Positions 1 to 64,000 of a DNA stretch of 64,000 bases are shown piece by piece (positions within the stretch are counted from its first letter, which is position 1; each line of letters starts with the position of its first letter). The DNA is taken from contig JBCDAK010000001.1 of assembly GCA_039185545.1 (NCBI GenBank), positions 3,652 through 67,651 on the forward strand, read 5' to 3'. Under the pieces are notes generated by a model that was not told where the DNA came from, ran no database searches, and saw only the letters and a program-made list of their open reading frames with translations. The position numbers and the translations under genes were made by a program. The DNA is from Actinomycetota bacterium. Its GTDB lineage: Bacteria > Actinomycetota > Acidimicrobiia > Acidimicrobiales > Ilumatobacteraceae.

Positions 1-494
1 TGATCGAGACACCCGCCGCCATCTACGCCGTGCGCGACATCGCCGCACACCCCCGGGTGTCGGTGCTCGTGATGGGCACCAACGATCTCGCCCGCGAGCT
101 GCGCTCGCCGATCGTCGCCGGTCGTCACCCGCTCGTTCCGCACCTGGCTGCGTCGGTCCTCGCGGCCCGGGCCGAAGACGTCGTGATCCTCGACGGGGTC
201 TACAACGACGTGAAGAACCCCGACGGGTTCGCCGCCGAGTGTCGCCAGGGCATGGAGATGGGCTTCGACGGCAAGACGCTGATCCACCCGAGCCAGGTCG
301 AGCCAGCGAACGACGCGTGGTCACCGACCGCCGACGAGATCGATCACGCCCGGCGGGTCATCGCCGCGTTCGACGAGGCGGTGGCCGACGGCCGTGGCGT
401 CGTCACGGTCGACGGACGGATGATCGAGAACCTGCACGTCGAGAACGCCCGGCGTGCCCTCGCAGTTGCCGACGCGATCGCCGCGACGAGCTGA
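1..494 (+). CDS. HpcH/HpaI aldolase / citrate lyase beta (CitE-like) family protein, 5'-truncated by the window edge
   Basis: The frame is open upstream of the GTG at 30 (IETPAA from nt 3). CitE-family motifs LVMGTNDL, DGVY, GFDGKTLIHPSQV and GRMIE are present. Confidence 0.88.
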   Translation, partial: IETPAAIYAVRDIAAHPRVSVLVMGTNDLARELRSPIVAGRHPLVPHLAASVLAARAEDVVILDGVYNDVKNPDGFAAECRQGMEMGFDGKTLIHPSQVEPANDAWSPTADEIDHARRVIAAFDEAVADGRGVVTVDGRMIENLHVENARRALAVADAIAATS

Positions 495-547
495 CGTCGA
501 ACGGTCGATCGAACGGAGCGACGGCGGCGACCGCAGCTCCGGCCGGG

Positions 548-2140
548 TCAGGAGGCGCCGCTGCCCTTGAGCACGACGCCGACGGTGCGGGCGCAGATCT
601 TGACGTCGTGCACCAGCGACCAGTTGTCGACGTAGTACAGATCCATCCGCTTGTAGACCTCGAAGGTGCTGTCGGAGCGACCGGACACCTGCCACATGCC
701 GGTCAGGCCGGGCATGACCCGCAGGCGGTCGAGGGTCTCCTCGTCCCACTCCTCGACCTCGCTGGGGAGCGCGGGGCGGGGGCCGACCATGCTCATCGAT
801 CCGAGGAGCACGTTGTAGAGCTGCGGCAGCTCGTCGATGGAGAACTTGCGGAGGTAGCGGCCGACCTTGGTGATGCGCGGGTCGTGCTTCATCTTGAAGA
901 GCGGCCCGTCCATCTCGTTCTGCTCGCGGAGCTCGGCGAGCTTCTCCTCGGCGTTGACGATCATCGTGCGGAACTTGATGACCTCGAACAGCTCGCCGTC
1001 TTTGCCCACCCGGACCTGCTTGAAGAACACGGGCCCGCGCGACGTGGTCTTGATGAGGAGGGCGGCGATGAGCTGGATGGGCAGCGTGAGCACGAACACG
1101 GTTCCGGCGAGAGCGATGTCGTAGGCCCGCTTCGCGACCGCGCGCCATCCGTGACGGATGGTCGGCTCGACGTAGATCATGGTGCGTCCGTCGAGGCTCT
1201 GCGGACGCAGGCGCGTGACGTCGATGTCGCGGAGCGCCGAGGACAGTGCGACGTGGTAGCCGCCGTCGGTGAGGCGACGCGTCAGCTGGTTGACCTCGTT
1301 GGTGGCGACCGAGGCGAGCGACACCACGACGCCGCCGACACGGTTGGCCTGGAGCACCTGCTCGAGCTCGTCGATCTTGCCGATGACCTCGACTCCGTTG
1401 CGCTCGCCGATGTCGTCGTCGCCGACGAAGCCGACGACCTGATAGCCGAGCGACGGGTTGCGCTGGTAGGCGTGCAGCAGACCGATCGCATGTGGGTCGG
1501 TGCCCACGATGACGATGCGGCGAAGCATGCGGCCCTCTTCGCGGAGGGTGCGGAGGCGAGCTCGGACGTACCGACGCTCGAACAGGATCGCCGCGGTGGC
1601 GCAGACGAAGAGTGCGCCGACGTAGAAACGCGAGAGCGAGTCGTACTGGATGCCGAACGAGAGCAGGACGAGGAACGCCACGCCGGTGAACACGGTCTTG
1701 ATGACGTTGCCCGCCTCGACGATGCGGCGCTCGTTGGCCCTCGCGAGATAGAGATGGTTGATCGCAGCTCCGGCGGCGAACGCCGGGAGGCTGGCGGCGA
1801 CGAGCAGGACGTGGTCGAGGACCACGAAGCTGGGGGCGGGACGGAGCACCGCCTGTGCGGCGAACGCGATCGCGGCACCGACGATGAGCGCGGCGAAGTC
1901 GGCGGCGATCATGGCCCGCTTCACGGCGGTCGGGCGCACACGTTTGCGCGCTCGTCGCTCGATCCCCCCGGGGCCGTAGATCGGCCCGGAGCCGCTCTCC
2001 GCGTCGACGTCGGCGTCGGCCGGTGCGTCGGACGGAGCCGCGGTCGGCTCGATCACGGCGGGGTCGGTCGAGAGTTCGTCGGTGACTGACGGGTCCGCAC
2101 CGCCGTTCACTCCCACACCTGGCCTCGCATTCACGTCCAC
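548..2140 (-). CDS. Priming polyprenyl-phosphate hexose-1-phosphate transferase (WcaJ/CpsE/GumD family sugar transferase)
   Basis: N-terminal TM helices, a central CoA-binding-like region (IVIVGT) and the Bac_transf C-terminus (FFKQVRVGKDG..FKFRTM, DPRITKVGRYLRKFSIDELPQL, SMVGPRP, PGLTGMWQV, DLYYVDNWS). Confidence 0.95.
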   Translation of the reverse strand: MDVNARPGVGVNGGADPSVTDELSTDPAVIEPTAAPSDAPADADVDAESGSGPIYGPGGIERRARKRVRPTAVKRAMIAADFAALIVGAAIAFAAQAVLRPAPSFVVLDHVLLVAASLPAFAAGAAINHLYLARANERRIVEAGNVIKTVFTGVAFLVLLSFGIQYDSLSRFYVGALFVCATAAILFERRYVRARLRTLREEGRMLRRIVIVGTDPHAIGLLHAYQRNPSLGYQVVGFVGDDDIGERNGVEVIGKIDELEQVLQANRVGGVVVSLASVATNEVNQLTRRLTDGGYHVALSSALRDIDVTRLRPQSLDGRTMIYVEPTIRHGWRAVAKRAYDIALAGTVFVLTLPIQLIAALLIKTTSRGPVFFKQVRVGKDGELFEVIKFRTMIVNAEEKLAELREQNEMDGPLFKMKHDPRITKVGRYLRKFSIDELPQLYNVLLGSMSMVGPRPALPSEVEEWDEETLDRLRVMPGLTGMWQVSGRSDSTFEVYKRMDLYYVDNWSLVHDVKICARTVGVVLKGSGAS

Positions 2141-2203
2141 ACTCTTACCATCGGACGGTGCGCGGATGCCTTGAAAAGAACCGGATCGAGCCGATTCTGG
2201 ACG

Positions 2204-2223
2204 GATGACACAAACCTGTCATC
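2204..2223. promoter_or_regulatory. Perfect inverted repeat GATGACA-N6-TGTCATC, candidate operator upstream of the priming GT
   Basis: Read directly. The arms are 7 bp with a 6-nt spacer, in a relatively AT-rich intergenic stretch 64-83 nt upstream of the 2140 start. Confidence 0.45.
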
Positions 2224-2463
2224 TTTCGAACGCTCAGGGTGGTGTCTGTCTGTCGTTCGGTGGGGCGTTTTCACGCAGAGCGTGCGTGTGCCATCGCTCG
2301 TGGCGGTACCACGGACGGTGATGACGGTTTCGCGCGGCCCGTGGCGCCCGGCCCGGACGGGGTCGGTGGCGCCGGGCGACGTTCGGTGAGGCACTCGCTG
2401 ACTGTACGCCCATTCCCGCTCTCCGTGGTGTCAGGGAGGGGTCACGGTCCGGTGAGGAACGCG

Positions 2464-5400
2464 TCAGGTCCCGTCGGACGGCTCGTCGTGTGGGTGATCG
2501 TCCCACCGGTCGAGGATCGGGCCGATCCGCGCCCAGAGATCGGTCACGTCGGGATGGCGGAACATCGATTCGTGATCGCCCGGTGTCGTCACCACGTCGA
2601 GTGAGCCCGCGACGTACTCCGACCAGTGGTAGTCCTCGGGTTGGTAGGGCCACATGAGGTCGGCCTTGATGACCGCGACGTCGAACTCGACCACCGACGG
2701 TCGATGGAGCAGGGCGACCTCGGTGAAGTGGTCGTACAGATCGCGAACCCCTTCCTCGAGTTGGTCGCGGAGCTCGGGTGGCACGGGCTCGGCGCCGTGT
2801 TCGAGTTGCGGACCGAGCAACTTCAGCAGTCGACCGCCGAATCGGTTCTTCAGGTACGGCATGGTCGCTCGTGGTCCGGCGGTCGCGACGTGACGGATGA
2901 CGTTCCAGCGCGACGACCAGCGCGGCAGGCTCATCGCTCCGGGTGGCACGCTGTCGAACAGCACGACGCCCCGCACCTCGTGGCCGAGCTCCTGGAGTCG
3001 CCGGCCCATGTCGAGCGCGATCAATCCCCCTCCGGAGAAGCCCCCGAGGAGGTGCGGCCCGTCGGTCTGGGCGGCGAGCGCCTCGACGTATCGCTCGGCC
3101 ATCGCCTCGATCGTCGGGTCGGGTTCGTCGCGATCGTCGATCCCGATCGCCTGGACACCGACCAACGGGCGTCGCTTCCGCATCAACCGCGCCAACGGCG
3201 AGAGGAACATCACATTGCCGCCTGCCCCGTGCACGACCGTGAAGGGCGTGCCCTCGCCGGTCGTGTTGAGTCGCACGAGCGTGCGCGGGGATCGGCGCGG
3301 CGGCGCGTCCGTGCGAGCACCGGTCGCCGCGGTCGCAGAGCTCACCATCCCGGCCGCGGCGCCATCGGCGTCGTCGGCCTCACCGGATCCGTGGACGTCG
3401 TCGACGCCGACCCGGTCATCGACATCGGGATCGGCGGTGCGCAGCACGGTGGCGAGCTCGTCGATCGTCGGCGCCTCGAGCAGCTCGTCGAGCGCGACGC
3501 GGACCCCGAGCTCGCGATTGATGCGGGCGATCATGCGGATGGCGATGAGTGAGTGGCCGCCGAGTTCGAAGAAGTCGTCGTCGGTGGCGACCGCGACGTC
3601 GAGCAGATCGGCCCACATGCGCTGCAACGCACCCGTGAGTCCGCCGGCGGGCGCGGGCGGTGGCGTCTCGTCGCCGTGTGCGTCGGCGTCGTCGGCCGCA
3701 CGATCGCGGAGTGACTCGAGGTCGACGGTGCTGACGATCAGCCGTTCTGCGCCGTCGTACAGCACACGTTCGAGCAGATCGCCCGCGTCGTCGGCGTGCA
3801 GACCGGCTCCCTCGGCGAGCGCGACGAACCTCGATGCGCCGCGGGGGACCCGCGACCGGCTGGTCCGTGGAACCGGCCCGCTGCGCAGCGACGCGCCCGG
3901 TTCGAGCCGACGGAGGACCAGACGGTCGACGTCGACGAGCGGCTCGCCGTCGACGGTCGTGATCGTGATGTCGACGACGACCCGCCGGTCGGTCCGTTCG
4001 ACCGCCCTCGCCGTGGCATCGACGGTCCCCGGAAGACGGCGGTGCCATCGGAGAGCGTCGAGCGACACGGGAACGAGGAGTCCGTCGAGGTCCGCAGGGC
4101 GGAGTGCTGCACCGAGGCCGACGGCGAGGTCGACGAGTGCGGGGTGGGCGTGCCAGTGGTCGGTGTCGCCCTCGAGATGCGATGGCAACGAGAGCCGGGC
4201 GCGGGCGACCTCGTCGGCGACCCTCCCGAGCTGGTCGGCAGCCCATCGCGGGCCGACGCGGAGCGACGCCTTCTGGGTCGACATCGGGTCGAACCCGGCG
4301 GTGAGATCGGCGAGGTCGAATCGCGTCGCGGAATCGGCCGATCCGGAGTCTCCGGCGCCGGGATCGCGACCGTCGACGGCATGCCGATCGGCGGAAGCGA
4401 CGGCCTGGGAGTGAGTGCGCCACCCCCGACCGAGACCATCGTCGCTCTCGACCTCGAGGTTCCACCGGCGATCGCCGTCTGGACGCACCGTCACGCCCAC
4501 GCTGACGATTCGATCGTCCGGCACGACGAGCGGGTCGATGAACAAGACGTCGGAGACCGTCGGTCGCTCGATCCCGGCGGCCGCACAGGCGGCGAGCATC
4601 AGCTCGAGGTGCCCGGTTGCAGGGAGCAGCGACGTGCCCGTGGCGGTCCGGTGCTCGCCGGCGACCCAGTCGTGTCGGGCGTCGAGTCGCCCGGCGATGC
4701 GCACCGCGCCGTCGTCGCCGGGAAGAGAGTGGCGAGCGGTGAGGACCGGGTGGTCGATCGGGTCGCCGTCGACGAGGCCGAGGCGGAGTACGCGTGCGGC
4801 GTCGGCGGCGAGGCCGATGCCGGCCCACGCGCCCGAGTTGAGCGTGACGACCCGGACTCGTCCCCTCCGGCCGATCGACGCATCGAGCACCGCGTTGGCA
4901 GCGACGTAGGCGACCTGTCCCTCGGCGCCGATGGTGGTACTCGTCGACGACAGCAGCAGCAGGAGGTGGCCGCCGACGGCGTCGAGGGCGGCGGCGAGCT
5001 CGAGGGCGGCGGTCGCCTTCGGTCGGATCACCCCGGCCCGAGTCTCGGGGTCGGAGAGAGCGATGAGCTGATCGTCGAGCGCGCCGGCGGCGTGGATGGC
5101 GCCGTCGACCGAACCGAACCGCTCGACCGTCCGATCGACGGCGTGCCGGACCGCGATCGGGTCGGCGACGTCGGCGACGAGGACCTCGACGTCGGCCCCG
5201 GCCGCGCGGAGGTCACGCACGCGGATGATGCGTCGGCTCGTCGGGTCGGCCGAGCCGTGCTGTGCGATCCAGGCGTCCCACTCGTCGTCCGGCGGGAGCG
5301 GCGACGACGAGGTGACCGCCAGACGGACGCCGTGGGTCACCGCCAGGTGGTGAGCGAACACGAATCCGACGTCACCGAGGCCTCCGGTGACCAGGTAGAC

Positions 5401-8400
5401 GCCGCCGGGGACGAACCGGGAGCCGTCGACGCCGGCACCCACGTCGGCCAATGTGTGGGGATCGTCGACACGCCGTCGCACCAGCTCGGGAACCACGCGT
5501 GAGTTCGCGTCGAGTGCCACGCGAGCGGTCTCGGCCACGAGTTCGTCGACGATGGCGGGGACCCGGCCGACGGTGTCGGGCTCGAGGTCGATCCAGGTGC
5601 TGGCCGTCCCGGCGAACTCCTGCGGTGCGACCATCACGGGTCCGGCGACGAGTGCGTCGGCGGGCCGCATGGCGGGACCGAACGCGTCGCTCGCGCCGAT
5701 GGTGATCGCTGCGAGCGACACACGTTCGTGGGCCAGCGACAGCTCGGCGAGCCGGTCGACCGCGTGGGTGGACCACCTGTCGATGGCGGCGTCGAGATCG
5801 TGATCGGGTCCGTCGCGTCCGATCAGGAGCAGCACGACGTCGTCGGCGCCGCGGAGCGCATCGACATCGCCGTCGGGCCACTCGACGACCGTCATGCCGC
5901 GTCGACGCAACTCGTCGGTAACCGCAGCGGCGAGCCGGCTCGTCGACGCAGCTCCGTCGACGATCCAGATCGACTCGGTGCGGCGGGCGGTCGACTCTCC
6001 GGCGGGTGCGCCCGTGATCCAGATCGGTTCCCAGAACCAGTCGGCCGAGTCGGGGATGCGACTGATCGACGGGGCCGCCGCGGAACCGGTCGTGACCCCG
6101 GTGACCACCGGACGGACCGTCGCGTCGCCGGGGTCGATCCAGTGGCGCGTGCGCTGGAACGGATACGTCGGCAGCCGCCGGCGAACTCGACCGTCGCCGA
6201 GCGGGGGTGTGGGAGGCGAGGGGACACCCGCTGCCCACATGGCCCCGAACGCACCGATCGAGTGGACGGTGTCGTCGATCGAGTCGTTCGGGTGCCGGAG
6301 CGCTGCGATGGCGGCGTGTGGGCCCGACTCGTGGTGCCGTGCGGCGGACGAGAGCGCGTGGCCCGGCCCCAGCTCGACACCGACCCACCGGCCACCGGTG
6401 CCGATCGTGGTGAGACAGTCGGCGAACCGAACCGTGCCGCGCAGGTGATCGACCCAGTACTGCGGATCGGTCGCCTGCTCCGATGAGATCCAGTCGCCCG
6501 TGAGATTCGACGGGTAGGGCGTGGCGGGCGCCGTGAGGCGGACCGCACGGACCGCGTCGTGGAATCGATCGAGAACCGGGTCGAGGATCGGGCTGTGAGC
6601 GGCAGCATCGAGCCGGAGCGGGTGCGCCGACACACCGTCGCCCTCGAGTTCGGCGGCGAACGACTCGATGAGGTCGTGGCGGCCGGCCACGACGCAGTCC
6701 TCCGTGGTGTTCACCACGGCGATGGCGAGGCCGGACGGCAGTCGGTCGAGGCACTCCTTCTCCGCCAGTCCCACCGACAGCATCCCGACGCCCTGCTCGA
6801 CCGCCGCCCCGGCCTCGGTCATCAGGCGACTGCGAGTGACGACCAGGCCGGTCGCGTCGTGGAGGTCGACGACGCCGGCGAGATGAGCGACCACGTACTC
6901 GCCGAGGCTGTGCCCGAGGAGCGCATCGGGTCGGGCTCCCCAGGCCTCCCACTGGCGTGCGAGAGCCACCGACGTGGCGAAGACCGCGGGGAGCGACACG
7001 TCCGCGCGGCGCAACTCGTCGGAGTCGGGGCGTCCGCCGCGCAGCAACGGGTCGAGATCGGGACCGTCGACGTCGCGCACCGATCGGATGATCGTGTCGA
7101 GCGTGTCGTGGAACACCTCGAAGCGAGTATCGAGGCCCTGGGCCATCGACGCGTACTGCGCGCCGCCGCCGGGGAACAGGAACACGAGGCGGGAAGGGTG
7201 CTCGTCGGCCCCTGACGTGAACGAGCGTCGGCGGTCGAGATCGCGCAGCTGGCCGGGTGCCGCACGTGTGTCGGTGACGGTCACGACGCGGCGATGAGCG
7301 TGAACGCGTCGCCCGGTGGCGAGCGTGTGCGCGACGTCGGCGAGTTCGAGGGCGGGCTCGCGCTCGAGATGATCGGCGAGGTCGGACTGCAGCGCGTCGA
7401 GTGCCACCGGGTTGACGGCCGAGAGGGCGAGGACGTGTTCCGGTGGTCCGGGCGCGCCAGCCGGTTCGTCGGGCGCCTGCTCGAAGATCGCGTGAGCGTT
7501 GGTCCCGCCGACCCCGAGCGAACTGACGCCCGCCCGGCGTGGACGGTCGCCGGGCCACGCGGATGCGTCTCCCGAGAGGACGAACGGCGAGCGATCGACG
7601 TCGAGGAGCTCGCTCGGACGCGTGTGGTTGGCGAGCGGGGGGAGCACCTGGTGGCGTAGCGCCTGCACGACCTTGATGGCGCTGGCGACGCCGGCAGCGG
7701 TGTCGAGATGGCCGATGTTGGGCTTCGTCGACGTGAGGCGGCAGAAGCCCGTCTCGTCGGTGGACGCGCGGAACGCCTCGGTCAGCGCGGCGAACTCGAT
7801 CGGGTCGCCGACGGCGGTGCCCGTGCCGTGCCCGTCGACGAGTTCGATGTCGCGCGCGCTCAGCCCGCTCACCGCGAGCGCCTCCTGGACGGCGTCGGCG
7901 TGTCCGTCGACGCTCGGTGCGAGGAAGCCGACCTTGCGCGAGCCGTCGTTGTTGACCGCGGTTCCCTTGATGACCGCCAGGACGGGATCGCCGTCCTGCA
8001 GCGCGTCGGTGAGCCGGCGGATGGCGAGCATGCCCGCGCCACTGGTGAGCACGGTGCCGCCCGATCGCTCGTCGTAGGCGCGGCACCGTCCGTCGGGCGA
8101 GAGGATCTCGCCGTCGCGATAGGTGTACCCGACGCCGTGGGGTACCTCGATCGTCGCGCCGCCGGCGAGTGCGAGGTCGCACTCGAAGCTCAGCAAGCTC
8201 TGCGCCGCCAGGTGGATCGCGACGAGTGAGGTCGAGCAGGCAGTCTGGACGCCGATGGACGGCCCGTGCAGGTCGAGCTTGTACGAGATGAAGGTCGGGA
8301 GGAAGTCCTTGTCGTTCCCGGTGTGACGGAGCAGGAACCACCCGATCCGGTCGACCAGGTCGGTCGTCATGAGGTTGTTGACGAGGTACGTGTTCATGCC

Positions 8401-8832
8401 GCACCCGGCGAACACGCCGATCGCCCCGTCGAACCGTTCGGGCACGATCGCAGCGCCCTCCAGCGCCTCCCATGCGCACTCGAGGAGGTGGCGATGCTGC
8501 GGGTCCATGATGGCGGCGTCGCGTGAACCGATCCCGAAGAACTCGGGGTCGAACAGGTCGACGCCGTCGAGCACGCCGGCGCGTGTCACGTACTCGCGAT
8601 CGTCGACCACCGCAGCCGGCACCCCGGCCTCGACCAGGAGGTCCGGGTCGAGATCGACCAGGCAGTCGTCGCCCGACACGACGCGCTGCCACAGTCGGTC
8701 GACGTCGGGTGCGCCGGGGAACCGCCCCGACATCCCGACGACGGCGAGGTCGGTCTCGGCCACCGCGTCGGCCCGGGCGGGCGCTTCGAGTCCCGCAGCG
8801 TCGACCTCGTCGCGCCGGCCCGTCGACGTCAC
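2464..8832 (-). CDS. Single-module type I polyketide synthase, KS-AT-KR(with inserted DH)-ACP-TE
   Basis: KS triad TACSTS/HGTGT/IGHLD; AT GHSLG with AAHS; KR GGLGDVG and GQVAYVAAN; DH HRTATGTSLLP and HPALVD; ACP GGHSL; TE GFSGG and PGDH. Confidence 0.95.
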   Translation of the reverse strand: MTSTGRRDEVDAAGLEAPARADAVAETDLAVVGMSGRFPGAPDVDRLWQRVVSGDDCLVDLDPDLLVEAGVPAAVVDDREYVTRAGVLDGVDLFDPEFFGIGSRDAAIMDPQHRHLLECAWEALEGAAIVPERFDGAIGVFAGCGMNTYLVNNLMTTDLVDRIGWFLLRHTGNDKDFLPTFISYKLDLHGPSIGVQTACSTSLVAIHLAAQSLLSFECDLALAGGATIEVPHGVGYTYRDGEILSPDGRCRAYDERSGGTVLTSGAGMLAIRRLTDALQDGDPVLAVIKGTAVNNDGSRKVGFLAPSVDGHADAVQEALAVSGLSARDIELVDGHGTGTAVGDPIEFAALTEAFRASTDETGFCRLTSTKPNIGHLDTAAGVASAIKVVQALRHQVLPPLANHTRPSELLDVDRSPFVLSGDASAWPGDRPRRAGVSSLGVGGTNAHAIFEQAPDEPAGAPGPPEHVLALSAVNPVALDALQSDLADHLEREPALELADVAHTLATGRRVHAHRRVVTVTDTRAAPGQLRDLDRRRSFTSGADEHPSRLVFLFPGGGAQYASMAQGLDTRFEVFHDTLDTIIRSVRDVDGPDLDPLLRGGRPDSDELRRADVSLPAVFATSVALARQWEAWGARPDALLGHSLGEYVVAHLAGVVDLHDATGLVVTRSRLMTEAGAAVEQGVGMLSVGLAEKECLDRLPSGLAIAVVNTTEDCVVAGRHDLIESFAAELEGDGVSAHPLRLDAAAHSPILDPVLDRFHDAVRAVRLTAPATPYPSNLTGDWISSEQATDPQYWVDHLRGTVRFADCLTTIGTGGRWVGVELGPGHALSSAARHHESGPHAAIAALRHPNDSIDDTVHSIGAFGAMWAAGVPSPPTPPLGDGRVRRRLPTYPFQRTRHWIDPGDATVRPVVTGVTTGSAAAPSISRIPDSADWFWEPIWITGAPAGESTARRTESIWIVDGAASTSRLAAAVTDELRRRGMTVVEWPDGDVDALRGADDVVLLLIGRDGPDHDLDAAIDRWSTHAVDRLAELSLAHERVSLAAITIGASDAFGPAMRPADALVAGPVMVAPQEFAGTASTWIDLEPDTVGRVPAIVDELVAETARVALDANSRVVPELVRRRVDDPHTLADVGAGVDGSRFVPGGVYLVTGGLGDVGFVFAHHLAVTHGVRLAVTSSSPLPPDDEWDAWIAQHGSADPTSRRIIRVRDLRAAGADVEVLVADVADPIAVRHAVDRTVERFGSVDGAIHAAGALDDQLIALSDPETRAGVIRPKATAALELAAALDAVGGHLLLLLSSTSTTIGAEGQVAYVAANAVLDASIGRRGRVRVVTLNSGAWAGIGLAADAARVLRLGLVDGDPIDHPVLTARHSLPGDDGAVRIAGRLDARHDWVAGEHRTATGTSLLPATGHLELMLAACAAAGIERPTVSDVLFIDPLVVPDDRIVSVGVTVRPDGDRRWNLEVESDDGLGRGWRTHSQAVASADRHAVDGRDPGAGDSGSADSATRFDLADLTAGFDPMSTQKASLRVGPRWAADQLGRVADEVARARLSLPSHLEGDTDHWHAHPALVDLAVGLGAALRPADLDGLLVPVSLDALRWHRRLPGTVDATARAVERTDRRVVVDITITTVDGEPLVDVDRLVLRRLEPGASLRSGPVPRTSRSRVPRGASRFVALAEGAGLHADDAGDLLERVLYDGAERLIVSTVDLESLRDRAADDADAHGDETPPPAPAGGLTGALQRMWADLLDVAVATDDDFFELGGHSLIAIRMIARINRELGVRVALDELLEAPTIDELATVLRTADPDVDDRVGVDDVHGSGEADDADGAAAGMVSSATAATGARTDAPPRRSPRTLVRLNTTGEGTPFTVVHGAGGNVMFLSPLARLMRKRRPLVGVQAIGIDDRDEPDPTIEAMAERYVEALAAQTDGPHLLGGFSGGGLIALDMGRRLQELGHEVRGVVLFDSVPPGAMSLPRWSSRWNVIRHVATAGPRATMPYLKNRFGGRLLKLLGPQLEHGAEPVPPELRDQLEEGVRDLYDHFTEVALLHRPSVVEFDVAVIKADLMWPYQPEDYHWSEYVAGSLDVVTTPGDHESMFRHPDVTDLWARIGPILDRWDDHPHDEPSDGT

Positions 8833-11800
8833 GAGCCGCCACCGCCGCGCCGCGACAGGGCGCGTCGTCGTCGAGCACCGCGCGCCGAACCGGAGTCGGC
8901 GGTCGGCCGGTCGGCCGAGGACCCGCTCGACGTGTCGGCCGCGCCGTTCGGCCGGGCCGCCGCCGGGACCTCCGCCCCGATCGTGCGGAGATGGGCGCCG
9001 AGCGTCCGGACGGTCGGGTAGCGGAAGACGTCGGTCAGCGCGATCGGTCCGGGAGAGCGCTCTTCGAGCTGGCGGAACACTCGCACCGCGAGGAGGGAGT
9101 GTCCGCCGATCTCGAAGAAGTTGTCGTCGAGGCCGAGTGGTCGGCCCAACGCGGCCGACCAGAGCGATGCCACGAGACCTTCGCTGTCGTCGTCGAACGC
9201 ACGGTCGACGAGGTCGGCCGTCGGCACCGTGGCCTCGCCGTCGACGACGTCGTGAGGAAGGGCGGCGGGAAGGGCGTTGCGGTCGACCTTCCCGTTGGGG
9301 GTCAGTGGCAGGACGTCGATCGGTCGGATGACGTCGGGGATCATGACCGACGGCAGCTCGGCGGCGGCGTGGGCCCGGAGGTCGTCGACCTCGAACCGAC
9401 CCGTCGACACCACGAACGCAGCGAGGATCGGGTCGATCGAGTCGCCACGGGGCACGACGATCGCCTGCACCACATCAGGGTGGCGGTCGAGCACCGACTC
9501 GATCTCTCCGAGCTCGATCCGGTGCCCGCGGATCTTCAGTTGGTTGTCGGACCGGCCGGCGAACTCGACCGTCCCGGCCGAGGTGAGACGGACGATGTCA
9601 CCAGTCGCGTACGTCCGACCGAGTGCGTCGCGATCGACGAAGCGTTCGGCCGTGAGCTCGGGGCGATCGTGGTAGCCGCGGGCGACGCCGAGTCCGCCGA
9701 TGTGCAGTTCCCCGTAGCCGCCGACCGGAAGCGGCCGACCGGCGTCGTCGAGCACGGTCACGGTGGTGTTGGCGATGGGCCGGCCGATCGGGATCGAGCC
9801 GTCGGCGACCGTGTCGATCTCGTGCACCAGCGACCAGATCGTGGTCTCGGTGGGCCCGTACATGTTCGTGAAACGGCCCGAGAGGATCTCGCGGAGCTGT
9901 CGAGCCAACGCGACCGGCAGCGCTTCGCCGCCGAGCAACAGGTGGCCCACGTCGGCGAGCGATCGTCGGTCGGCCGGGTCGGCGAGGAGCATCGCGGCGA
10001 GCGACGGCGTGCACTGGAGATGTGTGACGCCGTGACGTCCGACGAGTTCGGCGACCGTCTCGGCCCGGTCGGGATCGGAGGTTCGGTGAGGCGCGATCGT
10101 CCGCGTGTCGTTCTGATCATCGGCGCCGGAGCGAACCCGCTCGTCGACGAGCCGGCGCGTCTCGGCCAGCCGGTCGAACGACCCGAGCACGAGGTCGGTG
10201 TCGACGCCGAAGTCGATCAGGCAGGCGACCTCGTCGACCCCGACGGCGGCCACCCGGGCGATGACGTCAGCGGCGTCTTCGGGCGTTCCGAACAGTCCGC
10301 TGGTGTCGAGGTAGCGGGAGGCGGCCATGTCGAGCAACTGGTCCATCTCGTCGTCGGTGAGCGACTCGAACGCGGCGTCGTCGGCAGCTCCCGAGCCGGC
10401 GAAGGTGGGAAAGGAGGACGCCATGTTGCGGATGAGTCCGACGGCCGTCCCGAGGTACGCCTTCATCGGATCCCGCGCCGCCTCGACGGCGGAGTCGCGG
10501 TCCGCGTCGAGATACGTGTGGAGCATCAGCGTGACGTGGCCCTCGCCGGGATGTCCCGCCGCCCGCCACGCATGTCGGTATCGCTCGAGGTTGGCCGCGA
10601 GCTCGTCGATGTTCTGCCCGAGCAGGTGCGTCAGCACGTTCAGGCCGAGCGCGCCCGCTCGCTCGAACGTGGCGGGGGTTCCCGCCGACGTGAGCCACAC
10701 GGGCAACTCCTCCTGGACCGGTCGCGGCAACGTCGACGTCGAAACGGGGGAGCCGTCGTGACCGACGAGGTCGACGGCCTCGCCTCGCCACAGGGAGCGG
10801 ACCGTGTCGATGAGGTGCGGGAGATGCTCCCGTGCCCGCCCGTACTCGGACGGGTTGAGAACGAAGTCGTTCGGCTGCCATCCCGGCGCGAACGAGATGC
10901 CCACGCGGCCGCCCGACAGGTTGTCGACCACCGACCACTCCTCGGCGACCCGTACCGGTGAGTGGAGGGGGAGCACCACGCTTCCCGCCCGGATGGCGAC
11001 TCGGGAGGTGGTGGCCGCGACGGCAGCACCGACGACGCTCGGGTTCGGGTACGCCCCGCCGAACTCGTGGAAGTGGCGCTCCGGGGTCCACACCGCTTCG
11101 AATCCGTTCGCGTCGGCGAACCGGGCACCCTCGAGCAGAAGGCGATATCCGTCGACACCGGCCGAGGCGTCTCCGGCGGCGAAGTAGAAGAGGCTCATCG
11201 ACACCGGTCGAGTCGGTACGGGGTCGTGCGATGCCGGTGCGCGGACGGCTCGGGCCGTGGGAGCCGTCGTCACGGATCGGGCGCCGCTGTCCGCCTTGAG
11301 GACGACGTGGAAGCCACGAGCCAGGGTCCACAGGAGCTCGAGGACCGAGATGTCGAAGGACAGACTGGTGACGGCGAGCCACACGCCGGGCGGATCGTGG
11401 TCGATGACCTCGTCCATCGCCGCGAAGAAGTTCACGACGTTTCCGTGCTCGAGCATCACGCCCTTGGGGACACCGGTCGACCCCGAGGTGTAGATGACGT
11501 AGGCGAGGTCGTCGGCGGTGTGGTCGGTGTGGGCGGCGTGCGCGGATCCCGGACCGTCAAGGTCGCCGGCCGTCTCCGTGGTGGCAGTGGGATCGACGTC
11601 GGAGGGATCGACGACGGTGAGCCCCTCGGTGACGAGCGACATCTCGTCGCCGGCCACCAGGATCGTCAGCTCGGAGTCGGCGACCATGTGCTGGAGGCGA
11701 TCGGTCGGATACGCAGGGTCGAGCGGAACATACGCGGCGCCGGTCCGGAGCGTCGCGAGCACCGATGTGACGAGTTCCACGCTGCGGGGCACCGCCAGAC

Positions 11801-13649
11801 CGACCCGGGTGCCGGGGCCGGCACCGAGGCCGCGGAGACGCGCCGCGAGCCGGTCGGCTCGTGCGACGAGATCGCCGTACGACACGGTGGAGTCGCCCCA
11901 GGTGAGTGCTGCCGAGTCGGGTGTCGCCGTCGCCTGCTTCCAGACGAGCCCGTCGACCGTGGCGGTCGTGTCGATGTCGACGCGGGTGTCGTTGAGCGTC
12001 TCGAACGCTTCACGATCGGCGAGTGTGACGACGTCGATCTCGGCCGGCGACGTGTCCGCACCGAGCGCTGCGAGCACCGACTCGACCCTCTCGAGCCAGC
12101 CGCGGGCGACGTCGCCGGGGACGTCGGATCGGTGCCGCAGTCGAAGCCGGCCGGCGGCGACATTGAACCAGAGGAGCGTCGACTCGCCGGGGCGATCCAA
12201 GTCGACGTGCTCGCCGATCCGGAGGAGCACCCGTGGATCGGCGGGTGTGACCTCGGGTCGGCGTCCGATGAGGTCGGCGAGGAACGGGCCGAGCTCGGTG
12301 ATCTCGGCGAGCTCGGCCTCGACGGCCGCGAGGAGGTCGGCGGCGGCGACGTGGTCGACCCGGAGGTCTGCGATCGGGGCGCGGACGAGCGGCCCGAACG
12401 ACGCAATGGTGTCGGCGGTGCTCCGGTCGGGGACGACGGCGAGGTGCGCCCGGTCGGCACCGGCGCTGCGGGCGAGCGTCAGCGCGATGGCGGCGACCGC
12501 CTCGGCGTTCGTGCCGACCGACACCTCGCCGAGATCGATCCACGAGCGTGACGCGACCGACAGGTCGGAGGTCGAGTCGACGATCTCGGCGAGTTCGGTG
12601 AGCGATGTGACCGGATCGAGTCGGGAGAGTCGCTGCGCCCATGCGTTCTCGTGACGGGCCGAACGTCGATCGAGCGCGGCGAATCGCTCGACGGTCGAGG
12701 TCGGGGTCGGATCGAGTCGGTCGCCGATGCCGAGCGCGGCGTCGGCCATCAGCTCGGCTGCATCGATGATCGAGCCGTCGAGCGCCCGCAGCGCGAGCTC
12801 GATCTCGCCGCCGAGCGTCGTGAGTCGGATCCGGTCGCCTCGAGCGTCGACGACGGTCGCAGGAGGCCCTGAGGGTGGAGCGGAGGGCGCACCGGCGGTC
12901 ACGGACGACGAGTGAGCGGCCACCCAGGACTCGCCGATGCGGAGGAGAGGCACTCCGATCCGGTTGGCCGACAGTCCGCCGAGATCGAGTGCTCGGACCA
13001 GTCGGTCGATGTCGACGGCGGCTGCCGACGGGTCGAGGATGCGCGCCGGTCGATCGACCCGGAGGAACGTCGTCGATGCGCGATCGGGTTGGGGGGAGCG
13101 ATCCACGGACCCGTCGGCGATCGCTCGCGCGAGGTCGGGGAACGACGAAAGCGCCGCTTCGTAGCAGCGCGCGTTGAGGGAGAACGCGGTCTCGTCGTCC
13201 GCGATCGCGAACTCTCGGACCGTCGCGATGTCGCCGCGGTCGACGTTCGACGACATGTGGTGCCAGGTGATGGCGTGGTGTCGGCGGTCGTCGAGGAGGG
13301 CCCAGGAGGTCACGTTGAGACCGACCAGATCGGGGAGCGGCCCGTCGTGGAAGTTCAGTGCGAGGTCGGCCCGCGCGAGCAGTGCGTCGGGCACGATCCG
13401 GAGGTGCGCGATGGACATCAACACGTCGACCTCGCCGTCGAGACCGACGTCGGCGAGGTCGGACGCGATGTCTCCGTCGGACCGGACGACCGGGATCCCC
13501 AGCTCGTCGGCGAGCCGGGTGACGCGCGGATGGACGGTGGCCATCCCGACGACGTCGATGCCGTGGGCGCGGGCGATCTCGACGCACTGGCCGGTGAGCG
13601 GTTCGTCGCCGATGACGATGGCGCGCTTCGTCGGACGGATCGACTGCAT
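8829..13649 (-). CDS. NRPS starter protein: formyltransferase - degenerate C-like spacer - adenylation domain interrupted by a luciferase-like monooxygenase - PCP
   Basis: Formyltransferase LNFHDGPLP and VDRGD; A motifs YVPLDP, YTSGSTGVPKG, FDIS, NMYGPTETT, GELHIGG, YATGD, GRSDNQLKIRGHRIELGEIE, NGKVDR; LLM SLFYF, AVWTPERHF, GGAYPNP, GSVVLPLH; PCP GGHSL. The stop overlaps the PKS start (8829-8832). Confidence 0.93.
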   Translation of the reverse strand: MQSIRPTKRAIVIGDEPLTGQCVEIARAHGIDVVGMATVHPRVTRLADELGIPVVRSDGDIASDLADVGLDGEVDVLMSIAHLRIVPDALLARADLALNFHDGPLPDLVGLNVTSWALLDDRRHHAITWHHMSSNVDRGDIATVREFAIADDETAFSLNARCYEAALSSFPDLARAIADGSVDRSPQPDRASTTFLRVDRPARILDPSAAAVDIDRLVRALDLGGLSANRIGVPLLRIGESWVAAHSSSVTAGAPSAPPSGPPATVVDARGDRIRLTTLGGEIELALRALDGSIIDAAELMADAALGIGDRLDPTPTSTVERFAALDRRSARHENAWAQRLSRLDPVTSLTELAEIVDSTSDLSVASRSWIDLGEVSVGTNAEAVAAIALTLARSAGADRAHLAVVPDRSTADTIASFGPLVRAPIADLRVDHVAAADLLAAVEAELAEITELGPFLADLIGRRPEVTPADPRVLLRIGEHVDLDRPGESTLLWFNVAAGRLRLRHRSDVPGDVARGWLERVESVLAALGADTSPAEIDVVTLADREAFETLNDTRVDIDTTATVDGLVWKQATATPDSAALTWGDSTVSYGDLVARADRLAARLRGLGAGPGTRVGLAVPRSVELVTSVLATLRTGAAYVPLDPAYPTDRLQHMVADSELTILVAGDEMSLVTEGLTVVDPSDVDPTATTETAGDLDGPGSAHAAHTDHTADDLAYVIYTSGSTGVPKGVMLEHGNVVNFFAAMDEVIDHDPPGVWLAVTSLSFDISVLELLWTLARGFHVVLKADSGARSVTTAPTARAVRAPASHDPVPTRPVSMSLFYFAAGDASAGVDGYRLLLEGARFADANGFEAVWTPERHFHEFGGAYPNPSVVGAAVAATTSRVAIRAGSVVLPLHSPVRVAEEWSVVDNLSGGRVGISFAPGWQPNDFVLNPSEYGRAREHLPHLIDTVRSLWRGEAVDLVGHDGSPVSTSTLPRPVQEELPVWLTSAGTPATFERAGALGLNVLTHLLGQNIDELAANLERYRHAWRAAGHPGEGHVTLMLHTYLDADRDSAVEAARDPMKAYLGTAVGLIRNMASSFPTFAGSGAADDAAFESLTDDEMDQLLDMAASRYLDTSGLFGTPEDAADVIARVAAVGVDEVACLIDFGVDTDLVLGSFDRLAETRRLVDERVRSGADDQNDTRTIAPHRTSDPDRAETVAELVGRHGVTHLQCTPSLAAMLLADPADRRSLADVGHLLLGGEALPVALARQLREILSGRFTNMYGPTETTIWSLVHEIDTVADGSIPIGRPIANTTVTVLDDAGRPLPVGGYGELHIGGLGVARGYHDRPELTAERFVDRDALGRTYATGDIVRLTSAGTVEFAGRSDNQLKIRGHRIELGEIESVLDRHPDVVQAIVVPRGDSIDPILAAFVVSTGRFEVDDLRAHAAAELPSVMIPDVIRPIDVLPLTPNGKVDRNALPAALPHDVVDGEATVPTADLVDRAFDDDSEGLVASLWSAALGRPLGLDDNFFEIGGHSLLAVRVFRQLEERSPGPIALTDVFRYPTVRTLGAHLRTIGAEVPAAARPNGAADTSSGSSADRPTADSGSARGARRRRALSRRGGGGS

Positions 13650-13769
13650 ACGTGTGTGTCGACGGGGCGGTCTCGATACTGAAGTCGACGCTCGGAGCGT
13701 ACCGCCGGCCCGCGCGCGCGAGCCGGAGTCGCTCGGGGCTGCGGTGGCTGTCCCGGTGGGTCGTCGGGG

Positions 13770-14906
13770 TCAGTCGGCGGACGACGCTGCGGCGAGCGAG
13801 TGCAGGCGCTCGATCGTGATGGCGGCGTTGGCGCGTACGTCGAACCGCTCGGTGGCGAGTTCGCGACCGCGACGGGACATCGACCCCCACCGCGTCGCGT
13901 CGTCGACGATCGATTCGATCGCGGCACCGAGTTCGCCCGGCCGCTCGGGAGCGACGAGGAGGCCACTGACCCCGTCGTCGACGATGTCAGCCGAGCCGCC
14001 GACGGTCGACTGCACCACGGGCAGGCCGGTCGCCATCGCCTCGATCGCGGCGATCCCGAAGCACTCGCCACGGCTCGGGAGGACGAACACGTGGGCGCGC
14101 CGGTACAGCTCGAGGAGCTGGGGGGAGTTGGGCGTGAGGTCGTCGTGGACGCGCACGCCGGGGCGGGCGTCGACCGGTTCCCGCGTGACCAGGTCGATCT
14201 CGATGTCGGAGCGACCGCTCGCGGCGTGCCACGAGAGCAGGTCGTGTCCGCCCTTGCGGGCGAAGTCACTGCCGACGAACAGCACGCGGATCGGGCCGTC
14301 GTGGCCCGGAGACATCCGCTCGACGGGTTGCCATCGGTCGAGATGGACACCCGGCGGATTGACGAACACCTTGTCGGGGTCGATCCCGTAGTCGTCGACG
14401 ACTGATCGCGCAGCCCAGTGTGACCACGCCTGGAGAGCGACGACGCTCTCGAGCAGACGCTTCTGCAGCACGAACTTCAACTTCGCGAGCGGCGCCGGAT
14501 CGGGCGTCGGGGTGTAGTCGGGCATCGCGTCGAGCTGGACCGGTGTCGAGTCGAAGTCGAACATCGTCGGTGTCGCCCGGAAGCGACGGACGAAGAGCAG
14601 GGCGATCGACGCATTCGTGAAGATCACGTCCTTGTCGACGCCGGCGAGCCCCCGCCGCATCTCGACTGCACCCCGGGACACGCCGCGCACGTATCCGGGG
14701 ACGATGCGGACGGCATCGGCGAACCTCTCGATGCGGCCGGACTCGCTGTAGTAGTCGACCTCGATCCATCGCGGATCGAGCGAGCCGTCGTCGTCGACGG
14801 CGCCGCGGAGGTTGTGGTACCTCGTGACGTGACCCGCGATCTGGTCCATTGCGAACGCGACACGCGGACGTGACGGAGGTGGACTCGGGGAGACGACGTT
14901 CTCCAC
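13770..14906 (-). CDS. Glycosyltransferase family 4
   Basis: VLFVGSDFARKGG and FVLPSRGECFGIAAIEAMATGLPVV (GT4 ExF/G..E signature). Confidence 0.92.
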   Translation of the reverse strand: MENVVSPSPPPSRPRVAFAMDQIAGHVTRYHNLRGAVDDDGSLDPRWIEVDYYSESGRIERFADAVRIVPGYVRGVSRGAVEMRRGLAGVDKDVIFTNASIALLFVRRFRATPTMFDFDSTPVQLDAMPDYTPTPDPAPLAKLKFVLQKRLLESVVALQAWSHWAARSVVDDYGIDPDKVFVNPPGVHLDRWQPVERMSPGHDGPIRVLFVGSDFARKGGHDLLSWHAASGRSDIEIDLVTREPVDARPGVRVHDDLTPNSPQLLELYRRAHVFVLPSRGECFGIAAIEAMATGLPVVQSTVGGSADIVDDGVSGLLVAPERPGELGAAIESIVDDATRWGSMSRRGRELATERFDVRANAAITIERLHSLAAASSAD

Positions 14907-15024
14907 GCGGCGCGAACACTAGCGATCGGCGGCCGGCGGTCGTGGGAGTTTCGTGCCCGCTCGTGCCAGAAGCGCGTCGTCCCCGCCGCGGACCAGCCGA
15001 TGACCAACCGCGGAACGGTCGGGA

Positions 15025-16269
15025 TCAGATGTCGGCCGGTTCGGCGAGGAACGGTCGAACGAGACCGCCGGGGTGGCGGAGGACGGCCTTCGCGAACGAC
15101 AGCGACGGCCGTGGATCGTCGAGTTGGAACGAGGCGCCGACCGTCGGCTCGACGGCGTACCGGAGCGCACCGCGGACAGCAGCGACGCGGTCGGGTCCGA
15201 GCACCGTGCGAACCGCGAGGCCCGTGTAGAGGTGGATCCCGGTGGTCCAACTCGTCGGTGTGCGCCGGGAGGGCCGAGGGTCTGGCACGTCGACGGTCGC
15301 GACGTCGCGGAGCCACATCGCCGGCAGGTCGTTGCCCCGGCCGATGTCGAGCGCCACCTGGCCGTAGGTGCGCGGGTTCAGGTCGATGGCCCAGTGGTCT
15401 CCGGTCGACGGATCGAACAGCACCTCGAACTCGAAGATCCCGTGGCCCAGGATCTGTCGGGCGGCCTCGATGGCCGCCTCGGTGAACGGCTGCTCGTCGG
15501 CGGTCTCGAAGCGGATGCCGATGCCGAGTCCGGGAGGCCACTGGTGGGTCTTGCGGGAGTGGCCGACTCCGTGGACCGCACCGTCTCGCGCGAGATAGCC
15601 GGTGATGCTGATCACTTCGAGGCCTCGCCGTTCCACGTACTCCTGGACCAGTGGCCACCCGAGCTCCGGGTCGTGGCGAAGTGCTCCGCGGCTGTGCTCG
15701 TCGACCTCGTGCGGGGTGAACACCCGCTCGGCCTCGTCGAGATCGCGCACCACGTCGCCTCGATGGACGCCGACCCCCACGTGTGATCGCGGCTTCGCCA
15801 CCACGGGCAACCCGACCGCCTCGACCGCGTCGATCGCGTCAGCCGTGGTCGTGGGCGCCCGCGTGTGGGGTCCGGGGAACCCGACGCGGTCGAGCGCTCG
15901 GGCGAATCGGTCCTTGAACAGACAGTCGAGCAGTCCGTCGATCGGCGGGAGTCCGAGGTCTCGATCGATCGACGGGTGAGTCGCTGCCTCCGCGGCGTTG
16001 AACGCGACGTAGTCGGAGGTCGGCGCCACGAGGTCGATGTCGCCTCTCCCCAACCGGTCGACCAACCACTCGGTGAACTCGTCGCTCCACAGGACGGTCG
16101 GACACTCCTCGAACGCATCGACGAACCGCGACCGACGCGTCATCACGTCGGGCCGGTGTCCGAAGACGATCGTGGGGACGTCCCGACGGCCGAGTGACCG
16201 GGCGAACGCCAGGCCGGTCGGGAGGTCGGCGTCGAAGACGGCGACGGTCGGCAGACCGCGGCGACTCAC
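15025..16269 (-). CDS. ATP-grasp carboxylate-amine ligase (D-aspartate ligase-like)
   Basis: This is the real C-terminal part of the 1220-aa track ORF. GTG at 16269 overlaps the upstream TGA. Motifs: GLAFARSLG, LVAPTSD, FKDRF, PVVAKP, LVQEYV, GIFEFE, IDLNPR. Confidence 0.8.
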   Translation of the reverse strand: MSRRGLPTVAVFDADLPTGLAFARSLGRRDVPTIVFGHRPDVMTRRSRFVDAFEECPTVLWSDEFTEWLVDRLGRGDIDLVAPTSDYVAFNAAEAATHPSIDRDLGLPPIDGLLDCLFKDRFARALDRVGFPGPHTRAPTTTADAIDAVEAVGLPVVAKPRSHVGVGVHRGDVVRDLDEAERVFTPHEVDEHSRGALRHDPELGWPLVQEYVERRGLEVISITGYLARDGAVHGVGHSRKTHQWPPGLGIGIRFETADEQPFTEAAIEAARQILGHGIFEFEVLFDPSTGDHWAIDLNPRTYGQVALDIGRGNDLPAMWLRDVATVDVPDPRPSRRTPTSWTTGIHLYTGLAVRTVLGPDRVAAVRGALRYAVEPTVGASFQLDDPRPSLSFAKAVLRHPGGLVRPFLAEPADI

Positions 16270-17816
16270 GAGGCGGCGTCGACGGGTGTCGCCGCGTGTT
16301 CGTTCGATCCCGTGGTCTCGGCGCCGACTGCGGGCGGGTTCGTGGCGTCGAGTGGGACGAAGTGGTCGCGACGGATCATGTCGCCGAAGGTCTCGCGATC
16401 CTGGGCGACGGTGACCCCGTCCGGATCGACGACGACGATGGCCGGGCGAGGGAACGAGAACGTCGTGGAGAACGGCACGCAGTAGGCACCGGTGTCGAGG
16501 ATGGCCAGGCGATCCCCGGTCCGGACCTCGGGCAGTCGCCAGTTGTTGTAGAGCACGTCGGCCGGCGTGCAGATGGGACCGGCGATGCGGTACGACCGAT
16601 CGGCCGGACCGAGCGGATCGCCGGCGTGGAGGAGGCCGTGGTACTCGTTCGACACCGCTTCGGCGATGTTGATCCCGGCGTCGGCGATGACGTGCCAGGG
16701 CTCGCCGTCGGCCTTGACGTCGTGCACGGTGGTGATGAGCAGCTGGGTGTCGGCGGTGAGAGCGCGACCGGGCTCGAGGATCGCCCGCGGGACGGTGAGG
16801 CCACGCGACCCGAAGTGCTGTTCGAGCATCCGCGTCGCCGACTCGCCGGCGCCGCGCACCGACACGAAGTCGTCGGTGGACGGCGGCAGGAGGTCGGTGC
16901 CGTAGGCCCGGTTGGCCCGGAAGTCGATCGCCGGGATGGCGCCGACGGTCGCGCAGGCGAGGCTGCCGCCGAGATCGAGCATCTCCGGCGACCAGCCGGT
17001 CGCCTCGGTGACCGCATCGCAGAACGCGAGCACGTCGTTCACGTACGCCTCGTACTCGGCGCGGGTCCGCATGGTGACGCCACGGTGGAAGTGGAGTGCC
17101 TTCAGGTCGAGGTGCTCGGCGGCGAGTGCCGTGCGGATGGCTCCGAGCGCCTCGTCGGACCACGAACGGATGCCGAACTGGCCGGCCCACATGCCGGGCA
17201 GCGCGATGCGGACGCCCACGGTCGCGCTGCGGCCCTCGTCGGCGGCGATCGCCTCGATGACGTCGATCTCGCTCGCCGAGTTGGCGTTGATCAGCAGGAT
17301 CCCGCGTTGGATGGCGCCGCGCACGGACTCGGCCGACTTGACCGGTCCGTTGTAGATGGTGCGCTCGGCCGGGACGCCGAGCTGGTGTGCCATCCACAAC
17401 TCGTAGGCCGAGATGACCTCGGCTCCGATGCCCGCTCGGTGCATCCGCTCGAGCGCCGCGGGGATGGGATTCGTCTTGTACGAGTAGTAGACGTCGGCGG
17501 GTCCGGCGGCGACGTCGGCGAGTCGGGCGTCGAGTCGGGCTCCGTCGATGACGTGGAGCGGCGATCCGTACTCGTCGGCGAGATCGCCGAGCGGGCGGCC
17601 GTGCAGCAGAAGTCCCCGATCGTCGGACTCGAGGCCGTGCTCGGAGAGCACCGGGTCGGGGCGCCGTGGGCGCCGCTCGGCCCACTTCGCGCCCAGCTGA
17701 TCTCGAACGAGTGCCTTCGCTCGACCTGCGATGTCCATCTTCCGCCTCGATCCTGTCGTGTCTGGGTCTGCCGTGTACCGGGGAAGTGGGTCGAGTGCCG
17801 CCAACCCGTCGGACAC
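16266..17816 (-). CDS. PLP-dependent group IV (diaminopimelate decarboxylase-like) amino acid decarboxylase; start may be the ATG at 17738
   Basis: YGSPLHV, YSYKTN (PLP Lys), [37 protein letters not shown]. Confidence 0.88.
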
Positions 17817-18411
17817 GATACCCGTGTGTCATTCGACGGTCGCTCCGTGGGCGGTACGGTTCGCGCTCGTGCTCGGTCGGTTCGTGACGCTGTTCGACGA
17901 CGTGCTGCGCGTCGCGCGTGCCCGCTGGTTCCTGCGCTCGGCGAGCCAGCTCGGTCCGCGGGTCCGTCTGCGCGGGCGGCCGCGGGTCGCCGTGAAGGGC
18001 GATCTCGTCATCGGTGACCGCGTCCAGTTCGAGTCGGCGGTCGCCCGCCTCGAGATCGGGGTGGGTCCGGGCGCCCGCATGGAGATCGGTGAGCGGACCC
18101 TCGTCAACTACGGGTGTTCGATCGTCGCGCTCGACCGCGTGACGATCGGCGAGCGCTGCCTGATCGGCACACACTGTCTCGTCATGGACACGCCGTTCCA
18201 CGGCGTCGACCCCGATCGACGGCTCGATCCCGATCCTCCCGAGCCGGTCACCATCGGCGACAACGTGTGGCTCGGGGCGCGGGTCGTCGTGACGCCGGGC
18301 GTCACGATCGGTGACGACTCGGTCATCGGGATCGGGAGCATCGTCACGAAGGACATCCCGCCGCGCAGCCTGGCGGTGGGTGCACCGGCCGAGGTGGTTC
18401 GCACCCTCTGA
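17731..18411 (+). CDS. Hexapeptide-repeat O-acyltransferase (maltose/galactoside acetyltransferase family); true start probably downstream (e.g. GTG 17884)
   Basis: Left-handed beta-helix repeats: [44 protein letters not shown]. Confidence 0.88.
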
Positions 18412-18571
18412 TCGGCGGACCGATCGCGTGCCTGCCCGGGTGGACGGACCGGGCGAGCCGACCGGGCGCGTCTGGCCCGGCGAGCGGAGCGGTGCCACCC
18501 TCCGCGCCGGGCCTCGCGCGGTGCGATGTTTCGTTCGAGACTCCGAACGACTGTGACAAACTCGCGGGCCG

Positions 18572-19114
18572 ATGGGCGGGCTCGGCGACCACGATCCGGC
18601 GCGGGCCCTACGCGCCGACGCCGCCCGGTGGCTCGTACCGCAACAGTTCGGCGATCCGGCGGCGGTGACGCCGCTGGTGCTGCTCAAGCTCCTCGTCCGG
18701 CACCCACCTCTCCGCGCGATGGCCTGGTTCCGGCTCGGGAGCCTGTGCTCCCATCGCGGGGTCCGGGGGGTTCCCTCGTGGGTCCAGCGTCGCCTGCTCC
18801 GCCTCTACGGCCTCGAGCTGGCGGTCGGGGCGTCGATCGGCGGCGGCCTCTACATCGCTCATCCGGTCGGATGTGTGCTGAATGCCGAGTCGATCGGTGA
18901 CGACGTCACGGTGATCTCGCAGGTCACGTTCGGGACCCGCACCGACGGACGATGGCCGCGTGTGGCCGACCGGGCTTTCTTCGGTGCCGGTGCTCGCATC
19001 CTCGGTGGGATCGAGATCGGCGAGGAGGCTCAGATCGGGGCCAACGCCGTGGTCCTCGACGACGTGGCCCCGGGGTCGGTCGTCGTCGGCGTCCCCGCGC
19101 GGCCGGTGGCGTGA
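18572..19114 (+). CDS. CysE/WcaB-like hexapeptide O-acetyltransferase
   Basis: IGGGLYIAHPVG, IGDDVTV.SQVTFG, GAGARILGGIEIG, IGANAVV, VGVPAR. It lacks the large N-terminal domain of true CysE. Confidence 0.88.
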   Translation: MGGLGDHDPARALRADAARWLVPQQFGDPAAVTPLVLLKLLVRHPPLRAMAWFRLGSLCSHRGVRGVPSWVQRRLLRLYGLELAVGASIGGGLYIAHPVGCVLNAESIGDDVTVISQVTFGTRTDGRWPRVADRAFFGAGARILGGIEIGEEAQIGANAVVLDDVAPGSVVVGVPARPVA

Positions 19115-20382
19115 TGGCCGGACGGCTGCTGTCGGCCTGCGGATCGGGACTCCGGGGAGGGCTCGGTGCGCTCGGGTTCGCCTCCGCGACCGCGGTCGCC
19201 GTCCCCGCGACCTATCTCGCAACGCTCACGGCGCTCGGTCTGGCTCGCAACGGGTCGGCGTCGATCGGTTCGGACTCGTCGTCGGGTCGCGCACGGGTGC
19301 CGCGACGCATCGCCGTCTGTGTTCCCGCTCACGACGAGGAGGCCGTCATCGTCGAGACGATCAGCGCGTTGATGGCGCAGGACTACCCGGACGACCGCTT
19401 CGAGGTGCACGTGGTCGCCGACAACTGCTCCGACGCGACCGTCGAGCTGGCCAGGAGGGCCGGAGCCACGGCCCACGATCGTCGGGCTCCCGACGATCCC
19501 GGCAAGGGAGCGGCGCTCAACTGGCTGCACGATCGACTCGACGGGTTCGACGCATTCGTCATCGTCGACGCCGACACCCTCGTCGAACGCAACTTCCTGA
19601 CCGAGATCGATCGTGCGCTCGATCGCGGACATCGGGTCGTGCAGGGTTTCTACGGCGTGCTCGAACCCGAGCAGTCGCCGGCGGTCGCGCTGCGGTACGC
19701 GGCGCTCGCCGCGCGACATCACCTCCGTCCACTCGGCCGCCGGGCGCTGGGTGGGTCGTGCGGATTGTTCGGCAACGGCATGGCGTTCGACGCGTCGGTG
19801 CTCGAGACCCGGCGATGGTCGGGGCACCTCGTCGAGGACGCCGAGTTCCAGCTCGAACTGCTCCTCGACGGCGAGATCGTCGACTACGCACCCAGCGCCC
19901 GGCTGGCCGCCGAGATGCCGACGTCACTCGACGAGTCCGAGACGCAACACCAGCGGTGGGAGCTCGGACGTGCGCAGATCGCCCAACGATTCCTTCCCGA
20001 GCTGGTCCGACTGATCGGGAGAGGTGGATCACGCCCTCGACGTGTCTACCTCGACGCGGCGCTCGACCAGGTCACACCACCCATCTCGGCTCTCGCGGCG
20101 GCGAACGGCGCCGTCACCGTCCTCGGTCTCGTGTCGTGGGTCGCCGGTGCCCGGACGGGCCGCCTCGTGACAGCGGTCGGGATCGGATCGATCGGCGTCC
20201 TCGGTGTCCACACGGTCGCCGCACTGCGCTCGGTCGGGGCGCCCACGTCGATGTACCGGGCTCTCGCCGCTGCGCCGCAGCTCGTCGTGTGGAAGCTGGG
20301 CCTCCTCAAGGACGTGTCTCGCCGACCCGATGACGTCTCATGGACCCGGACTCGACGCAATGCGGACACCCGGGTCCGGTGA
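19114..20382 (+). CDS. Glycosyltransferase family 2 (cellulose-synthase-like, membrane-associated)
   Basis: ATG at 19114 coupled to the upstream TGA. Motifs: VPAHDEE, VADNCSD, GKGAALN, DAD, VEDAE, QHQRW (QxxRW). Confidence 0.9.
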   Translation: MAGRLLSACGSGLRGGLGALGFASATAVAVPATYLATLTALGLARNGSASIGSDSSSGRARVPRRIAVCVPAHDEEAVIVETISALMAQDYPDDRFEVHVVADNCSDATVELARRAGATAHDRRAPDDPGKGAALNWLHDRLDGFDAFVIVDADTLVERNFLTEIDRALDRGHRVVQGFYGVLEPEQSPAVALRYAALAARHHLRPLGRRALGGSCGLFGNGMAFDASVLETRRWSGHLVEDAEFQLELLLDGEIVDYAPSARLAAEMPTSLDESETQHQRWELGRAQIAQRFLPELVRLIGRGGSRPRRVYLDAALDQVTPPISALAAANGAVTVLGLVSWVAGARTGRLVTAVGIGSIGVLGVHTVAALRSVGAPTSMYRALAAAPQLVVWKLGLLKDVSRRPDDVSWTRTRRNADTRVR

Positions 20383-20389
20383 TCCTGCC

Positions 20390-21496
20390 ATGATTCGTGA
20401 CATGCCACTACCCGCCGTGGTCCTCGGGGCCCCGGTCGACCCGCTCACGATGGACTCGTGTCTCGCGCGGATCGGCGACCTCGTCGAGCACGGACGGCGA
20501 ACGGGTCGTGTCCACCAGATCGCCACGATCAACGTCGATTTCCTGGCCAATGCGGTCGACGATCCCGACCTTCTGTCGATCTTCCAGAACTCGTCACTGG
20601 CCCTCGCCGACGGCATGCCGGTGGTCTGGACGGCGAAGATGCTCGGAACGCCGCTCCCCGAGCGTGTCGCAGGAGCCGACCTCGTGCCCCGGATCGCCGT
20701 CGAGTCACGAGAGCGGGGCTGGAAGATCTTGTACTTCGGCGGGATCGGCGACGTCGCCCGGCGCGCCGTCGACAAGATCCGGTCCGAGCACCCCGACGTC
20801 GACGTCGTGGCCCAGGAGGCGCCGATGATCCCCGACGTCGACGACGTCCCGGCCGAGGTTCTCGAACAGATCGCCCAGCACGACGCCGACATCGTGTGCG
20901 TCGGACTCGGCAATCCGAAGCAGGAACGCTTCATCCGCGCGCACGGCGCCGCCTGCGGATCTCCGGTGATGATCGGCGTCGGCGGGTCGTTCGACATGAT
21001 GGTCGGCGACCGGCGGCGGGCGCCGCGCTGGGTGCAACGCACCGGGACGGAGTGGATCTTCCGTGCGTTCCAGGAACCGACGCGGCTCGGTCCTCGCTAC
21101 GCCGACGACGTCAAGATCGCCGGACCTGCACTGTGGCGCTACGTCCGGCACGCGCGGTCGTGTCGGGGAGCGTCAACGCTGACGGTGGTCGTCGACGCAC
21201 AATCCGTCCACGTCCGTCCGGGTCCGTTCGACGCATCGGAGTGGGGAACGACGCTGGCCGGGCTCGATGTCGACCCGTCCCCGCGGTCCGTGTCGATCGA
21301 TCTCGAGGGGGTCGACGCGCTCGCGCCCGAGTCGCACGCCGCCCTCGTGGCGCTCGTCCGAGGGTCGCGCTGTTCGAGCCGGCCCCTCCGCTGTTCCGGT
21401 CGTTCCGCGGCACTCGATCGGTGTCTCGACGGCTACGACACCGGTGTTTGGCTGCGCAGCCAGTGGGCACCCTCGTGCGGTGGAGCGTCGGCGTGA
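20390..21496 (+). CDS. WecB/TagA/CpsF family glycosyltransferase with a C-terminal STAS-like extension
   Basis: TINVD, ADGMPVVW, ERVAGADL, VGLGNPKQE, GVGGSFD, RAPRWVQ..G.EW..R..QEP.RL..RY. The C-terminal ~100 aa is IDLEGVDAL-type. Confidence 0.9.
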   Translation: MIRDMPLPAVVLGAPVDPLTMDSCLARIGDLVEHGRRTGRVHQIATINVDFLANAVDDPDLLSIFQNSSLALADGMPVVWTAKMLGTPLPERVAGADLVPRIAVESRERGWKILYFGGIGDVARRAVDKIRSEHPDVDVVAQEAPMIPDVDDVPAEVLEQIAQHDADIVCVGLGNPKQERFIRAHGAACGSPVMIGVGGSFDMMVGDRRRAPRWVQRTGTEWIFRAFQEPTRLGPRYADDVKIAGPALWRYVRHARSCRGASTLTVVVDAQSVHVRPGPFDASEWGTTLAGLDVDPSPRSVSIDLEGVDALAPESHAALVALVRGSRCSSRPLRCSGRSAALDRCLDGYDTGVWLRSQWAPSCGGASA

Positions 21497-21638
21497 CGTG
21501 TCTCCACCTCGAACCGGCGGGCGCGGCGGCGCGGCGGATTCGTGCTGCTCGACCCGTCGTCCGACCGGCCGAGGCGCCGGAAACCGCCCCATCGATCACC
21601 GCTAGCCTGTCGGCGGCACGCTCACCGAGGAACGAGAC

Positions 21639-22691
21639 ATGACCGACACACAACCCCGCGGCACGTCCGACTTCTCGGCACGCCTGGTCGACAACTTCTT
21701 CCGGCGGTGGCCGCTGTTCCTGCTGCCGATCGCTCTGTTCATGGGCATCGGCGTGCTCACGGCGGCCCGGGCGACGCCCGAGTACACGGTCGAGGCCACG
21801 CTCAGCGCGTCGTCGAACCCGCTGCTCGAGCCGACCGAGATCCGCAACAACACGATCAACGACTTCGAGTCGCCGGCCGAGGGCACCGCCCGCCTCATCA
21901 ACGAGCGGCTGCGGACCGACGCCTTCGTCGACGAGATCGCCGATCGGTCGGGCTTCACCGAGTTGCTCGAGATCGGGCTGCTCGAGCGCGACATCTTCCG
22001 CGAGCAGGTCTTCGCCATCGAGGAGGGTCAGAACTTCCTCACCGTCTCGGCCACCTGGGACGACCCCGAGTCGGCGTTCCTCCTCGTCGACTCCACGGTC
22101 GAGGGCTACCTCGACTACGTCAACGAGATCGTCAGCGGCGACAGCCGCAACGCCGTCATCTTCCTCACCCAGCAGCTCGACGACGCCCGCCAGGAGGTCG
22201 TCGCCGCCGAGGCGGCGTTCGCCGAGTTCAGCGCATCGCTGCCCGAACTGGTGCCGGGCCAGGACCGTCCGCCCGAGGACACGTTCGTGCTCGACCGTCT
22301 CAGCTCGGCCATCACGTCGGCGTCCGAGCGTGTCGACACCATCGAGACCGAGATCGACGCCGCCGAGCTCGCCGGCGAACAGGCCACCAGCGAGGCCGGA
22401 CGTCTCCTGCGCATCGTCGATCCGCCCGTGATCCCCACCGAGCCCGAGTCCCAGCTCCTCAACCAGCTGCTGAGTCTCATGATGTTCACGGTGCTCGGGT
22501 TCCTCGTGGCGATCGCCGCGCTGGTCCTCGTCACCGTGCTCGATCGCACGGTGCGCTCCGAGGAGCAGCTCGCCCGGATCACCGACACCTCGACGGCGGT
22601 CGCCGTCCCCCGCATCAAGGCCCTCCGTGAGTCGAAGCGGGCGGCGAGGCGAGAAGCCAAGCGAGCGAACAAGCGAGAGAAGGCAGCCTGA
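21639..22691 (+). CDS. Wzz/GumC-like polysaccharide co-polymerase (chain-length determinant)
   Basis: TM near each end, a long acidic coiled-coil between them, and a IVDPPVIPTEP motif before TM2. It sits directly upstream of the CpsD-like gene. Confidence 0.8.
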   Translation: MTDTQPRGTSDFSARLVDNFFRRWPLFLLPIALFMGIGVLTAARATPEYTVEATLSASSNPLLEPTEIRNNTINDFESPAEGTARLINERLRTDAFVDEIADRSGFTELLEIGLLERDIFREQVFAIEEGQNFLTVSATWDDPESAFLLVDSTVEGYLDYVNEIVSGDSRNAVIFLTQQLDDARQEVVAAEAAFAEFSASLPELVPGQDRPPEDTFVLDRLSSAITSASERVDTIETEIDAAELAGEQATSEAGRLLRIVDPPVIPTEPESQLLNQLLSLMMFTVLGFLVAIAALVLVTVLDRTVRSEEQLARITDTSTAVAVPRIKALRESKRAARREAKRANKREKAA

Positions 22692-23758
22692 TGGCACGTT
22701 CCCCCCGACGCGTCGCCGAGCGGCAACGCCACGACGACGAGACCGAGCAGACCGAGAGCAGCTCCGCGGCGGAGCCGGCTCCCCGGCGGCGCAACAGCAA
22801 CAGCAGCAGCTCGGCCGGCGCTCGCCAGCGCCGTCGCACCGAGGACGGCGAGACCGGTGGCGGCGGCACGGGCCAGCGATCGTCGCGCTCGAGCCAGAGC
22901 CGGAGGTCCGACAGCGGCGCCCGGAGGACCGCCGAGTCGTCCGACGCCGCCATCTCGACCGATGACCGTCCGGTCCGCAAGCGCCGTCGCGCCGAGGACC
23001 GCGGTGAGGTCGAGCCGCCCGTTCCCATCGACCGGTCGCGTCCCACGCCTGCCCGCCGCACCAGCGACGAGAGCCGCCGTCGCAACTCACCCGCCAAGGT
23101 GCAGGTCGAGGAGATCCGACGCGACTTCGCCCACCCCGAGGTGATCGAGTCGATGCGGTACATCCTCAACCGCCACGAGCTGATCACCCGGCGCTCCGTC
23201 CCGCGGTCGATCGCCGTGGTGTCCGCACTGCACGGCGAAGGGGTCACGACTCTGTCGCTCGCGCTCGCCGAGACCCTCGCACGCGACTTCGAGAGGTCGA
23301 CGTGCTGGATCGACCTCAGCTGGGAAGACGGTCGGAACCAGGCTCTCGACGACGCGCCGATCGGTCTCCGCGAGGTCATCGATCGCGAGGTCGACATCGA
23401 CGAGGCACTCGCTCGCTGCGACGAGACGGGTCTTCGGCTCCTCGCCGCCGGCCGGATCCCGCCGCGGGACCGCCACCGGCTCGCTCGGTCGGGAGCCCTC
23501 GATCGGCTCATCGAGGATCTCGGGCAGCGCTTCGAGACGGTCGTGTTCGACTCGCCGCCCGTCCTCACCACCAACGACTCGCTGGCCGTCGTGCGCCACG
23601 CCGAGTCGCACCTGCTCATCACCAAATGCGGATCCACCTCGGCGTCCCAGGTCAAGGCCGCCGCCGCTGAGCTCGAGCGCGTCCCGCAGCTCGGTGTGGT
23701 GCTCAATCAGTTCCGTACTCGGACCCCGAAGTCGATTCGCCGGCTCTTCAGCGAGTGA
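22691..23758 (+). CDS. CpsD/CapB-like P-loop protein (BY-kinase-like) with degenerate Walker A and a low-complexity N-terminus
   Basis: IAVVSALHGEGVTT, Walker B VVFDSPP, GVVLN. TGATG coupling with the upstream gene. Confidence 0.8.
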   Translation: MARSPRRVAERQRHDDETEQTESSSAAEPAPRRRNSNSSSSAGARQRRRTEDGETGGGGTGQRSSRSSQSRRSDSGARRTAESSDAAISTDDRPVRKRRRAEDRGEVEPPVPIDRSRPTPARRTSDESRRRNSPAKVQVEEIRRDFAHPEVIESMRYILNRHELITRRSVPRSIAVVSALHGEGVTTLSLALAETLARDFERSTCWIDLSWEDGRNQALDDAPIGLREVIDREVDIDEALARCDETGLRLLAAGRIPPRDRHRLARSGALDRLIEDLGQRFETVVFDSPPVLTTNDSLAVVRHAESHLLITKCGSTSASQVKAAAAELERVPQLGVVLNQFRTRTPKSIRRLFSE

Positions 23759-23789
23759 CGCCGGGAGCCGACTCGACCCCTCGCCGCCC

Positions 23790-23936
23790 ATGCAGGTCCT
23801 GCTGCTGTTCCTCCTGACCGCATTCATCATCGGAGGAACATCTCTCGGAACACCGATCCGGCGGCGCCCCTGGCTCCTGTTCGCCGGATGTAGTGTCGCC
23901 GCAGCGATGTACTACAGCATCCGGGTGGTCCAATGA
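23790..23936 (+). CDS. Small (48 aa) two-hydrophobic-segment membrane protein
   Basis: MQVLLLFLLTAFIIGG...WLLFAGCSVAAAMYYSIRVVQ. It fills the gap in the operon and its stop overlaps the next start (ATGA, 23933-23936). Confidence 0.6.
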   Translation: MQVLLLFLLTAFIIGGTSLGTPIRRRPWLLFAGCSVAAAMYYSIRVVQ

Positions 23937-25561
23937 GCGTCGTCGAACTGTCGCCGACCGGCCGCGGGTCGATCGACATCAAGTCGACCGACACGCAGGG
24001 GCGTCGCAACCGCCGCCAGTGGTGGGTGGCCTATGCCATCGTGATGCTCGGCGGTCTGTTCGTGGCCGCCATCGCGTACCAGCGGTCGTATCAGCTGTAC
24101 CTCGGTGTGTCGATGGGCGTGCTGATCCTGCTCATCGTCGCCTGGATCAAGTTCCCCAAGGCCAGTTTCGGGACCACGGTGTTCCTCGCACTGCTGGGTG
24201 ACGGGGTCACGGTCGCGTGGTGGCCGTTCACCAAGAACCTGTCGAGCCGCGAGTCGATCTTCTTCCTGTCCGACGGCGTGTCGCTGAGACCCGTGGAGAT
24301 CGTGGTGCTCGCCGCGCTCGCGGCGACGGCGTATCGCAACATGGCTCGGATCGGCAGACCCTTCGTGAAGGCGCCGCTCGTGTGGCCCGTCCTGGCGTTT
24401 CTGGGCCTGATCGCGATCGGGCTGTACACCGGTCTGTCGAAGGGCGGCGACATGCGGGTCGCCATCTTCGAGAGTCGGCCGCTCATCCTTCTGCCGCTCG
24501 CGTACATCCTCGCGATCAACACGCTCGAGACCCGGACCGACTACCGGCGGGTCTACTGGGTGGCGCTCACGGCGATCGTCATCCAGTCGCTGCTGTCGCT
24601 GCAGTACTACAGCAACCTGGCACTCGCTGAGCGTGAGCAGCTCGAGGCGCTCACCGAACACGGTGCGGCGATCGGCATGAATCTGCTGTTCGTGTTCCTG
24701 ATCCTCGCCATGGCCACGTACGGAGTGGCCAAACGGGTGCGGTTCACCCTCCTCGCCGCATCGGTCCCGGTGATCGTCGCGTACCTGATCTCCCAGCGGC
24801 GTGCGGCGGTGGTCGCCTTGGCCATCGCGCTCGTCATGTTCGCCGTCACGCTGTTCTGGCGTCAGCGGCGCACGTTCTGGAAGGTCGTTCCGTTCGCGGT
24901 CATCGTCACCGTCGGCTACCTCGGTGCGTTCTGGAACTCCGAGTCCTCGGCCGGATTCCCCGCCCAGGCGGTCAAGACCGTGGTCTCGCCCGACCAGGCG
25001 TCGGAGAAGGACCAGAGCTCCAACCTTTACCGAGACATCGAGAACTTCAACCTGTCGTTCACGATCCGCGCCGAGCCGGTGTTGGGGCAGGGGTTCGGGC
25101 GTCCGTTCCTGCGCCCGCTCCCGCTCCCCGACATCAGCCAGTTCGAGTTCCACGAGTATCTGCCGCACAACTCGCTGCTGTGGTTGTGGATCAAGATGGG
25201 ATATCTGGGTCTCGGCGTGATGCTGTACATCATCGGCCGCAGCATCGTGCAGGGCGTGTCGAGATTCAGACGCGTGCCGGCCGGGATCGACAGCGTGGTG
25301 GCGTTGAGCGCCGTGTTCTTCGTGGTGATGTTCACCGTGTTCCTGTACGTCGACATCGCGTGGGAGTCGCGCAACGTCATCCTGATGGCGGTGTCGATGG
25401 CGCTCTGTACGGGCCCGTTGCGCAAGGCCGACGACGAGCCCGACCCGACCATCGACGACGACGCACGGCTCCGCCCGGTCGACCCGGCATCGCTCGAGAC
25501 CCCGGTCGAGCAGCTGCGGCTGGTCCCCGGCGGCTCTCGTTCGGCGTCGGCGGTCCGCTGA
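23933..25561 (+). CDS. Wzy polymerase / O-antigen ligase family membrane protein
   Basis: About 12 TM segments; SQRRAA motif, a large extracytoplasmic loop, GQGFG and PHNSLLWLWIKMG (Wzy_C HN motif). Confidence 0.85.
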   Translation: MSVVELSPTGRGSIDIKSTDTQGRRNRRQWWVAYAIVMLGGLFVAAIAYQRSYQLYLGVSMGVLILLIVAWIKFPKASFGTTVFLALLGDGVTVAWWPFTKNLSSRESIFFLSDGVSLRPVEIVVLAALAATAYRNMARIGRPFVKAPLVWPVLAFLGLIAIGLYTGLSKGGDMRVAIFESRPLILLPLAYILAINTLETRTDYRRVYWVALTAIVIQSLLSLQYYSNLALAEREQLEALTEHGAAIGMNLLFVFLILAMATYGVAKRVRFTLLAASVPVIVAYLISQRRAAVVALAIALVMFAVTLFWRQRRTFWKVVPFAVIVTVGYLGAFWNSESSAGFPAQAVKTVVSPDQASEKDQSSNLYRDIENFNLSFTIRAEPVLGQGFGRPFLRPLPLPDISQFEFHEYLPHNSLLWLWIKMGYLGLGVMLYIIGRSIVQGVSRFRRVPAGIDSVVALSAVFFVVMFTVFLYVDIAWESRNVILMAVSMALCTGPLRKADDEPDPTIDDDARLRPVDPASLETPVEQLRLVPGGSRSASAVR

Positions 25562-25595
25562 CCCATCGAGGGCGTCGGCCGACGCGTCGAACGTG

Positions 25596-26675
25596 TCAGT
25601 CGGCGAGCTCGGCGACCGCCGCGACCGATCGGGCCAGACGCTCGGCGTACACGTCGATGTCGGCGTGGGCGACGACCCACCGTCGTGCCTCGTCGCCGAG
25701 TCGTCGCCGTTCCGCGTCGTCGTCGATCAGGTCGACGATGGCGGATCGGAGGGCCTCGACGTCCGCCGGGGGGACGTACCGGCCGGTCGACCCCTCGACG
25801 ATCGTGTCGGTCTGGCCTGTTGTGCGCGTGCAGACCACCGCTCGCGACATCGCCATGGCCTCGAGGATCGTGGTGATGCCCGCCTGGAACTCGACCTCGA
25901 CGAGCGGCATCACGACGAATGCCGAGCGGGCGTAGAGTTCGCGCAGTTCGAACAGGTCGAGCCGTCGGATCTCGACGTTGTCGGGGATGTGCTGTCCCTC
26001 GGTGGAGTCGGCCTTGGTCGACCACGGGCTGGCGGCCGCGATGACCACGTCGACGTCGAGGCCCTCGACCGCTGCGAGCAGCGTCGGGTAGTCGCGCCGC
26101 TCGAGTCCCGCACTCGAGATCACCGGCCGTCCGCCCTCGGCCGGTGTGGCGACCTCGGACTCCGCGAAGAAGTCGGTGTCGACCATGAAGGTGGTCAGCT
26201 CGACCCGGTCGGCGTCGACGCCCACGTCGTCGCGGATGATCTCGGCCTGGCGTGAGCTGTACACGAGCCAACGGTCGATCGCCCGGGCCAGACCGCCGAA
26301 CCGGATCACCCTCCGCTTCGGGCTGGTCGACACGATGTGCACGATCATGGCGTGCTGCGGTCGACGTCGGGCGAGGCGGCACAGTGCAGCGAATGGCAGA
26401 CCGACCTGTTCGCCGTCGGTGAGGATCACGTCGTATCGGGACCGGTGCCTCCAGCAGTACCACGCGAGGAGTGGGCCGGGTCCTGAGCGTTCGAGCAGAC
26501 GTCCGAAGGGACCGGACGCGCGTCGGGCCTCGACCGTGTCGACCACGTCGGCGCCCATGGCGTCGGCCATGACGCGGTAGTCGGCGCGCGGTCGACGTCG
26601 ATCGGCGACGTCGGCGTCGAGTGTCTCGGGGATGGGACCCGAGACCGTGAGCAGGACCCGCGGGCGGTCACCCAC
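25596..26675 (-). CDS. Glycosyltransferase family 4
   Basis: SAGLERRDY, FVVMPL...FQAGITTILEAMAMSRAVV, VPPAD. Confidence 0.9.
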   Translation of the reverse strand: MGDRPRVLLTVSGPIPETLDADVADRRRPRADYRVMADAMGADVVDTVEARRASGPFGRLLERSGPGPLLAWYCWRHRSRYDVILTDGEQVGLPFAALCRLARRRPQHAMIVHIVSTSPKRRVIRFGGLARAIDRWLVYSSRQAEIIRDDVGVDADRVELTTFMVDTDFFAESEVATPAEGGRPVISSAGLERRDYPTLLAAVEGLDVDVVIAAASPWSTKADSTEGQHIPDNVEIRRLDLFELRELYARSAFVVMPLVEVEFQAGITTILEAMAMSRAVVCTRTTGQTDTIVEGSTGRYVPPADVEALRSAIVDLIDDDAERRRLGDEARRWVVAHADIDVYAERLARSVAAVAELAD

Positions 26676-28278
26676 CCGCCGCCACCTCGACGCGGTTGAT
26701 CGAGTACGGGGTGAACGTGAGCTCGAACGAGTCGCTGTCGAGATCGGTCGCCTCGGTGCTCGACTCGGTCATCTCCTGGGCGTCGAGCGTGGGCGCCGAC
26801 GAGGTCTCGACGGACACGGACACCGACGGGGCGCCGTCGACCGAGAACGATCGAGCGACGGGGGCGTCGGTCGGGTTGAGCACGATGACACTCCACGTCC
26901 CGTCGTCGCGCAGCGTCGGGTACACCGCCAACTCGCCGGCGTCGTCGACCGGGTGCAGCTCGTCGCCGGTGGCGGTCCAGTGCGCGAATGCCGAGAACGT
27001 CGGCAGTCGTTCGTTCGTCTCGAGGCTGATCAGTCCGTAGTCGGCTCCGGTGTCGGCCGCTCCGTTGGCGAGGTTCCAGTGGTTCGCGATCGGGATCTCG
27101 CGGGTGACCATCTGACCGAGCGTGTCGGCGATGAACAGGGCGTTCGCGGCCGAGGTCATCGATCGCTCGGTGTCGCCGTCGATGAAGCTGATGAGGTTGT
27201 ACTCGGTGATCGCGATGGGCACGTCGGCGGGCAGCACTGCCCGGACCTCGTCGATGATGGTCGGCCACATCTCCTCGGCGCGTCCGACGGCGGTCTCGGG
27301 TGCGGGGGACTCGTCGAAGCCGTAGTCGTGCACGATGTAGAAGTCGAGTTCCTCGCCTGCCGAGAAGATGACCTCGTTGCCCCAGTTGCCCCACTCGTCG
27401 GGCTCGCCGACGCCGACGGCGCCGACCTGGATCGTCGGGTCGACCCCGAGCATGGCCTCCCGGATGGCCAGGAAGCCGTCGTTGTCGTCGTCGCCGACGA
27501 CGTACTCGGCTCCGTCGCACGTCCACACGTCTTCCCAGCCGAAACTCGGACACTCGCTGCCGCCGGCATCGGGTCGTCCGCCGTAGACCTCGTTGCCGAC
27601 CTCCCACAGGTCGATCCGCACGGGGTCGGCCAGACCCTTGGCGGCCCGGAGCTCGGCCCAGTTGCCGACCGTTCCCCAGTCTCGGCCGTCGCGATCGATA
27701 CCGATCTCGGTCTCGTCCTCGACGTCGCCGTTGAAGAACGAGACCAACGCAGCCGCGGACTGTGCCGTCTCGTTGATCGACACCGTCCAGATGCCCGGGA
27801 TCTCGGTGTCGAGCATGAACTGCGCGAAGTCGCTCGGGGTCGCCGCCCACGGCCAGAAGCAGTCGTCGGGATCGCCCCACTCGCATCCCGACCAGCTGTA
27901 CGAGTTGCTCCAGCTGCCGCCGGGCATCCGGATCAACGTCGTGCCGGACGCAATGGCTTCGCGCTGGAACGCCGGGTCGATGAGCTTGCCCGGCCGGACC
28001 CACGCGGGGACGTTGGTGCCGAAAACACGCGGGTCGATGGCGATGCCGGTCGCGGAGGCGTCGAGCGCGATGTCGGCGGACGCGCCGTCGAGTTCGAGCG
28101 TGCGCGGGGGCTCCGTGGGTGTGGGGGCCGCTGCGCCGTCGTTCTCGGAGGCCGAGGACGCCTCGATGACGATGGAGTCGGCGTCGGCCGGGGGAAGTGG
28201 ATCACGTCCACACGCGGCGGCCACCAGCGCGACGCAGACCACGGCCGGGACGGCCGTCCGGAGGGCGGATCGGTTCAC
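26668..28278 (-). CDS. Lipoprotein glycoside hydrolase, clan GH-A (GH44/51/79-like) with a C-terminal beta-sandwich
   Basis: The likely start is GTG 28278, giving a signal with lipobox VAAAC. FGTN, RMPGG, WEVGNEVY (acid/base) and AITEYN (nucleophile). Confidence 0.8.
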   Translation of the reverse strand: MNRSALRTAVPAVVCVALVAAACGRDPLPPADADSIVIEASSASENDGAAAPTPTEPPRTLELDGASADIALDASATGIAIDPRVFGTNVPAWVRPGKLIDPAFQREAIASGTTLIRMPGGSWSNSYSWSGCEWGDPDDCFWPWAATPSDFAQFMLDTEIPGIWTVSINETAQSAAALVSFFNGDVEDETEIGIDRDGRDWGTVGNWAELRAAKGLADPVRIDLWEVGNEVYGGRPDAGGSECPSFGWEDVWTCDGAEYVVGDDDNDGFLAIREAMLGVDPTIQVGAVGVGEPDEWGNWGNEVIFSAGEELDFYIVHDYGFDESPAPETAVGRAEEMWPTIIDEVRAVLPADVPIAITEYNLISFIDGDTERSMTSAANALFIADTLGQMVTREIPIANHWNLANGAADTGADYGLISLETNERLPTFSAFAHWTATGDELHPVDDAGELAVYPTLRDDGTWSVIVLNPTDAPVARSFSVDGAPSVSVSVETSSAPTLDAQEMTESSTEATDLDSDSFELTFTPYSINRVEVAAGG

Positions 28279-28417
28279 GATTCGCCGAATGTAGCGGCCT
28301 CGCCGGGATGCCGTGGGTCGCTTCCGGTGCACCGGTCGCTCGATCGGCTCGGCTCGGATCACCTCGGAGAGCGCGACGTGCGCACGATCCGTCCACATCT
28401 CTCGTAGGGTTCGGCCG

Positions 28418-30166
28418 GTGGAGAACCGGGCGACGGAGGACGCGTCCCCGGGCGGGACGAGCGCCGTCGACCTCGACACGGAGGTCGACGACCTTCCCGC
28501 CGGGCGATCGCTGGGCGAGAACGTCTCGTCCCTCTTCGCCGCCCAGATCATCACGTGGATCATCGCCGTGGCTCTGGTGGTCCTCGTCCCGCGCTTTCTC
28601 GGTGCGACGGCCATCGGTCAGCTGCAGATCGCCGAGTCGGTGTGGGCGATCGCTGCCGTGTTCGCCGGTCTCGGGACCGAGACCGTGGTCACGCTCGACA
28701 TCGCGCGCGACCGACGGCGGGGCGCGCAGGTCATCGCTCCGGTGCTCCTCGCACGCGCGTTGTTCTTCATCGTGGCCGCCGGAGCGGTCGCCGTCGTCGC
28801 CGCCACGCTGTACGACAGCGACCTGGCTCTGCTGTTCGTGATCGTCGGCTGCGGCATGGTGTTCGCCGGAACCGCCGAGGTGGGGGTGGCAGCTCTCCAG
28901 GGGTTCGAGGACCTGGCCGTCCAGTCGCGGGCCAACATCGTGTCCAAGGCCGTCAGTGCGGTGGCGGTGCTGATCGCACTCTTCGCCGGGGCCGAGATCG
29001 AGACGATCGCCATCATCGTCGGGGCGACGGCGGGCCTGTACACCCTCCTCCTCTTCCGGTACGTCCGTCGCTACGCCCGAATCGAGTGGCACGCCACGGT
29101 CCGCGAGGCGATGACCGTGGCCCGGCGCGGACTCCCGTACCTGTTCGGTGGCGCCACGATGGTCGTGTACACCCAGATCGACTCGATCGTCATCTCGCTG
29201 CTGATCGACTCCGAGCAGGTCGGCTGGTACGCCGCTGCGGACCGGCTCATGGCGACGTCGCTGTTCGTACCGACCGCGCTGATGACCGCGCTGTTCCCCG
29301 TGCTCGCGCGGCTCCACAACGAGGACCGGGAGGCCGCCGAACGGATCCTCGACGACGGGTTCCGCTCGCTGCTCGTGCTCGCCCTGCCGATCGGCGTCGG
29401 GATCATCGTCATCGCGCGGCCGTTCACACGGTTCCTCTACGGCGACGACTTCATCGAATCGGGGCCGGTGTTCGCCGTGTTCGGTGTCGTGCTCGCGATC
29501 ATGTTTCAGACGATCCTGCTCGGCCAATACGCGGTGGCGACCGGACGGGAGAAGTTCTTCTTCGGTTTGCTCGCCGCCGTCACGGTGCTGTCGGTGCCGC
29601 TCGACCTCGTGCTGGTTCCGTGGACCAACGATCAGTTCGGCAACGGAGCCATCGGTGGAGCGCTCGCCTACGTCGTGACCGAAGGCATCGTCCTCGTCGT
29701 GGCCGTCAAGGTGATGGCGCCGAACGTCGTCAACGGCGCGATGTTCATCCGCCTGCTCAAGTGCGGCGTGGCCGCCGGGGTCATGGCGGCGGCGATCTGG
29801 CCGCTCCGATCGATCTTCGTGCTCGTCCCCATCGGTGTGGGGGCCGCCGTGTACCTGATCGGAATCGTCGTGTTGCGCACACTCGACGAGCGCGAGACCG
29901 AGGCGGTCGGCGCGCTGGTCGATCGGGTCCGTCGGCGCGGCGGGGACGACGAGTGGACCGACGACGGGTCGACCGACGACGGGTCGACCGACGACGAACA
30001 GCCCCGTGTCGATCACCACGACACCGGCGACGTCCCCGGGGGTGGTGCCACCTCGACGACCACGACCACCTCGGCCACGTCGGCCGCGGACGAGAGCGGC
30101 GGTGCGACGGGGGACAGCGACCGTTCGGGCTTCCCGCCACCGTGGCCGCCGCCGACGTCGCACTGA
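28418..30166 (+). CDS. wzx: Wzx-type oligosaccharide flippase (MOP superfamily) with an acidic low-complexity tail
   Basis: About 14 TMs; LVPRFLG...G.L, IDSIVISLL, QVGWYAAADRL, LFPVLAR, GAIGGALA. The probable start is GTG 28418. Confidence 0.85.
   Translation: MENRATEDASPGGTSAVDLDTEVDDLPAGRSLGENVSSLFAAQIITWIIAVALVVLVPRFLGATAIGQLQIAESVWAIAAVFAGLGTETVVTLDIARDRRRGAQVIAPVLLARALFFIVAAGAVAVVAATLYDSDLALLFVIVGCGMVFAGTAEVGVAALQGFEDLAVQSRANIVSKAVSAVAVLIALFAGAEIETIAIIVGATAGLYTLLLFRYVRRYARIEWHATVREAMTVARRGLPYLFGGATMVVYTQIDSIVISLLIDSEQVGWYAAADRLMATSLFVPTALMTALFPVLARLHNEDREAAERILDDGFRSLLVLALPIGVGIIVIARPFTRFLYGDDFIESGPVFAVFGVVLAIMFQTILLGQYAVATGREKFFFGLLAAVTVLSVPLDLVLVPWTNDQFGNGAIGGALAYVVTEGIVLVVAVKVMAPNVVNGAMFIRLLKCGVAAGVMAAAIWPLRSIFVLVPIGVGAAVYLIGIVVLRTLDERETEAVGALVDRVRRRGGDDEWTDDGSTDDGSTDDEQPRVDHHDTGDVPGGGATSTTTTTSATSAADESGGATGDSDRSGFPPPWPPPTSH
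29956..29996 (+). repeat. 15-bp tandem repeat (gaccgacgacgggtc, ~2.7 copies) encoding TDDGS in the Wzx tail
   Basis: Read directly from the sequence. Confidence 0.85.
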
Positions 30167-30180
30167 TAGCTTCGCGCCCG

Positions 30181-31245
30181 ATGGCGGGCGGATCTGGTCT
30201 CTCGGACCGAGTTCGTCTGGCCGATCGTCTCCGTCGCTCTGCCGACCCGATCGACGCCGGAGAGGCGCCCGTCCTGCTCTTCTTCTCGGACTTCGAGCGC
30301 GACAAGCTCTTCCGTCACGACCGGTACCTCCAGCGCGTCGTCCGACCGATGCTGGCGAAGGTCGGCGTGACCGGACGAGTGTCCGGCTTCCAGATGTGGT
30401 TCCGACTGCTCGCTCACGCCCTCACGCTGCGCGGAGAGACCGTGATCATCAACGACCGGTCGCTCGCCCGACGGCATCCCGACTGGCCGGTCGGACTCGT
30501 GGGCTACCCCCACCTCCTCGACGACTGGAACCTGCCCAACCCGGCCGTCCTCGGCCCGGCGATGCTGAACCATCCGGCCGAGGACCCCGACCTCATGACC
30601 GATCCGCGCTTCCGGCACTACCTGGTCACGTGCTCGTGGATGCACGACCTGTTCCGGCCGGCCTTCGGCGAGGGAGTCGAGAGTTGGTTCGCCGGCATCG
30701 ACGTCGATCTGTGGCCGTCACCACCCGACCGAGAGCGGTCGATCGACGTGTTGATCTACGACAAGATCCGCTGGAACCGAGACACGCTCACACCGGTCCT
30801 CCTCGATGCGGCGGTGCAGAAGGTCCGGTCGGCCGGCCTGTCGTTCCGCATCGTGACCTACGGCGCCTACGACCACGGTGAGTACCAGCAGCTGCTGGCC
30901 CGGGCGCGCTCGATGATCTTCCTCTGCGAGCACGAGACCCAGGGCATGGCCTACCAGGAGGCGATGGCCTCGGGTGTCCCGATCCTCGCGTGGGACAACG
31001 GCACGTGGCTCGATCCCGACGCCGACCACTTCTCCGACGAGCCGATCCCCGCGTCGTCGGTGCCGCACTTCTCCGACGAGTGCGGCGAGCGGTTCCGCAC
31101 ACCCGACGATCTCGACGAGGCGTTCGATCGGTTCTGGGAGCGGCGAGCGGACTACCGACCGCGGGAGTTCGTGCGCGATCACCTCTCGGTCTCGCAGTCG
31201 GCCGATCGGTACATGGCCCTGTACCAGGCGCTCCAGCCGGCCTGA
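30181..31245 (+). CDS. Glycosyltransferase (GT4/GT-B-like)
   Basis: C-terminal part of the 896-aa track ORF, starting at ATG 30181. WFAGID, LIYDKIR, FLCEHETQGMAYQEAMASGVPILAW. Confidence 0.82.
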   Translation: MAGGSGLSDRVRLADRLRRSADPIDAGEAPVLLFFSDFERDKLFRHDRYLQRVVRPMLAKVGVTGRVSGFQMWFRLLAHALTLRGETVIINDRSLARRHPDWPVGLVGYPHLLDDWNLPNPAVLGPAMLNHPAEDPDLMTDPRFRHYLVTCSWMHDLFRPAFGEGVESWFAGIDVDLWPSPPDRERSIDVLIYDKIRWNRDTLTPVLLDAAVQKVRSAGLSFRIVTYGAYDHGEYQQLLARARSMIFLCEHETQGMAYQEAMASGVPILAWDNGTWLDPDADHFSDEPIPASSVPHFSDECGERFRTPDDLDEAFDRFWERRADYRPREFVRDHLSVSQSADRYMALYQALQPA

Positions 31246-31370
31246 TCGAGGTCGTCGCAGCCAGGTCGACCGACATGTCGGAACGATGACGATCGTGTCG
31301 AACGTGTGACTATCCTCGCGTACCGCTGACGTCCGCCCGGCGCGGACCGACGAACGGAGCGAGAGAAGTC

Positions 31371-33245
31371 ATGCCACGTCCATCCTCACCCTGGTCCCGA
31401 CGCGCGGCCGTGGCCATCGTTGCGGCGACCGCTGCGACCACGGTCGCGATCCCGGCGATCACGTCCGCCGAGGTCGAGACCGGGCGCCCCGACCGCGTGC
31501 TCGACACCCGTGAGGGTGTGGGCCACTCGGGCCGCATCGGTCCAGGCGACGTCGTACAGCTGTCACCGTCCGAGCTCGGCGTGTCGGCGGGATCGGCGGT
31601 CACGCTCAACCTCGTCGCGACCGGTGCCTCGACGCGCGGTTTCGCCTCGGCGTGGCCCTGCTCGGGCGACACCGACGACACCGCGATCCTCAACTACGAG
31701 CCCGGTGACGTCGTCTCGAACTTCGCGGTCCTCGGTGTCGACGCCGCAGGCCTGTGTCTGAGCTCCAGCACGGCTGTCCACCTGGTGGCCGACGTCAGTG
31801 GGTCTCTCGACGGCGGCGACGTCGACGCACGATCCCCGGTCCGCGTGGTCGACACGCGAGAGCGCGGTGGGCGCCTCTCGGGCGGAGATCTCCGACGGAT
31901 CGACCTCGGTGGCGCCGTCGACGTACCGGACGGAGTCGGTGGCGTCGCCGTGAACGTCGCCGTGACCCGCTCGTCGGCCGGTGGCTTCCTCAGCGTGATC
32001 GCGTGCGATGCCTCGCTTCCGCCGGCCACCTCGACGCTGAACTTCGGCGCCGGCGACGTGGTGTCGTCCTTCGCCATCGCCTCGATCGACGGCGACGATC
32101 TCTGCGTGTGGACGAATGTCGACGCCGACCTGGTCATCGACGTGTACGGCTGGATCCGGAACGCCAGCGATCTCGATGCCCAGACTCCGCAGCGACTCGT
32201 CGACACGCGCGTCGGCCGTGGCATCACGGGCGCGCTCCCGAGCGGTTCCGAGCAACGGGTGCGCGTCGCCGGGCTCGCGGGTGTGTCCAACCAGGCCGAG
32301 GCCGCGGTCGTCAACTTCACGCTGACGCGGACCACGAGCCGCGCCTTCCTCACCGCGTGGGACTGCAGCGGATCGCGGCCCACGTCGTCGGTCGTCAACG
32401 TCGGTGCGGGCGCGACCCGAGCGACCCAGGCCCTCCTCCGTCTGGCGAACTCCGGCGAACTCTGCCTGCGCGCCGTCAGCGACGACGGTCGTCCGGTCCA
32501 CGTGATCGCCGACGTCGTCGGAGCGGTGGCGGGGAACGTCGACCGTCCCGTTCCGCCCCCGCAACCTGAGCCGACCGGACGCTTCGAGACGCTGCCGCCC
32601 GGATCACCTCTCCCGTCGAGCGCCGACTGCGCCGCACGGGTACGTCCGGCCGCCGAGACGCGGCCCGGCAACGCCGTGTACAACCAGACGGCGGGCCGCG
32701 CCAACGGCGCGTTCGCCGACCACGAGCACGCCCTCTTCCGTCGGGTTGACGGCGCCTTCACCGGCACCACCGACGAGATCCTCCAGTGGACCGCGTGCAA
32801 ATGGGGCATCGACGAAGACGTCGTCCGGGCGCAGACCGCTCTCGAGTCGTGGTGGCACCAGACGACCGAGGGCGACGTCACGGGCGACCAGAGCGCCTGC
32901 CACCCCGTTCTGCGTGGTGGAAGCCAGTGTCCCGAGTCGATCGGCCTGCTGCAGGTGCGATTCCTCTACCACGGTGAGGCGTACGAGGACGAGAACGCGA
33001 TCCGGTCCAGTGCCTACAACGCCGACTACGCCTACGCCGTCTGGCGGACGTGCTTCGAGGGTGAGTTCACCTGGCTCAACACCGTCGAGCGAGGTGCCAC
33101 GTACTCGGCCGGCGATCTTCGCGGCTGCATGGGCGTCTGGTTCTCGGGTCGTTGGTACGTGCCCGACGCGTACGACTACCTCGGTCGGTTCGACGACTTC
33201 TTCGACGACCGGGTCTGGGAGCAGGACTACTTCCTGAACGGATGA
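31371..33245 (+). CDS. Secreted protein: three RxxDTR repeat domains + Pro linker + lysozyme/SLT-like domain
   Basis: Signal peptide (..IPAITSA); repeats at RVLDTR, RVVDTR and RLVDTR; C-terminal ACKWGIDEDVVRAQTALES...SIGLLQV...NADY resembles SLT motifs (ES, GLxQ). Confidence 0.75.
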   Translation: MPRPSSPWSRRAAVAIVAATAATTVAIPAITSAEVETGRPDRVLDTREGVGHSGRIGPGDVVQLSPSELGVSAGSAVTLNLVATGASTRGFASAWPCSGDTDDTAILNYEPGDVVSNFAVLGVDAAGLCLSSSTAVHLVADVSGSLDGGDVDARSPVRVVDTRERGGRLSGGDLRRIDLGGAVDVPDGVGGVAVNVAVTRSSAGGFLSVIACDASLPPATSTLNFGAGDVVSSFAIASIDGDDLCVWTNVDADLVIDVYGWIRNASDLDAQTPQRLVDTRVGRGITGALPSGSEQRVRVAGLAGVSNQAEAAVVNFTLTRTTSRAFLTAWDCSGSRPTSSVVNVGAGATRATQALLRLANSGELCLRAVSDDGRPVHVIADVVGAVAGNVDRPVPPPQPEPTGRFETLPPGSPLPSSADCAARVRPAAETRPGNAVYNQTAGRANGAFADHEHALFRRVDGAFTGTTDEILQWTACKWGIDEDVVRAQTALESWWHQTTEGDVTGDQSACHPVLRGGSQCPESIGLLQVRFLYHGEAYEDENAIRSSAYNADYAYAVWRTCFEGEFTWLNTVERGATYSAGDLRGCMGVWFSGRWYVPDAYDYLGRFDDFFDDRVWEQDYFLNG

Positions 33246-33272
33246 TCCGGAGGGGCGCTCATCGTGGTCGCC

Positions 33273-34448
33273 TCAGGAGGCGGTCACCATGATGTTGTCC
33301 CAGTGCCAGGTGTAGCTGCAGTTGCCGGGGGCCAGGCAGGCGTCGTCTTCCTTGTCCGGCGTGTAGTTGTGGTCCTTGAAGACGACCACGAACTCGTCGG
33401 GGAACGAGCCGGGCACGGTGTAGCTCTCGACGCCGGCGATGTCGACCACGATCTGCTCACCGTCGTCGATGATCGAGAAGGGCAGACGGGGCGGCTTCAG
33501 GCTGCACGGCTCGACCAACTCGGATCGCTCGCACAGCGAGTAGTGGGGTGAGACCTCCTGGTCGACGCCCTCGGTCGTGATGCGGATGTCGCCGCCGAAC
33601 GGGCCGTTGCCGACCACGATGGCGCCGTCAGGGTAGACCGGCAGGCCGTCGGCTGCGTCGAGCCAGTCGATACGCGAGCACTGCGGGCAGGTCGGGCGAT
33701 CGGTCGAGAAGTCGGCCGGGACGATGGCGACCTCCCACCACTGACGTCCACCGAGGTCGGTCACGTTGACGTCCCAGGACACGGTGTCGTGGGAGTCGAA
33801 GGTCGCGTCGGGCGAGAACCAGACGACGGAGTACGCATCGACGTCGCCCATCGTGGTCATCAGGTGGTTGCCGGCGACCGCTCCGGTGAGCGCCGACACG
33901 TCGCAGACGTAGAACGTGTTGTCGATCCGCTCCTGCTGGGTGTGTGCGGGATCGAACGAGACGGGACGGGTCTCCGTCGGCGGTCCGCACACGCCGTCGC
34001 CGAGATCGGAATGGTCGGCCAGCCACTCACCCCCTGCGTCGTTCGGCGCGTCGTGCACATCGACGTTGCGGTGGTAGACGCCGAGGCGGAAGTCGTCGAG
34101 TGACGCGGCGGTGTCGAACGTGGCGACGAAATCTCCGTCGGCGACGGTCGCCGGGGTGGGGTCGGGCATCGGCTCGGCGGCTGCGCCATCGGCGTCGTCG
34201 GAGGCGGGCTCGGAGTCGACGTCACCGACCGGGTCGACCGGTTCGTCGACCGCGACCGCGTCGGCGTCGGTCGACTCGACATCGGGATCGTCGGAACCGA
34301 GTCCGAGCACGGCGACGGCGGCGACGCCGGCCGCCGCACCGCCCGCGACCAGTGCGAGGGCCGCCAGACCGCGCCGACGCTTCGGCTCGGGCGGGGGAGG
34401 AGGCGGGAGCGGCGCAGGTGCGTCCGGAATCGTGTCCACCGAGGTCAC
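33273..34448 (-). CDS. Single-pass membrane protein with an acidic linker and an uncharacterised ~280-aa Trp/Cys-rich extracellular domain
   Basis: Poly-Pro, RRR, a TM helix and a D/E/P linker, then a domain paralogous to the C-terminus of 34567-36522. Confidence 0.75.
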   Translation of the reverse strand: MTSVDTIPDAPAPLPPPPPPEPKRRRGLAALALVAGGAAAGVAAVAVLGLGSDDPDVESTDADAVAVDEPVDPVGDVDSEPASDDADGAAAEPMPDPTPATVADGDFVATFDTAASLDDFRLGVYHRNVDVHDAPNDAGGEWLADHSDLGDGVCGPPTETRPVSFDPAHTQQERIDNTFYVCDVSALTGAVAGNHLMTTMGDVDAYSVVWFSPDATFDSHDTVSWDVNVTDLGGRQWWEVAIVPADFSTDRPTCPQCSRIDWLDAADGLPVYPDGAIVVGNGPFGGDIRITTEGVDQEVSPHYSLCERSELVEPCSLKPPRLPFSIIDDGEQIVVDIAGVESYTVPGSFPDEFVVVFKDHNYTPDKEDDACLAPGNCSYTWHWDNIMVTAS

Positions 34449-34566
34449 GGACGGATTCTACGGAATCCGCGCCGGCCCTCGAGTCGCACTTCCCGGTTCT
34501 CCGAGAGATCTTGACCCGTGTGCGCTCACCGTCGTGGCGCGACCACGCTGAGGCTCAGAATCGGGC

Positions 34567-36522
34567 TCAGCGGACGATGATGTTGTCCCAGTGCCAGGTG
34601 TACCCGACCGGGTCGCCGTCCTTGTTGGGCGTGTAGTTGTGGTCCTTCAGGATCACGTCGAACTGGTCGGGAAGCGAGCCGGGGACCCGGTAGGTCGCTG
34701 CATTGCCGTATTGGATCGTCAGGGAGCCGTCGCCGTTGTCGGTGATCGAGAACGTCCGGCGGATCGCCTTCGACTCGCACCCCTCCCGGTCGAGGTCGCA
34801 CATGTGGGTGTGGTCCTGGACCTTCATGTCGTTGCCGTCGACATGGATCCGGATGTCACCGCCGAACGGACCGTTGGCCACGACGACCGATCCGTTCGGG
34901 TAGGTCGGCAGGCCGGCGGTGTCGTTCATCCACGGAGCCGCGGCGCACTGTGGGCAGTCGGCGATGCCGGTGCTGAAGGTGTTCGGCACGACCATGACCT
35001 CCCACCACTGGCGGCCCTTGAGGTCGGTCACGTTGACGTCCCACGAGACCGTCCGGGCGTTCGAGAAGCTCCGCGTCGGTGCGAACCAGCCGGTCGAGTA
35101 GCCGGACGTGTCCCCGATGGAGGTCATCACGTGGTCGCGGCAGAGGTAACGCCAGCCGGTGGACGAGTTGCGGTTGATCGTCCGCTGGCTGTCGGGCGAA
35201 CCACAGTCGGTGTCGTGGTCGGCCGACCAGCTGGTCTGGTCGACGAGGTCGGTGTCACGGTGGTACACGCCCCAGTCGAAGTCGTCGAGACCGGTGTTGC
35301 CGTCGAACGTCGCGGCGAACTGCGTGCCCGACACATCGGGTCCGCCGCCCGAGTCGTCGCCGCCTCCGCCGCCCGAGCCGCCGCTGCCACCGCTGCCGCC
35401 GGCCGGGCGGGTGTCGAGGACGCGGGTCGGGGAGAAGGTGTCGACGCCCGACGAGTTGGGGATGACGCCGTTGAGGTCGACGATCAGGTGGACGGACGTG
35501 CTGGTCGACAGGCAGATCGTGCCGCCCTCGCCGAGTCCGAGGACCGTGGCGTTCGAGATCGGCTCACCGGCCGAGTAGTTGAGAATGGACGCGGTGGGCA
35601 TGTCCTGGCCGCACGGCCACGCCACGACGAAGCCGGAGCTCGACGCCTGGGCTGCCGCGATGTTGAGCACGACCGACGAGTTGTTGCCGATCCCGGCGGC
35701 ATCGGCGACGTCGAGCACATGTGTCTCGCCCGCACCGTTGGCCTGGCCCGACCGGGTGTCGAGCACTCGGAGCGGCACGTAGCCGTCGAGACCGGCCCCC
35801 GTGATGACGCCGTTCGCGTCGACCAGGAGATCGGTTCGACTCGATGCGTAGAGGCAGAGCGTCCCGTCGTCGGCGAGCGCCAGCTCGGCCGAGTTGGCGA
35901 TGTTCGAACCCGCCTCGTAGTTGAGGATGCTCGCCGTCGGGCGATCCTGATCGCAGGGCCACGCGATGATGTGGCCACGGTCGGCGGGACGGACGGCCGT
36001 GAGATTGAGCGTGGCGGTGCCGGCGCTGCCGGCGATCGGGCCCTCGCCCGCCACCTGCACCGAGATGGTCTCGCCGGCGCCGATCGGCCGGGAGTCGCGG
36101 GTGTCGAGGAGGCGGTACGGGTTGTTGCCGTCGAAGGAGCTTCCTTCGGGGAACACGCCGTTGACGTCGACGATGAGCTCGGCGTCGGACGAGCGGTAGA
36201 TGCACACGGCGCCGTCGTCGGACAGCTCGACGATGGTGGAGTTGGAGACGGCCGGGCCGGGCTCGTAGTTGAGGCTCGACGCCGTGGGCATGTCGTCGTC
36301 GCACGACCAGATGGTGACGAAGCCGACCTCGGTGGCCCGGGCGACGGCGACGTTGAGGACGGCTGCGTCGGCATCGCCGGGGACGCCGTTCACACCGGAG
36401 ATCTGGACCTCGATGGTGGAGTCGGCGCCGCTCGCGGTGCCACCGGTCTGAACCACAGCGAGCAGGCCCAGCGTCGCCGAGACGGCGGCGAGGCTGGCGA
36501 GCCCTGCGCGAACTGGTTTCAT
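34567..36522 (-). CDS. Secreted protein: three RxxDTR repeat domains (permuted) + Gly linker + the same uncharacterised Trp/Cys-rich domain
   Basis: ATG 36522 with a GGAGG RBS; signal peptide MKPVRAG...ASG; repeats LNVA..GFV.AWPC....PTASILNY; GGSGGSGGGGG linker. Confidence 0.8.
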   Translation of the reverse strand: MKPVRAGLASLAAVSATLGLLAVVQTGGTASGADSTIEVQISGVNGVPGDADAAVLNVAVARATEVGFVTIWSCDDDMPTASSLNYEPGPAVSNSTIVELSDDGAVCIYRSSDAELIVDVNGVFPEGSSFDGNNPYRLLDTRDSRPIGAGETISVQVAGEGPIAGSAGTATLNLTAVRPADRGHIIAWPCDQDRPTASILNYEAGSNIANSAELALADDGTLCLYASSRTDLLVDANGVITGAGLDGYVPLRVLDTRSGQANGAGETHVLDVADAAGIGNNSSVVLNIAAAQASSSGFVVAWPCGQDMPTASILNYSAGEPISNATVLGLGEGGTICLSTSTSVHLIVDLNGVIPNSSGVDTFSPTRVLDTRPAGGSGGSGGSGGGGGDDSGGGPDVSGTQFAATFDGNTGLDDFDWGVYHRDTDLVDQTSWSADHDTDCGSPDSQRTINRNSSTGWRYLCRDHVMTSIGDTSGYSTGWFAPTRSFSNARTVSWDVNVTDLKGRQWWEVMVVPNTFSTGIADCPQCAAAPWMNDTAGLPTYPNGSVVVANGPFGGDIRIHVDGNDMKVQDHTHMCDLDREGCESKAIRRTFSITDNGDGSLTIQYGNAATYRVPGSLPDQFDVILKDHNYTPNKDGDPVGYTWHWDNIIVR

Positions 36523-36600
36523 GGTCGTTGCTCCCTCCACGGCTGCGGCTGCATGGTCGGGTCGCAGTCCCGATTCGGCCGCCCATCCGCGTATCGGTCG

Positions 36601-36614
36601 GTGAGAGACGTCAC
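36601..36614. promoter_or_regulatory. GTGA-N6-TCAC site (CRP/GlxR-like core) in a divergent intergenic region
   Basis: GTGAgagacgTCAC, followed by GTGA-N7-TCAC (36615-36629) and GTGACG...CGTCAC (36636-36660). Confidence 0.4.
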
Positions 36615-36823
36615 GTGAGCGAAGTTCACCGCCGCGTGACGAATTGATTTCGAACGTCACCGAACCGTAGCAGTTTCGTCATGGAGTCATCGCCGGCGTC
36701 GTCAACTGTCCACATCTCGACAACACCTCCTGCCGGGCGCTCGCGTGCCGGCCCCGTCGTTCGGAGTACAGTTCCGCACCCGATGGGCGAGCTTCCCCCG
36801 GCCTCTCCCGGCGGTGACCCGTC

Positions 36824-37822
36824 ATGAGCGACGTCACGGTCGTCGTCCCGACGTACAACCGCGTCGATCGACTGCGCCGGGTGATCGACTCACTCGAAGC
36901 CCAGGCCGTCGGCCCGTCCGAGGTGTCGAACGACGTCTCGTTCGAGGTCGTGGTGGTGTCCGACGGGTCCACCGACGGCACCCACGACTACCTGCGCGAC
37001 ACCGAGTTCTCGGTCACGGTGCGGTGGTTCACCCAGGAGAACGCCGGACCCGCCCACGCGCGGAACCGAGGCATCGACGAGGCGCGCGGCGAACTCGTGC
37101 TGTTCGTCGACGACGACTTCGTGCCCGCTGACGATCTCGTCGCCACGCACGTGGCGGCGCACGAGCGACTCGGCGACCGCGTGGTCGTGATCGGTCCGAT
37201 GCTCGACCCACCCGATTTCGAGTTCAGCCCGTGGACCGCCTGGGAGCAGTCGATGCTGCGCAAGCAGTACGACGCGATGACCGAGGGTCTGTGGCCGGCG
37301 ACGGCGCGCCAGTTCTACACCGCCAACGCCTCGGTCCGCACCGAACACCTCCGCGCCGCCGGCGGGTTCGACCCGTCGTTCCACCGCATGGAGGACATCG
37401 AACTCGGCTACCGACTCGAGGAGCTCGGCCTCGAGTTCCACTTCGAGCCGGACGCCCGCGGCTTCCATTACGCCGCCCGCTCGTACGCGTCGTGGCTCGA
37501 CATCGCCGCTGCGTACGGCCGCAACGACATCGTGTTCGGCCGCCAACCCGGTCGGGACAACTGGCTCGACCTCGTGGTCGGCGGGTTCTGGCGGCGCAAC
37601 CCGGTCCTGCAGATCCTGCTGCACGGCACGGTGCGGTCGACGAAGCTGGCGAACGCACTCGCGGCGATCGTCGAGCGGACCGTCGAGCCGGCCGATCGTG
37701 TCTCGCGCCGCCTCTCGCGCGGTCTCCTCAGCTGCATGTACAACACCGCGTACTATCGCGGGATGGCTGCGGAACTCGGCGGGTCCCGTACGTTCTTCCG
37801 GGAGTCCTGGGCGCGGCGATGA
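36824..37822 (+). CDS. Glycosyltransferase family 2
   Basis: VVVPTYNR, VVSDGSTDGT, NAGPAHARNRG, FVDDD, GGFD, EDIELGYR. Confidence 0.92.
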   Translation: MSDVTVVVPTYNRVDRLRRVIDSLEAQAVGPSEVSNDVSFEVVVVSDGSTDGTHDYLRDTEFSVTVRWFTQENAGPAHARNRGIDEARGELVLFVDDDFVPADDLVATHVAAHERLGDRVVVIGPMLDPPDFEFSPWTAWEQSMLRKQYDAMTEGLWPATARQFYTANASVRTEHLRAAGGFDPSFHRMEDIELGYRLEELGLEFHFEPDARGFHYAARSYASWLDIAAAYGRNDIVFGRQPGRDNWLDLVVGGFWRRNPVLQILLHGTVRSTKLANALAAIVERTVEPADRVSRRLSRGLLSCMYNTAYYRGMAAELGGSRTFFRESWARR

Positions 37823-40173
37823 GCCGCTCGTACGAGTTCGCCTTCGTGGTCGAGCAGGTGCTCGGACACATCACGCACGGCGACAACCTCCGCCAGCACG
37901 TCGAACGCGGCGGCGTCCGGCCGCACTGGGTCCTGCCGGGGTACGACGTCGAGGGCGTCGCCGCCAAGATCCCGGTCTACAACTCGAACTGGACCGTCCG
38001 GTCCGGTGTCACCGCCCGCCGGGAACTGCGCGCCATCGACAAGGCGCAGCGTCTCGACGCCGTCTTCTTCCACACGCAGACCACCGCGATCATGGCCGCC
38101 GACTGGGTGCGCCGCCGTCCGAGTGTGGTGTCCGTCGACGCGACGCCGTCGCAGTACGACGAACTCGGGCCGTTCTACGAACACGACGTCGGACCCGCGG
38201 CCGTCGAGAAGGCCAAGGCGGCCGGGATGCGCGCCGTTCTCGACTCGGCCGACCACGTCGTGGCGTGGAGCCGCTGGGCGAAGGACAGCCTCGTCGCCGA
38301 CTACGGCGTCGCGTCGTCGAAGGTGAGCGTCGTGCCGCCCGGCGTGTCGGTCGACTCGTTCGCCGTCGACCGACCCGAGCCCGGCGACGGTCCGGTGAAG
38401 GTGCTGTTCGTCGGCGGTGACCTCGAGCGAAAGGGCGGGAACCTGCTCATCGAGGCGTGCCGTCGCCTCGGTCCGGCAGTCGAGCTGCACGTCGTGACCC
38501 GCGACGAGGCCGACCCCGGTCCGGGCCTCTTCGTGCACCGAGGGCTCACGCCCAACAGTCCCGAGCTCCTGGCGCTGTACCGGGACTGCGAGGTGTTCGC
38601 GCTGCCGACCTACGGCGACTGTCTCCCGATGGTGTTGTCCGAGGCCGGCGCCGCATCGATGGCCACCGTGTCCACCGAGGTCGCCGGGATCCCCGAGATC
38701 GTGGTCGACGGCGAGACGGGATCCGTGGTGCCGGTCGGCGACGTCGACGCACTCGAGGCCGCCCTCCGGCGCCTCGTCGACGACCCCGACGTGCGTTCTC
38801 GACTCGGCCGGGCAGCACATCGACACGTCTCCGCCCGGTACGACACCGCCGCGAACACCGACCGGCTCGTCGAGATCATGAAGGCCGTCGCCGACGGTCG
38901 CCGCATCGATGGCGACGCGGTCGACGGGACCGGGATCGACGAGACACCGTCGTCGGGGGTCGCGAGGCGACCGGGTGCACGCAGCTCGTCCCCCGAGTCT
39001 CCGACCGCCGATGCCGCCCGCCGTGACTCCGTCGAGCTGGAGCCCGCCTCCGTCGGTGTCGGCATCGTCGGCGGCGGTTTCGTGGCCGACTACTACGCCA
39101 GCACGATCCCGGGCCATCCCGAACTCCGCCTCGTCGGGGTCGCCGACGCGGTCGACGCCCATCGAGATCGCTACGCGGACCACCACGGAGTCCGCGCCTT
39201 CGCCTCGGTCGACGAGCTGCTCTCGTCCGACGACATCGACATCGTCGTCAACCTCACCAACCCGCGCAGTCACGTCGAGATCTCCGAGGCGGCGCTGCGC
39301 GCCGGCAAGCACGTCTACACCGAGAAGCCGCTGGCGCTCGACGTCGACGAGGCACGCCGGTTGGTCGAGTTGTCCGAGGAGCTCGGACTCGAGATCTCGT
39401 CGGCGCCGTGCAGCCTGCTCGGCGAGACGGCACAGACCATCTGGAAGGCGCTGCGGCGGGGGGTCGTCGGCGACGTCCGGCTCGTCTACGCCGAGATGGA
39501 CGAGGGTCTCGTGCACCGGATGCCCTTCTCGGGATGGGCGAGCGAGGCGGGTGCGCCGTGGCCGTACCGCGACGAGTTCGAGTTGGGGACCGTCATCGAG
39601 CACGCCGGGTACGTGGTCACGTGGCTCCCGGCCATGTTCGGCTCGGCCGTCTCCGTCAGCGGCATCGCCGACTGCCTCATCTCCGACAAGGCGGGAGTCG
39701 CGACCGACGGGACCGACTTCTCCATCGGCGTCATCAGGTTCGAGTCGGGCGTGGTCGCGCGCGTCACGTGCAGCCTCATCGCGTCGCACGACCACTCGCT
39801 GCGGATCTTCGGCGACGACGGCGAGCTGCGGACCGAGGACACCTGGTTCTACGGCTCCAAGGTGCAGCGTCGCCGATCGGTGAACCTCCTCAACCGGCGG
39901 CACCAGTGGCTGCCGTGGAGGACCGTCAAACACGTCGGTGTGCCCGCGGAGTACGACTACCGGGGCACCCAGCAGATGGACTTCGCCCGCGGCGTGTCCG
40001 ACCTCGCTCGGTCGATCGCCGCAGGAGTCCGGCCTCGGCTGTCCGGCCGCTACTGCCTGCACACGACCGAGATCGTGCTGGCGCTCGACCGGGCGTTGCG
40101 CACGACGACGCACTACGAGATGACCACCGAGGCGCCGCCGGTCGACCCGATGCCGTGGGCGCTCGACGCGTGA
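37819..40173 (+). CDS. Fusion: GT4 glycosyltransferase + Gfo/Idh/MocA oxidoreductase
   Basis: ATG 37819 overlaps the upstream TGA. GT4 (VLFVGGDLERKGG, FALPTYGDCLPMVLSEAG), a ~50-aa linker, then GIVGGG, VNLTNP, GKHVYTEKPLA. Confidence 0.85.
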   Translation: MSRSYEFAFVVEQVLGHITHGDNLRQHVERGGVRPHWVLPGYDVEGVAAKIPVYNSNWTVRSGVTARRELRAIDKAQRLDAVFFHTQTTAIMAADWVRRRPSVVSVDATPSQYDELGPFYEHDVGPAAVEKAKAAGMRAVLDSADHVVAWSRWAKDSLVADYGVASSKVSVVPPGVSVDSFAVDRPEPGDGPVKVLFVGGDLERKGGNLLIEACRRLGPAVELHVVTRDEADPGPGLFVHRGLTPNSPELLALYRDCEVFALPTYGDCLPMVLSEAGAASMATVSTEVAGIPEIVVDGETGSVVPVGDVDALEAALRRLVDDPDVRSRLGRAAHRHVSARYDTAANTDRLVEIMKAVADGRRIDGDAVDGTGIDETPSSGVARRPGARSSSPESPTADAARRDSVELEPASVGVGIVGGGFVADYYASTIPGHPELRLVGVADAVDAHRDRYADHHGVRAFASVDELLSSDDIDIVVNLTNPRSHVEISEAALRAGKHVYTEKPLALDVDEARRLVELSEELGLEISSAPCSLLGETAQTIWKALRRGVVGDVRLVYAEMDEGLVHRMPFSGWASEAGAPWPYRDEFELGTVIEHAGYVVTWLPAMFGSAVSVSGIADCLISDKAGVATDGTDFSIGVIRFESGVVARVTCSLIASHDHSLRIFGDDGELRTEDTWFYGSKVQRRRSVNLLNRRHQWLPWRTVKHVGVPAEYDYRGTQQMDFARGVSDLARSIAAGVRPRLSGRYCLHTTEIVLALDRALRTTTHYEMTTEAPPVDPMPWALDA

Positions 40174-40192
40174 CCGAGGCGAGGACGTCGGC

Positions 40193-41311
40193 GTGACCGA
40201 ACCGCGTTCGATCACGCCCGGAGCCGCCGTCCGCTGGGGCATCGTCGGCGGGGGGCCGATGGCCGCCGGGTTCGCCGCCGACCTCCGACAGGTCGACGGG
40301 GCCGAGATCGTCGCGGTCACGTCACGCACGGCCGAGTCGGCCATACGTGCCGGCGCACGTCTGCGGATCGATCGGGTGCACCCCGATCTCGACGCATTCG
40401 CGGCCGACGACACCATCGACGTCGCGTACGTGGCGACGCCACACCACACCCACGCCGACATCACGATCGCGCTGCTCGAGGCAGGCGTCGCGGTGGTGTG
40501 CGAGAAGCCGTTCGCGCTCGACGGTGACGAGGCGAGACGCATGGTCGGCGCCGCTCGTGACGCCGGGGTCTTCTGCATGGAGGCGATGTGGACCCGCTTC
40601 CTGCCGGCGATCCGACGGGCCCGCGCCGTCGTGTCGGAGGGTGGCATCGGCGACCTCCTCGAGGTGCACGCCGACTTCAGCGTCAACGTGCCGATCCGCG
40701 AGGGCGACCGACGGTTCGATCCGTCCACGGGAGGCGGTGCGCTGCTCGACCTGGGTGTGTACACCGCAGCGATCGCCGACCTGTTCGCCGGTCCGGTCGA
40801 GTCGGGTGACGACGCGGTCGCTGCGCACGTGGCCATCGGTCCCTCCGGCGTCGACGAGCGAGTCGCCGCGCTCGTCCGACACCAGTCGGGCGCCAGCTCG
40901 GTTCTCGGCGCGTCGATCGTCTCCGAGGGTCCCGGCCGGGCGCTCCTGGTCGGCACGACGGGAACGATCGAACTGCCGGGGCCCGTCTGCGCACCTGACC
41001 GGATGATCCTGCGGCGCCATGGCGGTGCCGTGGTCGCCACCAACGGACGGGGTGGCCTCGCCGGACGCGTGGCGTCGCTTCCCGGCGGGTCACAGCTGAC
41101 CGGAGTCGCTCGGACGGTCCGCCGACGGCTGGGTGCCAGGCGGGTCGAGCGACTTCCGGCGAACGGCAACGGCTACACCCACGAGATCGACGAGGTCCAC
41201 CGGTGTCTGCGCGCCGGACGGACAGAGAGCGACGCGCACGATCTCGACACCACGGTGCGCGTCGCCGACCTCCTCGACCGGATTCGCTGGGCATCGTCGT
41301 CGGAGTCCTGA
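40193..41311 (+). CDS. Gfo/Idh/MocA family oxidoreductase
   Basis: RWGIVGGG, YVATPH..H, VCEKPF, MEAMWTRF.P, GGGALLDLGVY. Confidence 0.92.
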   Translation: MTEPRSITPGAAVRWGIVGGGPMAAGFAADLRQVDGAEIVAVTSRTAESAIRAGARLRIDRVHPDLDAFAADDTIDVAYVATPHHTHADITIALLEAGVAVVCEKPFALDGDEARRMVGAARDAGVFCMEAMWTRFLPAIRRARAVVSEGGIGDLLEVHADFSVNVPIREGDRRFDPSTGGGALLDLGVYTAAIADLFAGPVESGDDAVAAHVAIGPSGVDERVAALVRHQSGASSVLGASIVSEGPGRALLVGTTGTIELPGPVCAPDRMILRRHGGAVVATNGRGGLAGRVASLPGGSQLTGVARTVRRRLGARRVERLPANGNGYTHEIDEVHRCLRAGRTESDAHDLDTTVRVADLLDRIRWASSSES

Positions 41312-41569
41312 CGGCCTCGTGCGGCGCGACCTCGACGGGGGCCACCGGACAGATCGTCACGAGATCGGCACGACGACCGCGGAGAGTCGTCGATACATTT
41401 CGCGGAGCACAGGGGCTCCCCGGACGGTGGGGTCGTGGCTCAAGACGACCTCGGATTCGTCCGACATCAACCGTGGTCGGCGCGTCCGGCGTCGCCGAGA
41501 CGCTCGCCGGTCCGGTCGAGGCGGGCAGACGCCCGAGTCGAGTGGGAACACGAGATCAGGAGACGAGTG

Positions 41570-41812
41570 ATGCGAAGCGATGTGGTCCGAGCGGTCGAGG
41601 AGGTCTGTGGGATCGGAGCAGCCGACCTCGTCGACGACGCCGATCTCGAGACCCTCGGGATCGACTCGCTCGACCTCATCGAGATCGGCATGATCCTCGA
41701 GGAGCAACACGGGATCGCGCTGGCCAGCGAGCAGTTCGAGTCCGTCACCACGTTCGGCGAGACCGTCGCGGTCATCGAACAGCAGAAGGCGGCGCAGGAC
41801 GCCGCGTCGTGA
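41570..41812 (+). CDS. Discrete acyl carrier protein
   Basis: ATG 41570 after an AGGAG RBS; acidic 80 aa with LGIDSLDLIEI. Confidence 0.9.
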   Translation: MRSDVVRAVEEVCGIGAADLVDDADLETLGIDSLDLIEIGMILEEQHGIALASEQFESVTTFGETVAVIEQQKAAQDAAS

Positions 41813-41827
41813 CGTCGGTGCCGTGAG

Positions 41828-43027
41828 ATGACGTCCGCCATCGTCCGCGGCCTCGGAGTGGTCTCCCCCCTGGGGAGCGACCTGAACTCGTTCTCCCGCT
41901 CACTCGTCGACGCCGCCGAGACACGGGCGGTGGTCGCACGCACCACCCGGTACGAGCTGGAGTATCTGGCGTGTCATGCGTCGGGCTTCGAGCCCGCTGA
42001 TCGTTTCGAACGCCACGAGCTCCGTCGCCTCGATCGCGCTCACCTCATGGCGTTCTGGGCCGCCGACGACGCTCTCGCCATGGTGGGTGACGGGCCCGAT
42101 CCCGAGCGGTGCGCCGTGGTGGTCGGCACCGGGTTCGGCGCGGCCGGGTCGCACGAGGCGCAGAGCGAGGCGTGGCGTGACCGGGGTCCGCGAGCGGTCT
42201 CACCCCTCACGATTCCCGTCGTCATGTCGAACTCGATCGCCGCGCATCTCGCCATCCGGCTGGGTTGGACCGGCCCGGCGCTCACCATCGCCACGGCCTG
42301 CGCGTCCGGTGCCGACGCCATCGGCGAGGCGCTGTGGTTGCTGCGCACGGGCCGCGCCGACCGGGTGCTCGCCGGAGGAGTCGACGCGCTCCACGTCGAG
42401 CACGTGGTCACGGCATTCCTCCGGATGGAGGCCATGTCGAGCCGTCTCGACGACCCGGGCTCCGCGTCGCGCCCGTTCGATGCCGACCGCGACGGATTCG
42501 TCATGGGGGAGGGCGCCGGATTCGTGGTCCTCGAGCGTGACGACGGGTCGGTGACCGGTCTCGGCACCGTGTTCGGGTACGGCGTCAACAACGACGCGCA
42601 TCACATCGTCGCCCCGCCCGACGGAGGGGCCGGTGCCGCCGCGTGCGTGCGGGCCGCCCTGGTCGATGCGGGCATCGAGCCGAGCGACATCGCCCACGTC
42701 AACGCACATGGCACGTCGACGTCCCGCAACGACGCGGCCGAGGCGGCCGCTCTCGCCGACGTGTTCGGCCCATCGGCCGTCCCCGTCACCGCCACCAAGG
42801 CCGTCATGGGGCACCTGGTCGGTGGCGCCGGCGCCGTCGAGTGCATCGCTGCCGTCCTCACCGCTCAGAGCGGCGATCTCCCCGGCGTGAGGACTCTGTC
42901 CACGCTCGATCCCGAGATCGACGGCCTCATCGACGTCTCGAGCGACCGTCGCTCGATCGACCCCGGTCCGGCACTGAGCACCTCCTTCGGGTTCGGCGGT
43001 CACAACGCGTGCCTGGTGGTGGGTTGA
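41828..43027 (+). CDS. Beta-ketoacyl-ACP synthase II (FabF-like)
   Basis: TACASG (Cys), HVNAHGTST (His), TKAVMGH (Lys/His), RPFD..RDGFVMGEGAG, SFGFGGHN. Confidence 0.92.
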   Translation: MTSAIVRGLGVVSPLGSDLNSFSRSLVDAAETRAVVARTTRYELEYLACHASGFEPADRFERHELRRLDRAHLMAFWAADDALAMVGDGPDPERCAVVVGTGFGAAGSHEAQSEAWRDRGPRAVSPLTIPVVMSNSIAAHLAIRLGWTGPALTIATACASGADAIGEALWLLRTGRADRVLAGGVDALHVEHVVTAFLRMEAMSSRLDDPGSASRPFDADRDGFVMGEGAGFVVLERDDGSVTGLGTVFGYGVNNDAHHIVAPPDGGAGAAACVRAALVDAGIEPSDIAHVNAHGTSTSRNDAAEAAALADVFGPSAVPVTATKAVMGHLVGGAGAVECIAAVLTAQSGDLPGVRTLSTLDPEIDGLIDVSSDRRSIDPGPALSTSFGFGGHNACLVVG

Positions 43028-43028
43028 C

Positions 43029-46000
43029 GTGAGCTCCCCTCTCACGACCCGGTCGGACCACACGACCGCCGAGACGACCCGTGGCGTCACCGCGACGCAG
43101 GAGTCGATGTGGTTCGACGCTCGCCACGATCCCGATTCGGTGCATCTGCACGTCTCGTTCGCGGTCCGGCTCGACGCTCCCGTCGAGCCGAGTCACGCGG
43201 ACACGGTCATCCGCCATGCGATCGACACGTTCGACGATCTGCGTTCGGTGTTCGTCGACGTCGACGGTCGACCGGAGCGACGAATCCTCCCCGCCGGCGA
43301 CGTCGCAGCATGGCGATGCGACGACATCTCGGCCGACGATCTCGACGACGCGCTGAGGCAGCTCCACTGCGCGCCGTTCGACGTCGAGAACGGTCCGCTC
43401 GTCCGCTTCCAGGGGTATCTCCTCCCCGACGACTCGATGGTGGTCGCGATCGTCGCGCACCACCTCGTCGTCGACCTGTGGACCGTGGGCCTGCTCGGGG
43501 CGTGGCTCGCACAGGCCTACGCGGCCGTTCGACGCAGCGAGCCCATGCCGCCGCTCCGACGGCTCGGTTCGTTCCACCGGCACGTCGAGATCGAGTCGAC
43601 GCGCCTGGGCGGATCCGATCGTGCGGCGGCGCTCGAACACTGGCGCCCACTCGTCGACCACTCCCGGCCCACCACGCTCGTCGACGACGGACTCGTCGTC
43701 GGACCGCGACCCGGACTCGGTGACGTCGTCCCCGTCCGCCTCGATCGCGAGGTCGAGATCGGAATCCGCGACCTCGCCGACCGGCTCGGCACCTCGATTC
43801 GCTCGGTCGTGCTCGCCGCCCTCGACACGGTGCTCCACCGCACACTCGGATCCGACCGCGTCACGGTCATCGAGTCGAAGGCCAATCGAACCGGAGCGAC
43901 GGCCCGCACGCTGGGCTGCTGTCTCAACCAGGTCCTCCGGGTGTCGGAGGCCGAGTCGTCGACCACGGTGGCGCAGCTGATCGGCGAGGTCGATCGACAG
44001 ACCCGCGCCTCCCGACCGCACGACTGGCTCCCGCTGTCGACCCTCATGCACGAGACCGGTCGCCCGACCGGGTCGGTGCCGGCGACCGAGGTCGCGTTCT
44101 CGTGGCAGAAGTCGGTGCGTCTCGTCGATCCGTCGCTCGCCCGCTCGCTCGCGCTGGGTGATCGCTCGCTCGATCGCGATCGTGAGTCGGTCGCCGCGGC
44201 GTCGATGCCGGTGCGCTCGTCGCCGGCTGCGGTGACTCTCATCGGAGCGGGCGACGGCGGTTCCGTCACACTCGCCCTCGAGTACCAGGTGGAGCGCTTC
44301 GCCCGTTCGTCGATCGAACTCCTCGGCGAGCGCCTCGCTCGGGTGCTCCGAGCATCGATCATCGATCCCGACGTACCCGTCGATGATGTCGATCTGATCG
44401 GCTCCGATCAGCGAGAGCGGCAGCGCAGCGAGTTCGGGACCCTCGATTCCACGACCGCGACGTCCACCGTGTCCGATCTCGTCGATGAACGGATGGCTGC
44501 GTCGCCCGACTCGGTCGCCATCCGACATCGCGGGCGTCGGGTCACCTACGCCGAGCTCGGCCGTCGGACCGACCGGATCGCCGAGGTCCTCGCAGCGGTC
44601 GACGGAGACGATCCGATCGGGGTCCTCACCAGCCGGTCCGTCGACATGGTCGCTGCGGTGCTCGCCGTGTGGCGCTCCGGTCGGGGATTCGTCCCGCTCG
44701 ACCCGAGCTACCCCGCGGCGCGTCTCGGCGACATGATCGGCGACGCCGGAGTCAGCTGCGTCGTGGTCGATGCCACCACCGTCGGTGCGGCCGAGCTCGT
44801 CGACGTCCTCGAGCGTCCGAGCCTGACGGTCGTCGACCTCGACGACGTCCCCGACGATCCACCGACAGCGACCGATGCCCTCGACCGGACGGAGCGGGCG
44901 GTGCGTCCGGCGTCGTCGGCACGTCCCGACGGTCTCGCTCACGTCTACTTCACGTCGGGCTCGACCGGTCGCCCGAAGGGTGTCGCCGTCACCCAGGCGA
45001 GCCTCGCCGGATTCCTCCGTTCGATGTGCGAACGGATCGAACTCGACGAGAACGACGTCGTCGCCGCGTCGACGACGCTCTCGTTCGACCCGGCGCTCCT
45101 CGAGCTCGTCGGCACGCTCGTGGTCGGGGGTGAGGTGCTGTTGATCGATCGCGACACCGTCGTCGACCCCGTCCTCTTCGGGCGCGCGCTCGGCGAAGCG
45201 ACCCTGGTGCAGGCGACGCCGACCGTGTACCGCATGCTGATCGAGAACGGCTGGACCGGTCACGATCGACTCGCGATCCTCTGCGGCGGCGAACCGATGA
45301 CACCGCAACTCGCCGCCGACCTGTCGGTTCGGGGAGCGTCGGTCTGGAATCTCTACGGGCCGACCGAGACCACGGTGTGGGCGACCGCCGATCGCGTCGA
45401 GCCCGGACACCGTCGGATCGGGCTCGGTCGACCGCTGCCCGGCGTGTGTCTCCACGTGCTCGACGAGCACTCGCGACCGGTCCCCGACGGCACCATCGGG
45501 GAGCTGTGGATCGGCGGCGACGGCGTCGCGATCGGATATGTCGGCCGGCCCGACCTCACCGCCGAACGCTTCGTCGACGATCCGTTCGTCGGGCGGCAGC
45601 GTCCGATGTACCGCACCGGCGATCTCGTCCGGCACGGACCGGGCGGCGTCCTCGAATTCCACGGCCGCACCGACTCGCAGGTCAAGGTCCGCGGTCACCG
45701 GATCGAGCTGGGCGAGATCGAAGCGGTGCTCGAGTCCCACCGGGCGGTGGTCGAGAGCGTGGCGACCGTGGTCGGTGACGGCGCCGACGCACGGCTCGTC
45801 GCGTTCGTGCGGGGCGAGACCGACCTCGACGCGACCGATCTCCGTCACTTCGCGTCGCGACGTCTTCCCCGGTCGATGCTGCCCGGTTCGATCGCGGTCG
45901 TCGAACGCTTCGCCCGCACGCCGAGCGGGAAGATCGACCGCCGACGTCTGCCGCAGGTCCACCTCGACGTCTCGGCCCCGGAATCGGCATCGGAGTCGGC

Positions 46001-48773
46001 GTCGACGGGCGCGGTCGACCTCGCCGATCCGACGCTGCTCGACGCGACGCTCGCGATCTACCGCGAGGTGCTCGATGCGCCGGAACTCGACGCGGACGCC
46101 GACTTCTTCGATTCCGGAGGTCACTCGCTCGACGCGACGCGCATCATCTCCCGACTCGAGTCCGCGACCGGGCGACGCCTCCCGATCCGCGCCGTGTTCG
46201 ATCACCCGTCTCCGCGCACCCTGGCCGTCGAGGTCGAGCGGACGCCCTCGGCGACGGTCTCCCGCCCCGATCACGGCCCGGCCGATGCGCCCGACCCGTC
46301 GTCGAGCGACGACCACACGACCTCGGGATCACTGACTCCGTCGCAGCGCAGGATGTGGTTCGCCCAGGCCGTCGACCCGTCGTCGACCACCTACAACCTC
46401 GCTGCACAGATCCGCGTGCGAGGTGGGCTGGAACTCGACGAGGTGCGCGCAGCCCTCGCTGCGGTGGTCGCCGATCAGCCGGCTCTGCGGTCGGCGTTCT
46501 CGGTCGACGACGGTGACATCGTCTCGACGGTGCACCCCGACGTGGTCCCCAGGATCGACGTCGTCGACCGTCGCTCCGTCGACGGAGTCGAGGCGCGCAT
46601 CGCCGCCGCGAGGTCGCGGATCGTCGAGCTCGCGCGGGCGCCGTTCGATCTGTCTCGTCCGCCGCTCGTGCGGTTCACCTGCGACGTGATCGACGCCGAC
46701 GACCTCGTGTTCGGCGTCGTGATCCATCACATCATCGCCGACCAGTGGTCGTTCGGGGTCCTGCTCGACGCCGTCGGCGTCGCCGTCGCGCAGCAGCGGG
46801 GTTCGCAGCCGGACAGTGAGAGCGGTGCTGGCGCCGACGGCGAGGTGGCCGACGTCTTCGTGTCGCCGTGGATCGAACGGGTCGAACCTGACGAGATCGA
46901 ACGGCAGATGGAGTACTGGCGTGGCCGGCTCGGCGGACTGTCGTCGCTCGAACTGCCCCTCGCTGCGACATCGCACCGCGAACGTCCGGCGTCCGCGGCA
47001 TCCGACGCGGGCGACGGCGTGCTGCTCGTCTCGCTCGACGACGGACTGCGGTCCGGAATCGACGCCTACGCGGCCGCACGCGGTGCGACCGGGTTCATGG
47101 TCTATGCGTCGACCCTGGCGTTGCTCCTGTCGGAGGTGGCCGGCTCCGACGACATCCCGATCGGGATGCCCATCGCGAACCGGCACCATCTCGACACCGA
47201 ACGGACGATCACCTCGTTGGTGAACACGCTGGTTCTGCGGATCGACACCTCCGGCCGAGTCGAGTTCGACGAGTTGCTGGCGCACGTGCGCGACTGTTCG
47301 CTCGAGGCCTACGACCATCAGGACGTCCCGTTCGACCGCATCGTGGGCGAACTCTCACCCCCGCGGGCCGGAGTGCGATCGCCGTTCTTCCAGGTGTTCC
47401 TCAACGTCCACAACGCCCCCATCGCGCTGCCGAGTCTGAGCGGCGCTCACTTCGACATCCTCCCGGTCGAGCACCGGGCCGTCGACTTCGACCTCTCGCT
47501 CACCATCGATCCCGAACTCACCGGCGTCCTGCGCGTCGAGTTCGACCCCCGACAGGTCACCGGCGACAGCGCGGCCGCCTGGTCGTCACGGTTCATCGAG
47601 ATGCTCCATCGGGTGGTGTCACCCGTCGGGCCGCCAACGATCGCCGAACTGCGTTCGACCGGTGCTGCGCCGATGGTCGCAGCGGGCGAGCTGATCGAAG
47701 TCGACGACCCCGCGGCCGAGGCGGGAACCTCGGTTCCCGCCGGCGGCCCGACCGAGGCTCGCTCCGACCGCGATGAGCGCCGTCGCGAGCTCGAGGGGAC
47801 GCTGGCCCGGATCTGGACCGACGTGCTCGACGTCGACCACGTCGAACTCGACGACGACTTCTTCGACCTCGGCGGCCACTCCCTGCTCGCTGTGCGCATG
47901 TTCGGTGAGATCCACGAGTCGACCGGCCGCCGACCGCCGATCGGGTTGCTGTTCCGCGCCCCCACGATCGCCGGTCTCGCCGCCCTCCTCGACCACGAGG
48001 GCTGGGCGTCGGAGTGGACCTCCATGGTGCGCGTGTCCGACGGCGATGCGACCGGTGTCCCCCTCTTCGTCATCACGCCGTACCTGATCTCGGCACTGAG
48101 CTTCCACGGTTTGGCGCAGGAGCTCGACGGGCGAGTCGTGTACGCCCTCGAGCCGCACGCCGTGGCGGCCGAGTCCGACGGTCGCGCATCGATCTCGCAG
48201 GTGGCCGCCCGCTACGTGAGCGAGATGAAGACGGTGCAGCCGGTCGGTCCGTACGACGTCGTCGGACACTGCGCCGGTGCCTGGGAGGCGCTCGAGGTGG
48301 TCGGCCGTCTCGAGGACCAGGGTGACGAGATCGGGTCGCTGACGGTCGTCGACATCGCTCCACCGGGCGTCGAGCCGCCGCGGCCGTCGCCGATCCGGTA
48401 CGTGCTCAGCCGGCTCCGGCTCTACACCCGGTCGGGTGCGAGCCGGTTGCTCCACGCGGCATGGTGGCGCACCCGAATGCTGCTGCTCGGATGGAGCGCA
48501 CGAGCGGGGTCCGGCGACGACGACACCTCACGTCGCGCCGCCGTCCGGGACGCACACCGGAGATACCGGGGTCGCCAGGTCCGAGCCGACATCCACCTGA
48601 TCCGCAGCGAGGAATGGAGTGGTCTGCCCGACAAGGACTGGCACCTCCGCTGGGCCGATCGGTCGTCGGGATCGCTCACGGTCGACACGGTTCCCGGCTC
48701 GCACGCGCGCCTCCTGCAGGCCGAGTCGCTCGACGACTTCGCCGAGGCGCTCCGGCGACACCTCGACGTCTGA
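43029..48773 (+). CDS. NRPS C-A-PCP-C-PCP-TE (second module lacks A; TE has a Cys nucleophile)
   Basis: C1 HHLVVD; A FTSGSTGRPKG, NLYGPTETT, YRTGD, GRTDSQVKVRGHRIE, SGKIDR; PCP GGHSL x2; C2 HHIIAD; TE GHCAG and GSH. Confidence 0.93.
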   Translation: MSSPLTTRSDHTTAETTRGVTATQESMWFDARHDPDSVHLHVSFAVRLDAPVEPSHADTVIRHAIDTFDDLRSVFVDVDGRPERRILPAGDVAAWRCDDISADDLDDALRQLHCAPFDVENGPLVRFQGYLLPDDSMVVAIVAHHLVVDLWTVGLLGAWLAQAYAAVRRSEPMPPLRRLGSFHRHVEIESTRLGGSDRAAALEHWRPLVDHSRPTTLVDDGLVVGPRPGLGDVVPVRLDREVEIGIRDLADRLGTSIRSVVLAALDTVLHRTLGSDRVTVIESKANRTGATARTLGCCLNQVLRVSEAESSTTVAQLIGEVDRQTRASRPHDWLPLSTLMHETGRPTGSVPATEVAFSWQKSVRLVDPSLARSLALGDRSLDRDRESVAAASMPVRSSPAAVTLIGAGDGGSVTLALEYQVERFARSSIELLGERLARVLRASIIDPDVPVDDVDLIGSDQRERQRSEFGTLDSTTATSTVSDLVDERMAASPDSVAIRHRGRRVTYAELGRRTDRIAEVLAAVDGDDPIGVLTSRSVDMVAAVLAVWRSGRGFVPLDPSYPAARLGDMIGDAGVSCVVVDATTVGAAELVDVLERPSLTVVDLDDVPDDPPTATDALDRTERAVRPASSARPDGLAHVYFTSGSTGRPKGVAVTQASLAGFLRSMCERIELDENDVVAASTTLSFDPALLELVGTLVVGGEVLLIDRDTVVDPVLFGRALGEATLVQATPTVYRMLIENGWTGHDRLAILCGGEPMTPQLAADLSVRGASVWNLYGPTETTVWATADRVEPGHRRIGLGRPLPGVCLHVLDEHSRPVPDGTIGELWIGGDGVAIGYVGRPDLTAERFVDDPFVGRQRPMYRTGDLVRHGPGGVLEFHGRTDSQVKVRGHRIELGEIEAVLESHRAVVESVATVVGDGADARLVAFVRGETDLDATDLRHFASRRLPRSMLPGSIAVVERFARTPSGKIDRRRLPQVHLDVSAPESASESASTGAVDLADPTLLDATLAIYREVLDAPELDADADFFDSGGHSLDATRIISRLESATGRRLPIRAVFDHPSPRTLAVEVERTPSATVSRPDHGPADAPDPSSSDDHTTSGSLTPSQRRMWFAQAVDPSSTTYNLAAQIRVRGGLELDEVRAALAAVVADQPALRSAFSVDDGDIVSTVHPDVVPRIDVVDRRSVDGVEARIAAARSRIVELARAPFDLSRPPLVRFTCDVIDADDLVFGVVIHHIIADQWSFGVLLDAVGVAVAQQRGSQPDSESGAGADGEVADVFVSPWIERVEPDEIERQMEYWRGRLGGLSSLELPLAATSHRERPASAASDAGDGVLLVSLDDGLRSGIDAYAAARGATGFMVYASTLALLLSEVAGSDDIPIGMPIANRHHLDTERTITSLVNTLVLRIDTSGRVEFDELLAHVRDCSLEAYDHQDVPFDRIVGELSPPRAGVRSPFFQVFLNVHNAPIALPSLSGAHFDILPVEHRAVDFDLSLTIDPELTGVLRVEFDPRQVTGDSAAAWSSRFIEMLHRVVSPVGPPTIAELRSTGAAPMVAAGELIEVDDPAAEAGTSVPAGGPTEARSDRDERRRELEGTLARIWTDVLDVDHVELDDDFFDLGGHSLLAVRMFGEIHESTGRRPPIGLLFRAPTIAGLAALLDHEGWASEWTSMVRVSDGDATGVPLFVITPYLISALSFHGLAQELDGRVVYALEPHAVAAESDGRASISQVAARYVSEMKTVQPVGPYDVVGHCAGAWEALEVVGRLEDQGDEIGSLTVVDIAPPGVEPPRPSPIRYVLSRLRLYTRSGASRLLHAAWWRTRMLLLGWSARAGSGDDDTSRRAAVRDAHRRYRGRQVRADIHLIRSEEWSGLPDKDWHLRWADRSSGSLTVDTVPGSHARLLQAESLDDFAEALRRHLDV

Positions 48774-48792
48774 CCGGTCGCGACGACCGGTC
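48772..48792. terminator. 9-bp GC hairpin between convergent genes
   Basis: gaccggtcg-cga-cgaccggtc, with no U-tract. Confidence 0.4.
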
Positions 48793-48799
48793 CGACGGC

Positions 48800-49762
48800 T
48801 CAGCCGATCAGGAGGAAGTGGAACGACGAGTCCTCGGACACGATCGCGTCCGTACCCGTGTCTTCCTCGCCGAAACACCCCACCGGGATGGTGAGGCTGC
48901 CGCCCGTCACCGTGAGCGCAGCGGCGCCGAGCACGCAGGAGCGTCCGGCGTCACCCATGTCGGGGGTCGCGTCCTCGATCGCGGTCAGGAGCACTCGCGG
49001 CTCGAACCCGTCGGGCAGTCCCGAGACCGTCACCTCGTACTCGCCGTCGTCGTCGACGCCGACGGCCACGGCCGAGGAGATCCCCGTCGGGGCGGTGGAG
49101 GAGATGGACGGCGCCGACCCGGTGTCGTCGGTGACGACACCGCTCACGAAGACGCCGTCGCCGGCGACGGCCGACTGGGGGACGTAGTCGGTCTGGGCGT
49201 CGGTCACCGACAGGTACTCGGTCTCGGCATCGGTGATCCGGAGGTACACGTCGTCGTGGTCGTGCGGGCCGTAGAAACCGACGACGTCGATGATCACGTT
49301 GACCGATCCGACGTTGTTGAACACGTCGAACGTTCCCGTGTCGGAGAGAGGCGTGTTGACGCCGTTCGGCGTGGGTGGCTGACCCGGCGCCGGGTTGAGA
49401 CTCGAAGTGCCCGGATTGGCTCCACCGTCCCAGATGGTCAGGAACGTCTGCTCGGTGGCGCCCAGTGCGGTCACGTTGAGCGCGAGAGCGGTGGCCTCGG
49501 TGGGAATCGTGCACTCACCGTTGGTGCCGTGGGCGGTGAAGGTGACCGTTTCGCCGGCGCCGAGTGGACCGCTCTGGGGACCGACGTTGCTCGCCGGGCG
49601 CGTGTCGACCAGACGACACTGCTCGACGGTCGTGAACACCGATCCGGTCTCGGGATCGTCGGCGGAGACGAGCTGGATCGACGTCGCAGCGAACACTCCG
49701 CCGCCGATGACGGCGGCGGCGAGGACCGTGATGAAGGCGACGGGACGCGTTGAGAGCTTCAC
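48800..49762 (-). CDS. Secreted protein with one RxxDTR domain and an uncharacterised C-terminal region
   Basis: C-terminal part of the 865-aa track ORF, starting at GTG 49762. Signal peptide, CRLVDTR, ALNVTA...FLTIW...PGTSSLN...N...PL, VIIDVVG. Confidence 0.75.
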   Translation of the reverse strand: MKLSTRPVAFITVLAAAVIGGGVFAATSIQLVSADDPETGSVFTTVEQCRLVDTRPASNVGPQSGPLGAGETVTFTAHGTNGECTIPTEATALALNVTALGATEQTFLTIWDGGANPGTSSLNPAPGQPPTPNGVNTPLSDTGTFDVFNNVGSVNVIIDVVGFYGPHDHDDVYLRITDAETEYLSVTDAQTDYVPQSAVAGDGVFVSGVVTDDTGSAPSISSTAPTGISSAVAVGVDDDGEYEVTVSGLPDGFEPRVLLTAIEDATPDMGDAGRSCVLGAAALTVTGGSLTIPVGCFGEEDTGTDAIVSEDSSFHFLLIG

Positions 49763-49859
49763 GCCTGGTGAGGGTACTGGTGGCCGTTCGACCTGATCGT
49801 CTGGATCTCGTCTGTTCTCCCGTGCACCGAACCGACGGGGTGGGAGCTGAAGCCTGCTC

Positions 49860-51983
49860 GTGATGCGGCGCTTGTACCGTGACGCGGTGGCGTGGAGATC
49901 GGCGAGTGGGCCCTGGCGCGCGGCGATCCTGCTCGTCGCGATCGCACCCGCGTGCTCGCTGCTGGCCGATCCCGTCGAGCAGGGGGCCGACGATCCGCTG
50001 AGCGGCGGGGCTGATGTTGTCGTGCCGGGCGGGTCCGAACCGGTCGAGCCGTCGACCCGCGGGTCCGGTCGCGTCCAGCTCGCCGCGCGCCACGTCGTCG
50101 GGGAGGGTCGGGCGCTGCTCGCCGACACCGGAGGCGGCCGGATCGTCGTCGCCACCACGAGCCGCCTGCTGACGGTCGAGGGCGACACCGTGGTCGAGAT
50201 CCCGTCGGGTCTCGCCGGCGACGTCCGGTCGGTCGAGCTCACTCCCGACGGATCGGCGGTGGTGGTCGCCGGGGTCGGCGGTGGGGTCGAGGTCTGGCGG
50301 GTCGGCGACGAGCCGGCACTCGTCGCCGGGTTCTCCGACGTCACCCGGGAGTCGAGCGGAGGCACACGAGCTGCGGTCGCCGTCGGCGGTGACCTGCAGC
50401 TCGTCGACACGGCGTCGGGGGCGATCGATGCGTTCTCGATCGGCGAAGGCCGCGACATCATCGCGCTCGATGTCTCGAGTGGAGGATCGGCGGTCGCGGC
50501 GGTCGTCGGTGAGGGCGAGTCGCTGAGCGTGCTCCGCGCCGGGCCGTCGGCCGAGTTCGTCGACACGCCGCTCGGTCTCGACCCGGCCGTCCGCATCGAC
50601 ACCGTCGCGGTCGCCGAGTCGAGTGACCGGCTGGTCGTGGCCCACGGGCGGCTCGACGATCCGTTCGCCGGGCAGCTGTCGATCTGGGACGGTGACACGG
50701 CGGCCGAGCCCCAGGTCGTCGACCTCCCGGCCGCCGGATCGGCGAGTCGATGGGCGGTCACCGGCGACGGAACCGTGTGGTGGCTCGACGACACGGTTCT
50801 GCGGTCGATCGATCCCGCCGGGGTCGCGGTCGAGGTGCCGGTCGAGATCGAGGGTGAGAGTCGTGCCGTCGTGCCGGGTCCGGGCAGCCGAGTGGCGCTC
50901 GTCTCCGACTCCGGCGACGTCCAGGTCGTCGAGTCCACCTCGACCGTCGGTCGGTCCACGCTGGCCGACGCCGACCCGCTCTTCGTGTCCGGCCTTGGCG
51001 ATCGTCTCGCCATCGTCGACCTCGACGGGACCGTCCACGATCTCGACGTGGCGACCGGCGTCGCCGTTCGGATCGACCGCTTCGTCGCCGCCCCCGTCAC
51101 GTCGGTCGGAACGTCGGCCACGGGCGAGCTCGCGGTCGCGGCCACCGACGGCACGGTCACCGTCACGTCGGTCGCCGATCCGTTCGCGGGCCGGTCGCTC
51201 CTCCATCCCGAGGGTCGGGTCACCGCGGTCGAGTTCTCGCCCGACGGCGGTTCCCTCGTCACCGGGGTCGCCCAGCGTCGCACCGGGACCTCGTTCGACG
51301 ACACGGTCAGTGTGTACGGGCAGGAGCGGTCGGACCGGGTGTTCTCGGTCTGGGGCGAGGCCGAGAGCAACCCGCTCTGCACCTTCTTCGACAGCATCGT
51401 TCGCTACACGAACGACGGGTCGCGGATCATCGCGACGTCGCACGACTTCACGGCGTCGGTCCTCGATGCCGCGACCGGCGATCTGATCCACCAGTTCCCC
51501 GCCGAGGGCGGCACGATCCTCGACGTCGCGGTCAGCGAGGACGACGCGCAGCTGATCACGTCGGCCGACGGCGGACGGGTGGCGATCTGGGATCTCGACA
51601 CCTTCGAGCTCGTCGGCGAGTTCGCCGCGCCGCCGGGCGGGCTGTGGTCGATCGCGTTGCTCCCGGGCGGCGCGACGATGATCGGCAGCGATCTCTCGGG
51701 GCGGCTCGTCGAGGTCGACACGACGTCGGGCGCCGTACTCCGGACGTTCGCCAGCTCGACGGCGCGTGCGTCGCGATTGTCGCTGTCGACCGACGGTCGT
51801 TTCCTCGCGTCGGGAGCCGAGTCCGGGATCGTGCGCGTCTGGGACGTGGCGTCGGGTGAGCTCGCGGCCGAGGCGACCGGCCACGTGGGCGCCGTTCCGG
51901 CCGTGAGCTTCTCGTCCGACTCGACGTCGCTCGTGACCGGCTCGGTCGATGGCACGGTCGTGGTCTGGGACCTCGTCGGCTGA
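49860..51983 (+). CDS. WD40/beta-propeller repeat lipoprotein
   Basis: Lipobox-like IAPAC; WD-like repeats (GRVAIWD, GIVRVWD, GHVGAVPAVSFSSDSTSLVTGSVDGTVVVWD). Confidence 0.82.
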   Translation: MMRRLYRDAVAWRSASGPWRAAILLVAIAPACSLLADPVEQGADDPLSGGADVVVPGGSEPVEPSTRGSGRVQLAARHVVGEGRALLADTGGGRIVVATTSRLLTVEGDTVVEIPSGLAGDVRSVELTPDGSAVVVAGVGGGVEVWRVGDEPALVAGFSDVTRESSGGTRAAVAVGGDLQLVDTASGAIDAFSIGEGRDIIALDVSSGGSAVAAVVGEGESLSVLRAGPSAEFVDTPLGLDPAVRIDTVAVAESSDRLVVAHGRLDDPFAGQLSIWDGDTAAEPQVVDLPAAGSASRWAVTGDGTVWWLDDTVLRSIDPAGVAVEVPVEIEGESRAVVPGPGSRVALVSDSGDVQVVESTSTVGRSTLADADPLFVSGLGDRLAIVDLDGTVHDLDVATGVAVRIDRFVAAPVTSVGTSATGELAVAATDGTVTVTSVADPFAGRSLLHPEGRVTAVEFSPDGGSLVTGVAQRRTGTSFDDTVSVYGQERSDRVFSVWGEAESNPLCTFFDSIVRYTNDGSRIIATSHDFTASVLDAATGDLIHQFPAEGGTILDVAVSEDDAQLITSADGGRVAIWDLDTFELVGEFAAPPGGLWSIALLPGGATMIGSDLSGRLVEVDTTSGAVLRTFASSTARASRLSLSTDGRFLASGAESGIVRVWDVASGELAAEATGHVGAVPAVSFSSDSTSLVTGSVDGTVVVWDLVG

Positions 51984-52049
51984 CTCGCGTCAGTACATGT
52001 CCCCGATCTCGCAGGATGTGCTGCTGTGAACCGCAGCGGCTCTGGCTCC

Positions 52050-52088
52050 CGTCAGCTCATCCCGCCGAAACGACGGGATGAGCTGACG
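52050..52088. terminator. 15-bp perfect-stem hairpin, likely a bidirectional intrinsic terminator
   Basis: cgtcagctcatcccg / cgggatgagctgacg with a 9-nt loop, between the convergent WD40 gene and cysNC. Confidence 0.65.
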
Positions 52089-52109
52089 TGAACCGGTTCC
52101 CGCGCGTGC

Positions 52110-54077
52110 TCAGTCGATGAGCCCTCGGCTGCGGAGCTCGGCGATCACGATGTCGGCCGCCTCTTCGGCGGTCATGGTCGAGGTGTCGAGAGCGACCTCG
52201 GGTGACTCGGGCAGCTCGTAGGGCGAGTCGATCCCGGTGAAGTTCGCCAGCTCGCCGCGCCGGGCCTTGGCGTACAGGCCCTTCGGATCGCGGCTCTCCG
52301 CGACGTCGAGCGGGGCGTGGACGTGCACCTCGAGGAACTCGCCGTCCTCCACTCGCTCGCGTGCGAGCCGACGCTCGGCGCGGAACGGGGAGATGAACGA
52401 GGCGAGCACCACGAGCCCGGCGTCGACCATGAGGCCGGCCACCTCGCTGACTCGACGGATGTTCTCGACCCGATCGACGTCGGTGAATCCGAGGTCGCGG
52501 TTGAGTCCGTGACGCACGTTGTCGCCGTCGAGCAGGTACGTGCGGACGCCCGCCGCGTGCAGCTTCTGTTCGACGATGTTGGCGACGGTCGACTTGCCCG
52601 CCCCCGACAGCCCGGTGAACCAGACGACACCCGGCCGGTGGCCTTGGCGCTCGATGCGGGTCTGCTTGTCGACCTGCACGTCCTGCCAATGGATGTTCTG
52701 TGAGCGGCGCAGCGCGAAGTGGAGCAGTCCGGCTCCCACCGTGTTCTGGGTGATCTTGTCGATGATGATGAATCCACCGGTGTCGCGGTTGCCGGGCTGG
52801 CCGGCGTTGCGTTCACCGATCGCGAGTCCCGGATACGGGTCGAACGGGATCGGTCGATCGAGGCTCAGGTTGCACACGCCGATCTCATTGAGCTCGAGTG
52901 TGTCTGCGGCGAGGTGTTCGAGGTTGTTGACGTCGACCCGATACTTCGGATTGGCGATCGTGACGCCGACGGTCCGGGTGCCGATCTTCATGAGGTACGG
53001 GCGCCCGGGGAGCATCGCGTCCTCGTGCATCCAGACGACGTGTGCCTCGAATTGGTCCGCCACCTCGGCGGGCGCATCGGCCGTGCACAGCAGGTCACCG
53101 CGCGAGGCGTCGATCTCGTCGGCGAGCGTGATCGTGACCGACTGGCCGGCCATCGCGACGTCGAGGTCGCCGTCCATCGTGACGATCCGGTCGACCGTCG
53201 ACGTGGTGCCGGACGGGAGCACACGGATCGGATCGCCCGGCTGGACGGTGCCGCCGACGATCTGACCGGAGAACCCCCGGAAGTCGAGGTTCGGCCGGTT
53301 GACCCACTGCACGGGCATGCGGAACGACTGGCTCGGTCGCTCGTCGTCGACCTCGACGGTCTCGAGGAATCCCATCAGCGTCGGGCCGTGGTACCAGTGC
53401 GTGTGGGCGCTCGGCTCGGTGACGTTGTCGCCCTTGAGCGCCGAGAGCGGGATGAACGTGATGTCGCCCGGGTCGGCGCCGAGGCCGATCCGCTCGGCGA
53501 ACTCGAGGTACTCCTCGCGGATCGAGTCGTAGACGTCCTTCGAGTAGTCGACGAGGTCCATCTTGTTGATGGCGATGACGACCTTCCGGAGCCCGAGCAG
53601 CGACACGAGGAAGCTGTGGCGCCGCGTCTGCGTGAGCACACCCTTGCGGGCGTCGACCAAGATCACCGCGACGTCGGCCGTGGACGCACCGGTGACCATG
53701 TTGCGCGTGTACTGCTCGTGGCCCGGTGTGTCGGCCACGATGAACTTGCGCTTCTCGGTGGTGAAGAACCGGTAGGCGACGTCGATCGTGATGCCCTGCT
53801 CGCGCTCCGCAGAGAGTCCGTCGAGGAGCAGTGCGAAGTCGAGGTCGCCGCCCTGGGTGCCCACCTTGGCCGAGTCGACCTCGAGCGCTGCGAGGTGGTC
53901 CTCGAAGACGAGATGCGACTCGTAGAGCAGTCGGCCGATGAGTGTGCTCTTGCCGTCGTCGACCGAGCCGCACGTGATGAACCGCAGCATCGACTTGTTC
54001 TGGTTCGCCTCGAGATACTCCGCGACGTCGGCCGCGATGTCCTCGGCCGGGGCGTTGACGGTGTCGGTGGCAGCCAT
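52110..54077 (-). CDS. cysNC: Bifunctional sulfate adenylyltransferase subunit 1 / APS kinase
   Basis: ATG 54077. [42 protein letters not shown]; kinase [30 protein letters not shown]. Confidence 0.96.
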
Positions 54078-55036
54078 CAGAAATGACCCTCCTGCTTCTT
54101 CTTCTCCAGCGAGCTGACGCCGTCGTGGTCGGCCACGCGGTTCTGACGTTCGGACGTGGTCGCGAGGAACAGCTCGCGGATGATGTCGGGAAGGCTGGCG
54201 GCGTCGGACTCGATCGCCCCCGTGATCGGATAGCAGCCGAGCGTGCGGAAGCGCACGAGACGCATCTCGGGCTCCTCGCCGGGCTCGAAGCGGAAGCGGT
54301 CGTCGTCGATGACGATCAGCGCGCCGTCGCGTTCGACGACAGGACGCTCCTTCGCGAGATACAGCGACACGAGCGGGATGCTCTCGAGGTGGATGTACTG
54401 CCACAGGTCGAGCTCGGTCCAGTTCGACAGCGGGAACACGCGGATGCTCTCGCCGGGGCTGCGCCGACCGTTGTAGAGCTGCCAGAGTTCGGGCCGCTGA
54501 CGCTTCGGGTCCCACTGGTGCTGCGGCGAGCGGATGGAGAACACCCGCTCCTTCGCCCGCGACTTCTCCTCGTCGCGTCGGGCCCCGCCGAAGCAGAGGT
54601 CGTACTTCTTCTCGTCGAGCAGCTGCTTGAGTCCCTCGGTCTTCCACATGTCGGTGTGCAGCGCCGAGCCATGATCGAACGGGTTGATGTCGCGCTCGAT
54701 GCACTCGGGGTTGTGGTGGACGACGAGGTCCATACCGAGCTTCTCCGCGGTCGCGTCGCGGAACGAGTACATCTCCTGGAACTTCCACATCGTGTCGACG
54801 TGGACCAGCGGGAACGGGGGAGTGCTCGGGAAGAACGCCTTGACGGCGAGATGCAGCATCACCGAGCTGTCCTTGCCGACCGAGTAGAGCATCGCCGGGT
54901 TGTCGGCCTCGGCGGCCGCCTCGCGCATGATCTGGATCGCCTCGGCCTCGAGCCGCTCCAGGTGGGTGAGGCGCTCGGGCGTGATCCGCACGGCCGACGC
55001 GCCCCCCGTCTCAGATTTCTCCGCAATGTCCGTCAT
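54077..55036 (-). CDS. cysD: Sulfate adenylyltransferase subunit 2
   Basis: ATG 55036. [59 protein letters not shown]. Confidence 0.96.
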
Positions 55037-55113
55037 ATCGGTAGACAATACGTACAATCCGCTCCGTGTCCAACTCATCCGAGCACGGAGAGCGTTCCGT
55101 GACGTCCTGGACG

Positions 55114-56118
55114 TCAGGCGTTCAGGACCCGGGTGACCGCGTCGATGACCTGATCGTGGAAAGCACCGCTCGTCGCGACGACGCCGCGATTGGCCGACAG
55201 CCGGGCGCCGTGCGAGAAGTCGAGCGGGCGACCCTCGACGTCGCTGACCGTGCCGCCGGCACGCTCCACCACGAACTTGCCCGCTGCGTGATCCCAGATC
55301 TTCTCGACATAGTCGGCCCGTGTGGGCAGGCGCAGGTAGATCGACGCGTCGCCACGAGCGACGGCTGCGTACTTGCATTGGCTGTCGATCCGGTAGGGAT
55401 CGCTCGTGATCCCGAGCAGGTCGGCGATCTGCTGCGACTGCGAGTGATCGGAGTGGCCCGACTCGACCGACTCGCAGAATCGGGACTCGGCCACCGTGGC
55501 CGGCGACGCCACGCGAATCGGCTGGTCGATCGTCGTGTCCGACGGCAGCCCGTGGGACACGGTGCCGTGTGCATCGGCGGCGAAGATCGCACCGACTCCA
55601 CCATCGGGAGTCGGGAGGTTCGGGCATCCGAGCACCCCGAGGACGACCTGACCCTCGTCGATCAGCGCGAGGGCCACGGCGAATTGGTCGCCGCGCAGGA
55701 AACCTTTCGTGCCGTCGATCGGATCGAGAGTCCAGTACCGGTCGGTCGTTCCGTCCGATGCGCCCACGTCGATCCACCGGACGACGTCGTCGGCGGCGAC
55801 CGACCGACCGAGGCCGGTCGACGTGATGTCCTGCACCGTCGCGAGCAGCTCGGCGTGGTCGGGGTCGGTGAGGTCGGACGAGTCCTCCTCGCCCACGAGC
55901 TCGATGCCGGTCCCCAACGCCTCGACGAGCGTGGCGCACACGACGGCCTGTGCGGCGAAGTCGGCCGCCGTCACCGGGCTGTCGTCGCCCTTGGTGATCG
56001 CGTCGCCGGCCGCCAGGCGGTGTTGCACCGAGACACACGCCGCCGACGCGCGTCGAACCGCCTCGACGGCGACGCCGAGCGTGGACCGGTCGGCGGATGC
56101 GTGGGGGGTGGAGCTCAT
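55114..56118 (-). CDS. 3'(2'),5'-bisphosphate nucleotidase, HAL2/Met22-type (PAP phosphatase)
   Basis: [52 protein letters not shown]. Confidence 0.9.
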
Positions 56119-56144
56119 CGTCGTGCCTCGTCTCGTGAGCGGGG

Positions 56145-56609
56145 TCAACCCGTTCGTTGGCGGGTCTCGCGCTGGTACTGCTCGGCGAGTTCGTCGACGC
56201 TCTCGGGCAGCTCGCCCGATGTCAGGTCGGCCAGCGTGACGGTCTCGAGCACGTTGCGCAGGCTTCCGCGGATCGCCATCCAGACGCGCGGCAACGATTC
56301 GGCGGGCGGGGGATACGACAGGTCACGGAGGCTCTCGTCGTGCACGTCGGCCAACGGGCCGTCGATGGCCCGGAAGACGTCGGCGATCGTGATGGCGTCG
56401 GGCGGTCGTGACAGGGTGAAGCCGCCGTCGGGACCGCGCTTCGACCGCACGAGCTCGGCCCGTTTGAGATCGCGCAGGATGTCGAGGAGGTACTTGAGCG
56501 AGATGTCCTGGCCGGTGGCGATGGCCTCGGCCTTCATGGCCGAGCCGTCGGCCGTCGACAAGGCGGCCGCCGCACGGACGGCGTTGTCGACCCGCTCGCT
56601 GATCCGCAT
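56145..56609 (-). CDS. Rrf2 family transcriptional regulator (no Cys; CymR-like)
   Basis: ATG 56609. IS.KYL.DIL.DL....LV.S.RG..GGF.L.RPP..IT. The protein contains no cysteine. Confidence 0.9.
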
Positions 56610-56681
56610 GCCGGCACGACCATACCGTCGCCGTGCGAACGCCCGAGGAGGATTCGTCCGGCCGGTGGCTCGAGGTGACTC

Positions 56682-58448
56682 GTGAGTCTCGACTCGTGGA
56701 TCGCGCTCGCGGTCCTCGTCGGCGTGGTCGGCGTACTCGTGGCCGACCGGTATCCACCCGCGCTCGTCCTCGGCGCTGCGCTGACGGCGCTCGTCTTCGC
56801 CGACGTCGTCGAGCCGTCCCCCGCGCTCGGCGGATTCTCGTCGACGGCGGTCGCCACCATCGCAGCTCTGTACGTCGTCGCGGGCGCCGCGACCGCCACG
56901 GGACTGTTCGGCGGACTCGTCGACCGAGCGCTCCGTCGCGACGGTTCGGTGCTCGCTCTCTGCGGTGGGACTGCCGCGTTGTCGTCGTTCATCCCGAACA
57001 CGCCGGTCATCGCGATGGCGGCTCCGCAAGTGGTCCGTTGGGCCGATCGGAACTCGGTCAGCGTGTCGCGCTTCCTGATGCCGATGTCGTTCGCGAGCAT
57101 CCTCGGTGGCGTCGTCACGATCATCGGCACCTCGACGAATCTCGTCGTGTCCGACGTGCTGGTGGCGAGCGGAGAGGAGCCGCTGCGCATCTTCGAGATC
57201 TCGCCCCTCGGTGTTCCGGTCGCGATCGCCGGTGTGATCGTGCTGTCGACGGTCGGTCGACGGCTCCTGCCCGAGCGTTCGCCGATCACCACCTCGATCG
57301 AGCGGCGGGCGCGCCAGTTCCAGATCGCGTTCGTGGTCGACGCGGGCGGACCGCTGGTCGGTCGGTCGGTCGAGGACGCGGGGCTCCGCGAGCTCAACGG
57401 CGCCTACCTGTCGTTCATCGAGAGGCGGCGCGGCCCGCAGTCCGCTCCGCGTTCGATCGCGGTCCGACCCGACACGGTGCTCGAATCGGGCGACCTGTGC
57501 TGCTTCGTCGGTGATGCCAGCCGCATCGTCGACCTGCACGACGTCGAGGGGCTCCGCTCGATCGCCGAGGAGCAGATCGGGCTCGCGGCGGGGGCCGACT
57601 CTGGTGTCTTCGAAGCGGTCGTCGCTCCGCTGTCCTCGCTGGTGGGTGAGTCGCTCCGATCGGTCGGCTTCCGCGGGCGTTTCGGCGGGGCCGTCATGGC
57701 GATCCACCGCGAAGGCGAGGACCTCGGGGGTCAGCTCGGGCGCATCCCGCTGCGCGCCGGCGACGTGCTCCTCGTGCTGGCGGACGGCGGGTTCGAGGCG
57801 CGATGGAGAAACGATCGCGACTTCTCGCTCGTGGCCGGGCTCGACCAGCAGGCACCCGTCCGGCGGTCGAAGGCGTTCGTCGTCGGCGCGATCATCGTGG
57901 CCTTCATCGCGGTCGCTGCGACGGGTGCCGTGTCCCTCTTCGAGGCGGCCCTCGCCGCGGCGATCGGCACGATCGCCGTCGGCGCGATCGGAGTGACCGA
58001 AGCTCGCCGCGCGATCGATGTGAACGTCGTCCTCACCATGGCGGTGGCGATCGGTCTCGGCGCAGCGATCTCGGCCAGCGGCCTCGCCGCCGAGGCGGCC
58101 GGCGTCATCGAGCGGATCGACGGACTCGGCGTCCACCTGGTCGTCGCCGTCACGATCGTGTCGACCATCGTCCTCAGCGAGCTGCTCACCAACACCGCCG
58201 CTGCGGCCCTCATGGTTCCGGTCGGTCTCGGGGTGAGCGCCGACCTCGGTCTCGATCCCCGGTTGCTCGCCATCACCGTGCTGTTCGGTGCGTCCTGTTC
58301 GTTCCTGTCGCCCGTCGGCTACCAGACGAACCTGATGGTCGCCGGCCTCGGTGGGTACCGGTTCCGCGACTTCTCGCGGGTCGGCTTCCCGCTCACGCTG
58401 ACGGTGATCGTGATGGTCAGCGCACTCGCACCGCTGATCTACGACTGA
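56682..58448 (+). CDS. SLC13/DASS family permease with two TrkA-C domains (probable sulfate/anion uptake)
   Basis: PNTPV, GG..TIIGTSTNLVV, central RCK-C repeats, NTAAAAL, SP.GYQTNLMV. Confidence 0.88.
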   Translation: MSLDSWIALAVLVGVVGVLVADRYPPALVLGAALTALVFADVVEPSPALGGFSSTAVATIAALYVVAGAATATGLFGGLVDRALRRDGSVLALCGGTAALSSFIPNTPVIAMAAPQVVRWADRNSVSVSRFLMPMSFASILGGVVTIIGTSTNLVVSDVLVASGEEPLRIFEISPLGVPVAIAGVIVLSTVGRRLLPERSPITTSIERRARQFQIAFVVDAGGPLVGRSVEDAGLRELNGAYLSFIERRRGPQSAPRSIAVRPDTVLESGDLCCFVGDASRIVDLHDVEGLRSIAEEQIGLAAGADSGVFEAVVAPLSSLVGESLRSVGFRGRFGGAVMAIHREGEDLGGQLGRIPLRAGDVLLVLADGGFEARWRNDRDFSLVAGLDQQAPVRRSKAFVVGAIIVAFIAVAATGAVSLFEAALAAAIGTIAVGAIGVTEARRAIDVNVVLTMAVAIGLGAAISASGLAAEAAGVIERIDGLGVHLVVAVTIVSTIVLSELLTNTAAAALMVPVGLGVSADLGLDPRLLAITVLFGASCSFLSPVGYQTNLMVAGLGGYRFRDFSRVGFPLTLTVIVMVSALAPLIYD

Positions 58449-58497
58449 CTCGTCTCGTCTGGTCCACGCGTGACTCGAGCGCGCGGCGTCGATGCGG

Positions 58498-59463
58498 TCA
58501 GCAGTCGACCGAGAGTGATGCGGCGATGTTGCGGATGGTCGCGACCTGCTGGTCGTCGAGCCGCTCCTTCCACCGCTCGGCCTGATCGCTGGCGACCCGT
58601 TTCGTCTCGTACCCGGTCGACGGTCGGTTGCGCTCGTCGAGGGTGGCAACGACCTCGTCGGTGAATGGGAGATCGAGTGTCTCGAACATGCGGCGGAAGC
58701 CTCCGACCGGGTCGTTGCACAGATCCTCGTGCTGCACGACGATCCACTCCGGGTGGTGCTCGACGGCGAGATCGAGCGACCGGGTCAGCGCGGCGTAGCT
58801 CCATGCGTGGTGCTCGAGGATCGGCGCATCGTCGGATGGCGGCGCGGATCCTCCGATCGACTCGGCGAACGCTCGCTCCGCTGCGGGACTCCCGCCGATC
58901 CGTTGCCGCTTCCAGCCGAGCTCGAGCCAGCTCGCCACCGCATTGAGCGGATTGCGCCGGATCACGACGACCGGGTCGTCGGTCATCGCCGTCACGAAGT
59001 CGGCGGCGGTCGGCGTGTGCACCGACTTCACGACCTGGATCTCGGCGACACCGGGAGTCTGCGGGCGGGCCGTGAGGGCGAGTCCGCGATGGAGGAGTCG
59101 CACTCGCATCGGCGTCGGGTCGGCCGTCGCCGGCACGAGCATCGCGTTGCGATCGTCGAGCGTCGACAGGCGCAGCAGCCCCTTCGCCACGCGCTCGAGC
59201 GCACGGTCGGCGAGACCGACGGCTCGTCGTGGATCGTCGGGTCCGGCGAGTGCGGCGCTCCACAGTTCCCGGTACCGGGGTGCATCGTCACCGTTCCCGA
59301 GGAGCGGGTACCGACCGAGGCCGGCCTTCGAGAGCAGGGCGAACGGGACGTGCGGATCGCTGTCGGGCTCGTGGATGCGCAGGCCGCCCGGCACGGATGC
59401 CAACACCTCCGACGCCCAGGTCGAGCCGGAACGTGGTGGGCCGAGCACGAGGATCCTGCGCAT
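58498..59463 (-). CDS. PAPS-dependent sulfotransferase
   Basis: ATG 59463. 5'-PSB GPPRSGSTW, 3'-PB RRNPLNAVAS, V.HEDL..DP. Confidence 0.85.
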   Translation of the reverse strand: MRRILVLGPPRSGSTWASEVLASVPGGLRIHEPDSDPHVPFALLSKAGLGRYPLLGNGDDAPRYRELWSAALAGPDDPRRAVGLADRALERVAKGLLRLSTLDDRNAMLVPATADPTPMRVRLLHRGLALTARPQTPGVAEIQVVKSVHTPTAADFVTAMTDDPVVVIRRNPLNAVASWLELGWKRQRIGGSPAAERAFAESIGGSAPPSDDAPILEHHAWSYAALTRSLDLAVEHHPEWIVVQHEDLCNDPVGGFRRMFETLDLPFTDEVVATLDERNRPSTGYETKRVASDQAERWKERLDDQQVATIRNIAASLSVDC

Positions 59464-59650
59464 CGGAGCAGTGTACGGACGCCCGTGCGCCGCACACGGA
59501 GAGCGGCGAACGATCACCGATCGCACGATCAGCCGGGGATCTGCGCCGAATCCAGTCACCCAACGTGTCCGCTGATCGACGTAGAGAGGTTCTTCACGAT
59601 AAAGTCCGCCGTGCGCAACGCAACCGCAACATTCGAAGTACGGTCATCCC

Positions 59651-61564
59651 GTGCGTCTGATCCCCCCGATTGGGTTCGTGCTCAGGTCGGCGACGGCATC
59701 GACCGATGAACCCGACGTGACTTCGTCCTCCGCCGGACGGTCCTGGAAGACCGTCCTCGTCGTCCTGGCTCTTGCCGTCACCGCCGGTGTCCTCGTCGAA
59801 CGAGCCTCCACCTCCGGTGGCTCCAACGACGCCGTCGCCGCGCCAGAGCCCCGTGATGCGTGGCTGCGGCCGTTCACCTCGACCTCGATCTGGAACATGC
59901 CGATCGGGTCGAACGCGCAGTACGCGCCGGCGAACATGCCGTACACGAAGCATCACGCACTCGAGACGTCGTATCTCATGAAGACCGATGCGGGTGACCC
60001 GGTGCGCAATGTGTACAAGGTCGGCCACTGGCGCGACCGCTGCTCCGGCAACGAGAAGCACGACTTCACGCTCCACCTCCCCAACGGATGGCAGCCGAAG
60101 CCGGTGTCGGGCAACGTCACACCCAACAACCCCGGTGTCTTCCTCCAGCCCGACGGACGCACGCTCTACAACATGGGAGCGATGGGCCGCTGCACCGCGA
60201 CCGGTCCGCTCTACGCGAACCGCCCGGGCACCGACAAGTTCATCACCGATCTGTACGGCGACGGACTCGTCGGGGCACACGGTGCGTCGCGGCTGAGCCA
60301 GCTCGGTGGCGCGATCCGGCCGGGCGAGATGACGGGCGACGATCCGATTCGGCACGCGCTCGACCTGCTGGTGTGGTCCGAGCACCTCTACTGGGGTGGT
60401 ACCAAGGAGTCGAGCTATCGGTGGCCGGCCACGAGTTCCGACCGATATGCCGGACCCGATCGCTACCGCGGGAACAACTCCCAGCTGCGGATGGGGTCAC
60501 TGATGGCGCTGCCGCCCAACGTCACACCGGCGAGCCTGGGAATCGACACGGCGGAGGGTCGGAAGATCTTCGCGGCGCTGCAGGACTACGGCGCCTACAT
60601 CACCGACGACTCTGCGTGGGACGCGACGTACATCGGCGTCGACTCGCTCGCCATCGGCACATTCCCGTGGGGTGACGCGCAGCGAGACGACATGGCGCAG
60701 ATGATCCAGGCGCTCCACGTGGTCACGAACAACGCACCCGCCTCGATCGGTGGAGGCGGGACCCCTCGCCAGCCGCTGCTGCCCGAACTCGTGCCCCCAG
60801 GGTCGGCCGGCGCCGGTTCTCCCGGAGGCGGTGGCGGCTCGACGCCGCCGTCGGGCCAGCCCGGCAGCCCCACACCCCCGCCGACCGGCGGAGGTGGTTC
60901 GACTCCCCCGCCCGGCGGAGATCCCCAGCTCGACCTCGAGCGAGCCGATCGCCTCGACAACTCGTTCGTGATCGCCCCGCGGGCCGACGGACAGGTCATC
61001 TGGTCCGACTCGTTCGGCGGCGACGACGCCCGCATCCTCACGCAACGAACCGATCCTCGCTGGGCCACGTTCAACGGAGAGTTCCAGGCGATCGACGGCT
61101 CGGCGCGAGTGATGACGTCCCGAGGCAACACGGTGGCGCTCGCAGGCAGCGGCACGTCCGATGTCACGGTGGCGTCGTCGATCACTCTGTCGTCGGGTCG
61201 GGCCTCACCGGGCCTCGCCGTGCGCACGTCCGACGACGAGAACGGGATCATCGTGTCGATGGTCGTCCGCGATGGTGCGAACCGGATCTCACTGCACTCG
61301 ATCAGCGGGGGTGCGTACACGCTCCTCGCCCAGCAGACCGATGCGGGACTCCGGCTCGGCGCGACCTACGACCTCGAGGTGACCGCCGACGGCAGAGACA
61401 TCGTGGTCCGGCTCGACGGGCAGACCGCTCTCCGCCACCGCCTCGACGAGTCGATCGCCTCGCTGCACGCCGGGGTGACGACTCACGGCCTCCGGGTGAT
61501 GAGCAACGGCACCGCCGATGACGGCGGGTCGAGCTGGAACGACATCGTCATCCGAGCCGCATGA
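59651..61564 (+). CDS. Secreted/anchored hypothetical protein: uncharacterised N-terminal domain, Pro/Gly linker, C-terminal ConA/LamG-like beta-sandwich
   Basis: Hydrophobic segment (VLVVLALAVTAGVLV), RPF..TSIWNMPIG domain, GGGSTPP linker x2, and a beta-rich C-terminus ending WNDIVI. Confidence 0.65.
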   Translation: MRLIPPIGFVLRSATASTDEPDVTSSSAGRSWKTVLVVLALAVTAGVLVERASTSGGSNDAVAAPEPRDAWLRPFTSTSIWNMPIGSNAQYAPANMPYTKHHALETSYLMKTDAGDPVRNVYKVGHWRDRCSGNEKHDFTLHLPNGWQPKPVSGNVTPNNPGVFLQPDGRTLYNMGAMGRCTATGPLYANRPGTDKFITDLYGDGLVGAHGASRLSQLGGAIRPGEMTGDDPIRHALDLLVWSEHLYWGGTKESSYRWPATSSDRYAGPDRYRGNNSQLRMGSLMALPPNVTPASLGIDTAEGRKIFAALQDYGAYITDDSAWDATYIGVDSLAIGTFPWGDAQRDDMAQMIQALHVVTNNAPASIGGGGTPRQPLLPELVPPGSAGAGSPGGGGGSTPPSGQPGSPTPPPTGGGGSTPPPGGDPQLDLERADRLDNSFVIAPRADGQVIWSDSFGGDDARILTQRTDPRWATFNGEFQAIDGSARVMTSRGNTVALAGSGTSDVTVASSITLSSGRASPGLAVRTSDDENGIIVSMVVRDGANRISLHSISGGAYTLLAQQTDAGLRLGATYDLEVTADGRDIVVRLDGQTALRHRLDESIASLHAGVTTHGLRVMSNGTADDGGSSWNDIVIRAA

Positions 61565-61647
61565 TCCGACGCGCGGTCGCGCCGGGCGAGCCGGATCACC
61601 CTGCGTGCCGCGTTCGCGCTGTGCGTCGGGCCCGTTAGGGTTCTCCC

Positions 61648-62920
61648 GTGGAGTTGCGGGAGTCCCTCTCGGGGAAGTGGCGTGCGCTGATCCTCGTTCC
61701 GGCGATCACGGCCGTCATCGCCGGCCTCCTGTTCGCATCCTCGGCCGACGAAGAGTTCCAGGCGACGGCGGTCGTTCGGATCACCGAGTTCGTCGAGACG
61801 GGCTCCGCCGCCGGGCTGCGCGCGGCGATCGACGACCTCGACAGCGCTCTCGGGAGTCGTCGGGTCCTCGAGGTCGTTTTCTCAGATCGCCCCCGAGGCC
61901 GACTCTGCTCGGATCCAGCTGAACGCGGTGGGCGAGAGCGGCGACGTGCGCGTGTCGTTCGGCGCCAACTCCGCCGAGGAAGCCGAAGTGGCGCTCGAGG
62001 CCGGCGTGCGCGAGGCGCTCACCATCGTGTCCGAGACGCAGCGGCGCATCACCGGTCGGGAACTGGTGGCGGCCAATGAACAGGCGAGTGAATCCGCAGC
62101 GTTGCTCCAGGACTTCGAGGCTGCCGCCGGAGCCGCCGACCTCGAGAACGAACTCGCTCGGCGCTCGGCCGACATCCTGGCGTTGCGGAACCAGATCGCA
62201 GCGAACGCAGACGACTTCACCGTTCAGTCGGCGCTCCGCGAGACGCTGGAGACCAAGGAACAGGAGCTCGAAGCGATCTCCGCACAGCTCCTCCCGTGGA
62301 CGAACTCTCGCGCCCGGTTCGAGCTGGCCGTCGCCGCCGGCGCCGACGCATCCCTCGAGCTGCGCAACATCGAGGTCAACGAGGAGGACCTCCAGACGCA
62401 GGAGATCCTCCAGTCGCTGCGGGTGCCCGAGCAATCGGTGCTCCCCGACCTGATCCGCGTGGTGGTCGCCGCCGCGGTCGTCACCGGCGGTGCGGTCGTG
62501 CTCCTCGCTCTTGCCGTCGGGTCCGATCAGCGCCGCCGACGGGATGTCACGGCGCGGTCCCGAGTCGATCGTGACCCGCGAGTCCGCGGTCGGGGATCGC
62601 TGCTCGCGCTGGGCGACGAACGATCCGAGCGCTGGGCCGAGAATGGCGACGACGGTCGCGATGCGGGGTACGACGAGCGGTATGTCGATGAGCGCGACGC
62701 GTCGGGCGCGTGGCGCGAGGACGACCGCAGGGACTCGTGGTACGACCACGGGCAGGATGACGACCGACGCGACGGCGACGACGAGTACGACGACGATGAG
62801 TACGACCGTGATGACGAGTACGACAGCGACGACGAGTACGACGGCGAGTACGACGGCGACGACGAATACGACGACGACGAGTACGAGGACGAGCGGGTGA
62901 CGGGCACGTCCGACCGCTGA
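61648..62920 (+). pseudogene. Second Wzz-like co-polymerase, split by an apparent 1-nt frameshift at TTTT (61877-61880)
   Basis: ORF 61648 gives TM1 and the Wzz N-terminus. Removing one T joins it in frame to ORF 61928 (coiled-coil, TM2, acidic tail). Confidence 0.7.
62771..62893 (+). repeat. Imperfect gac-gag-tac tandem repeat encoding a (D/G)DEY acidic Tyr-rich tail
   Basis: DGDDEYDDDEYDRDDEYDSDDEYDGEYDGDDEYDDDEYEDE, seven EY units. Confidence 0.85.
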
Positions 62921-62947
62921 CCGGCGAACACAGGAGGCAGAGTCAGA

Positions 62948-63949
62948 GTGACGTCCACGATCCGAGAACCGAGCGACGACGCGGCAGCACGCGTCGTCGA
63001 ACGACGACGAGAACCGGTCGGCGAACAACCGGCGTTCCTGGTCGGCGCACCTCGGTCGGGGACCAGCCTCGTGTACAAGGCTCTCTGTCTCCACCCCGAC
63101 GCCTCGTTCGTGTCTCAGTGGGTGCAGCGCTTCCCTCGTCTCCCGGCGCTTGCGATCCTCGACCGCTGCGGTCGGTGGTCGCGTCGGCTCCAGCAACGGG
63201 CGTGGTTCCCGTCGGGGAACGCCTACGCGTACGGTCGAGACCGTTCGCTGGCCGAGCGTCTCTATCCGGCCCCGGCAGAAGGAGAGACCGTCTTCGCGGC
63301 CGCCGGGATCCCGGTCGCGCATGTGCAGGACCGACCCGAGGTCGGCCCCGAGATCCGCCGCCTGCGTCGGTCGTTCCGATCGATCCGGCGCTGGAGCGGC
63401 GGGCGGGTGCTCGTCGTGAAGCGAATCGCCAACAACCGGCGCGTCCCACTGCTGGACGTGGCGTTTCCCGCCGCCCGATACGTCGAGATCGTGCGCGACG
63501 GTCGCGCCGTCGCGCTGTCGATCTCGCGGGTCAACTGGTGGGGACCCCGACCGGTGTGGTGGCTCGGCCAGTCACCGGACGACTGGGCAGCGGCCGGTCG
63601 AGATCCACTCGAGCTGACGGCTCGTCACTGGGTCACCGAACTCGACGTCCTCGAGGCAGGCTCCGCGGAGATCTCACCGAACCGGTACCTGCGAATTCGA
63701 TACGAAGACGTCGTCGAGGATCCCATCCCCACGTTCCGACAGGTCGCCGGATTCTTCGGCCTCGACCCCGACGATCGCGAGTGGCTGCGACGGCTCGACC
63801 TGCTCGAACTCCCCGACAACAACCAGAAGTGGCGCGACGGACTCAGCGATGCCGATGTCGCCACGGTCGAGGCCGTGCAGGCCGATCACCTGCGTCGGCA
63901 CGGCTACGCCATCGGCACCCAGGGCGGCCTGCGCGATGGCCGGGAGTGA
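62948..63949 (+). CDS. PAPS-dependent sulfotransferase
   Basis: FLVGAPRSGTSL, IVRDGRAVALS, RYEDVV.DP, KWR. Confidence 0.88.
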   Translation: MTSTIREPSDDAAARVVERRREPVGEQPAFLVGAPRSGTSLVYKALCLHPDASFVSQWVQRFPRLPALAILDRCGRWSRRLQQRAWFPSGNAYAYGRDRSLAERLYPAPAEGETVFAAAGIPVAHVQDRPEVGPEIRRLRRSFRSIRRWSGGRVLVVKRIANNRRVPLLDVAFPAARYVEIVRDGRAVALSISRVNWWGPRPVWWLGQSPDDWAAAGRDPLELTARHWVTELDVLEAGSAEISPNRYLRIRYEDVVEDPIPTFRQVAGFFGLDPDDREWLRRLDLLELPDNNQKWRDGLSDADVATVEAVQADHLRRHGYAIGTQGGLRDGRE

Positions 63950-64000
63950 TCGGCGTCGAACGCGTTCCGACGGTTCGGCGAGTGACGCTGAGCCCGGCGC

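Follow-up and report, generated by a model that had tools for sequence, protein, structure and literature searches.

Genes at the locus

The window analysed here, a stretch of 64,000 nucleotides from an Actinomycetota bacterium of the Ilumatobacteraceae, contains a glycan locus with genes for Bac_transf, GT2, WecG/TagA, Wzz, a kinase-like P-loop protein, Wzy, GT4, a flippase, GT1, GT2 and a GT4-GFO fusion, as well as PAPS synthesis genes and two sulfotransferases. WecG/TagA-type transferases are typical of wall-linked polymers. In this setting, which had already been recognised in the initial annotation, lie the genes A to D. The proteins A, B and C share a repeat:

31371..33245, + strand: gene A, 624 aa (ORF and translation, GC3 frame)
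31476..31823, + strand: A repeat 1, aa 36-151, starts PDRVLDTR, i-E 3.9e-46, model strands E35-45 to E136-146
31824..32174, + strand: A repeat 2, aa 152-268, starts PVRVVDTR, i-E 6.8e-48
32175..32546, + strand: A repeat 3, aa 269-392, starts PQRLVDTR, i-E 2.8e-42
32616..33242, + strand: A C-terminal domain, aa ~416-624, putative divergent lysozyme-like domain, all-alpha by DSSP
33273..34448, - strand: gene D, 391 aa; Pro-rich N-terminus, TM anchor, acidic linker, domain X
34567..36522, - strand: gene B, 651 aa from ATG 36522 (GC3 frame)
34570..35322, - strand: B domain X, aa ~401-651, unnamed, common to B and D
35407..35751, - strand: B repeat 3, aa 258-372, ends with extra PTRVLDTR strand, i-E 9.6e-53
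35752..36096, - strand: B repeat 2, aa 143-257, ends PLRVLDTR, i-E 4.7e-53
36097..36441, - strand: B repeat 1, aa 28-142, no leading strand, ends PYRLLDTR, i-E 1.8e-49
48800..49762, - strand: gene C, 320 aa from GTG 49762 (GC3 frame)
49247..49630, - strand: C repeat, aa 45-172, starts CRLVDTR, i-E 7.8e-38

The pattern R[LV][LV]DTR, searched as a regular expression in the six-frame translation, has seven matches in the window, compared with 0.205 expected and a maximum of 2 in 200 shuffles. Three of them are located on the + strand (nt 31494, 31842, 32193) and four on the - strand (nt 36114, 35769, 35424, 49615), and all are confined to the ORFs A (three repeats), B (three) and C (one). The ORFs, positions and copy numbers of the initial annotation were thus recovered, and its consensus was reproduced by a MAFFT alignment of the seven units of ~115-125 aa each (pairwise identity 27-49%). 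When the whole window was searched in six frames with an HMM of these units, only the seven copies were recovered, and every other match had E>1. The unit has no match in Pfam or NCBIfam and none in the PDB by sequence. The domain of ~115 residues on these three secreted proteins is real, very widespread and unnamed. As had been noted before, each protein carries a different passenger, which is lysozyme-like in A, the His/Asp-rich domain X in B and an unnamed region of ~150 aa in C, and an LPXTG-type signal is absent from A, B, C and D.

Protein A consists of a signal peptide (SRRAAV... hydrophobic stretch), three repeats with a leading strand, a Pro-rich linker and a C-terminal all-alpha domain. 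No trailing RxxDTR is present in repeat 3, which is followed by the linker PVPPPQPEP. The AlphaFold2 model of the protein has a pLDDT of 90.8 and a pTM of 0.74, and about 100 full-length orthologues with 38-51% identity were found. From its sequence, the C-terminal domain appears to be a divergent member of the lysozyme-like (muramidase / lytic transglycosylase / glucosaminidase) clan. It matches SLT_3 at E=4e-4, which is under the Pfam cut-off, and across the 60 orthologues weak Pfam matches were obtained to Glucosaminidase (7), SLT_3 (4), SLT (2) and XkdW (1), the first three of which we take to be lysozyme-like families. Its profile matches goose lysozyme and EmtA around the ES motif (E~0.3), which presumably holds the catalytic Glu, and E492 is invariant in the domain.

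Gene B encodes a Sec signal peptide, three repeats with a trailing strand, a Gly-rich linker and domain X. The mechanical ORF extends to GTG 36660; a database protein with 98% identity (P0241) has 649 aa. In B, body 1 directly follows the signal peptide without PxRxxDTR (its HMM match begins at model position 13), and an extra RVLDTR lies behind body 3, which confirms the permutation described in the initial annotation. The extra strand corresponds to model strand E342-351, and the two 10-residue blocks spanning it have mean pLDDT values of 90 and 94. Domain X has invariant H, D, R, W and C residues, e.g., H17 R18, D31 H32 D33, H60, D223 H224 and H240 (A5 alignment numbering), and no match in Pfam or by sequence in the PDB. 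Protein D has a single transmembrane anchor (GLAALALVAGGAAAGVAAVAVLGL), domain X and no repeat. The X domains of B and D show 46% identity via the orthologue in a second genome (L002). Judged by this domain architecture, D is a natural counterpart of B with a membrane anchor in place of the triplet.

Protein C shows an N-terminal transmembrane/signal anchor, one repeat and an unnamed acidic C-terminal region of ~150 aa. The Cys pair usual for the family is missing from its repeat, which has a different pair (EQC...GEC) and no basic residues other than the two motif arginines. GTG 49762 is most likely the true start, since a Pfam-supported WD40 gene (49860-51983) occupies the other strand. An 865-aa mechanical ORF (48800-51397) was discarded as an artefact of high G+C.

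Distribution, copy number and circular phases of the repeat

The repeat profile matches 35,580 clusters (50% identity), mostly from Acidimicrobiia and Actinomycetes, and several loci per genome encode members of the family. Triplets make up 337 of 377 arrays, and seven arrays are sextets. Single-repeat forms are represented by gene C and by P0246-type relatives of B. In 239 non-orthologous triplets the PxRxxDTR strand is found in the leading position only (193), in the trailing position only (40), in both (1) or in neither (5). Each body thus has one strand, in either of two circular phases, as predicted for ring closure. The permuted phase of B belongs to this rule of the whole family, which fits the closed three-domain unit proposed in the initial annotation.

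Repeats are 58% identical within a protein and 41% between proteins, without a diagonal. Units in corresponding positions of different proteins are no more alike than other pairs, which makes the three equivalent. Cys58 and Cys91 vary together (both in 551 repeats, neither in 159, only one in 7), in line with an extracytoplasmic location. Over 717 repeats the most conserved residues are D103 (100%), N69 and P63 (98% each), N41 (95%), S66 (94%), N78 (93%), R9 (92%) and R4 (91%). The triplets are acidic, with a median pI of 5.1 and 71% below 6. No triplet is encoded in the phage genomes of INPHARED, so that it does not appear there as a wall-binding domain of endolysins.

The triplet occupies an N-terminal, internal or C-terminal position in fusions with more than 30 unrelated passengers. 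Among these are peptidoglycan hydrolases, proteases and glycosidases, and the list includes SpoIID, M23, NlpC/P60, glucosaminidase, lysozyme-like, trypsin, subtilase, GH18, GH43, DUF4185, GDSL lipase and cutinase domains, propellers of the RCC1 and PD40 types and an Rhs toxin. The stalk domains fn3, PKD, TIG and cadherin-like co-occur with the module. Signal peptides or anchors are present, which also speaks for an extracytoplasmic location, and the repeat is attached to different passengers of exported proteins, as described in the initial annotation. An LPXTG signal was found in 0 of 250 carriers. Some carriers also contain PG_binding_1, and for these the triplet is not the sole candidate wall-binding part.

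In the second genome, orthologues of B, A and C (the last 42% identical and adjoining the other two) are contiguous with a syntenic GT2-WecG-Wzz-kinase-Wzy-GT4-unk576 block, and in a third genome (L003) the B orthologue lies at the syntenic locus. A DUF4185 carrier is located in an AftD/GT4/PMT_2 envelope-glycan cluster. Two closer relatives of A have a housekeeping neighbourhood, and three of four other sampled family members lie outside glycan loci. The orthologues of B, A and C thus recur at the Wzy/WecG locus, but the family as a whole extends well outside loci of this kind.

Predicted structure of the triplet

For the B triplet (aa 20-380), AlphaFold2 predicts a single rigid all-beta unit (pLDDT 92.0, pTM 0.89), and in the models the triplet folds as one compact three-lobed body. 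Foldseek matches are jelly-roll, CBM-like and triple-jelly-roll/C1q-like folds, including the STIV triple jelly roll 4ind, the single-chain adiponectin trimer 4dou, a CBM22 tandem and Vip3/Cry CBM-like domains. 4ind was the top match in both PDB searches and 4dou the second for protein A. The same overall arrangement was not found by Foldseek in the PDB, where whole-triplet TM-scores to solved structures are <=0.31. Over the whole triplet, TMq rises to 0.41-0.45 for a phage 'C1q domain-containing protein' and for giant-virus proteins, on a scale where one of three equal domains could give at most ~0.33.

Each unit of ~115 residues is predicted to be an eight-stranded beta jelly-roll/CBM-like sandwich, probably stapled by one disulfide in most members. 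Three units would pack into a rigid pseudo-threefold 'single-chain trimer' that resembles the heads of C1q/TNF or the triple jelly rolls of viruses. The P-x-R-x-x-D-T-R strand would pair as a hairpin with the final strand of the unit before it and then lead into the next one; by this linkage the N- and C-termini of the array would meet and the ring could open at either phase, with the strand first as in A or last as in B. From DSSP, pTM and the census of permutations, we infer that the strands are exchanged and that the ring closes in three dimensions.

C1q/TNF-like trimers (4dou) and the STIV turret protein (4ind) resemble the model in their beta jelly-roll protomer and compact three-lobed body. 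However, identity is 6-12%, there is no C1q or TNF HMM match to the present module, and its trimer normally comes as a single chain in which a strand would be exchanged. With whole-body TM-scores to solved structures of <=0.37, the packing is not demonstrably the same. The Velcro closure of beta-propellers is similar in that a closed repeat structure opens at different phases, with the strand N- or C-terminal and not both. Propellers, however, build rings of 4-10 from 4-stranded blades of ~40-50 aa, whereas here three entire jelly rolls would make up the ring.

Comparison with cell wall anchors

The initial annotation regarded the repeat as an analogue of SLH and CWB2. SLH (PF00395) folds into a three-pronged spindle of alpha-helices with units of ~55 aa and the motif TRAE, and it recognises pyruvylated SCWP. 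The present module, in contrast, is a beta jelly roll of ~115 aa in the model without HMM match to SLH, and no pyruvyl transferase was seen among the scanned window ORFs. Both have three tandem copies that form one pseudo-threefold unit (in our case as predicted) and a short Arg-containing motif once per copy (DTR here; for the trimer and the Arg residues of SLH, PMC5817068). Through SLH, a variety of exoproteins are attached to a secondary wall polymer. SLH and CWB2 are mostly triple and form pseudo-trimers binding wall polysaccharides (PMC5817068). CWB2 (PF04122; Cwp proteins of Clostridioides difficile, CwlB of Bacillus subtilis) is similar in its units of ~90-115 aa, almost always three adjacent ones forming a pseudo-trimeric body, in its N- or C-terminal position on a wide range of secreted passengers (amidases, proteases, adhesins), in conserved Arg residues and, for the present module by analogy, in a possible non-covalent attachment as alternative to LPXTG (PMC5817068). 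However, there is no sequence relationship (no match at E<=1). The present module is all beta in the model and acidic, whereas the CWB2 fold is alpha/beta and the wall-polymer anchors already known are generally basic. To our knowledge, a strand-exchange and circular-permutation rule has not been described for CWB2. The interpretation in the initial annotation is partly supported: the triple organisation mirrors that of SLH and CWB2, but by HMM and predicted fold the module is an analogue of the two and not a relative. WapA of B. subtilis, a toxin of the Rhs type, carries wall-binding repeats at its N-terminus, and a Paenarthrobacter Rhs protein with an N-terminal triplet has the same layout.

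Possible function of the triplet

Most likely, the triplet serves as an envelope tether or targeting module for enzymes. Its formulation as a single-chain pseudo-threefold lectin-like module, which would bind a glycan of the cell envelope and so keep passengers there, has in our view about an even chance of being right. The triplet body would be non-catalytic, with the passenger joined by a flexible Pro- or Gly-rich linker. Candidate binding residues of each unit are the nearly invariant polar ones (two Arg, Asp, Thr, three Asn, Ser, Asp), which may provide up to three equivalent sites per triplet; they could also be purely structural, at an interface or a metal site. The acidic pI and the low whole-triplet TM-scores count against an anchor, as does the position of most sampled family members away from glycan genes; nevertheless, this reading is plausible.

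Alternatively, the triplet might be a lectin or CBM aimed at foreign material such as environmental polysaccharides or other cells, bringing hydrolases and toxins to their targets. The structural neighbours (CBM22 tandem, CBM51, EngBF CBM, Bacteroides SGBP-B, phage tail-fibre/receptor-binding proteins) would fit, as would the partners GH18, GH43, cutinase, lipases and the Rhs polymorphic toxin, which might attach to a target cell through its N-terminal part, and the acidic pI suits calcium-dependent CBMs. We consider this unlikely, as identical invariant residues occur on enzymes of the own wall (SpoIID, M23, NlpC/P60, lysozyme-like A), the module is also found on propellers and proteases without polysaccharide substrate, in two genomes B, A and C share synteny with a locus for the biosynthesis of the cell's own glycan, and the triplet is swapped for a membrane anchor between B and D. 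A ligand-free role as a rigid, protease-resistant scaffold, spacer or oligomerisation platform like fn3/PKD stalks, which would project passengers away from the membrane and use the invariant residues for folding and interface, seems rather improbable to us. The conserved motif on the strand linking neighbouring units, the interchangeability of the three units and the co-occurrence with stalk domains agree with it, and nothing points to any particular ligand. However, copy number is fixed at three or six while simple spacers vary freely, ~10 polar positions are >90% conserved over 717 repeats that are only ~41% identical, where stalk domains usually keep less, and a soluble secreted A or B gains nothing from a spacer without attachment point.

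The strict version of the initial proposal, in which the triplet specifically recognises the polymer of its own locus and A, B and C are dedicated to it, is very doubtful. It draws on the location of the three genes inside the locus, on the contiguous or syntenic orthologues in the two other genomes and on the WecG/TagA-type transferase; PAPS genes and two sulfotransferases would make the polymer anionic and so a fit for the motif arginines. On the other hand, 35,580 clusters with several loci per genome in Acidimicrobiia and Actinomycetes cannot all have this locus, the closer A relatives and three of four other carriers are found in unrelated neighbourhoods, the invariant residues are the same in all carriers, and neither an LCP ligase nor a pyruvyl transferase is among the scanned window ORFs. 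Because the family occurs far outside glycan loci of this kind, it is unlikely that its members in general bind a ligand specific to the polymer of this locus; a general envelope ligand is plausible.

Protein C is already membrane-anchored, which counts against a retention role of its repeat. As a small membrane protein with one unit it would need homotrimerisation, and the single-repeat forms could be true homotrimers. For envelope retention at this locus, the module would position A, B and C beside the Wzx/Wzy-made polymer, which is probably sulfated and acylated; A would act there as a lysozyme-like wall-cutting enzyme and B as a His/Asp-rich putative enzyme with D as its membrane-anchored twin.

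Repeat proteins and their domain layout

The reading frames of the window, which has a G+C content of about 70%, were picked by third-position G+C. The motif R[LV][LV]DTR gave seven matches in the six-frame translation (200 shuffles: mean 0.2, maximum 2), and all seven copies are confined to three open reading frames, designated A, B and C:

31371-33245, + strand: gene A, 624 aa, three motif copies
34567-36522, - strand: gene B, 651 aa from the ATG (mechanical ORF to 36660), three motif copies
48800-49762, - strand: gene C, 320 aa, one motif copy

The seven units of about 115-125 aa can be aligned over their full length with 27-49% identity, and an HMM built from them detected no eighth copy in the whole window. 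Their consensus is the one given in the initial annotation, with three repeats in A, three in B and one in C. An alternative 865-aa reading frame for C (48800-51397) was rejected as a high-G+C artefact, which overlaps a Pfam-supported WD40 gene on the opposite strand. This WD40 beta-propeller gene (49860-51983, + strand, 707 aa) is divergent from C, with about 100 bp between the two starts. Spurious long reading frames of up to 1138 aa opposite real genes were found on the minus strand at 28202-30163, 37753-41169, 42927-46316 and 48800-51397, among others. They are typical of DNA with about 70% G+C and were therefore not considered as genes.

In A, the signal peptide is followed by three units, all of them with a PxRxxDTR strand in front, and a Pro-rich linker connects them to the C-terminal domain. 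B starts with a Sec signal peptide followed by a first unit body without strand; a PxRxxDTR strand then follows each body, and a Gly-rich linker leads to the C-terminal domain. In C, an N-terminal membrane or signal anchor precedes a single unit and an acidic tail. The repeat of C lacks the usual Cys pair and contains a different one. Strikingly, the motif arginines represent 6 of the 13 basic residues of the B triplet and the only two in the repeat of C. The missing strand in front of repeat 1 of B and the extra strand beyond repeat 3, both described initially, are seen in this layout, as is a different passenger (the domain fused to the repeats) on each of the three proteins, so that the initial observation was confirmed in every detail. 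As also noted before, none of A, B and C has an LPXTG sorting signal; it was likewise found in none of 250 proteins carrying the repeat.

Family size and conservation

No model of Pfam-A or NCBIfam matches the repeat even at E<=1, and a search of the PDB sequences with the repeat profile gave chance matches only. Against 1.84 billion cluster representatives, the seven-unit profile identified 35,580 proteins at E<=1e-3, 25,389 representatives at E<=1e-10 and 11,703 at <=1e-30. A Pfam family covering the repeat was found in none of 59 sampled representative carriers. RefSeq names of carriers are taken from other domains or are hypothetical, and the cluster members of ten representatives are named only "hypothetical protein" apart from one RCC1 label. 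No account of such a domain was found in a literature search of limited coverage, so that its absence is no proof of novelty. The catalogue of wall-binding domains of monoderm bacteria contains nothing resembling this module (PMC5817068). The repeat is a very large, unnamed domain family, strictly triple and with two circular phases, and larger than initially thought.

Named carriers belong mainly to the Acidimicrobiia (Ilumatobacteraceae, Acidimicrobiales), including Ilumatobacter coccineus with a B orthologue (P0245). Among the Actinomycetes, the repeat is present in Terrabacter, Knoellia, Pedococcus, Kitasatospora, Streptomyces, Amycolatopsis, Actinokineospora, Arthrobacter and Curtobacterium. 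A few metagenome-assembled genomes with carriers are labelled Chloroflexi, Acidobacteriota, Blastocatellia or Eisenbacteria. Single genomes can contain several repeat loci.

From 717 repeats the consensus P.RllDTR...Gr.gvP..a.av.lNvT......Gf.Tv.Pcg...P.aSnlN...G.t.aN......G.vc......l.vDv.G was derived. D103 is conserved in 100% of them, N69 and P63 in 98%, N41 in 95%, S66 in 94%, N78 in 93% and the two arginines in 91-92%. The cysteines of the WPC and G.VC motifs are both present in 551 repeats and both absent in 159, with only one of them in 7. This co-occurrence argues for a disulfide and thereby for an extracytoplasmic domain. Triplets are acidic with a median pI of 5.1, which rules out a module that is basic like other wall-polymer anchors and counts against a simple electrostatic anchor.

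Three bodies, three strands and two phases

For the analysis of the arrays, the bodies (units minus the PxRxxDTR strand) were located by an HMM without the strand in 386 proteins. Among the resulting 377 arrays, 337 are triplets and 7 are sextets. Single-repeat proteins are represented by the B relatives P0246 and P0252 and by gene C. The short matches of the first homologue search (all <=224 aa) are fragments of longer proteins with about 1.7 repeats, and for this reason they are uninformative on single-domain proteins.

The position of the strand was determined with a relaxed motif in 239 triplets from non-orthologous proteins. It is located only before body 1 in 193 triplets (leading phase, as in A) and only after body 3 in 40 (trailing phase, as in B); one triplet has both strands and five have neither. 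This indicates one strand per body in an array that is opened at either of two phases. The circular permutation described for B is accordingly no peculiarity of this protein but a rule of the whole family. Leading-phase arrays are mostly located at the extreme C-terminus (124 of 176 end <=12 residues from the protein end), and trailing-phase arrays often lie directly behind the signal peptide, as in B, or internally, as in SpoIID proteins. A has its leading-phase array at the N-terminal end; behind the third body lies a motif-free linker, so the absence of a fourth strand is not a mere truncation. Such a two-phase pattern is expected where the ends of an array meet, as in velcro-closed propellers.

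The mean identity is 58% between repeats of one protein and 41% between proteins, whichever positions are compared. Specialised positions 1, 2 and 3 in the triplet could be ruled out, since no diagonal signal was present in the position-wise identities. The three positions are thus equivalent, as in a homotrimer, and the triplets have been homogenised or re-created repeatedly.

Predicted structure

AlphaFold2 modelled A (60 orthologues) with a mean pLDDT of 90.8 and a pTM of 0.74, and residues 20-380 of B (69 sequences) with a pLDDT of 92.0 and a pTM of 0.89. For the triplet of B, the structure prediction proposed in the initial annotation thus gives a rigid body. According to DSSP, the repeat regions of both models are made up entirely of beta structure, with 7-8 strands in each unit. 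Each body ends in a long strand, and the likewise long PxRxxDTR strand is only 4-5 residues away, which implies a hairpin. The trailing strand of B (E342-351) has a block pLDDT of 90-94 despite the disordered Gly linker behind it.

Foldseek searches against the PDB revealed jelly-roll and CBM-like proteins. The top match for A and B was the "triple jelly roll" of STIV (4ind), followed for A by a single-chain adiponectin trimer (4dou, TM 0.37 on the target). Further matches were CBM22 tandems, the CBM-like domains of Vip3/Cry, the double jelly roll of STIV and XepA. Identities are 6-13%, and the whole-triplet TM of B is <=0.31, which indicates that no solved structure has the same overall body. 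A search of predicted viral structures matched three-lobed proteins with TMq values of 0.41-0.45, namely a phage "C1q domain-containing protein" and three from giant viruses; this is above the value of about 0.33 that is the ceiling for one of three equal domains. A jelly-roll sandwich protomer like that of C1q/TNF proteins is found here as well (Foldseek probability 0.9-1.0 for 4dou, 4ind, 2bbd and the phage C1q-domain protein); the C1q (PF00386) and TNF (PF00229) profiles gave no match at E<=1. On the basis of the models, C1q/TNF-type and viral multiple jelly rolls are the structurally closest proteins, with no sequence membership. It is likely that the jelly-roll units form one rigid three-unit body whose ends meet; we infer its threefold packing and ring closure from the models and the two-phase pattern. 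The triplet may be described as a single-chain, strand-exchanged, pseudo-threefold jelly-roll body.

Passenger domains

In 60 orthologues of A, the passenger shows weak Pfam matches to Glucosaminidase (7), SLT_3 (4), SLT (2) and XkdW (one); in A itself, SLT_3 scores 21.2 bits, under the 27-bit cut-off. Glucosaminidase, SLT_3 and SLT are lysozyme-like families. The full-length A profile matched only goose lysozyme and EmtA in the PDB, weakly (E 0.27 for goose lysozyme) and on the C-terminal domain, with nothing on the repeats. This domain is all alpha in the model, and its invariant E492 falls on the ES motif in the alignment with these two enzymes, presumably the site of the catalytic Glu. It is probable that A cleaves wall glycan strands as a hydrolase or lytic transglycosylase, although its scores lie under the Pfam thresholds. 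About 25 A orthologues (P0123, P0128, P0130 and others) carry the JGI label "autotransporter family porin". This label looks wrong, because the model consists of three beta sandwiches and a lysozyme-like helical domain without a beta-barrel.

The C-terminal domain of B (34570-35322, - strand), named domain X, comprises about 250 aa; its many invariant His, Asp, Arg, Trp and Cys residues point to a metal-dependent enzyme. Neither Pfam nor the PDB sequences gave a match to it. The neighbouring gene D (33273-34448, - strand) encodes domain X behind a transmembrane anchor and an acidic linker, which replace the triplet and Gly linker of B. Within the locus, this exchange is the clearest hint at a positioning role of the triplet.

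Wall-related fusion partners in the family are SpoIID with PG_binding_1, SpoIID with GDSL, M23, NlpC/P60 and glucosaminidase. CAP, trypsin, subtilase, GH18, GH43, DUF4185 and 5'-nucleotidase domains were also found, as well as RCC1 and PD40 propellers, beta-helix and fn3/PKD/TIG domains. A cutinase fusion is located on a Curtobacterium plasmid. The conjugative plasmid pB of Paenarthrobacter ureafaciens (NZ_CP094491.1, 5542-10041 of locus L005) encodes a 1499-aa Rhs repeat protein with a signal peptide, the triplet at aa ~76-447 and RHS repeats, followed downstream by a 65-aa ORF. Such an arrangement matches that of wall-associated polymorphic toxins, and the 65-aa ORF may be the immunity gene. 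A tblastn search of 50,697 phage genomes with the B triplet gave no match, so that a use as wall-binding domain of phage endolysins was not supported.

The glycan locus and its conservation

The window encodes a Wzx/Wzy-type pathway with the following genes:

548-2140: Bac_transf initiating transferase
13770-14906: GT4
19111-20382: GT2
20390-21496: WecG/TagA
21639-22691: Wzz
22691-23758: P-loop kinase-like protein (weak)
23933-25561: Wzy
25596-26675: GT4
26668-28398, - strand: unnamed 576-aa protein, only a chance-level GH30 C-terminal match
28418-30166: flippase
30181-31245: GT1
36824-37822: GT2
37819-40173, + strand: GT4-GFO/IDH/MocA fusion, 784 aa
40193-41311: stand-alone GFO/IDH/MocA

No pyruvyl-transferase family was found in Pfam scans of the ORFs of the window. 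PKS/NRPS genes are interleaved with the glycan genes (2464-13649, - strand; 41567-48773, + strand). They encode a KS-AT-KR-DH-ACP-TE protein (2122 aa), a free ACP and a free ketosynthase, as well as a formyltransferase-adenylation-luciferase-like monooxygenase-carrier protein (1606 aa) and a C-A-T-C-T-TE NRPS (1914 aa). Their presence inside the locus suggests a glycolipid or a glycan with acyl or peptide decoration. Genes for PAPS synthesis and recycling (CysN/APS-kinase fusion, CysD, CysQ-like phosphatase) are located at 52110-56148 (-), 58498-59526 (-) and 63071-63949 (+), adjoining two genes of the sulfotransferase family and genes for an Rrf2 regulator and a CitMHS/TrkA_C transporter. This region probably yields a sulfated product.

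In locus L002, on a 1.2-Mb contig of a related organism, a block of GT2, WecG, Wzz, kinase, Wzy, GT4 and the 576-aa protein is directly followed by orthologues of B (52% identity), A (41% over 608 aa) and C (42% over 311 aa). Locus L003 of another genome contains the same block with a B orthologue and a small domain-X protein. The 576-aa protein is paired with the GT4 at 25596-26675, and this pair has 50-53% identity in both loci. The A orthologue of L002 shows faint WD40-type Pfam matches, which are probably spurious. This synteny links A, B and C to the locus beyond the window, and the domain X relatives beside it make domain X a candidate polymer-processing enzyme of the locus. Two closer relatives of A (46% and 42%) are found between FBP aldolase and DUF1015/RecN/CTP synthase, and three of four other sampled carriers lie in unrelated neighbourhoods. 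The fourth is a DUF5005/DUF4185 protein with a triplet (8001-10196 of locus L088, contig_10 of ERZ25039533) in a cluster with AftD-like GT-C transferases, GT4s, PMT_2 and UbiA. DUF4185 proteins include D-arabinan hydrolases. In an Acidimicrobiia relative, this cluster would be one for an arabinan-type envelope glycan. The link between repeat and locus assumed initially thus holds for the A, B and C orthologues in L002 and for B in L003, but not for the family as a whole.

Possible function of the triplet

The SLH fold is an alpha-helical three-prong spindle, with a pyruvylated secondary wall polymer as its CsaB-dependent ligand. The CWB2 fold is alpha/beta, and its pseudo-trimer binds the wall polysaccharide PSII. 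In contrast to the helical SLH domain, only beta strands are predicted in the repeat region here, and CWB2 with its alpha/beta unit of about 90 aa shares the triple arrangement with the all-beta module but not the fold. The SLH (PF00395) and CWB2 (PF04122) profiles have no match in A, B or C at E<=1 and none in the 59 representative carriers or the 60 A orthologues. The missing profile matches and the different fold class exclude membership in both families. Three tandem copies acting as one unit are common to SLH and the module (337 of 377 arrays; pTM 0.89), which is an analogy and not membership. CWB2 and SLH are mostly present as sets of three neighbouring copies; these build a trimer-like body with conserved arginines, which binds wall polysaccharide (PMC5817068). 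By analogy, both may be considered the functionally closest systems.

We propose that the triplet could target or retain exported proteins without being catalytic itself, most likely via binding of an envelope glycan. For a single-chain jelly-roll body with such a role, envelope binding included, we consider the chances about even, and the role as envelope anchor is put forward as a hypothesis, not as a result. Specificity for the polymer made by this very locus, as the synteny of L002 and L003 might suggest, is improbable and was rated low because proteins numbering in the tens of thousands share these invariant residues, and their organisms and gene neighbourhoods lack this locus. A CBM or lectin directed at foreign substrates or at target cells is also unlikely. 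As to known CBMs, the CBM22 tandem 4xup was matched with a Foldseek probability of 0.85-0.96 but a TM of only about 0.2, enzymes with CBM51 and CBM32 are among the matches, and CBM profiles gave none. A ligand-free scaffold seems rather improbable as well.

A more far-reaching form of the targeting module is conceivable and offered tentatively. The triple jelly roll might be the principal, so far overlooked non-covalent anchor to the wall in Acidimicrobiia and many Actinomycetes, a counterpart of SLH and CWB2 in function but not in fold, which binds a conserved envelope glycopolymer or peptidoglycan feature via its invariant Arg, Asp and Asn positions. The closed, strand-exchanged ring would explain the threes and the two phases, and single units of the C type would homotrimerise.

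Acidimicrobiia and Actinomycetes are abundant in soil and sea, and their surface biology is little characterised. If the triplet is an anchor, it would explain the surface retention of a large share of exoproteins in the Acidimicrobiia and many Actinomycetes, and would allow tens of thousands of hypothetical or mislabelled proteins to be named and modelled. It would also be of use as a tag for surface display and targeting in Streptomyces and relatives, and represent a third, structurally unrelated case of three repeats forming one polymer-binding body, a clear convergence. Whatever the function, three bodies, three strands and two phases are a clean natural example of circular permutation in what is probably a closed repeat protein.

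Follow-up and report, generated by a model that had tools for sequence, protein, structure and literature searches.

A conserved three-gene thiotemplate cassette of marine Acidimicrobiia that may make N-acyl-Gly-Gly with a single adenylation domain

We analysed a stretch of 64,000 nucleotides (hereafter the window) and found in it a three-gene cassette, ACP-KS-[C-A-T-C-T-TE], that is conserved in at least six other independent metagenomic lineages. We consider it about as likely as not that the cassette, conserved in marine Acidimicrobiia (Ilumatobacter-like), acts as a self-contained thiotemplate unit and works by the steps proposed below. The cassette most likely makes acyl-Gly-Gly alone, independent of distant NRPS/PKS genes. 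On the most economical reading, both PCPs receive Gly from its sole A domain, and a thioesterase with a cysteine nucleophile (Cys-TE) releases or transfers the resulting N-acyl-Gly-Gly.

Results

Gene layout and conservation of the cassette

The cassette lies on the + strand and consists of a discrete acyl carrier protein (ACP, 41570..41812, 80 aa), an intact FabF-type beta-ketoacyl synthase paralogue (KS, 41828..43027, 399 aa) and an NRPS (43029..48773, 1914 aa) with the domain order C-A-PCP-C-PCP-TE, which confirms the arrangement given in the original prediction. The gap between ACP and KS is 15 nt, and 1 nt separates the KS stop from the NRPS start. All three genes show coding GC3 bias, as expected at the window GC of about 70 %. 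The NRPS domain order is seen in the Pfam matches (two Condensation domains, 6.9e-103; AMP-binding, 1.3e-72; two PP-binding domains, 1.3e-28; Thioesterase, 3.2e-21) and is also backed by the translation and by alignment with six relatives.

The same architecture is present in the independently assembled orthologues L002, L007, L010/L011, L012 and L013/L014 and in the representatives P0248, P0269, P0287 and P0371, while Logan contigs from a marine run cover 45343-47689 (the end of A, T1, C2 and the linker) unbroken. Since the cassette recurs in at least six other independent lineages, the A-less module is neither an artefact nor a product of decay. No cassette lineage has other genes between ACP, KS and NRPS, and the spacing is tight throughout; L002 keeps the ACP-KS pair, though inverted. 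L008 and L009 hold a single-module variant, which in L008 has the order FAAL-ACP-KS-[C-A-T-TE] with a Gly-coded A domain and a Cys-TE. Directly upstream of the complete relative P0002 (L026) there is no ACP-KS. No RNA runs containing the cassette region were found.

The adenylation domain and the A-less second module

The sole A domain of the NRPS (44466..45983, + strand) has the Gly-like code DPLQLGLVWK. An earlier hand reading, D-P-L-Q-L-G-L-V-W-(K), proved identical when the code was read against the A4/A5 core motifs, and its Gly-like character is borne out by the canonical codes of the orthologues (DILQLGMVWK or DILQLGLVWK). The window code has Pro at position 236, where the canonical residue is Ile. 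DILQLGMIWK is a documented Gly code (PMC12283262).

The NRPS and all its orthologues have one AMP-binding domain for two PP-binding domains. PCP1 (46035..46244, + strand, motif GGHSLDA) carries its phosphopantetheine serine at S1033 (46125-46127) and PCP2 (47790..47993, + strand, motif GGHSLLA) at S1618 (47880-47882). The place where the A domain of module 2 would normally stand is occupied by a low-complexity C2-PCP2 linker (47622..47789, + strand). Module 2 is indeed without an A domain, as had been proposed: the NRPS has a single AMP-binding match and there is none in the 57-aa C2-PCP2 stretch, nor was any A-domain remnant found in it. The linker is short and variable in all cassette orthologues and, in one independent contig, is joined to C2 without a break.

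What PCP2 may carry is suggested by relatives that combine the same Cys-TE clade with a complete last module. In every one of them a Gly or Gly-like code is found in the A domain that feeds the TE: P0385 has DILQLGMVWK as A2 (its A1, DMLHLGVVCK, differs), P0002 is Gly-like in both modules (A1 DPIQLGLVWK, A2 DPVQLGLVWK), the last A code is DILQLGMVWK in L003 and L005, and L008 has DPIQLGLIWK. Ser-TE NRPSs of the same sequence set have other A codes. Since TEs of this Cys clade are served by a Gly A domain in the complete relatives, PCP2 would most simply be loaded with Gly in cis, by the NRPS's own A domain. The Gly or Gly-like terminal A of these relatives leads us to expect one substrate on both carriers, as in-cis multiple loading calls for. 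PCP1 and PCP2 are no more alike in the A-less proteins than in complete relatives, so the carriers give no positive sign of shared recognition. A-less modules supplied by neighbouring A domains are documented (PMC11586506).

Condensation domains

The N-terminal C1 domain (43080..44408, + strand) has the motif HHLVVDLW with catalytic His H145; the family motif is HH[LIV]xxD[LMI]W[ST]. In all lineages it spans residues ~18-460 of the cassette's only NRPS, with no upstream peptidyl module. We compared a profile built from six cassette C1 domains with PDB chains. The best matches were LCL types (Txo2/Txo1 at ~1e-68, fuscachelin, TycC6) and the C domain of AB3403 matched over its full length (1.7e-50), while classic Cs domains scored lower (SrfAA 1e-34, CDA-C1 2e-31, RzmA 2e-26). 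With both LCL types and AB3403 outscoring SrfAA, CDA-C1 and RzmA, we rejected placement of C1 in the Cs clade by sequence. The profile comparison thus points to a starter domain by position that stands outside the classic Cs clade, and for that reason a starter-versus-LCL classification would probably return LCL-like. The lipo-initiation put forward in the original prediction stands in part: the conserved arrangement of ACP, KS and N-terminal C domain fits an acyl donor for C1, but C1 is not a classic Cs domain by sequence.

C2 (46329..47621, + strand) is canonical and LCL-like, with catalytic His H1234 in the motif HHIIADQWS, which is conserved throughout the family. Its PDB matches include Txo1 (1.8e-51), Txo2 (1.1e-50) and the fuscachelin PCP-C (3e-45).

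Thioesterase

The TE (48060..48758, + strand) has the triad C1748 (GHCAG), D1775 and H1892. The cysteine nucleophile, which the original prediction did not mention, is kept in all clade members examined, and the domain shows the GxCxG nucleophile motif of ObiF/SulM-type Cys-TEs. The closest solved TE is that of NocB, whose Ser nucleophile aligns with the Cys; ObiF1 and SulM were not among the PDB matches. We considered and rejected a beta-lactone or beta-lactam former: the predicted terminal Gly has no beta-hydroxy or beta-amino group, the motif is His-Cys-Ala and not Gln-Cys-Asn, and the nearest structure is NocB.

ACP and KS

The ACP (Pfam PP-binding, 1.5e-12) has its phosphopantetheine serine at S33 (DSL, in the motif GIDSLD) and resembles AcpP/AcpM, with scores under the NCBIfam cut-offs. 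It is 51-63 % identical to other cassette ACPs versus 42 % to one housekeeping Acidimicrobiia AcpP. The KS (Pfam ketoacyl-synt N, 7e-39, and C, 2.9e-30) has all catalytic residues in place (C158/H294/K324/H329), and shares with FabF (KAS II) both the Cys-His-His triad and the fold. Identity is 58-73 % inside the cassette clade versus 46-50 % to housekeeping FabF, the latter taken from a fabD-fabH-fabG-acpP-fabF operon. The best NCBIfam model is fabF TIGR03150, at 361 bits under a cut-off of 493.75; on this score, and with the gene lying outside any fab operon, we rejected a primary-metabolism FabF. The comparisons indicate that the cassette KS/ACP pair derives from acpP-fabF. There is no FAAL, AT, KR, DH or ER among the cassette genes, so that we can only guess where the acyl chain comes from, how long it is and how far it is oxidised.

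The cassette and the distant NRPS/PKS pair

An F-A(MOx)-PCP/PKS pair, the left arm, lies 28 kb to the left of the cassette. It had been suggested that a trans-loaded PCP2 links the two arms as one pathway. This was not supported, as each arm is found without the other. In the co-occurrence check that had been named beforehand, the right arm occurred without the left arm in five independent contexts, which was the result set to count against the linkage. In none of these contexts does a left arm lie within ±10 kb of the cassette, and none of six cassette contigs of 21-68 kb agrees in length with a contig of the best 120 homologues of the left-arm F-A-PCP protein. Within ±10 kb of the cassette, L002, L007, L010, L012 and L013 showed no PKS and no further A domain; in the window, the only other A domain found is the left-arm one. 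We likewise rejected a co-conserved A-domain partner of the AmbB/AmbE type, with none within ±10 kb and the left-arm homologues absent from the cassette contigs.

Left arms without the cassette occur in L015, in L016 and on contigs of up to 475 kb. The left-arm pair, which has an ACP-TE of its own, is self-contained and widespread: at least 120 proteins of the same architecture are found across phyla. Its A code, DILQLGMIWK, is also a Gly code, so that this domain acting in trans would bring no new building block. A decarboxylase amine had been named as another partner for module 2; this too was unsupported, the decarboxylase being conserved with neither arm. In L003 it adjoins an arginyl-tRNA synthetase gene and is probably the housekeeping lysA.

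Polysaccharide-locus setting

Conserved neighbours of the cassette include a secreted or lipoprotein-like protein with weak clan GH-A glycoside hydrolase similarity (26668..28614, - strand), which probably begins further downstream than its first start codon. Pfam gave no match, and the weak PDB matches are a GH51 arabinofuranosidase (2e-05) and a beta-xylosidase. Homologues (48-63 % identity) adjoin the cassette in L007, L010, L012, L013 and L014. A GT4-type glycosyltransferase assigned by Pfam (25596..26675, - strand) has homologues (57-63 % identity) adjoining the cassette in L007, L010, L012 and L013, and homologues of a Wzy_C-type polymerase or ligase (Pfam Wzy_C, 23933..25561, + strand) are near it in L007, L010 and L013. 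Around the same set of polysaccharide backbone genes, L010 has just the cassette, L016 just the left arm, and the window has the two together. The setting of L002 and L008 is not polysaccharide. Synteny with the GH-like protein, GT4 and Wzy argues for a functional tie of the cassette to a Wzx/Wzy-type, probably sulfated, polysaccharide locus and not to the left-arm pair 28 kb away; as part of the whole explanation, we put this at an even chance.

Discussion

Proposed working and alternatives

We propose that the dedicated ACP and FabF paralogue, a duplicated acpP-fabF pair, would charge the ACP with an acyl chain: the KS would take an acyl primer from primary fatty-acid synthesis and condense it with malonyl-ACP, and the chain would enter probably as a 3-oxoacyl or FAS-processed acyl group. 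The sole A domain activates glycine, as its code and orthologues show, and would place it on PCP1 as well as PCP2. C1, placed as a starter domain, would N-acylate Gly-S-PCP1, and C2, of canonical LCL type, would couple acyl-Gly with Gly-S-PCP2. The Cys-TE would then accept acyl-Gly-Gly as a thioester and either hydrolyse it or, plausibly, pass it on to an acceptor. The FAAL-ACP-KS-[C-A-T-TE] order of L008 reinforces the logic of acyl-ACP feeding C1.

Other sources of the second building block are conceivable. Both arms share one locus in the window, AmbB is known to load T2 of AmbE (A-T1-C-T2-TE) in trans (PMC4357302), and a Gly-coded left-arm A domain would be chemically compatible with a Gly-accepting C2. 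We nevertheless find it very doubtful that the left-arm F-A(MOx)-PCP loads PCP2 in trans, or that C2/TE uses a decarboxylase amine, with the arms forming one pathway, given cassettes without a left arm (the five contexts and the six contigs of 21-68 kb), a widespread left arm with its own ACP-TE that is found without the cassette, and a decarboxylase conserved with neither arm whose L003 copy is probably lysA. It is also improbable that PCP2 is loaded, possibly with a non-glycine substrate, by an unlinked enzyme such as a free-standing A domain, an aminoacyl-tRNA-dependent enzyme or an acyltransferase. There is precedent, as in WS9326A (PMC7539972), for trans A domains making up for an A-less module, and the span inspected around most cassettes was ±10 kb; yet in none of the contexts is a candidate gene conserved close to the cassette, C2 belongs to the ordinary LCL type, and the PCP feeding the Cys-TE clade carries Gly, by A codes, in all complete relatives.

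The remaining alternatives concern the two ends of the assembly. Module 2 might not elongate, PCP2 being skipped or serving as a docking or hand-over carrier, and the product would then be N-acyl-glycine, as expected for the single-module relatives. Such C-A(Gly)-T-TE(Cys) proteins with FAAL-ACP-KS do exist (L008/L009), and AB3403 is a similar C-A(Gly)-PCP-TE protein (PMC10510592). We regard a silent module 2 as quite improbable, since transfer of the chain by a C domain to an unloaded carrier is impossible and the C2 HHxxxD motif and PCP2 serine are kept across lineages only 35-40 % identical overall, which argues for selection on a working second condensation. There is similarly little to expect from a model where the ACP-KS pair serves another step, for example a glycan lipid, and C1 receives acyl-CoA or another donor. 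C1 is LCL-like rather than of the Cs clade and P0002 manages with no ACP-KS directly upstream, but the contiguity of ACP-KS-NRPS in every cassette lineage, the retention of the inverted pair in L002 and the FAAL upstream of the same order in L008 all speak for a feeding role.

Implications

If in-cis loading of both carriers is true, the cassette would be a minimal, evolutionarily fixed case of one A domain serving two carriers and a clean system for studying in-cis multiple loading. It would also bring to light an uncharacterised TE clade in which a Cys nucleophile is consistently paired with a C-terminal glycine. Recurrence of the cassette in Wzx/Wzy loci of uncultured marine Acidimicrobiia, independent of F-A(MOx)-PCP/PKS, suggests a role of thiotemplate enzymes in modifying or anchoring surface glycans in this little-studied group. 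A further hypothesis, speculative and on balance unlikely, is that the Cys-TE, instead of hydrolysing the thioester, moves N-acyl-Gly-Gly to an amine or a hydroxyl group of the Wzx/Wzy polysaccharide encoded alongside, which is probably sulfated, or of its lipid-linked precursor. What the NRPS makes would in that case anchor or decorate a cell-surface glycan as a lipopeptide. The ACP-KS-NRPS cassette and the F-A(MOx)-PCP/PKS pair would be thiotemplate accessories that can replace one another in a single type of polysaccharide locus of marine Acidimicrobiia. In genome mining, each arm should be counted as a module of its own, not as part of a hybrid cluster.

Comparison with known systems

AmbE of AMB biosynthesis in Pseudomonas aeruginosa ends in T1-C-T2-TE, with a T2 that has no A domain of its own (PMC4357302) and needs, like PCP2 of the cassette, an A domain from outside its module. 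The AMB loader is a co-clustered second NRPS, AmbB, whereas the cassette has no conserved second A-domain protein; its N-terminal C domain with the ACP and KS, and a Cys as TE nucleophile, further set it apart from AmbB/AmbE. AB3403 of Acinetobacter baumannii (C-A-PCP-TE, PDB 4ZXH/4ZXI), with glycine bound in its A domain (PMC10510592), shares the N-terminal C domain and takes its donor from an independent carrier protein. It differs in having one module, a Ser TE and a donor loaded by a free-standing adenylating enzyme, not a KS.

The AL-ACP-KS start of iturin is an example of lipoinitiation. In such systems a cluster ACP and ketosynthase prepare an acyl chain, which the N-terminal C domain attaches to the first amino acid (PMC11586506). 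The cassette resembles the CDA fab operon and the mycosubtilin/iturin AL-ACP-KS start in encoding a cluster ACP and ketosynthase, but its set is limited to one ACP and one FabF paralogue; FabH, FAAL, aminotransferase and oxidases are absent. Its C1 lies outside the classic Cs clade, unlike that of lipoinitiation systems with dedicated ACP/KAS genes.

The rare GxCxG nucleophile in an NRPS TE is known from the Cys-TEs ObiF (beta-lactone) and SulM (beta-lactam) (PMC6668435, PMC11298585). Both form a four-membered ring by way of a beta-hydroxy or beta-amino residue, a reaction for which a C-terminal glycine offers no group, and SulM has Gln-Cys-Asn (PMC11298585) where the cassette TE has His-Cys-Ala. 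With the predicted C-terminal glycine, this Cys-TE clade would have to follow a chemistry other than the beta-lactone or beta-lactam formation described for Cys-TEs to date.

In yersiniabactin HMWP2 a single A domain serves more than one carrier domain. The same is described for bleomycin, viomycin, thalassospiramide and rhodamide (PMC11586506). Unlike the bleomycin/viomycin-type cases, the cassette has one A domain in the whole synthetase, in an arrangement fixed in a small conserved cassette in polysaccharide loci.

The ACP, KS and NRPS genes form an intact cassette

In the window, whose GC content is about 70 %, third-position GC marks out the real genes. Three of them, closely packed on the + strand, make up the cassette that we call the right arm. 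The first (41570-41812) encodes an ACP of 80 aa with the motif GIDSLD (Pfam PP-binding, 1.5e-12; key residue S33), the second (41828-43027) a ketosynthase (KS) of 399 aa with both ketoacyl-synthase halves and residues C158, H294, K324 and H329, and the third (43029-48773) an NRPS of 1914 aa with two Condensation, one AMP-binding, two PP-binding and one Thioesterase domains in the order C-A-PCP-C-PCP-TE. On translation every key catalytic and carrier residue is intact, those of the NRPS being H145 in C1 (HHLVVDLW), S1033 in PCP1, H1234 in C2 (HHIIADQWS), S1618 in PCP2 and C1748, D1775 and H1892 in the TE. With the A4 and A5 cores as reference the A code reads DPLQLGLVWK, and the interval between C2 and PCP2 holds a 57-residue low-complexity linker and nothing else. 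The three genes, their key residues, the code and the linker therefore confirm the observation in the original prediction, including a second module without an A domain, as real and correctly described. We add that the nucleophilic residue of the TE is cysteine (GHCAG).

Between 41200 and 50000 no promoter or terminator was predicted, and Rfam gave no match anywhere in the window. No RNA runs containing the region were found, and the DNA runs are marine metagenomes throughout.

Conservation of the cassette

A scan of a genome collection returned an orthologue at 88 % identity with downstream synteny kept (L001, an Actinomycetota MAG) and an NRPS at 35 % identity with identical domain order and adjoining ACP and KS genes (L002, another Actinomycetota MAG). 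In a search with the KS, a clade at 55-63 % identity stands apart from a plateau near 50 % that consists of Acidimicrobiia housekeeping FabF, located in fabD-fabH-fabG-acpP-fabF; an identity matrix bears out the two clades. All inspected members of the 55-63 % clade lie in one of two arrangements, either ACP-KS-[C-A-T-C-T-TE] (L007, L010/L011, L012 and L013/L014) or the one-module variant FAAL-ACP-KS-[C-A-T-TE] (L008/L009). An exhaustive search of representative proteins added four more of cassette size (1868-1898 aa) with motifs all alike, and the end of A, T1 (PCP1), C2 and the linker are contiguous in Logan contigs from a marine run, where short joints, 20-21-nt matches to unrelated contigs, were disregarded. 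On this comparative evidence the cassette is conserved, and neither decay nor misassembly is the cause of its form. Its source is marine metagenomes, and close homologues of the neighbouring genes carry the label Ilumatobacter.

Large generic NRPSs at no more than 36 % identity dominate the search for full-length NRPS homologues, with no orthologue visible and the window NRPS itself missing from the list. The exhaustive representative search with C1, its ranking driven by the summed scores of mega-synthetases, is useful for cassette-sized representatives only and gave nothing on C subtype. A metagenome scan with the C1 alignment found eight loci, two being a close relative and a duplicate and the others ordinary multimodule NRPSs without a KS. 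A 5.8-billion-protein collection contains the window's own KS and F-A-PCP proteins (contig of 91,270 bases). For the NRPS, the search gave not the full-length protein but only a 297-aa fragment of a close relative (P0241) and a 2.4-kb contig (L018) at 94-99 % identity. In the one-module variant, the genes at L008 8287-15224 encode an acyl-AMP ligase, an ACP, a KS and C-A(Gly-like)-T-TE(Cys). Their neighbours do not belong to a polysaccharide locus; they are paa genes for phenylacetate catabolism and a gene for a GGDEF-EAL protein.

A Gly-like code and proposed loading of both carriers

The A codes of four orthologues are DILQLGMVWK or DILQLGLVWK. DILQLGMIWK is a documented Gly code, with the hallmarks Leu/Met299, Leu/Met322, Ile/Val330 and Trp331 (PMC12283262), and the Pro236 variant of the Gly code is common to the window, L002, L008 and the relative P0002. 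The Gly-like assignment of the window code is thus upheld both by the A4/A5 reading and by the orthologues.

In five independent contexts, the 10 kb on either side of the cassette contain no second A-domain gene or PKS, and the only other A domain found across the 64-kb window is that of the left arm. In the clade of NRPSs with a Cys-TE, a Gly or Gly-like A domain precedes the TE in all relatives whose last module is complete: P0385 (C-A-T-C-A-T-TE, A2 DILQLGMVWK), P0002/L026 (C-A-T-C-A-T-TE, A1 DPIQLGLVWK, A2 DPVQLGLVWK), the two-module L005 and three-module L003 (last A DILQLGMVWK in each) and the one-module L008 (DPIQLGLIWK). Other A codes occur in Ser-TE NRPSs of the same sequence set. That a neighbouring A domain can serve A-less modules is established (PMC11586506). 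Compared for evidence that one A domain recognises both, PCP1 and PCP2 proved no more alike in A-less proteins (26-36 % similarity) than in complete ones (35-53 %). In the simplest reading of the codes and gene contexts, the one A domain would supply Gly to both carriers and the chain would be acyl-Gly-Gly.

In L006, an Acidimicrobiia MAG locus with an apparently frameshifted assembly, the NRPS is C-A-T-C-A-T-TE(Cys), and T1 and T2 (12867-13001 and 16019-16120) are near-identical over their initial ~33 residues, which suggests recent module duplication or gene conversion.

The two arms occur separately

The original prediction had acyl-Gly condensed with a unit loaded in trans, possibly from the left arm or as an amine from the decarboxylase, which would join the cassette and the left arm, 28 kb apart, into one pathway. 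Trans loading by the left-arm A domain would have a true precedent in AmbB/AmbE (PMC4357302) and is an unlikely alternative for this genome. The left arm comprises a formyltransferase-like-A(luciferase-like monooxygenase)-PCP protein (F-A-PCP; 8829-13649, - strand), its A domain split by the monooxygenase, and a KS-AT-KR-DH-ACP-TE PKS (2464-8832, - strand) with its own release domain. Its A domain, however, has the code DILQLGMIWK, which is reported to specify Gly in A domains that contain MOX, and shows the insertion typical for that code; the residue on PCP2 would therefore be glycine even under trans loading.

The distribution of the two arms also argues against a joint pathway. The left arm is itself a conserved two-gene unit, and at least 120 members of the F-A-PCP family ('MupA/Atu3671') have exactly this architecture, at 40-56 % identity; they come from Ilumatobacter, Acidobacteria, Gemmatimonadota, Burkholderiaceae, Rhodobacterales and Myxococcota. 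Two Acidimicrobiia loci (L015, L016) carry the F-A-PCP/PKS pair in polysaccharide loci without the cassette. None of the best 120 F-A-PCP homologues is on a contig equal in length to a cassette contig, and no cassette-clade KS is on one equal in length to a left-arm contig; the latter reach 163, 210, 235 and 475 kb. Among the contigs of the KS clade and of the F-A-PCP homologues, both arms come together on the window's own 91-kb contig only. Neither arm has the decarboxylase as a conserved companion, and we rejected it as amine donor for that reason; the one near L003, beside an arginyl-tRNA synthetase gene, is probably a housekeeping lysA. Since the arms occur separately, with cassette contigs that have no left arm, and the decarboxylase is tied to neither, their joining by trans loading is not supported; cassettes that lack the left arm are what the original prediction itself named as refuting it. 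By gene content the two arms are independent, and loading of both carriers by the cassette's own A domain remains our preferred reading.

A variant of the left-arm family (P0443, 1824 aa) has a C-terminal thioesterase whose nucleophile position is likewise Cys (GDCLG).

KS, ACP and condensation domains

By sequence we assign the KS as a FabF paralogue: its catalytic residues are intact, it scores under the fabF equivalog cut-off, and its pocket-lining motifs are clade-specific (ACASG versus ACAAG; PLxIPVVM versus PFLVPMMM). The ACP shares 42 % identity with a housekeeping AcpP, and its position before the KS gene repeats the order acpP-fabF. The reverse direction, in which the KS extends the peptide from NRPS to PKS, was ruled out, as the KS is an upstream FabF paralogue and the TE follows PCP2.

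C2 is textbook LCL-type (Txo1 at 1.8e-51, fuscachelin and TycC6 close after). C1 is fast-evolving, with ~30-35 % identity inside the family. Because LCL-type domains and the AB3403 N-terminal C outscore the classic starters of surfactin, CDA and RzmA in a profile of six sequences, we place C1 outside the Cs clade and regard it as a starter by position and gene context.

Thioesterase and release

The TE Cys is invariant throughout the clade and aligns with the Ser nucleophile of the NocB TE, the closest solved relative. The known Cys-TEs ObiF and SulM are absent among the TE structure matches; their chemistry requires a beta-hydroxy or beta-amino residue, and the SulM motif is Gln-Cys-Asn. Formation of a beta-lactone or beta-lactam was ruled out, as Gly lacks a substituent at the beta position and the TE resembles neither ObiF nor SulM. 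Dieckmann-type (tetramate) release is geometrically implausible after a second Gly; in the one-module variant L008/L009 it is chemically conceivable.

The surrounding polysaccharide locus

The window is a large Wzx/Wzy polysaccharide locus, its product probably sulfated. It codes for a Wzx flippase (28313-30166, +), a Wzy_C protein (23933-25561, +), several GTs and an initiating sugar transferase. The right flank holds a complete set of sulfation genes (52113-55150, -; 55114-56148, -; 56682-58448, +; 58498-59559, -; 62948-63949, +), with a cysD-like gene (PAPS_reduct), a cysN/cysC fusion (GTPase and APS kinase), a cysQ-like protein of the inositol-phosphatase family, a sulfate-permease-like transporter (CitMHS/TrkA-C) and two sulfotransferases.

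Homologues of mid-window genes flank the cassette in L007, L010, L012, L013 and L014. Its most constant neighbour on other contigs is a pair made up of a GT4 glycosyltransferase (25596-26675, -) and a secreted or lipoprotein-like protein (26668-28614, -). This protein matches no Pfam family, begins with a lipobox-like sequence and weakly resembles GH51 and GH39 enzymes; its ORF runs at the upstream end into the Wzx gene, and translation therefore probably starts further inside the ORF. Homologues of Wzy_C are often found there too, and the L010 flank also has WecG, Wzz, a tyrosine-kinase-like gene and a hexapeptide acyltransferase. One polysaccharide backbone set occurs with the cassette only (L010), with the left arm only (L016) and with both (the window). 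Directly upstream of the ACP lie a GT4-GFO/IDH/MocA oxidoreductase fusion (37231-40173, +) and a second GFO/IDH/MocA gene (40193-41311, +). Cassettes of other lineages have other upstream neighbours, which places these two genes outside the conserved unit.

Neither Pfam nor NCBIfam has a match for four proteins that are secreted or anchored in the membrane (31371-33245, +; 33273-34448, -; 34567-36660, -; 48800 to ~49759, -). The second and third have in common a C-terminal ending '...HNYTP.K...YTWHWDNI.V', homologues of 31371 and 34567 adjoin the cassette or a complete relative in L007, L012 and L026, and the fourth gene occupies an apparent 1.1-kb gap past the NRPS, on which it converges.

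Close to the three-module NRPS of L003, which likewise ends in Gly and a Cys-TE, are genes for a Wzx-like flippase and a PIG-L de-N-acetylase; the contexts of L002 and L008 are not polysaccharide. The synteny of the cassette and the L003 context make a link between NRPS product and glycan plausible, for instance if the chain were passed from its thioester to an amino sugar. We nevertheless consider attachment of the product to the glycan unlikely.

Proposed pathway

The acpP-fabF origin of the first two genes and the lack of other fatty-acid genes lead us to infer that the cell's FabD would malonylate the ACP and that the FabF paralogue would add an acyl primer from the primary FAS by Claisen condensation, giving a 3-oxoacyl-ACP possibly processed further by FabG/Z/I. 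Gly would be activated by the A domain, as the code and the orthologues support, and from position and gene order C1 would acylate Gly-S-PCP1. The comparative data suggest that Gly is also placed on PCP2 and that C2 makes acyl-Gly-Gly-S-PCP2. The chain would then move to Cys1748 by transthioesterification and exit via hydrolysis or transfer, a Gly terminus excluding four-membered-ring chemistry at this step.

What remains is an uncharacterised yet coherent family that recurs in marine Acidimicrobiia polysaccharide loci: its minimal lipo-(Gly)2 cassette has two carriers but a single A domain, and its Cys-TE clade goes together with glycine at the C-terminus. The cassette is a variant of NRPS logic already known.

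What the first reader, a model, noticed from the sequence alone, without database searches (positions are those of the whole stretch)
48020..48773. Thioesterase with a cysteine nucleophile (GHCAG)
Seen: G-H-C-A-G (Cys codon TGC at 48270-48272) replaces GxSxG, and the catalytic His (GSH) is retained. Established: Cys-type NRPS TEs include ObiF (beta-lactone), SulM (beta-lactam) and polymyxin synthetase, and they are often tied to unusual release chemistry. Inference: it could catalyse transacylation to a sugar OH/NH2 or strained-ring formation rather than hydrolysis.
Basis: partly seen in the sequence, partly recalled or inferred. Interest (0 to 1): 0.66.

Follow-up and report, generated by a model that had tools for sequence, protein, structure and literature searches.

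The report
Cysteine-nucleophile NRPS thioesterase, conserved clade
The release domain of a small peptide-making enzyme really uses cysteine instead of the usual serine, and so do its uncultured-bacteria relatives; this fits a rare but known enzyme type and argues against strained-ring chemistry.

Summary
ORF 43029-48773 (+) is a 1914-aa NRPS with domains C-A-T-C-T-TE. Its terminal type-I thioesterase reads G-H-C-A-G, with TGC at 48270-48272 on the nucleophile elbow. Asp sits at the canonical +27 position (48351-48353) and His at 48702-48704.

The cysteine is not a one-off. It is kept in 3/3 word-index homologues, in 12/12 nearest genome loci found without using the motif, and in 56 of 57 representative clusters of a GGHC[ASGDT]G clade. 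All of these come from Acidimicrobiia or Chloroflexota metagenome bins. Both TGC and TGT codons occur.

The strained-ring reading is not supported. ObiF and SulM move the Asp to after beta7 and carry Gly at +27, whereas this domain keeps Asp at +27. The only A domain has a glycine-like code, so glycine would offer no beta-nucleophile. The triad matches MacB/PmxB-TE, BulbE-TE and AB3403.

An ACP-KS-NRPS cassette recurs beside Wzx/Wzy glycan, sulfotransferase and PKS genes in several lineages, so transfer to a glycan-pathway acceptor stays possible. Clade members in housekeeping contexts also carry Cys, so the residue is a clade trait.

Verdict: a new, uncharacterised member of a known kind, of moderate interest.

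The parts
41435..41812 (+). Stand-alone acyl carrier protein. The true start is probably internal, because the PP-binding match covers aa 49-113.
   Evidence: Pfam PP-binding, E 5e-12; weak NCBIfam ACP/AcpM-like matches. It is conserved directly upstream of the KS in L002, L046, L047, L048 and L050.
41828..43027 (+). FabF-like (KAS II) ketosynthase with Cys-His-His active-site motifs (ATACASG, NAHGTST, MGHLVGG).
   Evidence: Pfam ketoacyl-synt N and C domains; NCBIfam fabF, 361 bits, below the equivalog cut-off; translation. It is 45-63% identical in L002, L003, L046-L050.
43029..48773 (+). NRPS of 1914 aa with domain order C-A-T-C-T-TE. The second module has no A domain.
   Evidence: Pfam domains; GC3 of 0.86 marks a real gene; the same architecture occurs in P0009, P0012, P0015, P0022, P0033 and P0039.
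43086..44408 (+). C1 condensation domain (HHLVVD at 43458-43475). It is divergent and is presumably the acyl-ACP-accepting starter domain.
   Evidence: PDB hits are weaker than for C2 (best Txo2 at 3e-22, AB3403 C at 3e-15). The starter role is inferred.
44484..45944 (+). Adenylation domain with specificity code DPLQLGLVW(K), which is glycine-like.
   Evidence: Pfam AMP-binding and AMP-binding_C. The code was read by alignment to a recalled GrsA-PheA segment. Gly signatures of the DILQLGMIWK type are listed in PMC12283262.
46053..46226 (+). T1 carrier domain (FFDSGGHSL at 46104-46130).
46329..47621 (+). C2 condensation domain (HHIIAD at 46725-46742), of the ordinary elongation type.
   Evidence: The closest solved structures are Txo1/Txo2 C domains and the fuscachelin PCP-C didomain, E 1e-45 to 1e-51.
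47754..47993 (+). T2 carrier domain (FFDLGGHSL at 47859-47885). No A domain lies in the same module.
47997..48770 (+). Type-I thioesterase domain with a Cys-Asp-His triad.
   Evidence: PF00975 at 77 bits. AlphaFold2 model with pLDDT 89.8 and pTM 0.87. Foldseek top hits are NocB TE, Vlm2 TE, 7crn, FAS TE, AB3403 and Pks13 TE.
48264..48278 (+). Nucleophile elbow G-H-C-A-G, with Cys TGC at 48270-48272.
   Evidence: G, H, C and G are each 100% conserved in the clade.
48351..48353 (+). Catalytic Asp candidate (GAC), 27 residues after the Cys and directly after the beta6 strand (position I).
   Evidence: 96-98% conserved; model strand 112-118 is followed by D119; aligned on the Asp of 7crn, NocB and AB3403.
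48702..48704 (+). Catalytic His (CAC) in PGSHARL, after the last core strand.
   Evidence: 98% conserved; aligned on the His of NocB and 7crn.
48630..48653 (+). Clade signature D-K-D-W-H-L-R-W, at the start of the helix that follows beta7. Its role is unknown.
   Evidence: H216 and W219 are invariant; D212 and W215 are at least 90% conserved. The helix spans residues 211-222 in the model.

Best explanation
This is a working terminal NRPS thioesterase that uses a Cys-His-Asp triad in the ordinary geometry: Cys on the elbow after beta5, Asp 27 residues later after beta6, and His after beta8. It belongs to an uncharacterised clade with the signature GGHC[AS]G, found in uncultured Acidimicrobiia and Chloroflexota, in which the cysteine is under purifying selection.

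Proposed pathway (inferred):
1. The FabF-like KS and its ACP supply an acyl or 3-oxoacyl chain.
2. C1 joins that chain to glycine on T1.
3. C2 adds whatever T2 carries, most simply a second glycine loaded by the same A domain.
4. The chain moves from T2 to the Cys thiol by an energy-neutral thioester exchange.
5. The acyl-S-enzyme is resolved by a nucleophile other than water, most likely a nitrogen. This mirrors the three characterised Cys TEs with the same triad layout or nucleophile (MacB/PmxB-TE, BulbE-TE, SulM), where Cys is required for aminolysis and Ser variants only hydrolyse.

In this locus the acceptor would most plausibly come from the co-conserved sulfated-glycan pathway. That last step is the least certain. 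It is not a beta-lactone or beta-lactam former.
For: Shown here:
- Domain order and triad residues.
- Cys conservation in 3/3, 12/12 and 56/57 relatives, with TGC/TGT synonymous variation.
- Asp at +27 is 96-98% conserved and follows beta6 in a confident model.
- The closest solved relatives are ordinary type-I TEs plus the Cys-type AB3403, which has GGWCFGG and aligns at E 1e-27. ObiF1 reaches only E 2e-3.
- The A domain has a Gly-like code in the window and in all six other C-A-T-C-T-TE representatives (P0039 weakest, 5/9), and in 20 of 36 TE-proximal A domains of the clade.
- C2 looks like a normal elongation C domain.
- The KS has the Cys-His-His motifs.

From the literature:
- MacB-TE (Cys89/Asp116/His218) and BulbE-TE (Cys961/Asp988/His1097) share the +27 spacing and need Cys for amide formation (PMC13288461; PMC11536411).
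- Thioester acyl-enzymes favour aminolysis over hydrolysis.

Context:
- The ACP-KS-NRPS cassette lies with GT4 (60-63% id), Wzy, Wzz, Tyr-kinase, Wzx, hexapeptide transferases, sulfotransferases and a PKS in L047, L048/49 and L050 as in the window.
Against: No product, acceptor or activity is known for any clade member. All database relatives are unnamed proteins from metagenomes.

The cargo of T2 is unknown, because the module has no A domain.

Mono- and bimodular clade members with the same Cys sit among housekeeping genes, with no glycan genes within 10 kb. The Cys therefore cannot be read as an adaptation to a sugar acceptor.

A conserved acidic residue (E206) and D212 also follow beta7. 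I had no model coordinates, so I could not measure which acid contacts the His.

An N-acyl-Gly-Gly chain has no internal amine, so aminolysis would need an outside acceptor that I could not identify. No sugar aminotransferase was found in the window.

The specificity code rests on a hand-anchored alignment to a recalled reference sequence.
Confidence: 0.55

Rival explanations
1. Plain hydrolase. The TE simply releases a free N-acyl-glycine or N-acyl-diglycine acid, and the cysteine is a neutral, inherited clade trait with no special chemistry.
For: The triad geometry is canonical. The clade occurs in many contexts with no obvious acceptor pathway. AB3403, a Cys relative with glycine bound in its A site, has no defined product.
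Against: Ser is one base change away, yet Cys is kept in 56/57 clusters spanning 25-49% identity, with synonymous codon changes. In every Cys TE tested so far, the Ser variant loses the native reaction and hydrolyses instead.
Confidence: 0.2
2. Dieckmann cyclase-like release. The KS and ACP make a 3-oxoacyl chain, the NRPS makes an N-(3-oxoacyl)-aminoacyl thioester, and the Cys TE closes a tetramic acid ring, as TrdC, SlgL and KirHI do.
For: Dieckmann cyclases use a Cys88-Asp115-His253 triad with the same +27 spacing, and KirHI accepts N-acetoacetyl-glycyl thioesters (PMC4979870). A Cys-His-His KS with its own ACP and no KR/DH lies directly upstream.
Against: A full C-T module separates the first glycine from the TE. 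If a second residue is added, the 3-oxoamide is no longer next to the thioester. Known Dieckmann cyclases are stand-alone proteins in clusters that lack a TE. None appeared among the PDB sequence or fold matches shown. Bimodular clade members also keep the Cys.
Confidence: 0.08
3. Carrier-to-carrier or carrier-to-thiol shuttle. The Cys TE passes the chain as a thioester to another carrier protein, such as the nearby PKS or the A(MOX)-T protein, or to a small thiol, as the Cys alpha/beta-hydrolases SyrC and CmaE do.
For: A thioester acyl-enzyme keeps the energy needed for another thioester. A PKS orthologue co-occurs with clade NRPSs in the window, L050 and L053. The SyrC/CmaE precedent comes from my own knowledge and was not checked here.
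Against: The PKS has its own loading protein and its own Ser TE. In the window it lies 34 kb away on the other strand. I did not test sequence similarity to SyrC or CmaE.
Confidence: 0.1
4. Beta-lactone or beta-lactam forming TE of the ObiF/SulM kind.
For: It shares the Cys nucleophile. The lid is strongly basic (net charge +11), loosely recalling SulM's positively charged pocket. Sulfotransferase genes are present in the locus.
Against: Asp at +27 is invariant where ObiF has Gly, whereas ObiF and SulM place the Asp after beta7. There is no Gln-Cys-Asn motif. The A domain has a Gly-like code, so glycine would offer no beta-nucleophile. ObiF1 is only a remote sequence match at E 2e-3, and neither ObiF nor SulM is in the top 50 fold matches. 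The basic lid is shared by related Ser TEs too.
Confidence: 0.03

Closest known systems
AB3403 (ABBFA_003403) termination module of Acinetobacter baumannii, PDB 4ZXH/4ZXI
   Same: It is a C-A-T-TE NRPS fed by a separate carrier protein. Its TE has a Cys nucleophile (GGWCFGG) with the Asp after beta6. Glycine was bound in its A domain. It is the second-best solved sequence relative of the clade profile (E 1e-27) and has the highest query TM-score (0.68).
   Different: The elbow is G-W-C-F-G rather than G-H-C-A-G, and the lid and C-terminal half align poorly. It has one module rather than C-A-T-C-T-TE. It is from a proteobacterium. Its product is also undefined, so it gives no function.
MacB-TE / PmxB-TE (macolacin and polymyxin B synthetases)
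   Same: Cys-Asp-His triad with Asp 27 residues after Cys (Cys89/Asp116/His218). Cys is indispensable for release by an amine nucleophile, and the Ser variant is acylated but does not cyclise (PMC13288461).
   Different: These TEs macrocyclise a cationic decapeptide through the Dab4 side chain and have an acidic surface. The present TE has a very basic lid and probably a short acyl-Gly(-Gly) substrate with no internal amine. I made no direct sequence comparison, because the sequences were not held here.
BulbE-TE (bulbiferamide synthetase)
   Same: Cys961/Asp988/His1097, with Asp after beta6 at +27. Cys cannot be replaced by Ser. The thioester intermediate is used for attack by a poor nitrogen nucleophile (PMC11536411).
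   Different: It makes an intramolecular indolylamide macrocycle in a ureidopeptide. Nothing here suggests a Trp-containing substrate.
ObiF TE and SulM TE (beta-lactone and beta-lactam formation)
   Same: Cys nucleophile in an NRPS terminal TE.
   Different: In those enzymes the Asp is moved to after beta7, with Gly at +27. SulM has a Gln-Cys-Asn motif. The C-terminal residue carries a beta-OH or beta-NH-sulfonate. None of these holds here. ObiF1 is only a marginal sequence hit.
Stand-alone Dieckmann cyclases TrdC/SlgL/LipX2/KirHI
   Same: Cys88-Asp115-His253 triad with the same +27 spacing. They act on N-(3-oxoacyl)-aminoacyl thioesters, including glycyl ones (PMC4979870). A KS and ACP that could make a 3-oxoacyl chain are present here.
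   Different: They are free-standing enzymes in clusters without a TE and are reported as phylogenetically distinct from TE domains. Here the domain is fused and lies behind an extra C-T module.
Pks13 TE of mycobacteria (transfer of mycolate to trehalose)
   Same: It is a terminal type-I TE that hands its acyl chain to a sugar hydroxyl. It is a weak NCBIfam match (E 5e-6) and a fold match with TM about 0.63. The trehalose-transfer function is from my own knowledge.
   Different: Pks13 TE uses Ser and belongs to a PKS. The similarity is no greater than to other type-I TEs.

Membership tests
Type-I thioesterase domain (Pfam PF00975), alpha/beta-hydrolase fold | Profile match above the curated cut-off at the C-terminus of a carrier-protein-containing synthetase | tested here: met
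   77 bits against a cut-off of 26.4, aa 1678-1910, directly after T2.
Type-I thioesterase domain (Pfam PF00975), alpha/beta-hydrolase fold | Alpha/beta-hydrolase core with a helical lid between beta6 and beta7 | tested here: met
   AlphaFold2 model with pLDDT 89.8; strands at 86-91, 112-118, 199-204 and 227-232, with lid helices 132-189. Foldseek probability is 1.00 to NocB, Vlm2, FAS, EntF and Pks13 TEs.
Type-I thioesterase domain (Pfam PF00975), alpha/beta-hydrolase fold | G-x-S-x-G nucleophile elbow with Ser | tested here: not met
   The elbow is G-H-C-A-G; Cys replaces Ser. This is the known Cys variant, said to make up about 2% of TEs.
Cys-type NRPS TE with canonical triad (MacB/PmxB-TE, BulbE-TE, AB3403) | Cys at the nucleophile elbow after beta5 | tested here: met
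   Aligned on the nucleophile of NocB, 7crn and AB3403; follows strand 86-91 in the model.
Cys-type NRPS TE with canonical triad (MacB/PmxB-TE, BulbE-TE, AB3403) | Catalytic Asp after beta6, 27 residues after the nucleophile | tested here: met
   D119 = C92 + 27; 96-98% conserved; follows strand 112-118. The spacing equals that of MacB (89/116) and BulbE (961/988). The contact with His was not measured, because no coordinates were available.
Cys-type NRPS TE with canonical triad (MacB/PmxB-TE, BulbE-TE, AB3403) | Cys required for the native release reaction, with the Ser variant hydrolysing | not testable with these tools
   This needs enzyme assays. The indirect support is purifying selection on Cys.
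Beta-lactone/beta-lactam forming TEs (ObiF, SulM) | Catalytic Asp relocated to the loop after beta7, with a non-acidic residue (Gly in ObiF) at +27 | tested here: not met
   Asp is invariant at +27; the definition is.
Beta-lactone/beta-lactam forming TEs (ObiF, SulM) | C-terminal residue with a beta-hydroxyl or beta-amino/sulfamate nucleophile (A-domain code for beta-OH amino acid or Dap) | tested here: not met
   The only A domain reads DPLQLGLVW(K), which is Gly-like. Caveat: T2 has no A domain of its own.
Beta-lactone/beta-lactam forming TEs (ObiF, SulM) | SulM-type Gln-Cys-Asn motif | tested here: not met
   The motif here is His-Cys-Ala, and His-Cys-[A/S/G/D/T] across the clade.
Dieckmann cyclases (TrdC/SlgL/KirHI) | Cys-Asp-His triad with Asp at +27 | tested here: met
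   C92/D119/H236 compared with Cys88/Asp115/His253.
Dieckmann cyclases (TrdC/SlgL/KirHI) | Free-standing enzyme in a cluster that lacks a TE domain, acting on an N-(3-oxoacyl)-aminoacyl carrier thioester | tested here: not met
   Here the domain is fused to the NRPS behind a C-T module. No such enzyme appears among the PDB sequence or fold matches shown.

The most novel reading that the evidence does not exclude
In Acidimicrobiia, a conserved ACP-KS-NRPS cassette embedded in Wzx/Wzy, sulfotransferase-rich glycan loci uses its Cys thioesterase to attach an NRPS-made N-acyl-(Gly)n unit covalently to the glycan pathway. The target could be an amino or hydroxyl group of a sugar or of a lipid-linked repeat unit. 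The result would be a lipopeptide-decorated or lipopeptide-anchored sulfated polysaccharide. This would be an NRPS acting as a glycan-modifying enzyme, with the thioester acyl-enzyme enabling transfer to a weak outside nucleophile.
Probability: 0.2. Interest if true: 0.8.

Novelty: new member of a known kind. Interest (0 to 1): 0.45.

Why it matters
Cysteine thioesterases are reported to make up about 2% of NRPS release domains. In each characterised case read here (ObiF, SulM, MacB/PmxB, BulbE) the cysteine enables chemistry that serine cannot do.

This work defines a whole clade of at least about 56 clusters at 50% identity, with an invariant Cys and the signature GGHC[AS]G. It is found in uncultured Acidimicrobiia and Chloroflexota, for which no product is known. 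Members closest to the window take a glycine-ending chain, as may be the case for the equally unexplained AB3403.

The work also shows how to separate Cys TEs likely to make four-membered rings (Asp moved, beta-nucleophile present) from those that do not. That helps genome mining.

If the link to the sulfated-glycan locus is functional, it would be an unusual meeting of non-ribosomal peptide and polysaccharide biosynthesis. If not, this is an ordinary, though rare, variant of a release domain.

Tried and rejected
- Translating the finding's coordinates as given (48020 start) yields an out-of-frame nonsense peptide. The correct frame is that of ORF 43029-48773.
- A first domain-by-domain tblastn used out-of-frame slices for the A, T1 and T2 domains. 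It was redone with protein slices.
- An exact-sequence look-up of the NRPS found no record, probably because the called start differs.
- A full-length NRPS homology search was swamped by long multimodular NRPSs and added only P0034.
- The final word-index search with the clade profile returned only unnamed metagenome proteins, so no characterised member was found.
- A basic lid (net +11) looked like a possible substrate clue. It is shared by related non-GHC Cys TEs, and to a lesser degree by Ser TEs picked up by the same profile, so I do not use it as evidence.
- I looked for glycan genes around mono- and bimodular clade members and found housekeeping genes instead. This rejects the idea that the Cys is tied to sugar transfer across the clade.
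- A sugar aminotransferase that would supply an amino-sugar acceptor was not found among the window genes scanned.
- The first literature search on the polymyxin claim found nothing. A later search confirmed it.
- I could not obtain model coordinates, so triad distances were not measured.


Full report
**What is in the sequence**

The window is high-GC DNA (69.6% GC). The finding lies at the 3' end of a 5745-base ORF, 43029-48773 on the + strand, whose GC3 of 0.86 marks a real gene. Its 1914-aa product has Pfam domains Condensation, AMP-binding, PP-binding, Condensation, PP-binding and Thioesterase, i.e. C-A-T-C-T-TE.

This is cosmetic.

**Is the Cys really the nucleophile?**

phmmer against PDB chains aligns the motif on the nucleophile elbow of the NocB TE (GWSFG) and of the bifunctional TE 7crn (GWSLG).

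An Asp in VVDIAPP (GAC 48351-48353) lies exactly 27 residues after the Cys and aligns with the catalytic Asp of those enzymes. The His of PGSHARL (CAC 48702-48704) aligns with their catalytic His.

An AlphaFold2 model built on 29 clade sequences is confident (pLDDT 89.8, pTM 0.87). It shows:
- strand 86-91, then Cys92;
- helix 94-107;
- strand 112-118, then Asp119;
- a helical lid, residues 132-189;
- strand 199-204;
- strand 227-232, then His236.

Foldseek returns ordinary type-I TEs: NocB, Vlm2, 7crn, FAS, AB3403, Pks13 and EntF, with TM about 0.6-0.68. The domain is therefore a normal type-I TE with Cys in place of Ser and the canonical 'position I' Asp.

**Is the Cys conserved?**

- The three word-index homologues (40-46% identity) all read GHCAG.
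- A scan of 185,579 species genomes used two peptide patterns that do not contain the motif. It returned 45 loci, and the 12 closest (35-94% identity) all read GHC[A/S]G.
- An exhaustive HMMER search of 1.84 billion representatives gave 273 hits below 1e-30. Among the top 150, 56 full-length domains form a GGHC[ASGDT]G group with one Ser exception, P0045.
- Within this group G90, H91, C92 and G94 are 100% conserved, D119 96-98% and H236 98%.
- A further 23 database proteins read GHC[A/S/D].
- The codon is TGC in most loci and TGT in five. The amino acid is thus held while the codon drifts, although Ser is a single base change away.

Beyond this clade the next-nearest TEs are also largely Cys types (G-x-C-F-G-G, as in AB3403), followed by Ser types.

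**Who carries it?**

All relatives come from metagenome-assembled genomes or metagenomes, mainly Acidimicrobiia (Ilumatobacter, Acidimicrobiales) and Chloroflexota (Ardenticatenaceae, Anaerolineae, Leptofilum). None is named beyond 'thioesterase domain-containing protein'. L001, an Actinomycetota bin, is 94% identical and is probably the same or a sister species.

**Architectures**

Clade TEs end small NRPSs of three kinds: C-A-T-TE, C-A-T-C-A-T-TE and C-A-T-C-T-TE. The last, the window's own form, recurs in six other representative clusters: P0009, P0012, P0015, P0022, P0033 and P0039.

**What the NRPS probably builds**

Directly upstream lie a stand-alone ACP (41435-41812) and a FabF-like KS (41828-43027) with Cys-His-His motifs. 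This ACP-KS-NRPS cassette is conserved in L002, L003/L051, L046, L047, L048/49 and L050.

I read the A-domain specificity code by aligning to the GrsA-PheA segment. The reference sequence was recalled from memory, and its known positions check out internally. The window gives DPLQLGLVW(K). The other C-A-T-C-T-TE proteins give DILQLGMVW, DILQLGLVW or DILTLGMVW. DILQLGMIWK is a published Gly signature, and Leu/Met299, Leu/Met322, Ile/Val330 and Trp331 are described as Gly-derived (PMC12283262). Twenty of 36 TE-proximal A domains in the clade are Gly-like, including nearly all those closest to the window.

C2 resembles ordinary elongation C domains, with E 1e-45 to 1e-51 to Txo1/2 and the fuscachelin PCP-C. 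C1 is more divergent.

The closest full-length relative, P0034, is C-A-T-C-A-T-TE with two roughly Gly-like A domains (5/9 each for the TE-proximal one). My inference is that the single A domain loads both T1 and T2 and the chain delivered to the TE is N-acyl-Gly-Gly. The cargo of T2 is not shown.

**Comparison with known Cys TEs**

ObiF and SulM, which form beta-lactone and beta-lactam rings, place the catalytic Asp after beta7 and have Gly at +27. SulM also has a Gln-Cys-Asn motif. Both need a beta-nucleophile on the last residue (PMC6668435 and PMC11298585). None of this holds here, and ObiF1 is only a marginal profile hit (E 2e-3). The strained-ring reading is therefore disfavoured.

Three Cys TEs share the +27 Asp layout:
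- AB3403, which has no defined product and had glycine in its A site.
- MacB-TE, 90.6% identical to PmxB-TE of polymyxin. Cys89 is indispensable for macrolactam formation, and the Ser variant is acylated but does not cyclise (PMC13288461).
- BulbE-TE, where Cys is needed for attack by an indole nitrogen (PMC11536411).

These papers give the chemical rationale: a thioester acyl-enzyme is much more reactive to amines than an oxoester but not more reactive to water.

Stand-alone Dieckmann cyclases also use Cys88-Asp115-His253 with the same spacing (PMC4979870). That gives a rival reading in view of the KS. The extra C-T module, the fused format and the absence of any detected similarity argue against it.

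**Context**

The window is a large glycan locus. It contains:
- a priming transferase (548-2140);
- several GT2, GT4 and WecG transferases;
- hexapeptide acyltransferases;
- Wzz, a Tyr autokinase, Wzy and Wzx;
- two GFO/IDH/MocA oxidoreductases just upstream of the ACP;
- a PAPS supply set (CysN/C fusion, CysQ-like phosphatase, anion transporter);
- two sulfotransferases.

L047, L048/49 and L050 carry the cassette beside orthologues of the same GT4 (60-63% identity), Wzy, Wzz, kinase and Wzx. They also share unknown secreted proteins (43-52% identity), a WD40 protein, hexapeptide transferases, sulfotransferases and the PKS. Gene order differs but the set stays together, which suggests a functional link between the cassette and a sulfated glycan.

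Against reading the Cys as a sugar-transfer adaptation, mono- and bimodular clade members (L004, L005, L008, L010, L011, L012, L053) lie among housekeeping genes such as ilvC, infB, nusA, argS and bacA. They have no glycan genes within 10 kb, although L053 again has the PKS and a PPTase nearby.

**Verdict**

The domain is a functional Cys-His-Asp type-I TE of the canonical-Asp kind, in a new, uncharacterised and phylogenetically restricted clade.

It most likely takes a glycine-ending acyl-peptide as a thioester and passes it to a non-water nucleophile. The identity of that nucleophile is open. It could be a glycan-pathway amine or hydroxyl, a polyamine or another carrier. Plain hydrolysis cannot be excluded, and ring strain chemistry is unlikely.

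The domain is a new member of a known kind, and interest is moderate. The more novel possibility, an NRPS that acylates a sulfated polysaccharide, is worth a direct test.

Noticed in passing
window 8829-13649 (-) and 2464-8832 (-): A 1606-aa protein has a formyltransferase-like N-terminus, an A domain split by a luciferase-like monooxygenase, and a T domain. Its hand-read code is DILQLGMIW(K), the Gly/MOX signature listed in PMC12283262. Its stop overlaps the start of a 2122-aa PKS (KS-AT-KR-DH-ACP-TE) whose TE uses Ser (GFSGG). A MOX-interrupted Gly module at the loading end of a PKS is unusual. PKS orthologues (41-43% id) lie near clade NRPSs in L050 and L053.
   Followed up: partly
window 52110-54788 (-), 55114-56148 (-), 56682-58448 (+), 58498-59559 (-), 62948-63949 (+): A sulfation toolkit sits next to the NRPS: a CysN/CysC fusion (GTPase plus APS kinase), a CysQ-like inositol-monophosphatase-family protein, a CitMHS/TrkA_C anion transporter and two sulfotransferases. 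Relatives L046 and L048/49 also have sulfotransferases beside the cassette, so the final product is probably sulfated.
   Followed up: partly
window 548-41311: A complete Wzx/Wzy-type polysaccharide locus. It comprises Bac_transf 548-2140 (-), GT4 13770-14906 (-), hexapeptide transferases 17731-18411 and 18572-19114, GT2 18952-20382, WecG 20204-21496 and Wzz 21639-22691. It continues with a Tyr autokinase 22691-23758, Wzy_C 23933-25561, GT4 25596-26675 (-), Wzx 28313-30166, GT2 36824-37822, a GT4-GFO/IDH/MocA fusion ending at 40173, and GFO 40193-41311.
   Followed up: partly
window 26668-28614 (-), 31371-33245 (+), 34567-36660 (-): Three large proteins have no Pfam match and a single N-terminal hydrophobic segment, so they are probably secreted or anchored. 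The first is 50-52% identical to genes next to the cassette in L048/49 and L050. The second and third are paralogues and match one gene in L050. Their function is unknown.
   Followed up: partly
window 49860-51983 (+); L001 6055-8175; L048 3241-5244: A 707-aa WD40 beta-propeller protein with an N-terminal hydrophobic segment lies next to the NRPS here, in L001 (94% id) and, at 35% identity, in L048/49. It is a recurring neighbour of unknown role.
   Followed up: no
window 16266-17816 (-); L005 12927-14390: A PLP-dependent Orn/DAP/Arg decarboxylase gene is in the locus, and a distant homologue lies near the clade NRPS in L005. It could supply a diamine acceptor, but this is speculative.
   Followed up: no
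proteins P0060, P0067, P0069, P0071, P0076 (representative search): In the wider G-x-C-F-G-G group of Cys TEs, some TE domains are internal (C-A-T-TE-C-A-T-TE) or tandem (TE-TE). Some second copies have Gly, Ala, Asp, Asn or Gln at the nucleophile position. Internal Cys TE domains followed by another module are odd.
   Followed up: no
protein P0045 (275 aa): This is the only member of the GH[C/S] clade with Ser (GHSSG). It is a short fragment, and its context was not examined.
   Followed up: no
L012 and L053: Bimodular clade NRPSs sit in a conserved neighbourhood of PAC2-family protein, NRPS, PPTase and ilvC/ilvN/ilvB. L053 also has the large PKS 5.7 kb away. This suggests a lineage-wide, possibly housekeeping-like metabolite in Acidimicrobiia.
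   Followed up: partly
window 14906-16266, 30166-31371, 48800-49860: These stretches have no ORF with coding-like GC3. The long ORF 48800-51397 (-) that overlaps the WD40 gene looks spurious. Small genes, frameshifts or regulatory regions were not examined.
   Followed up: no
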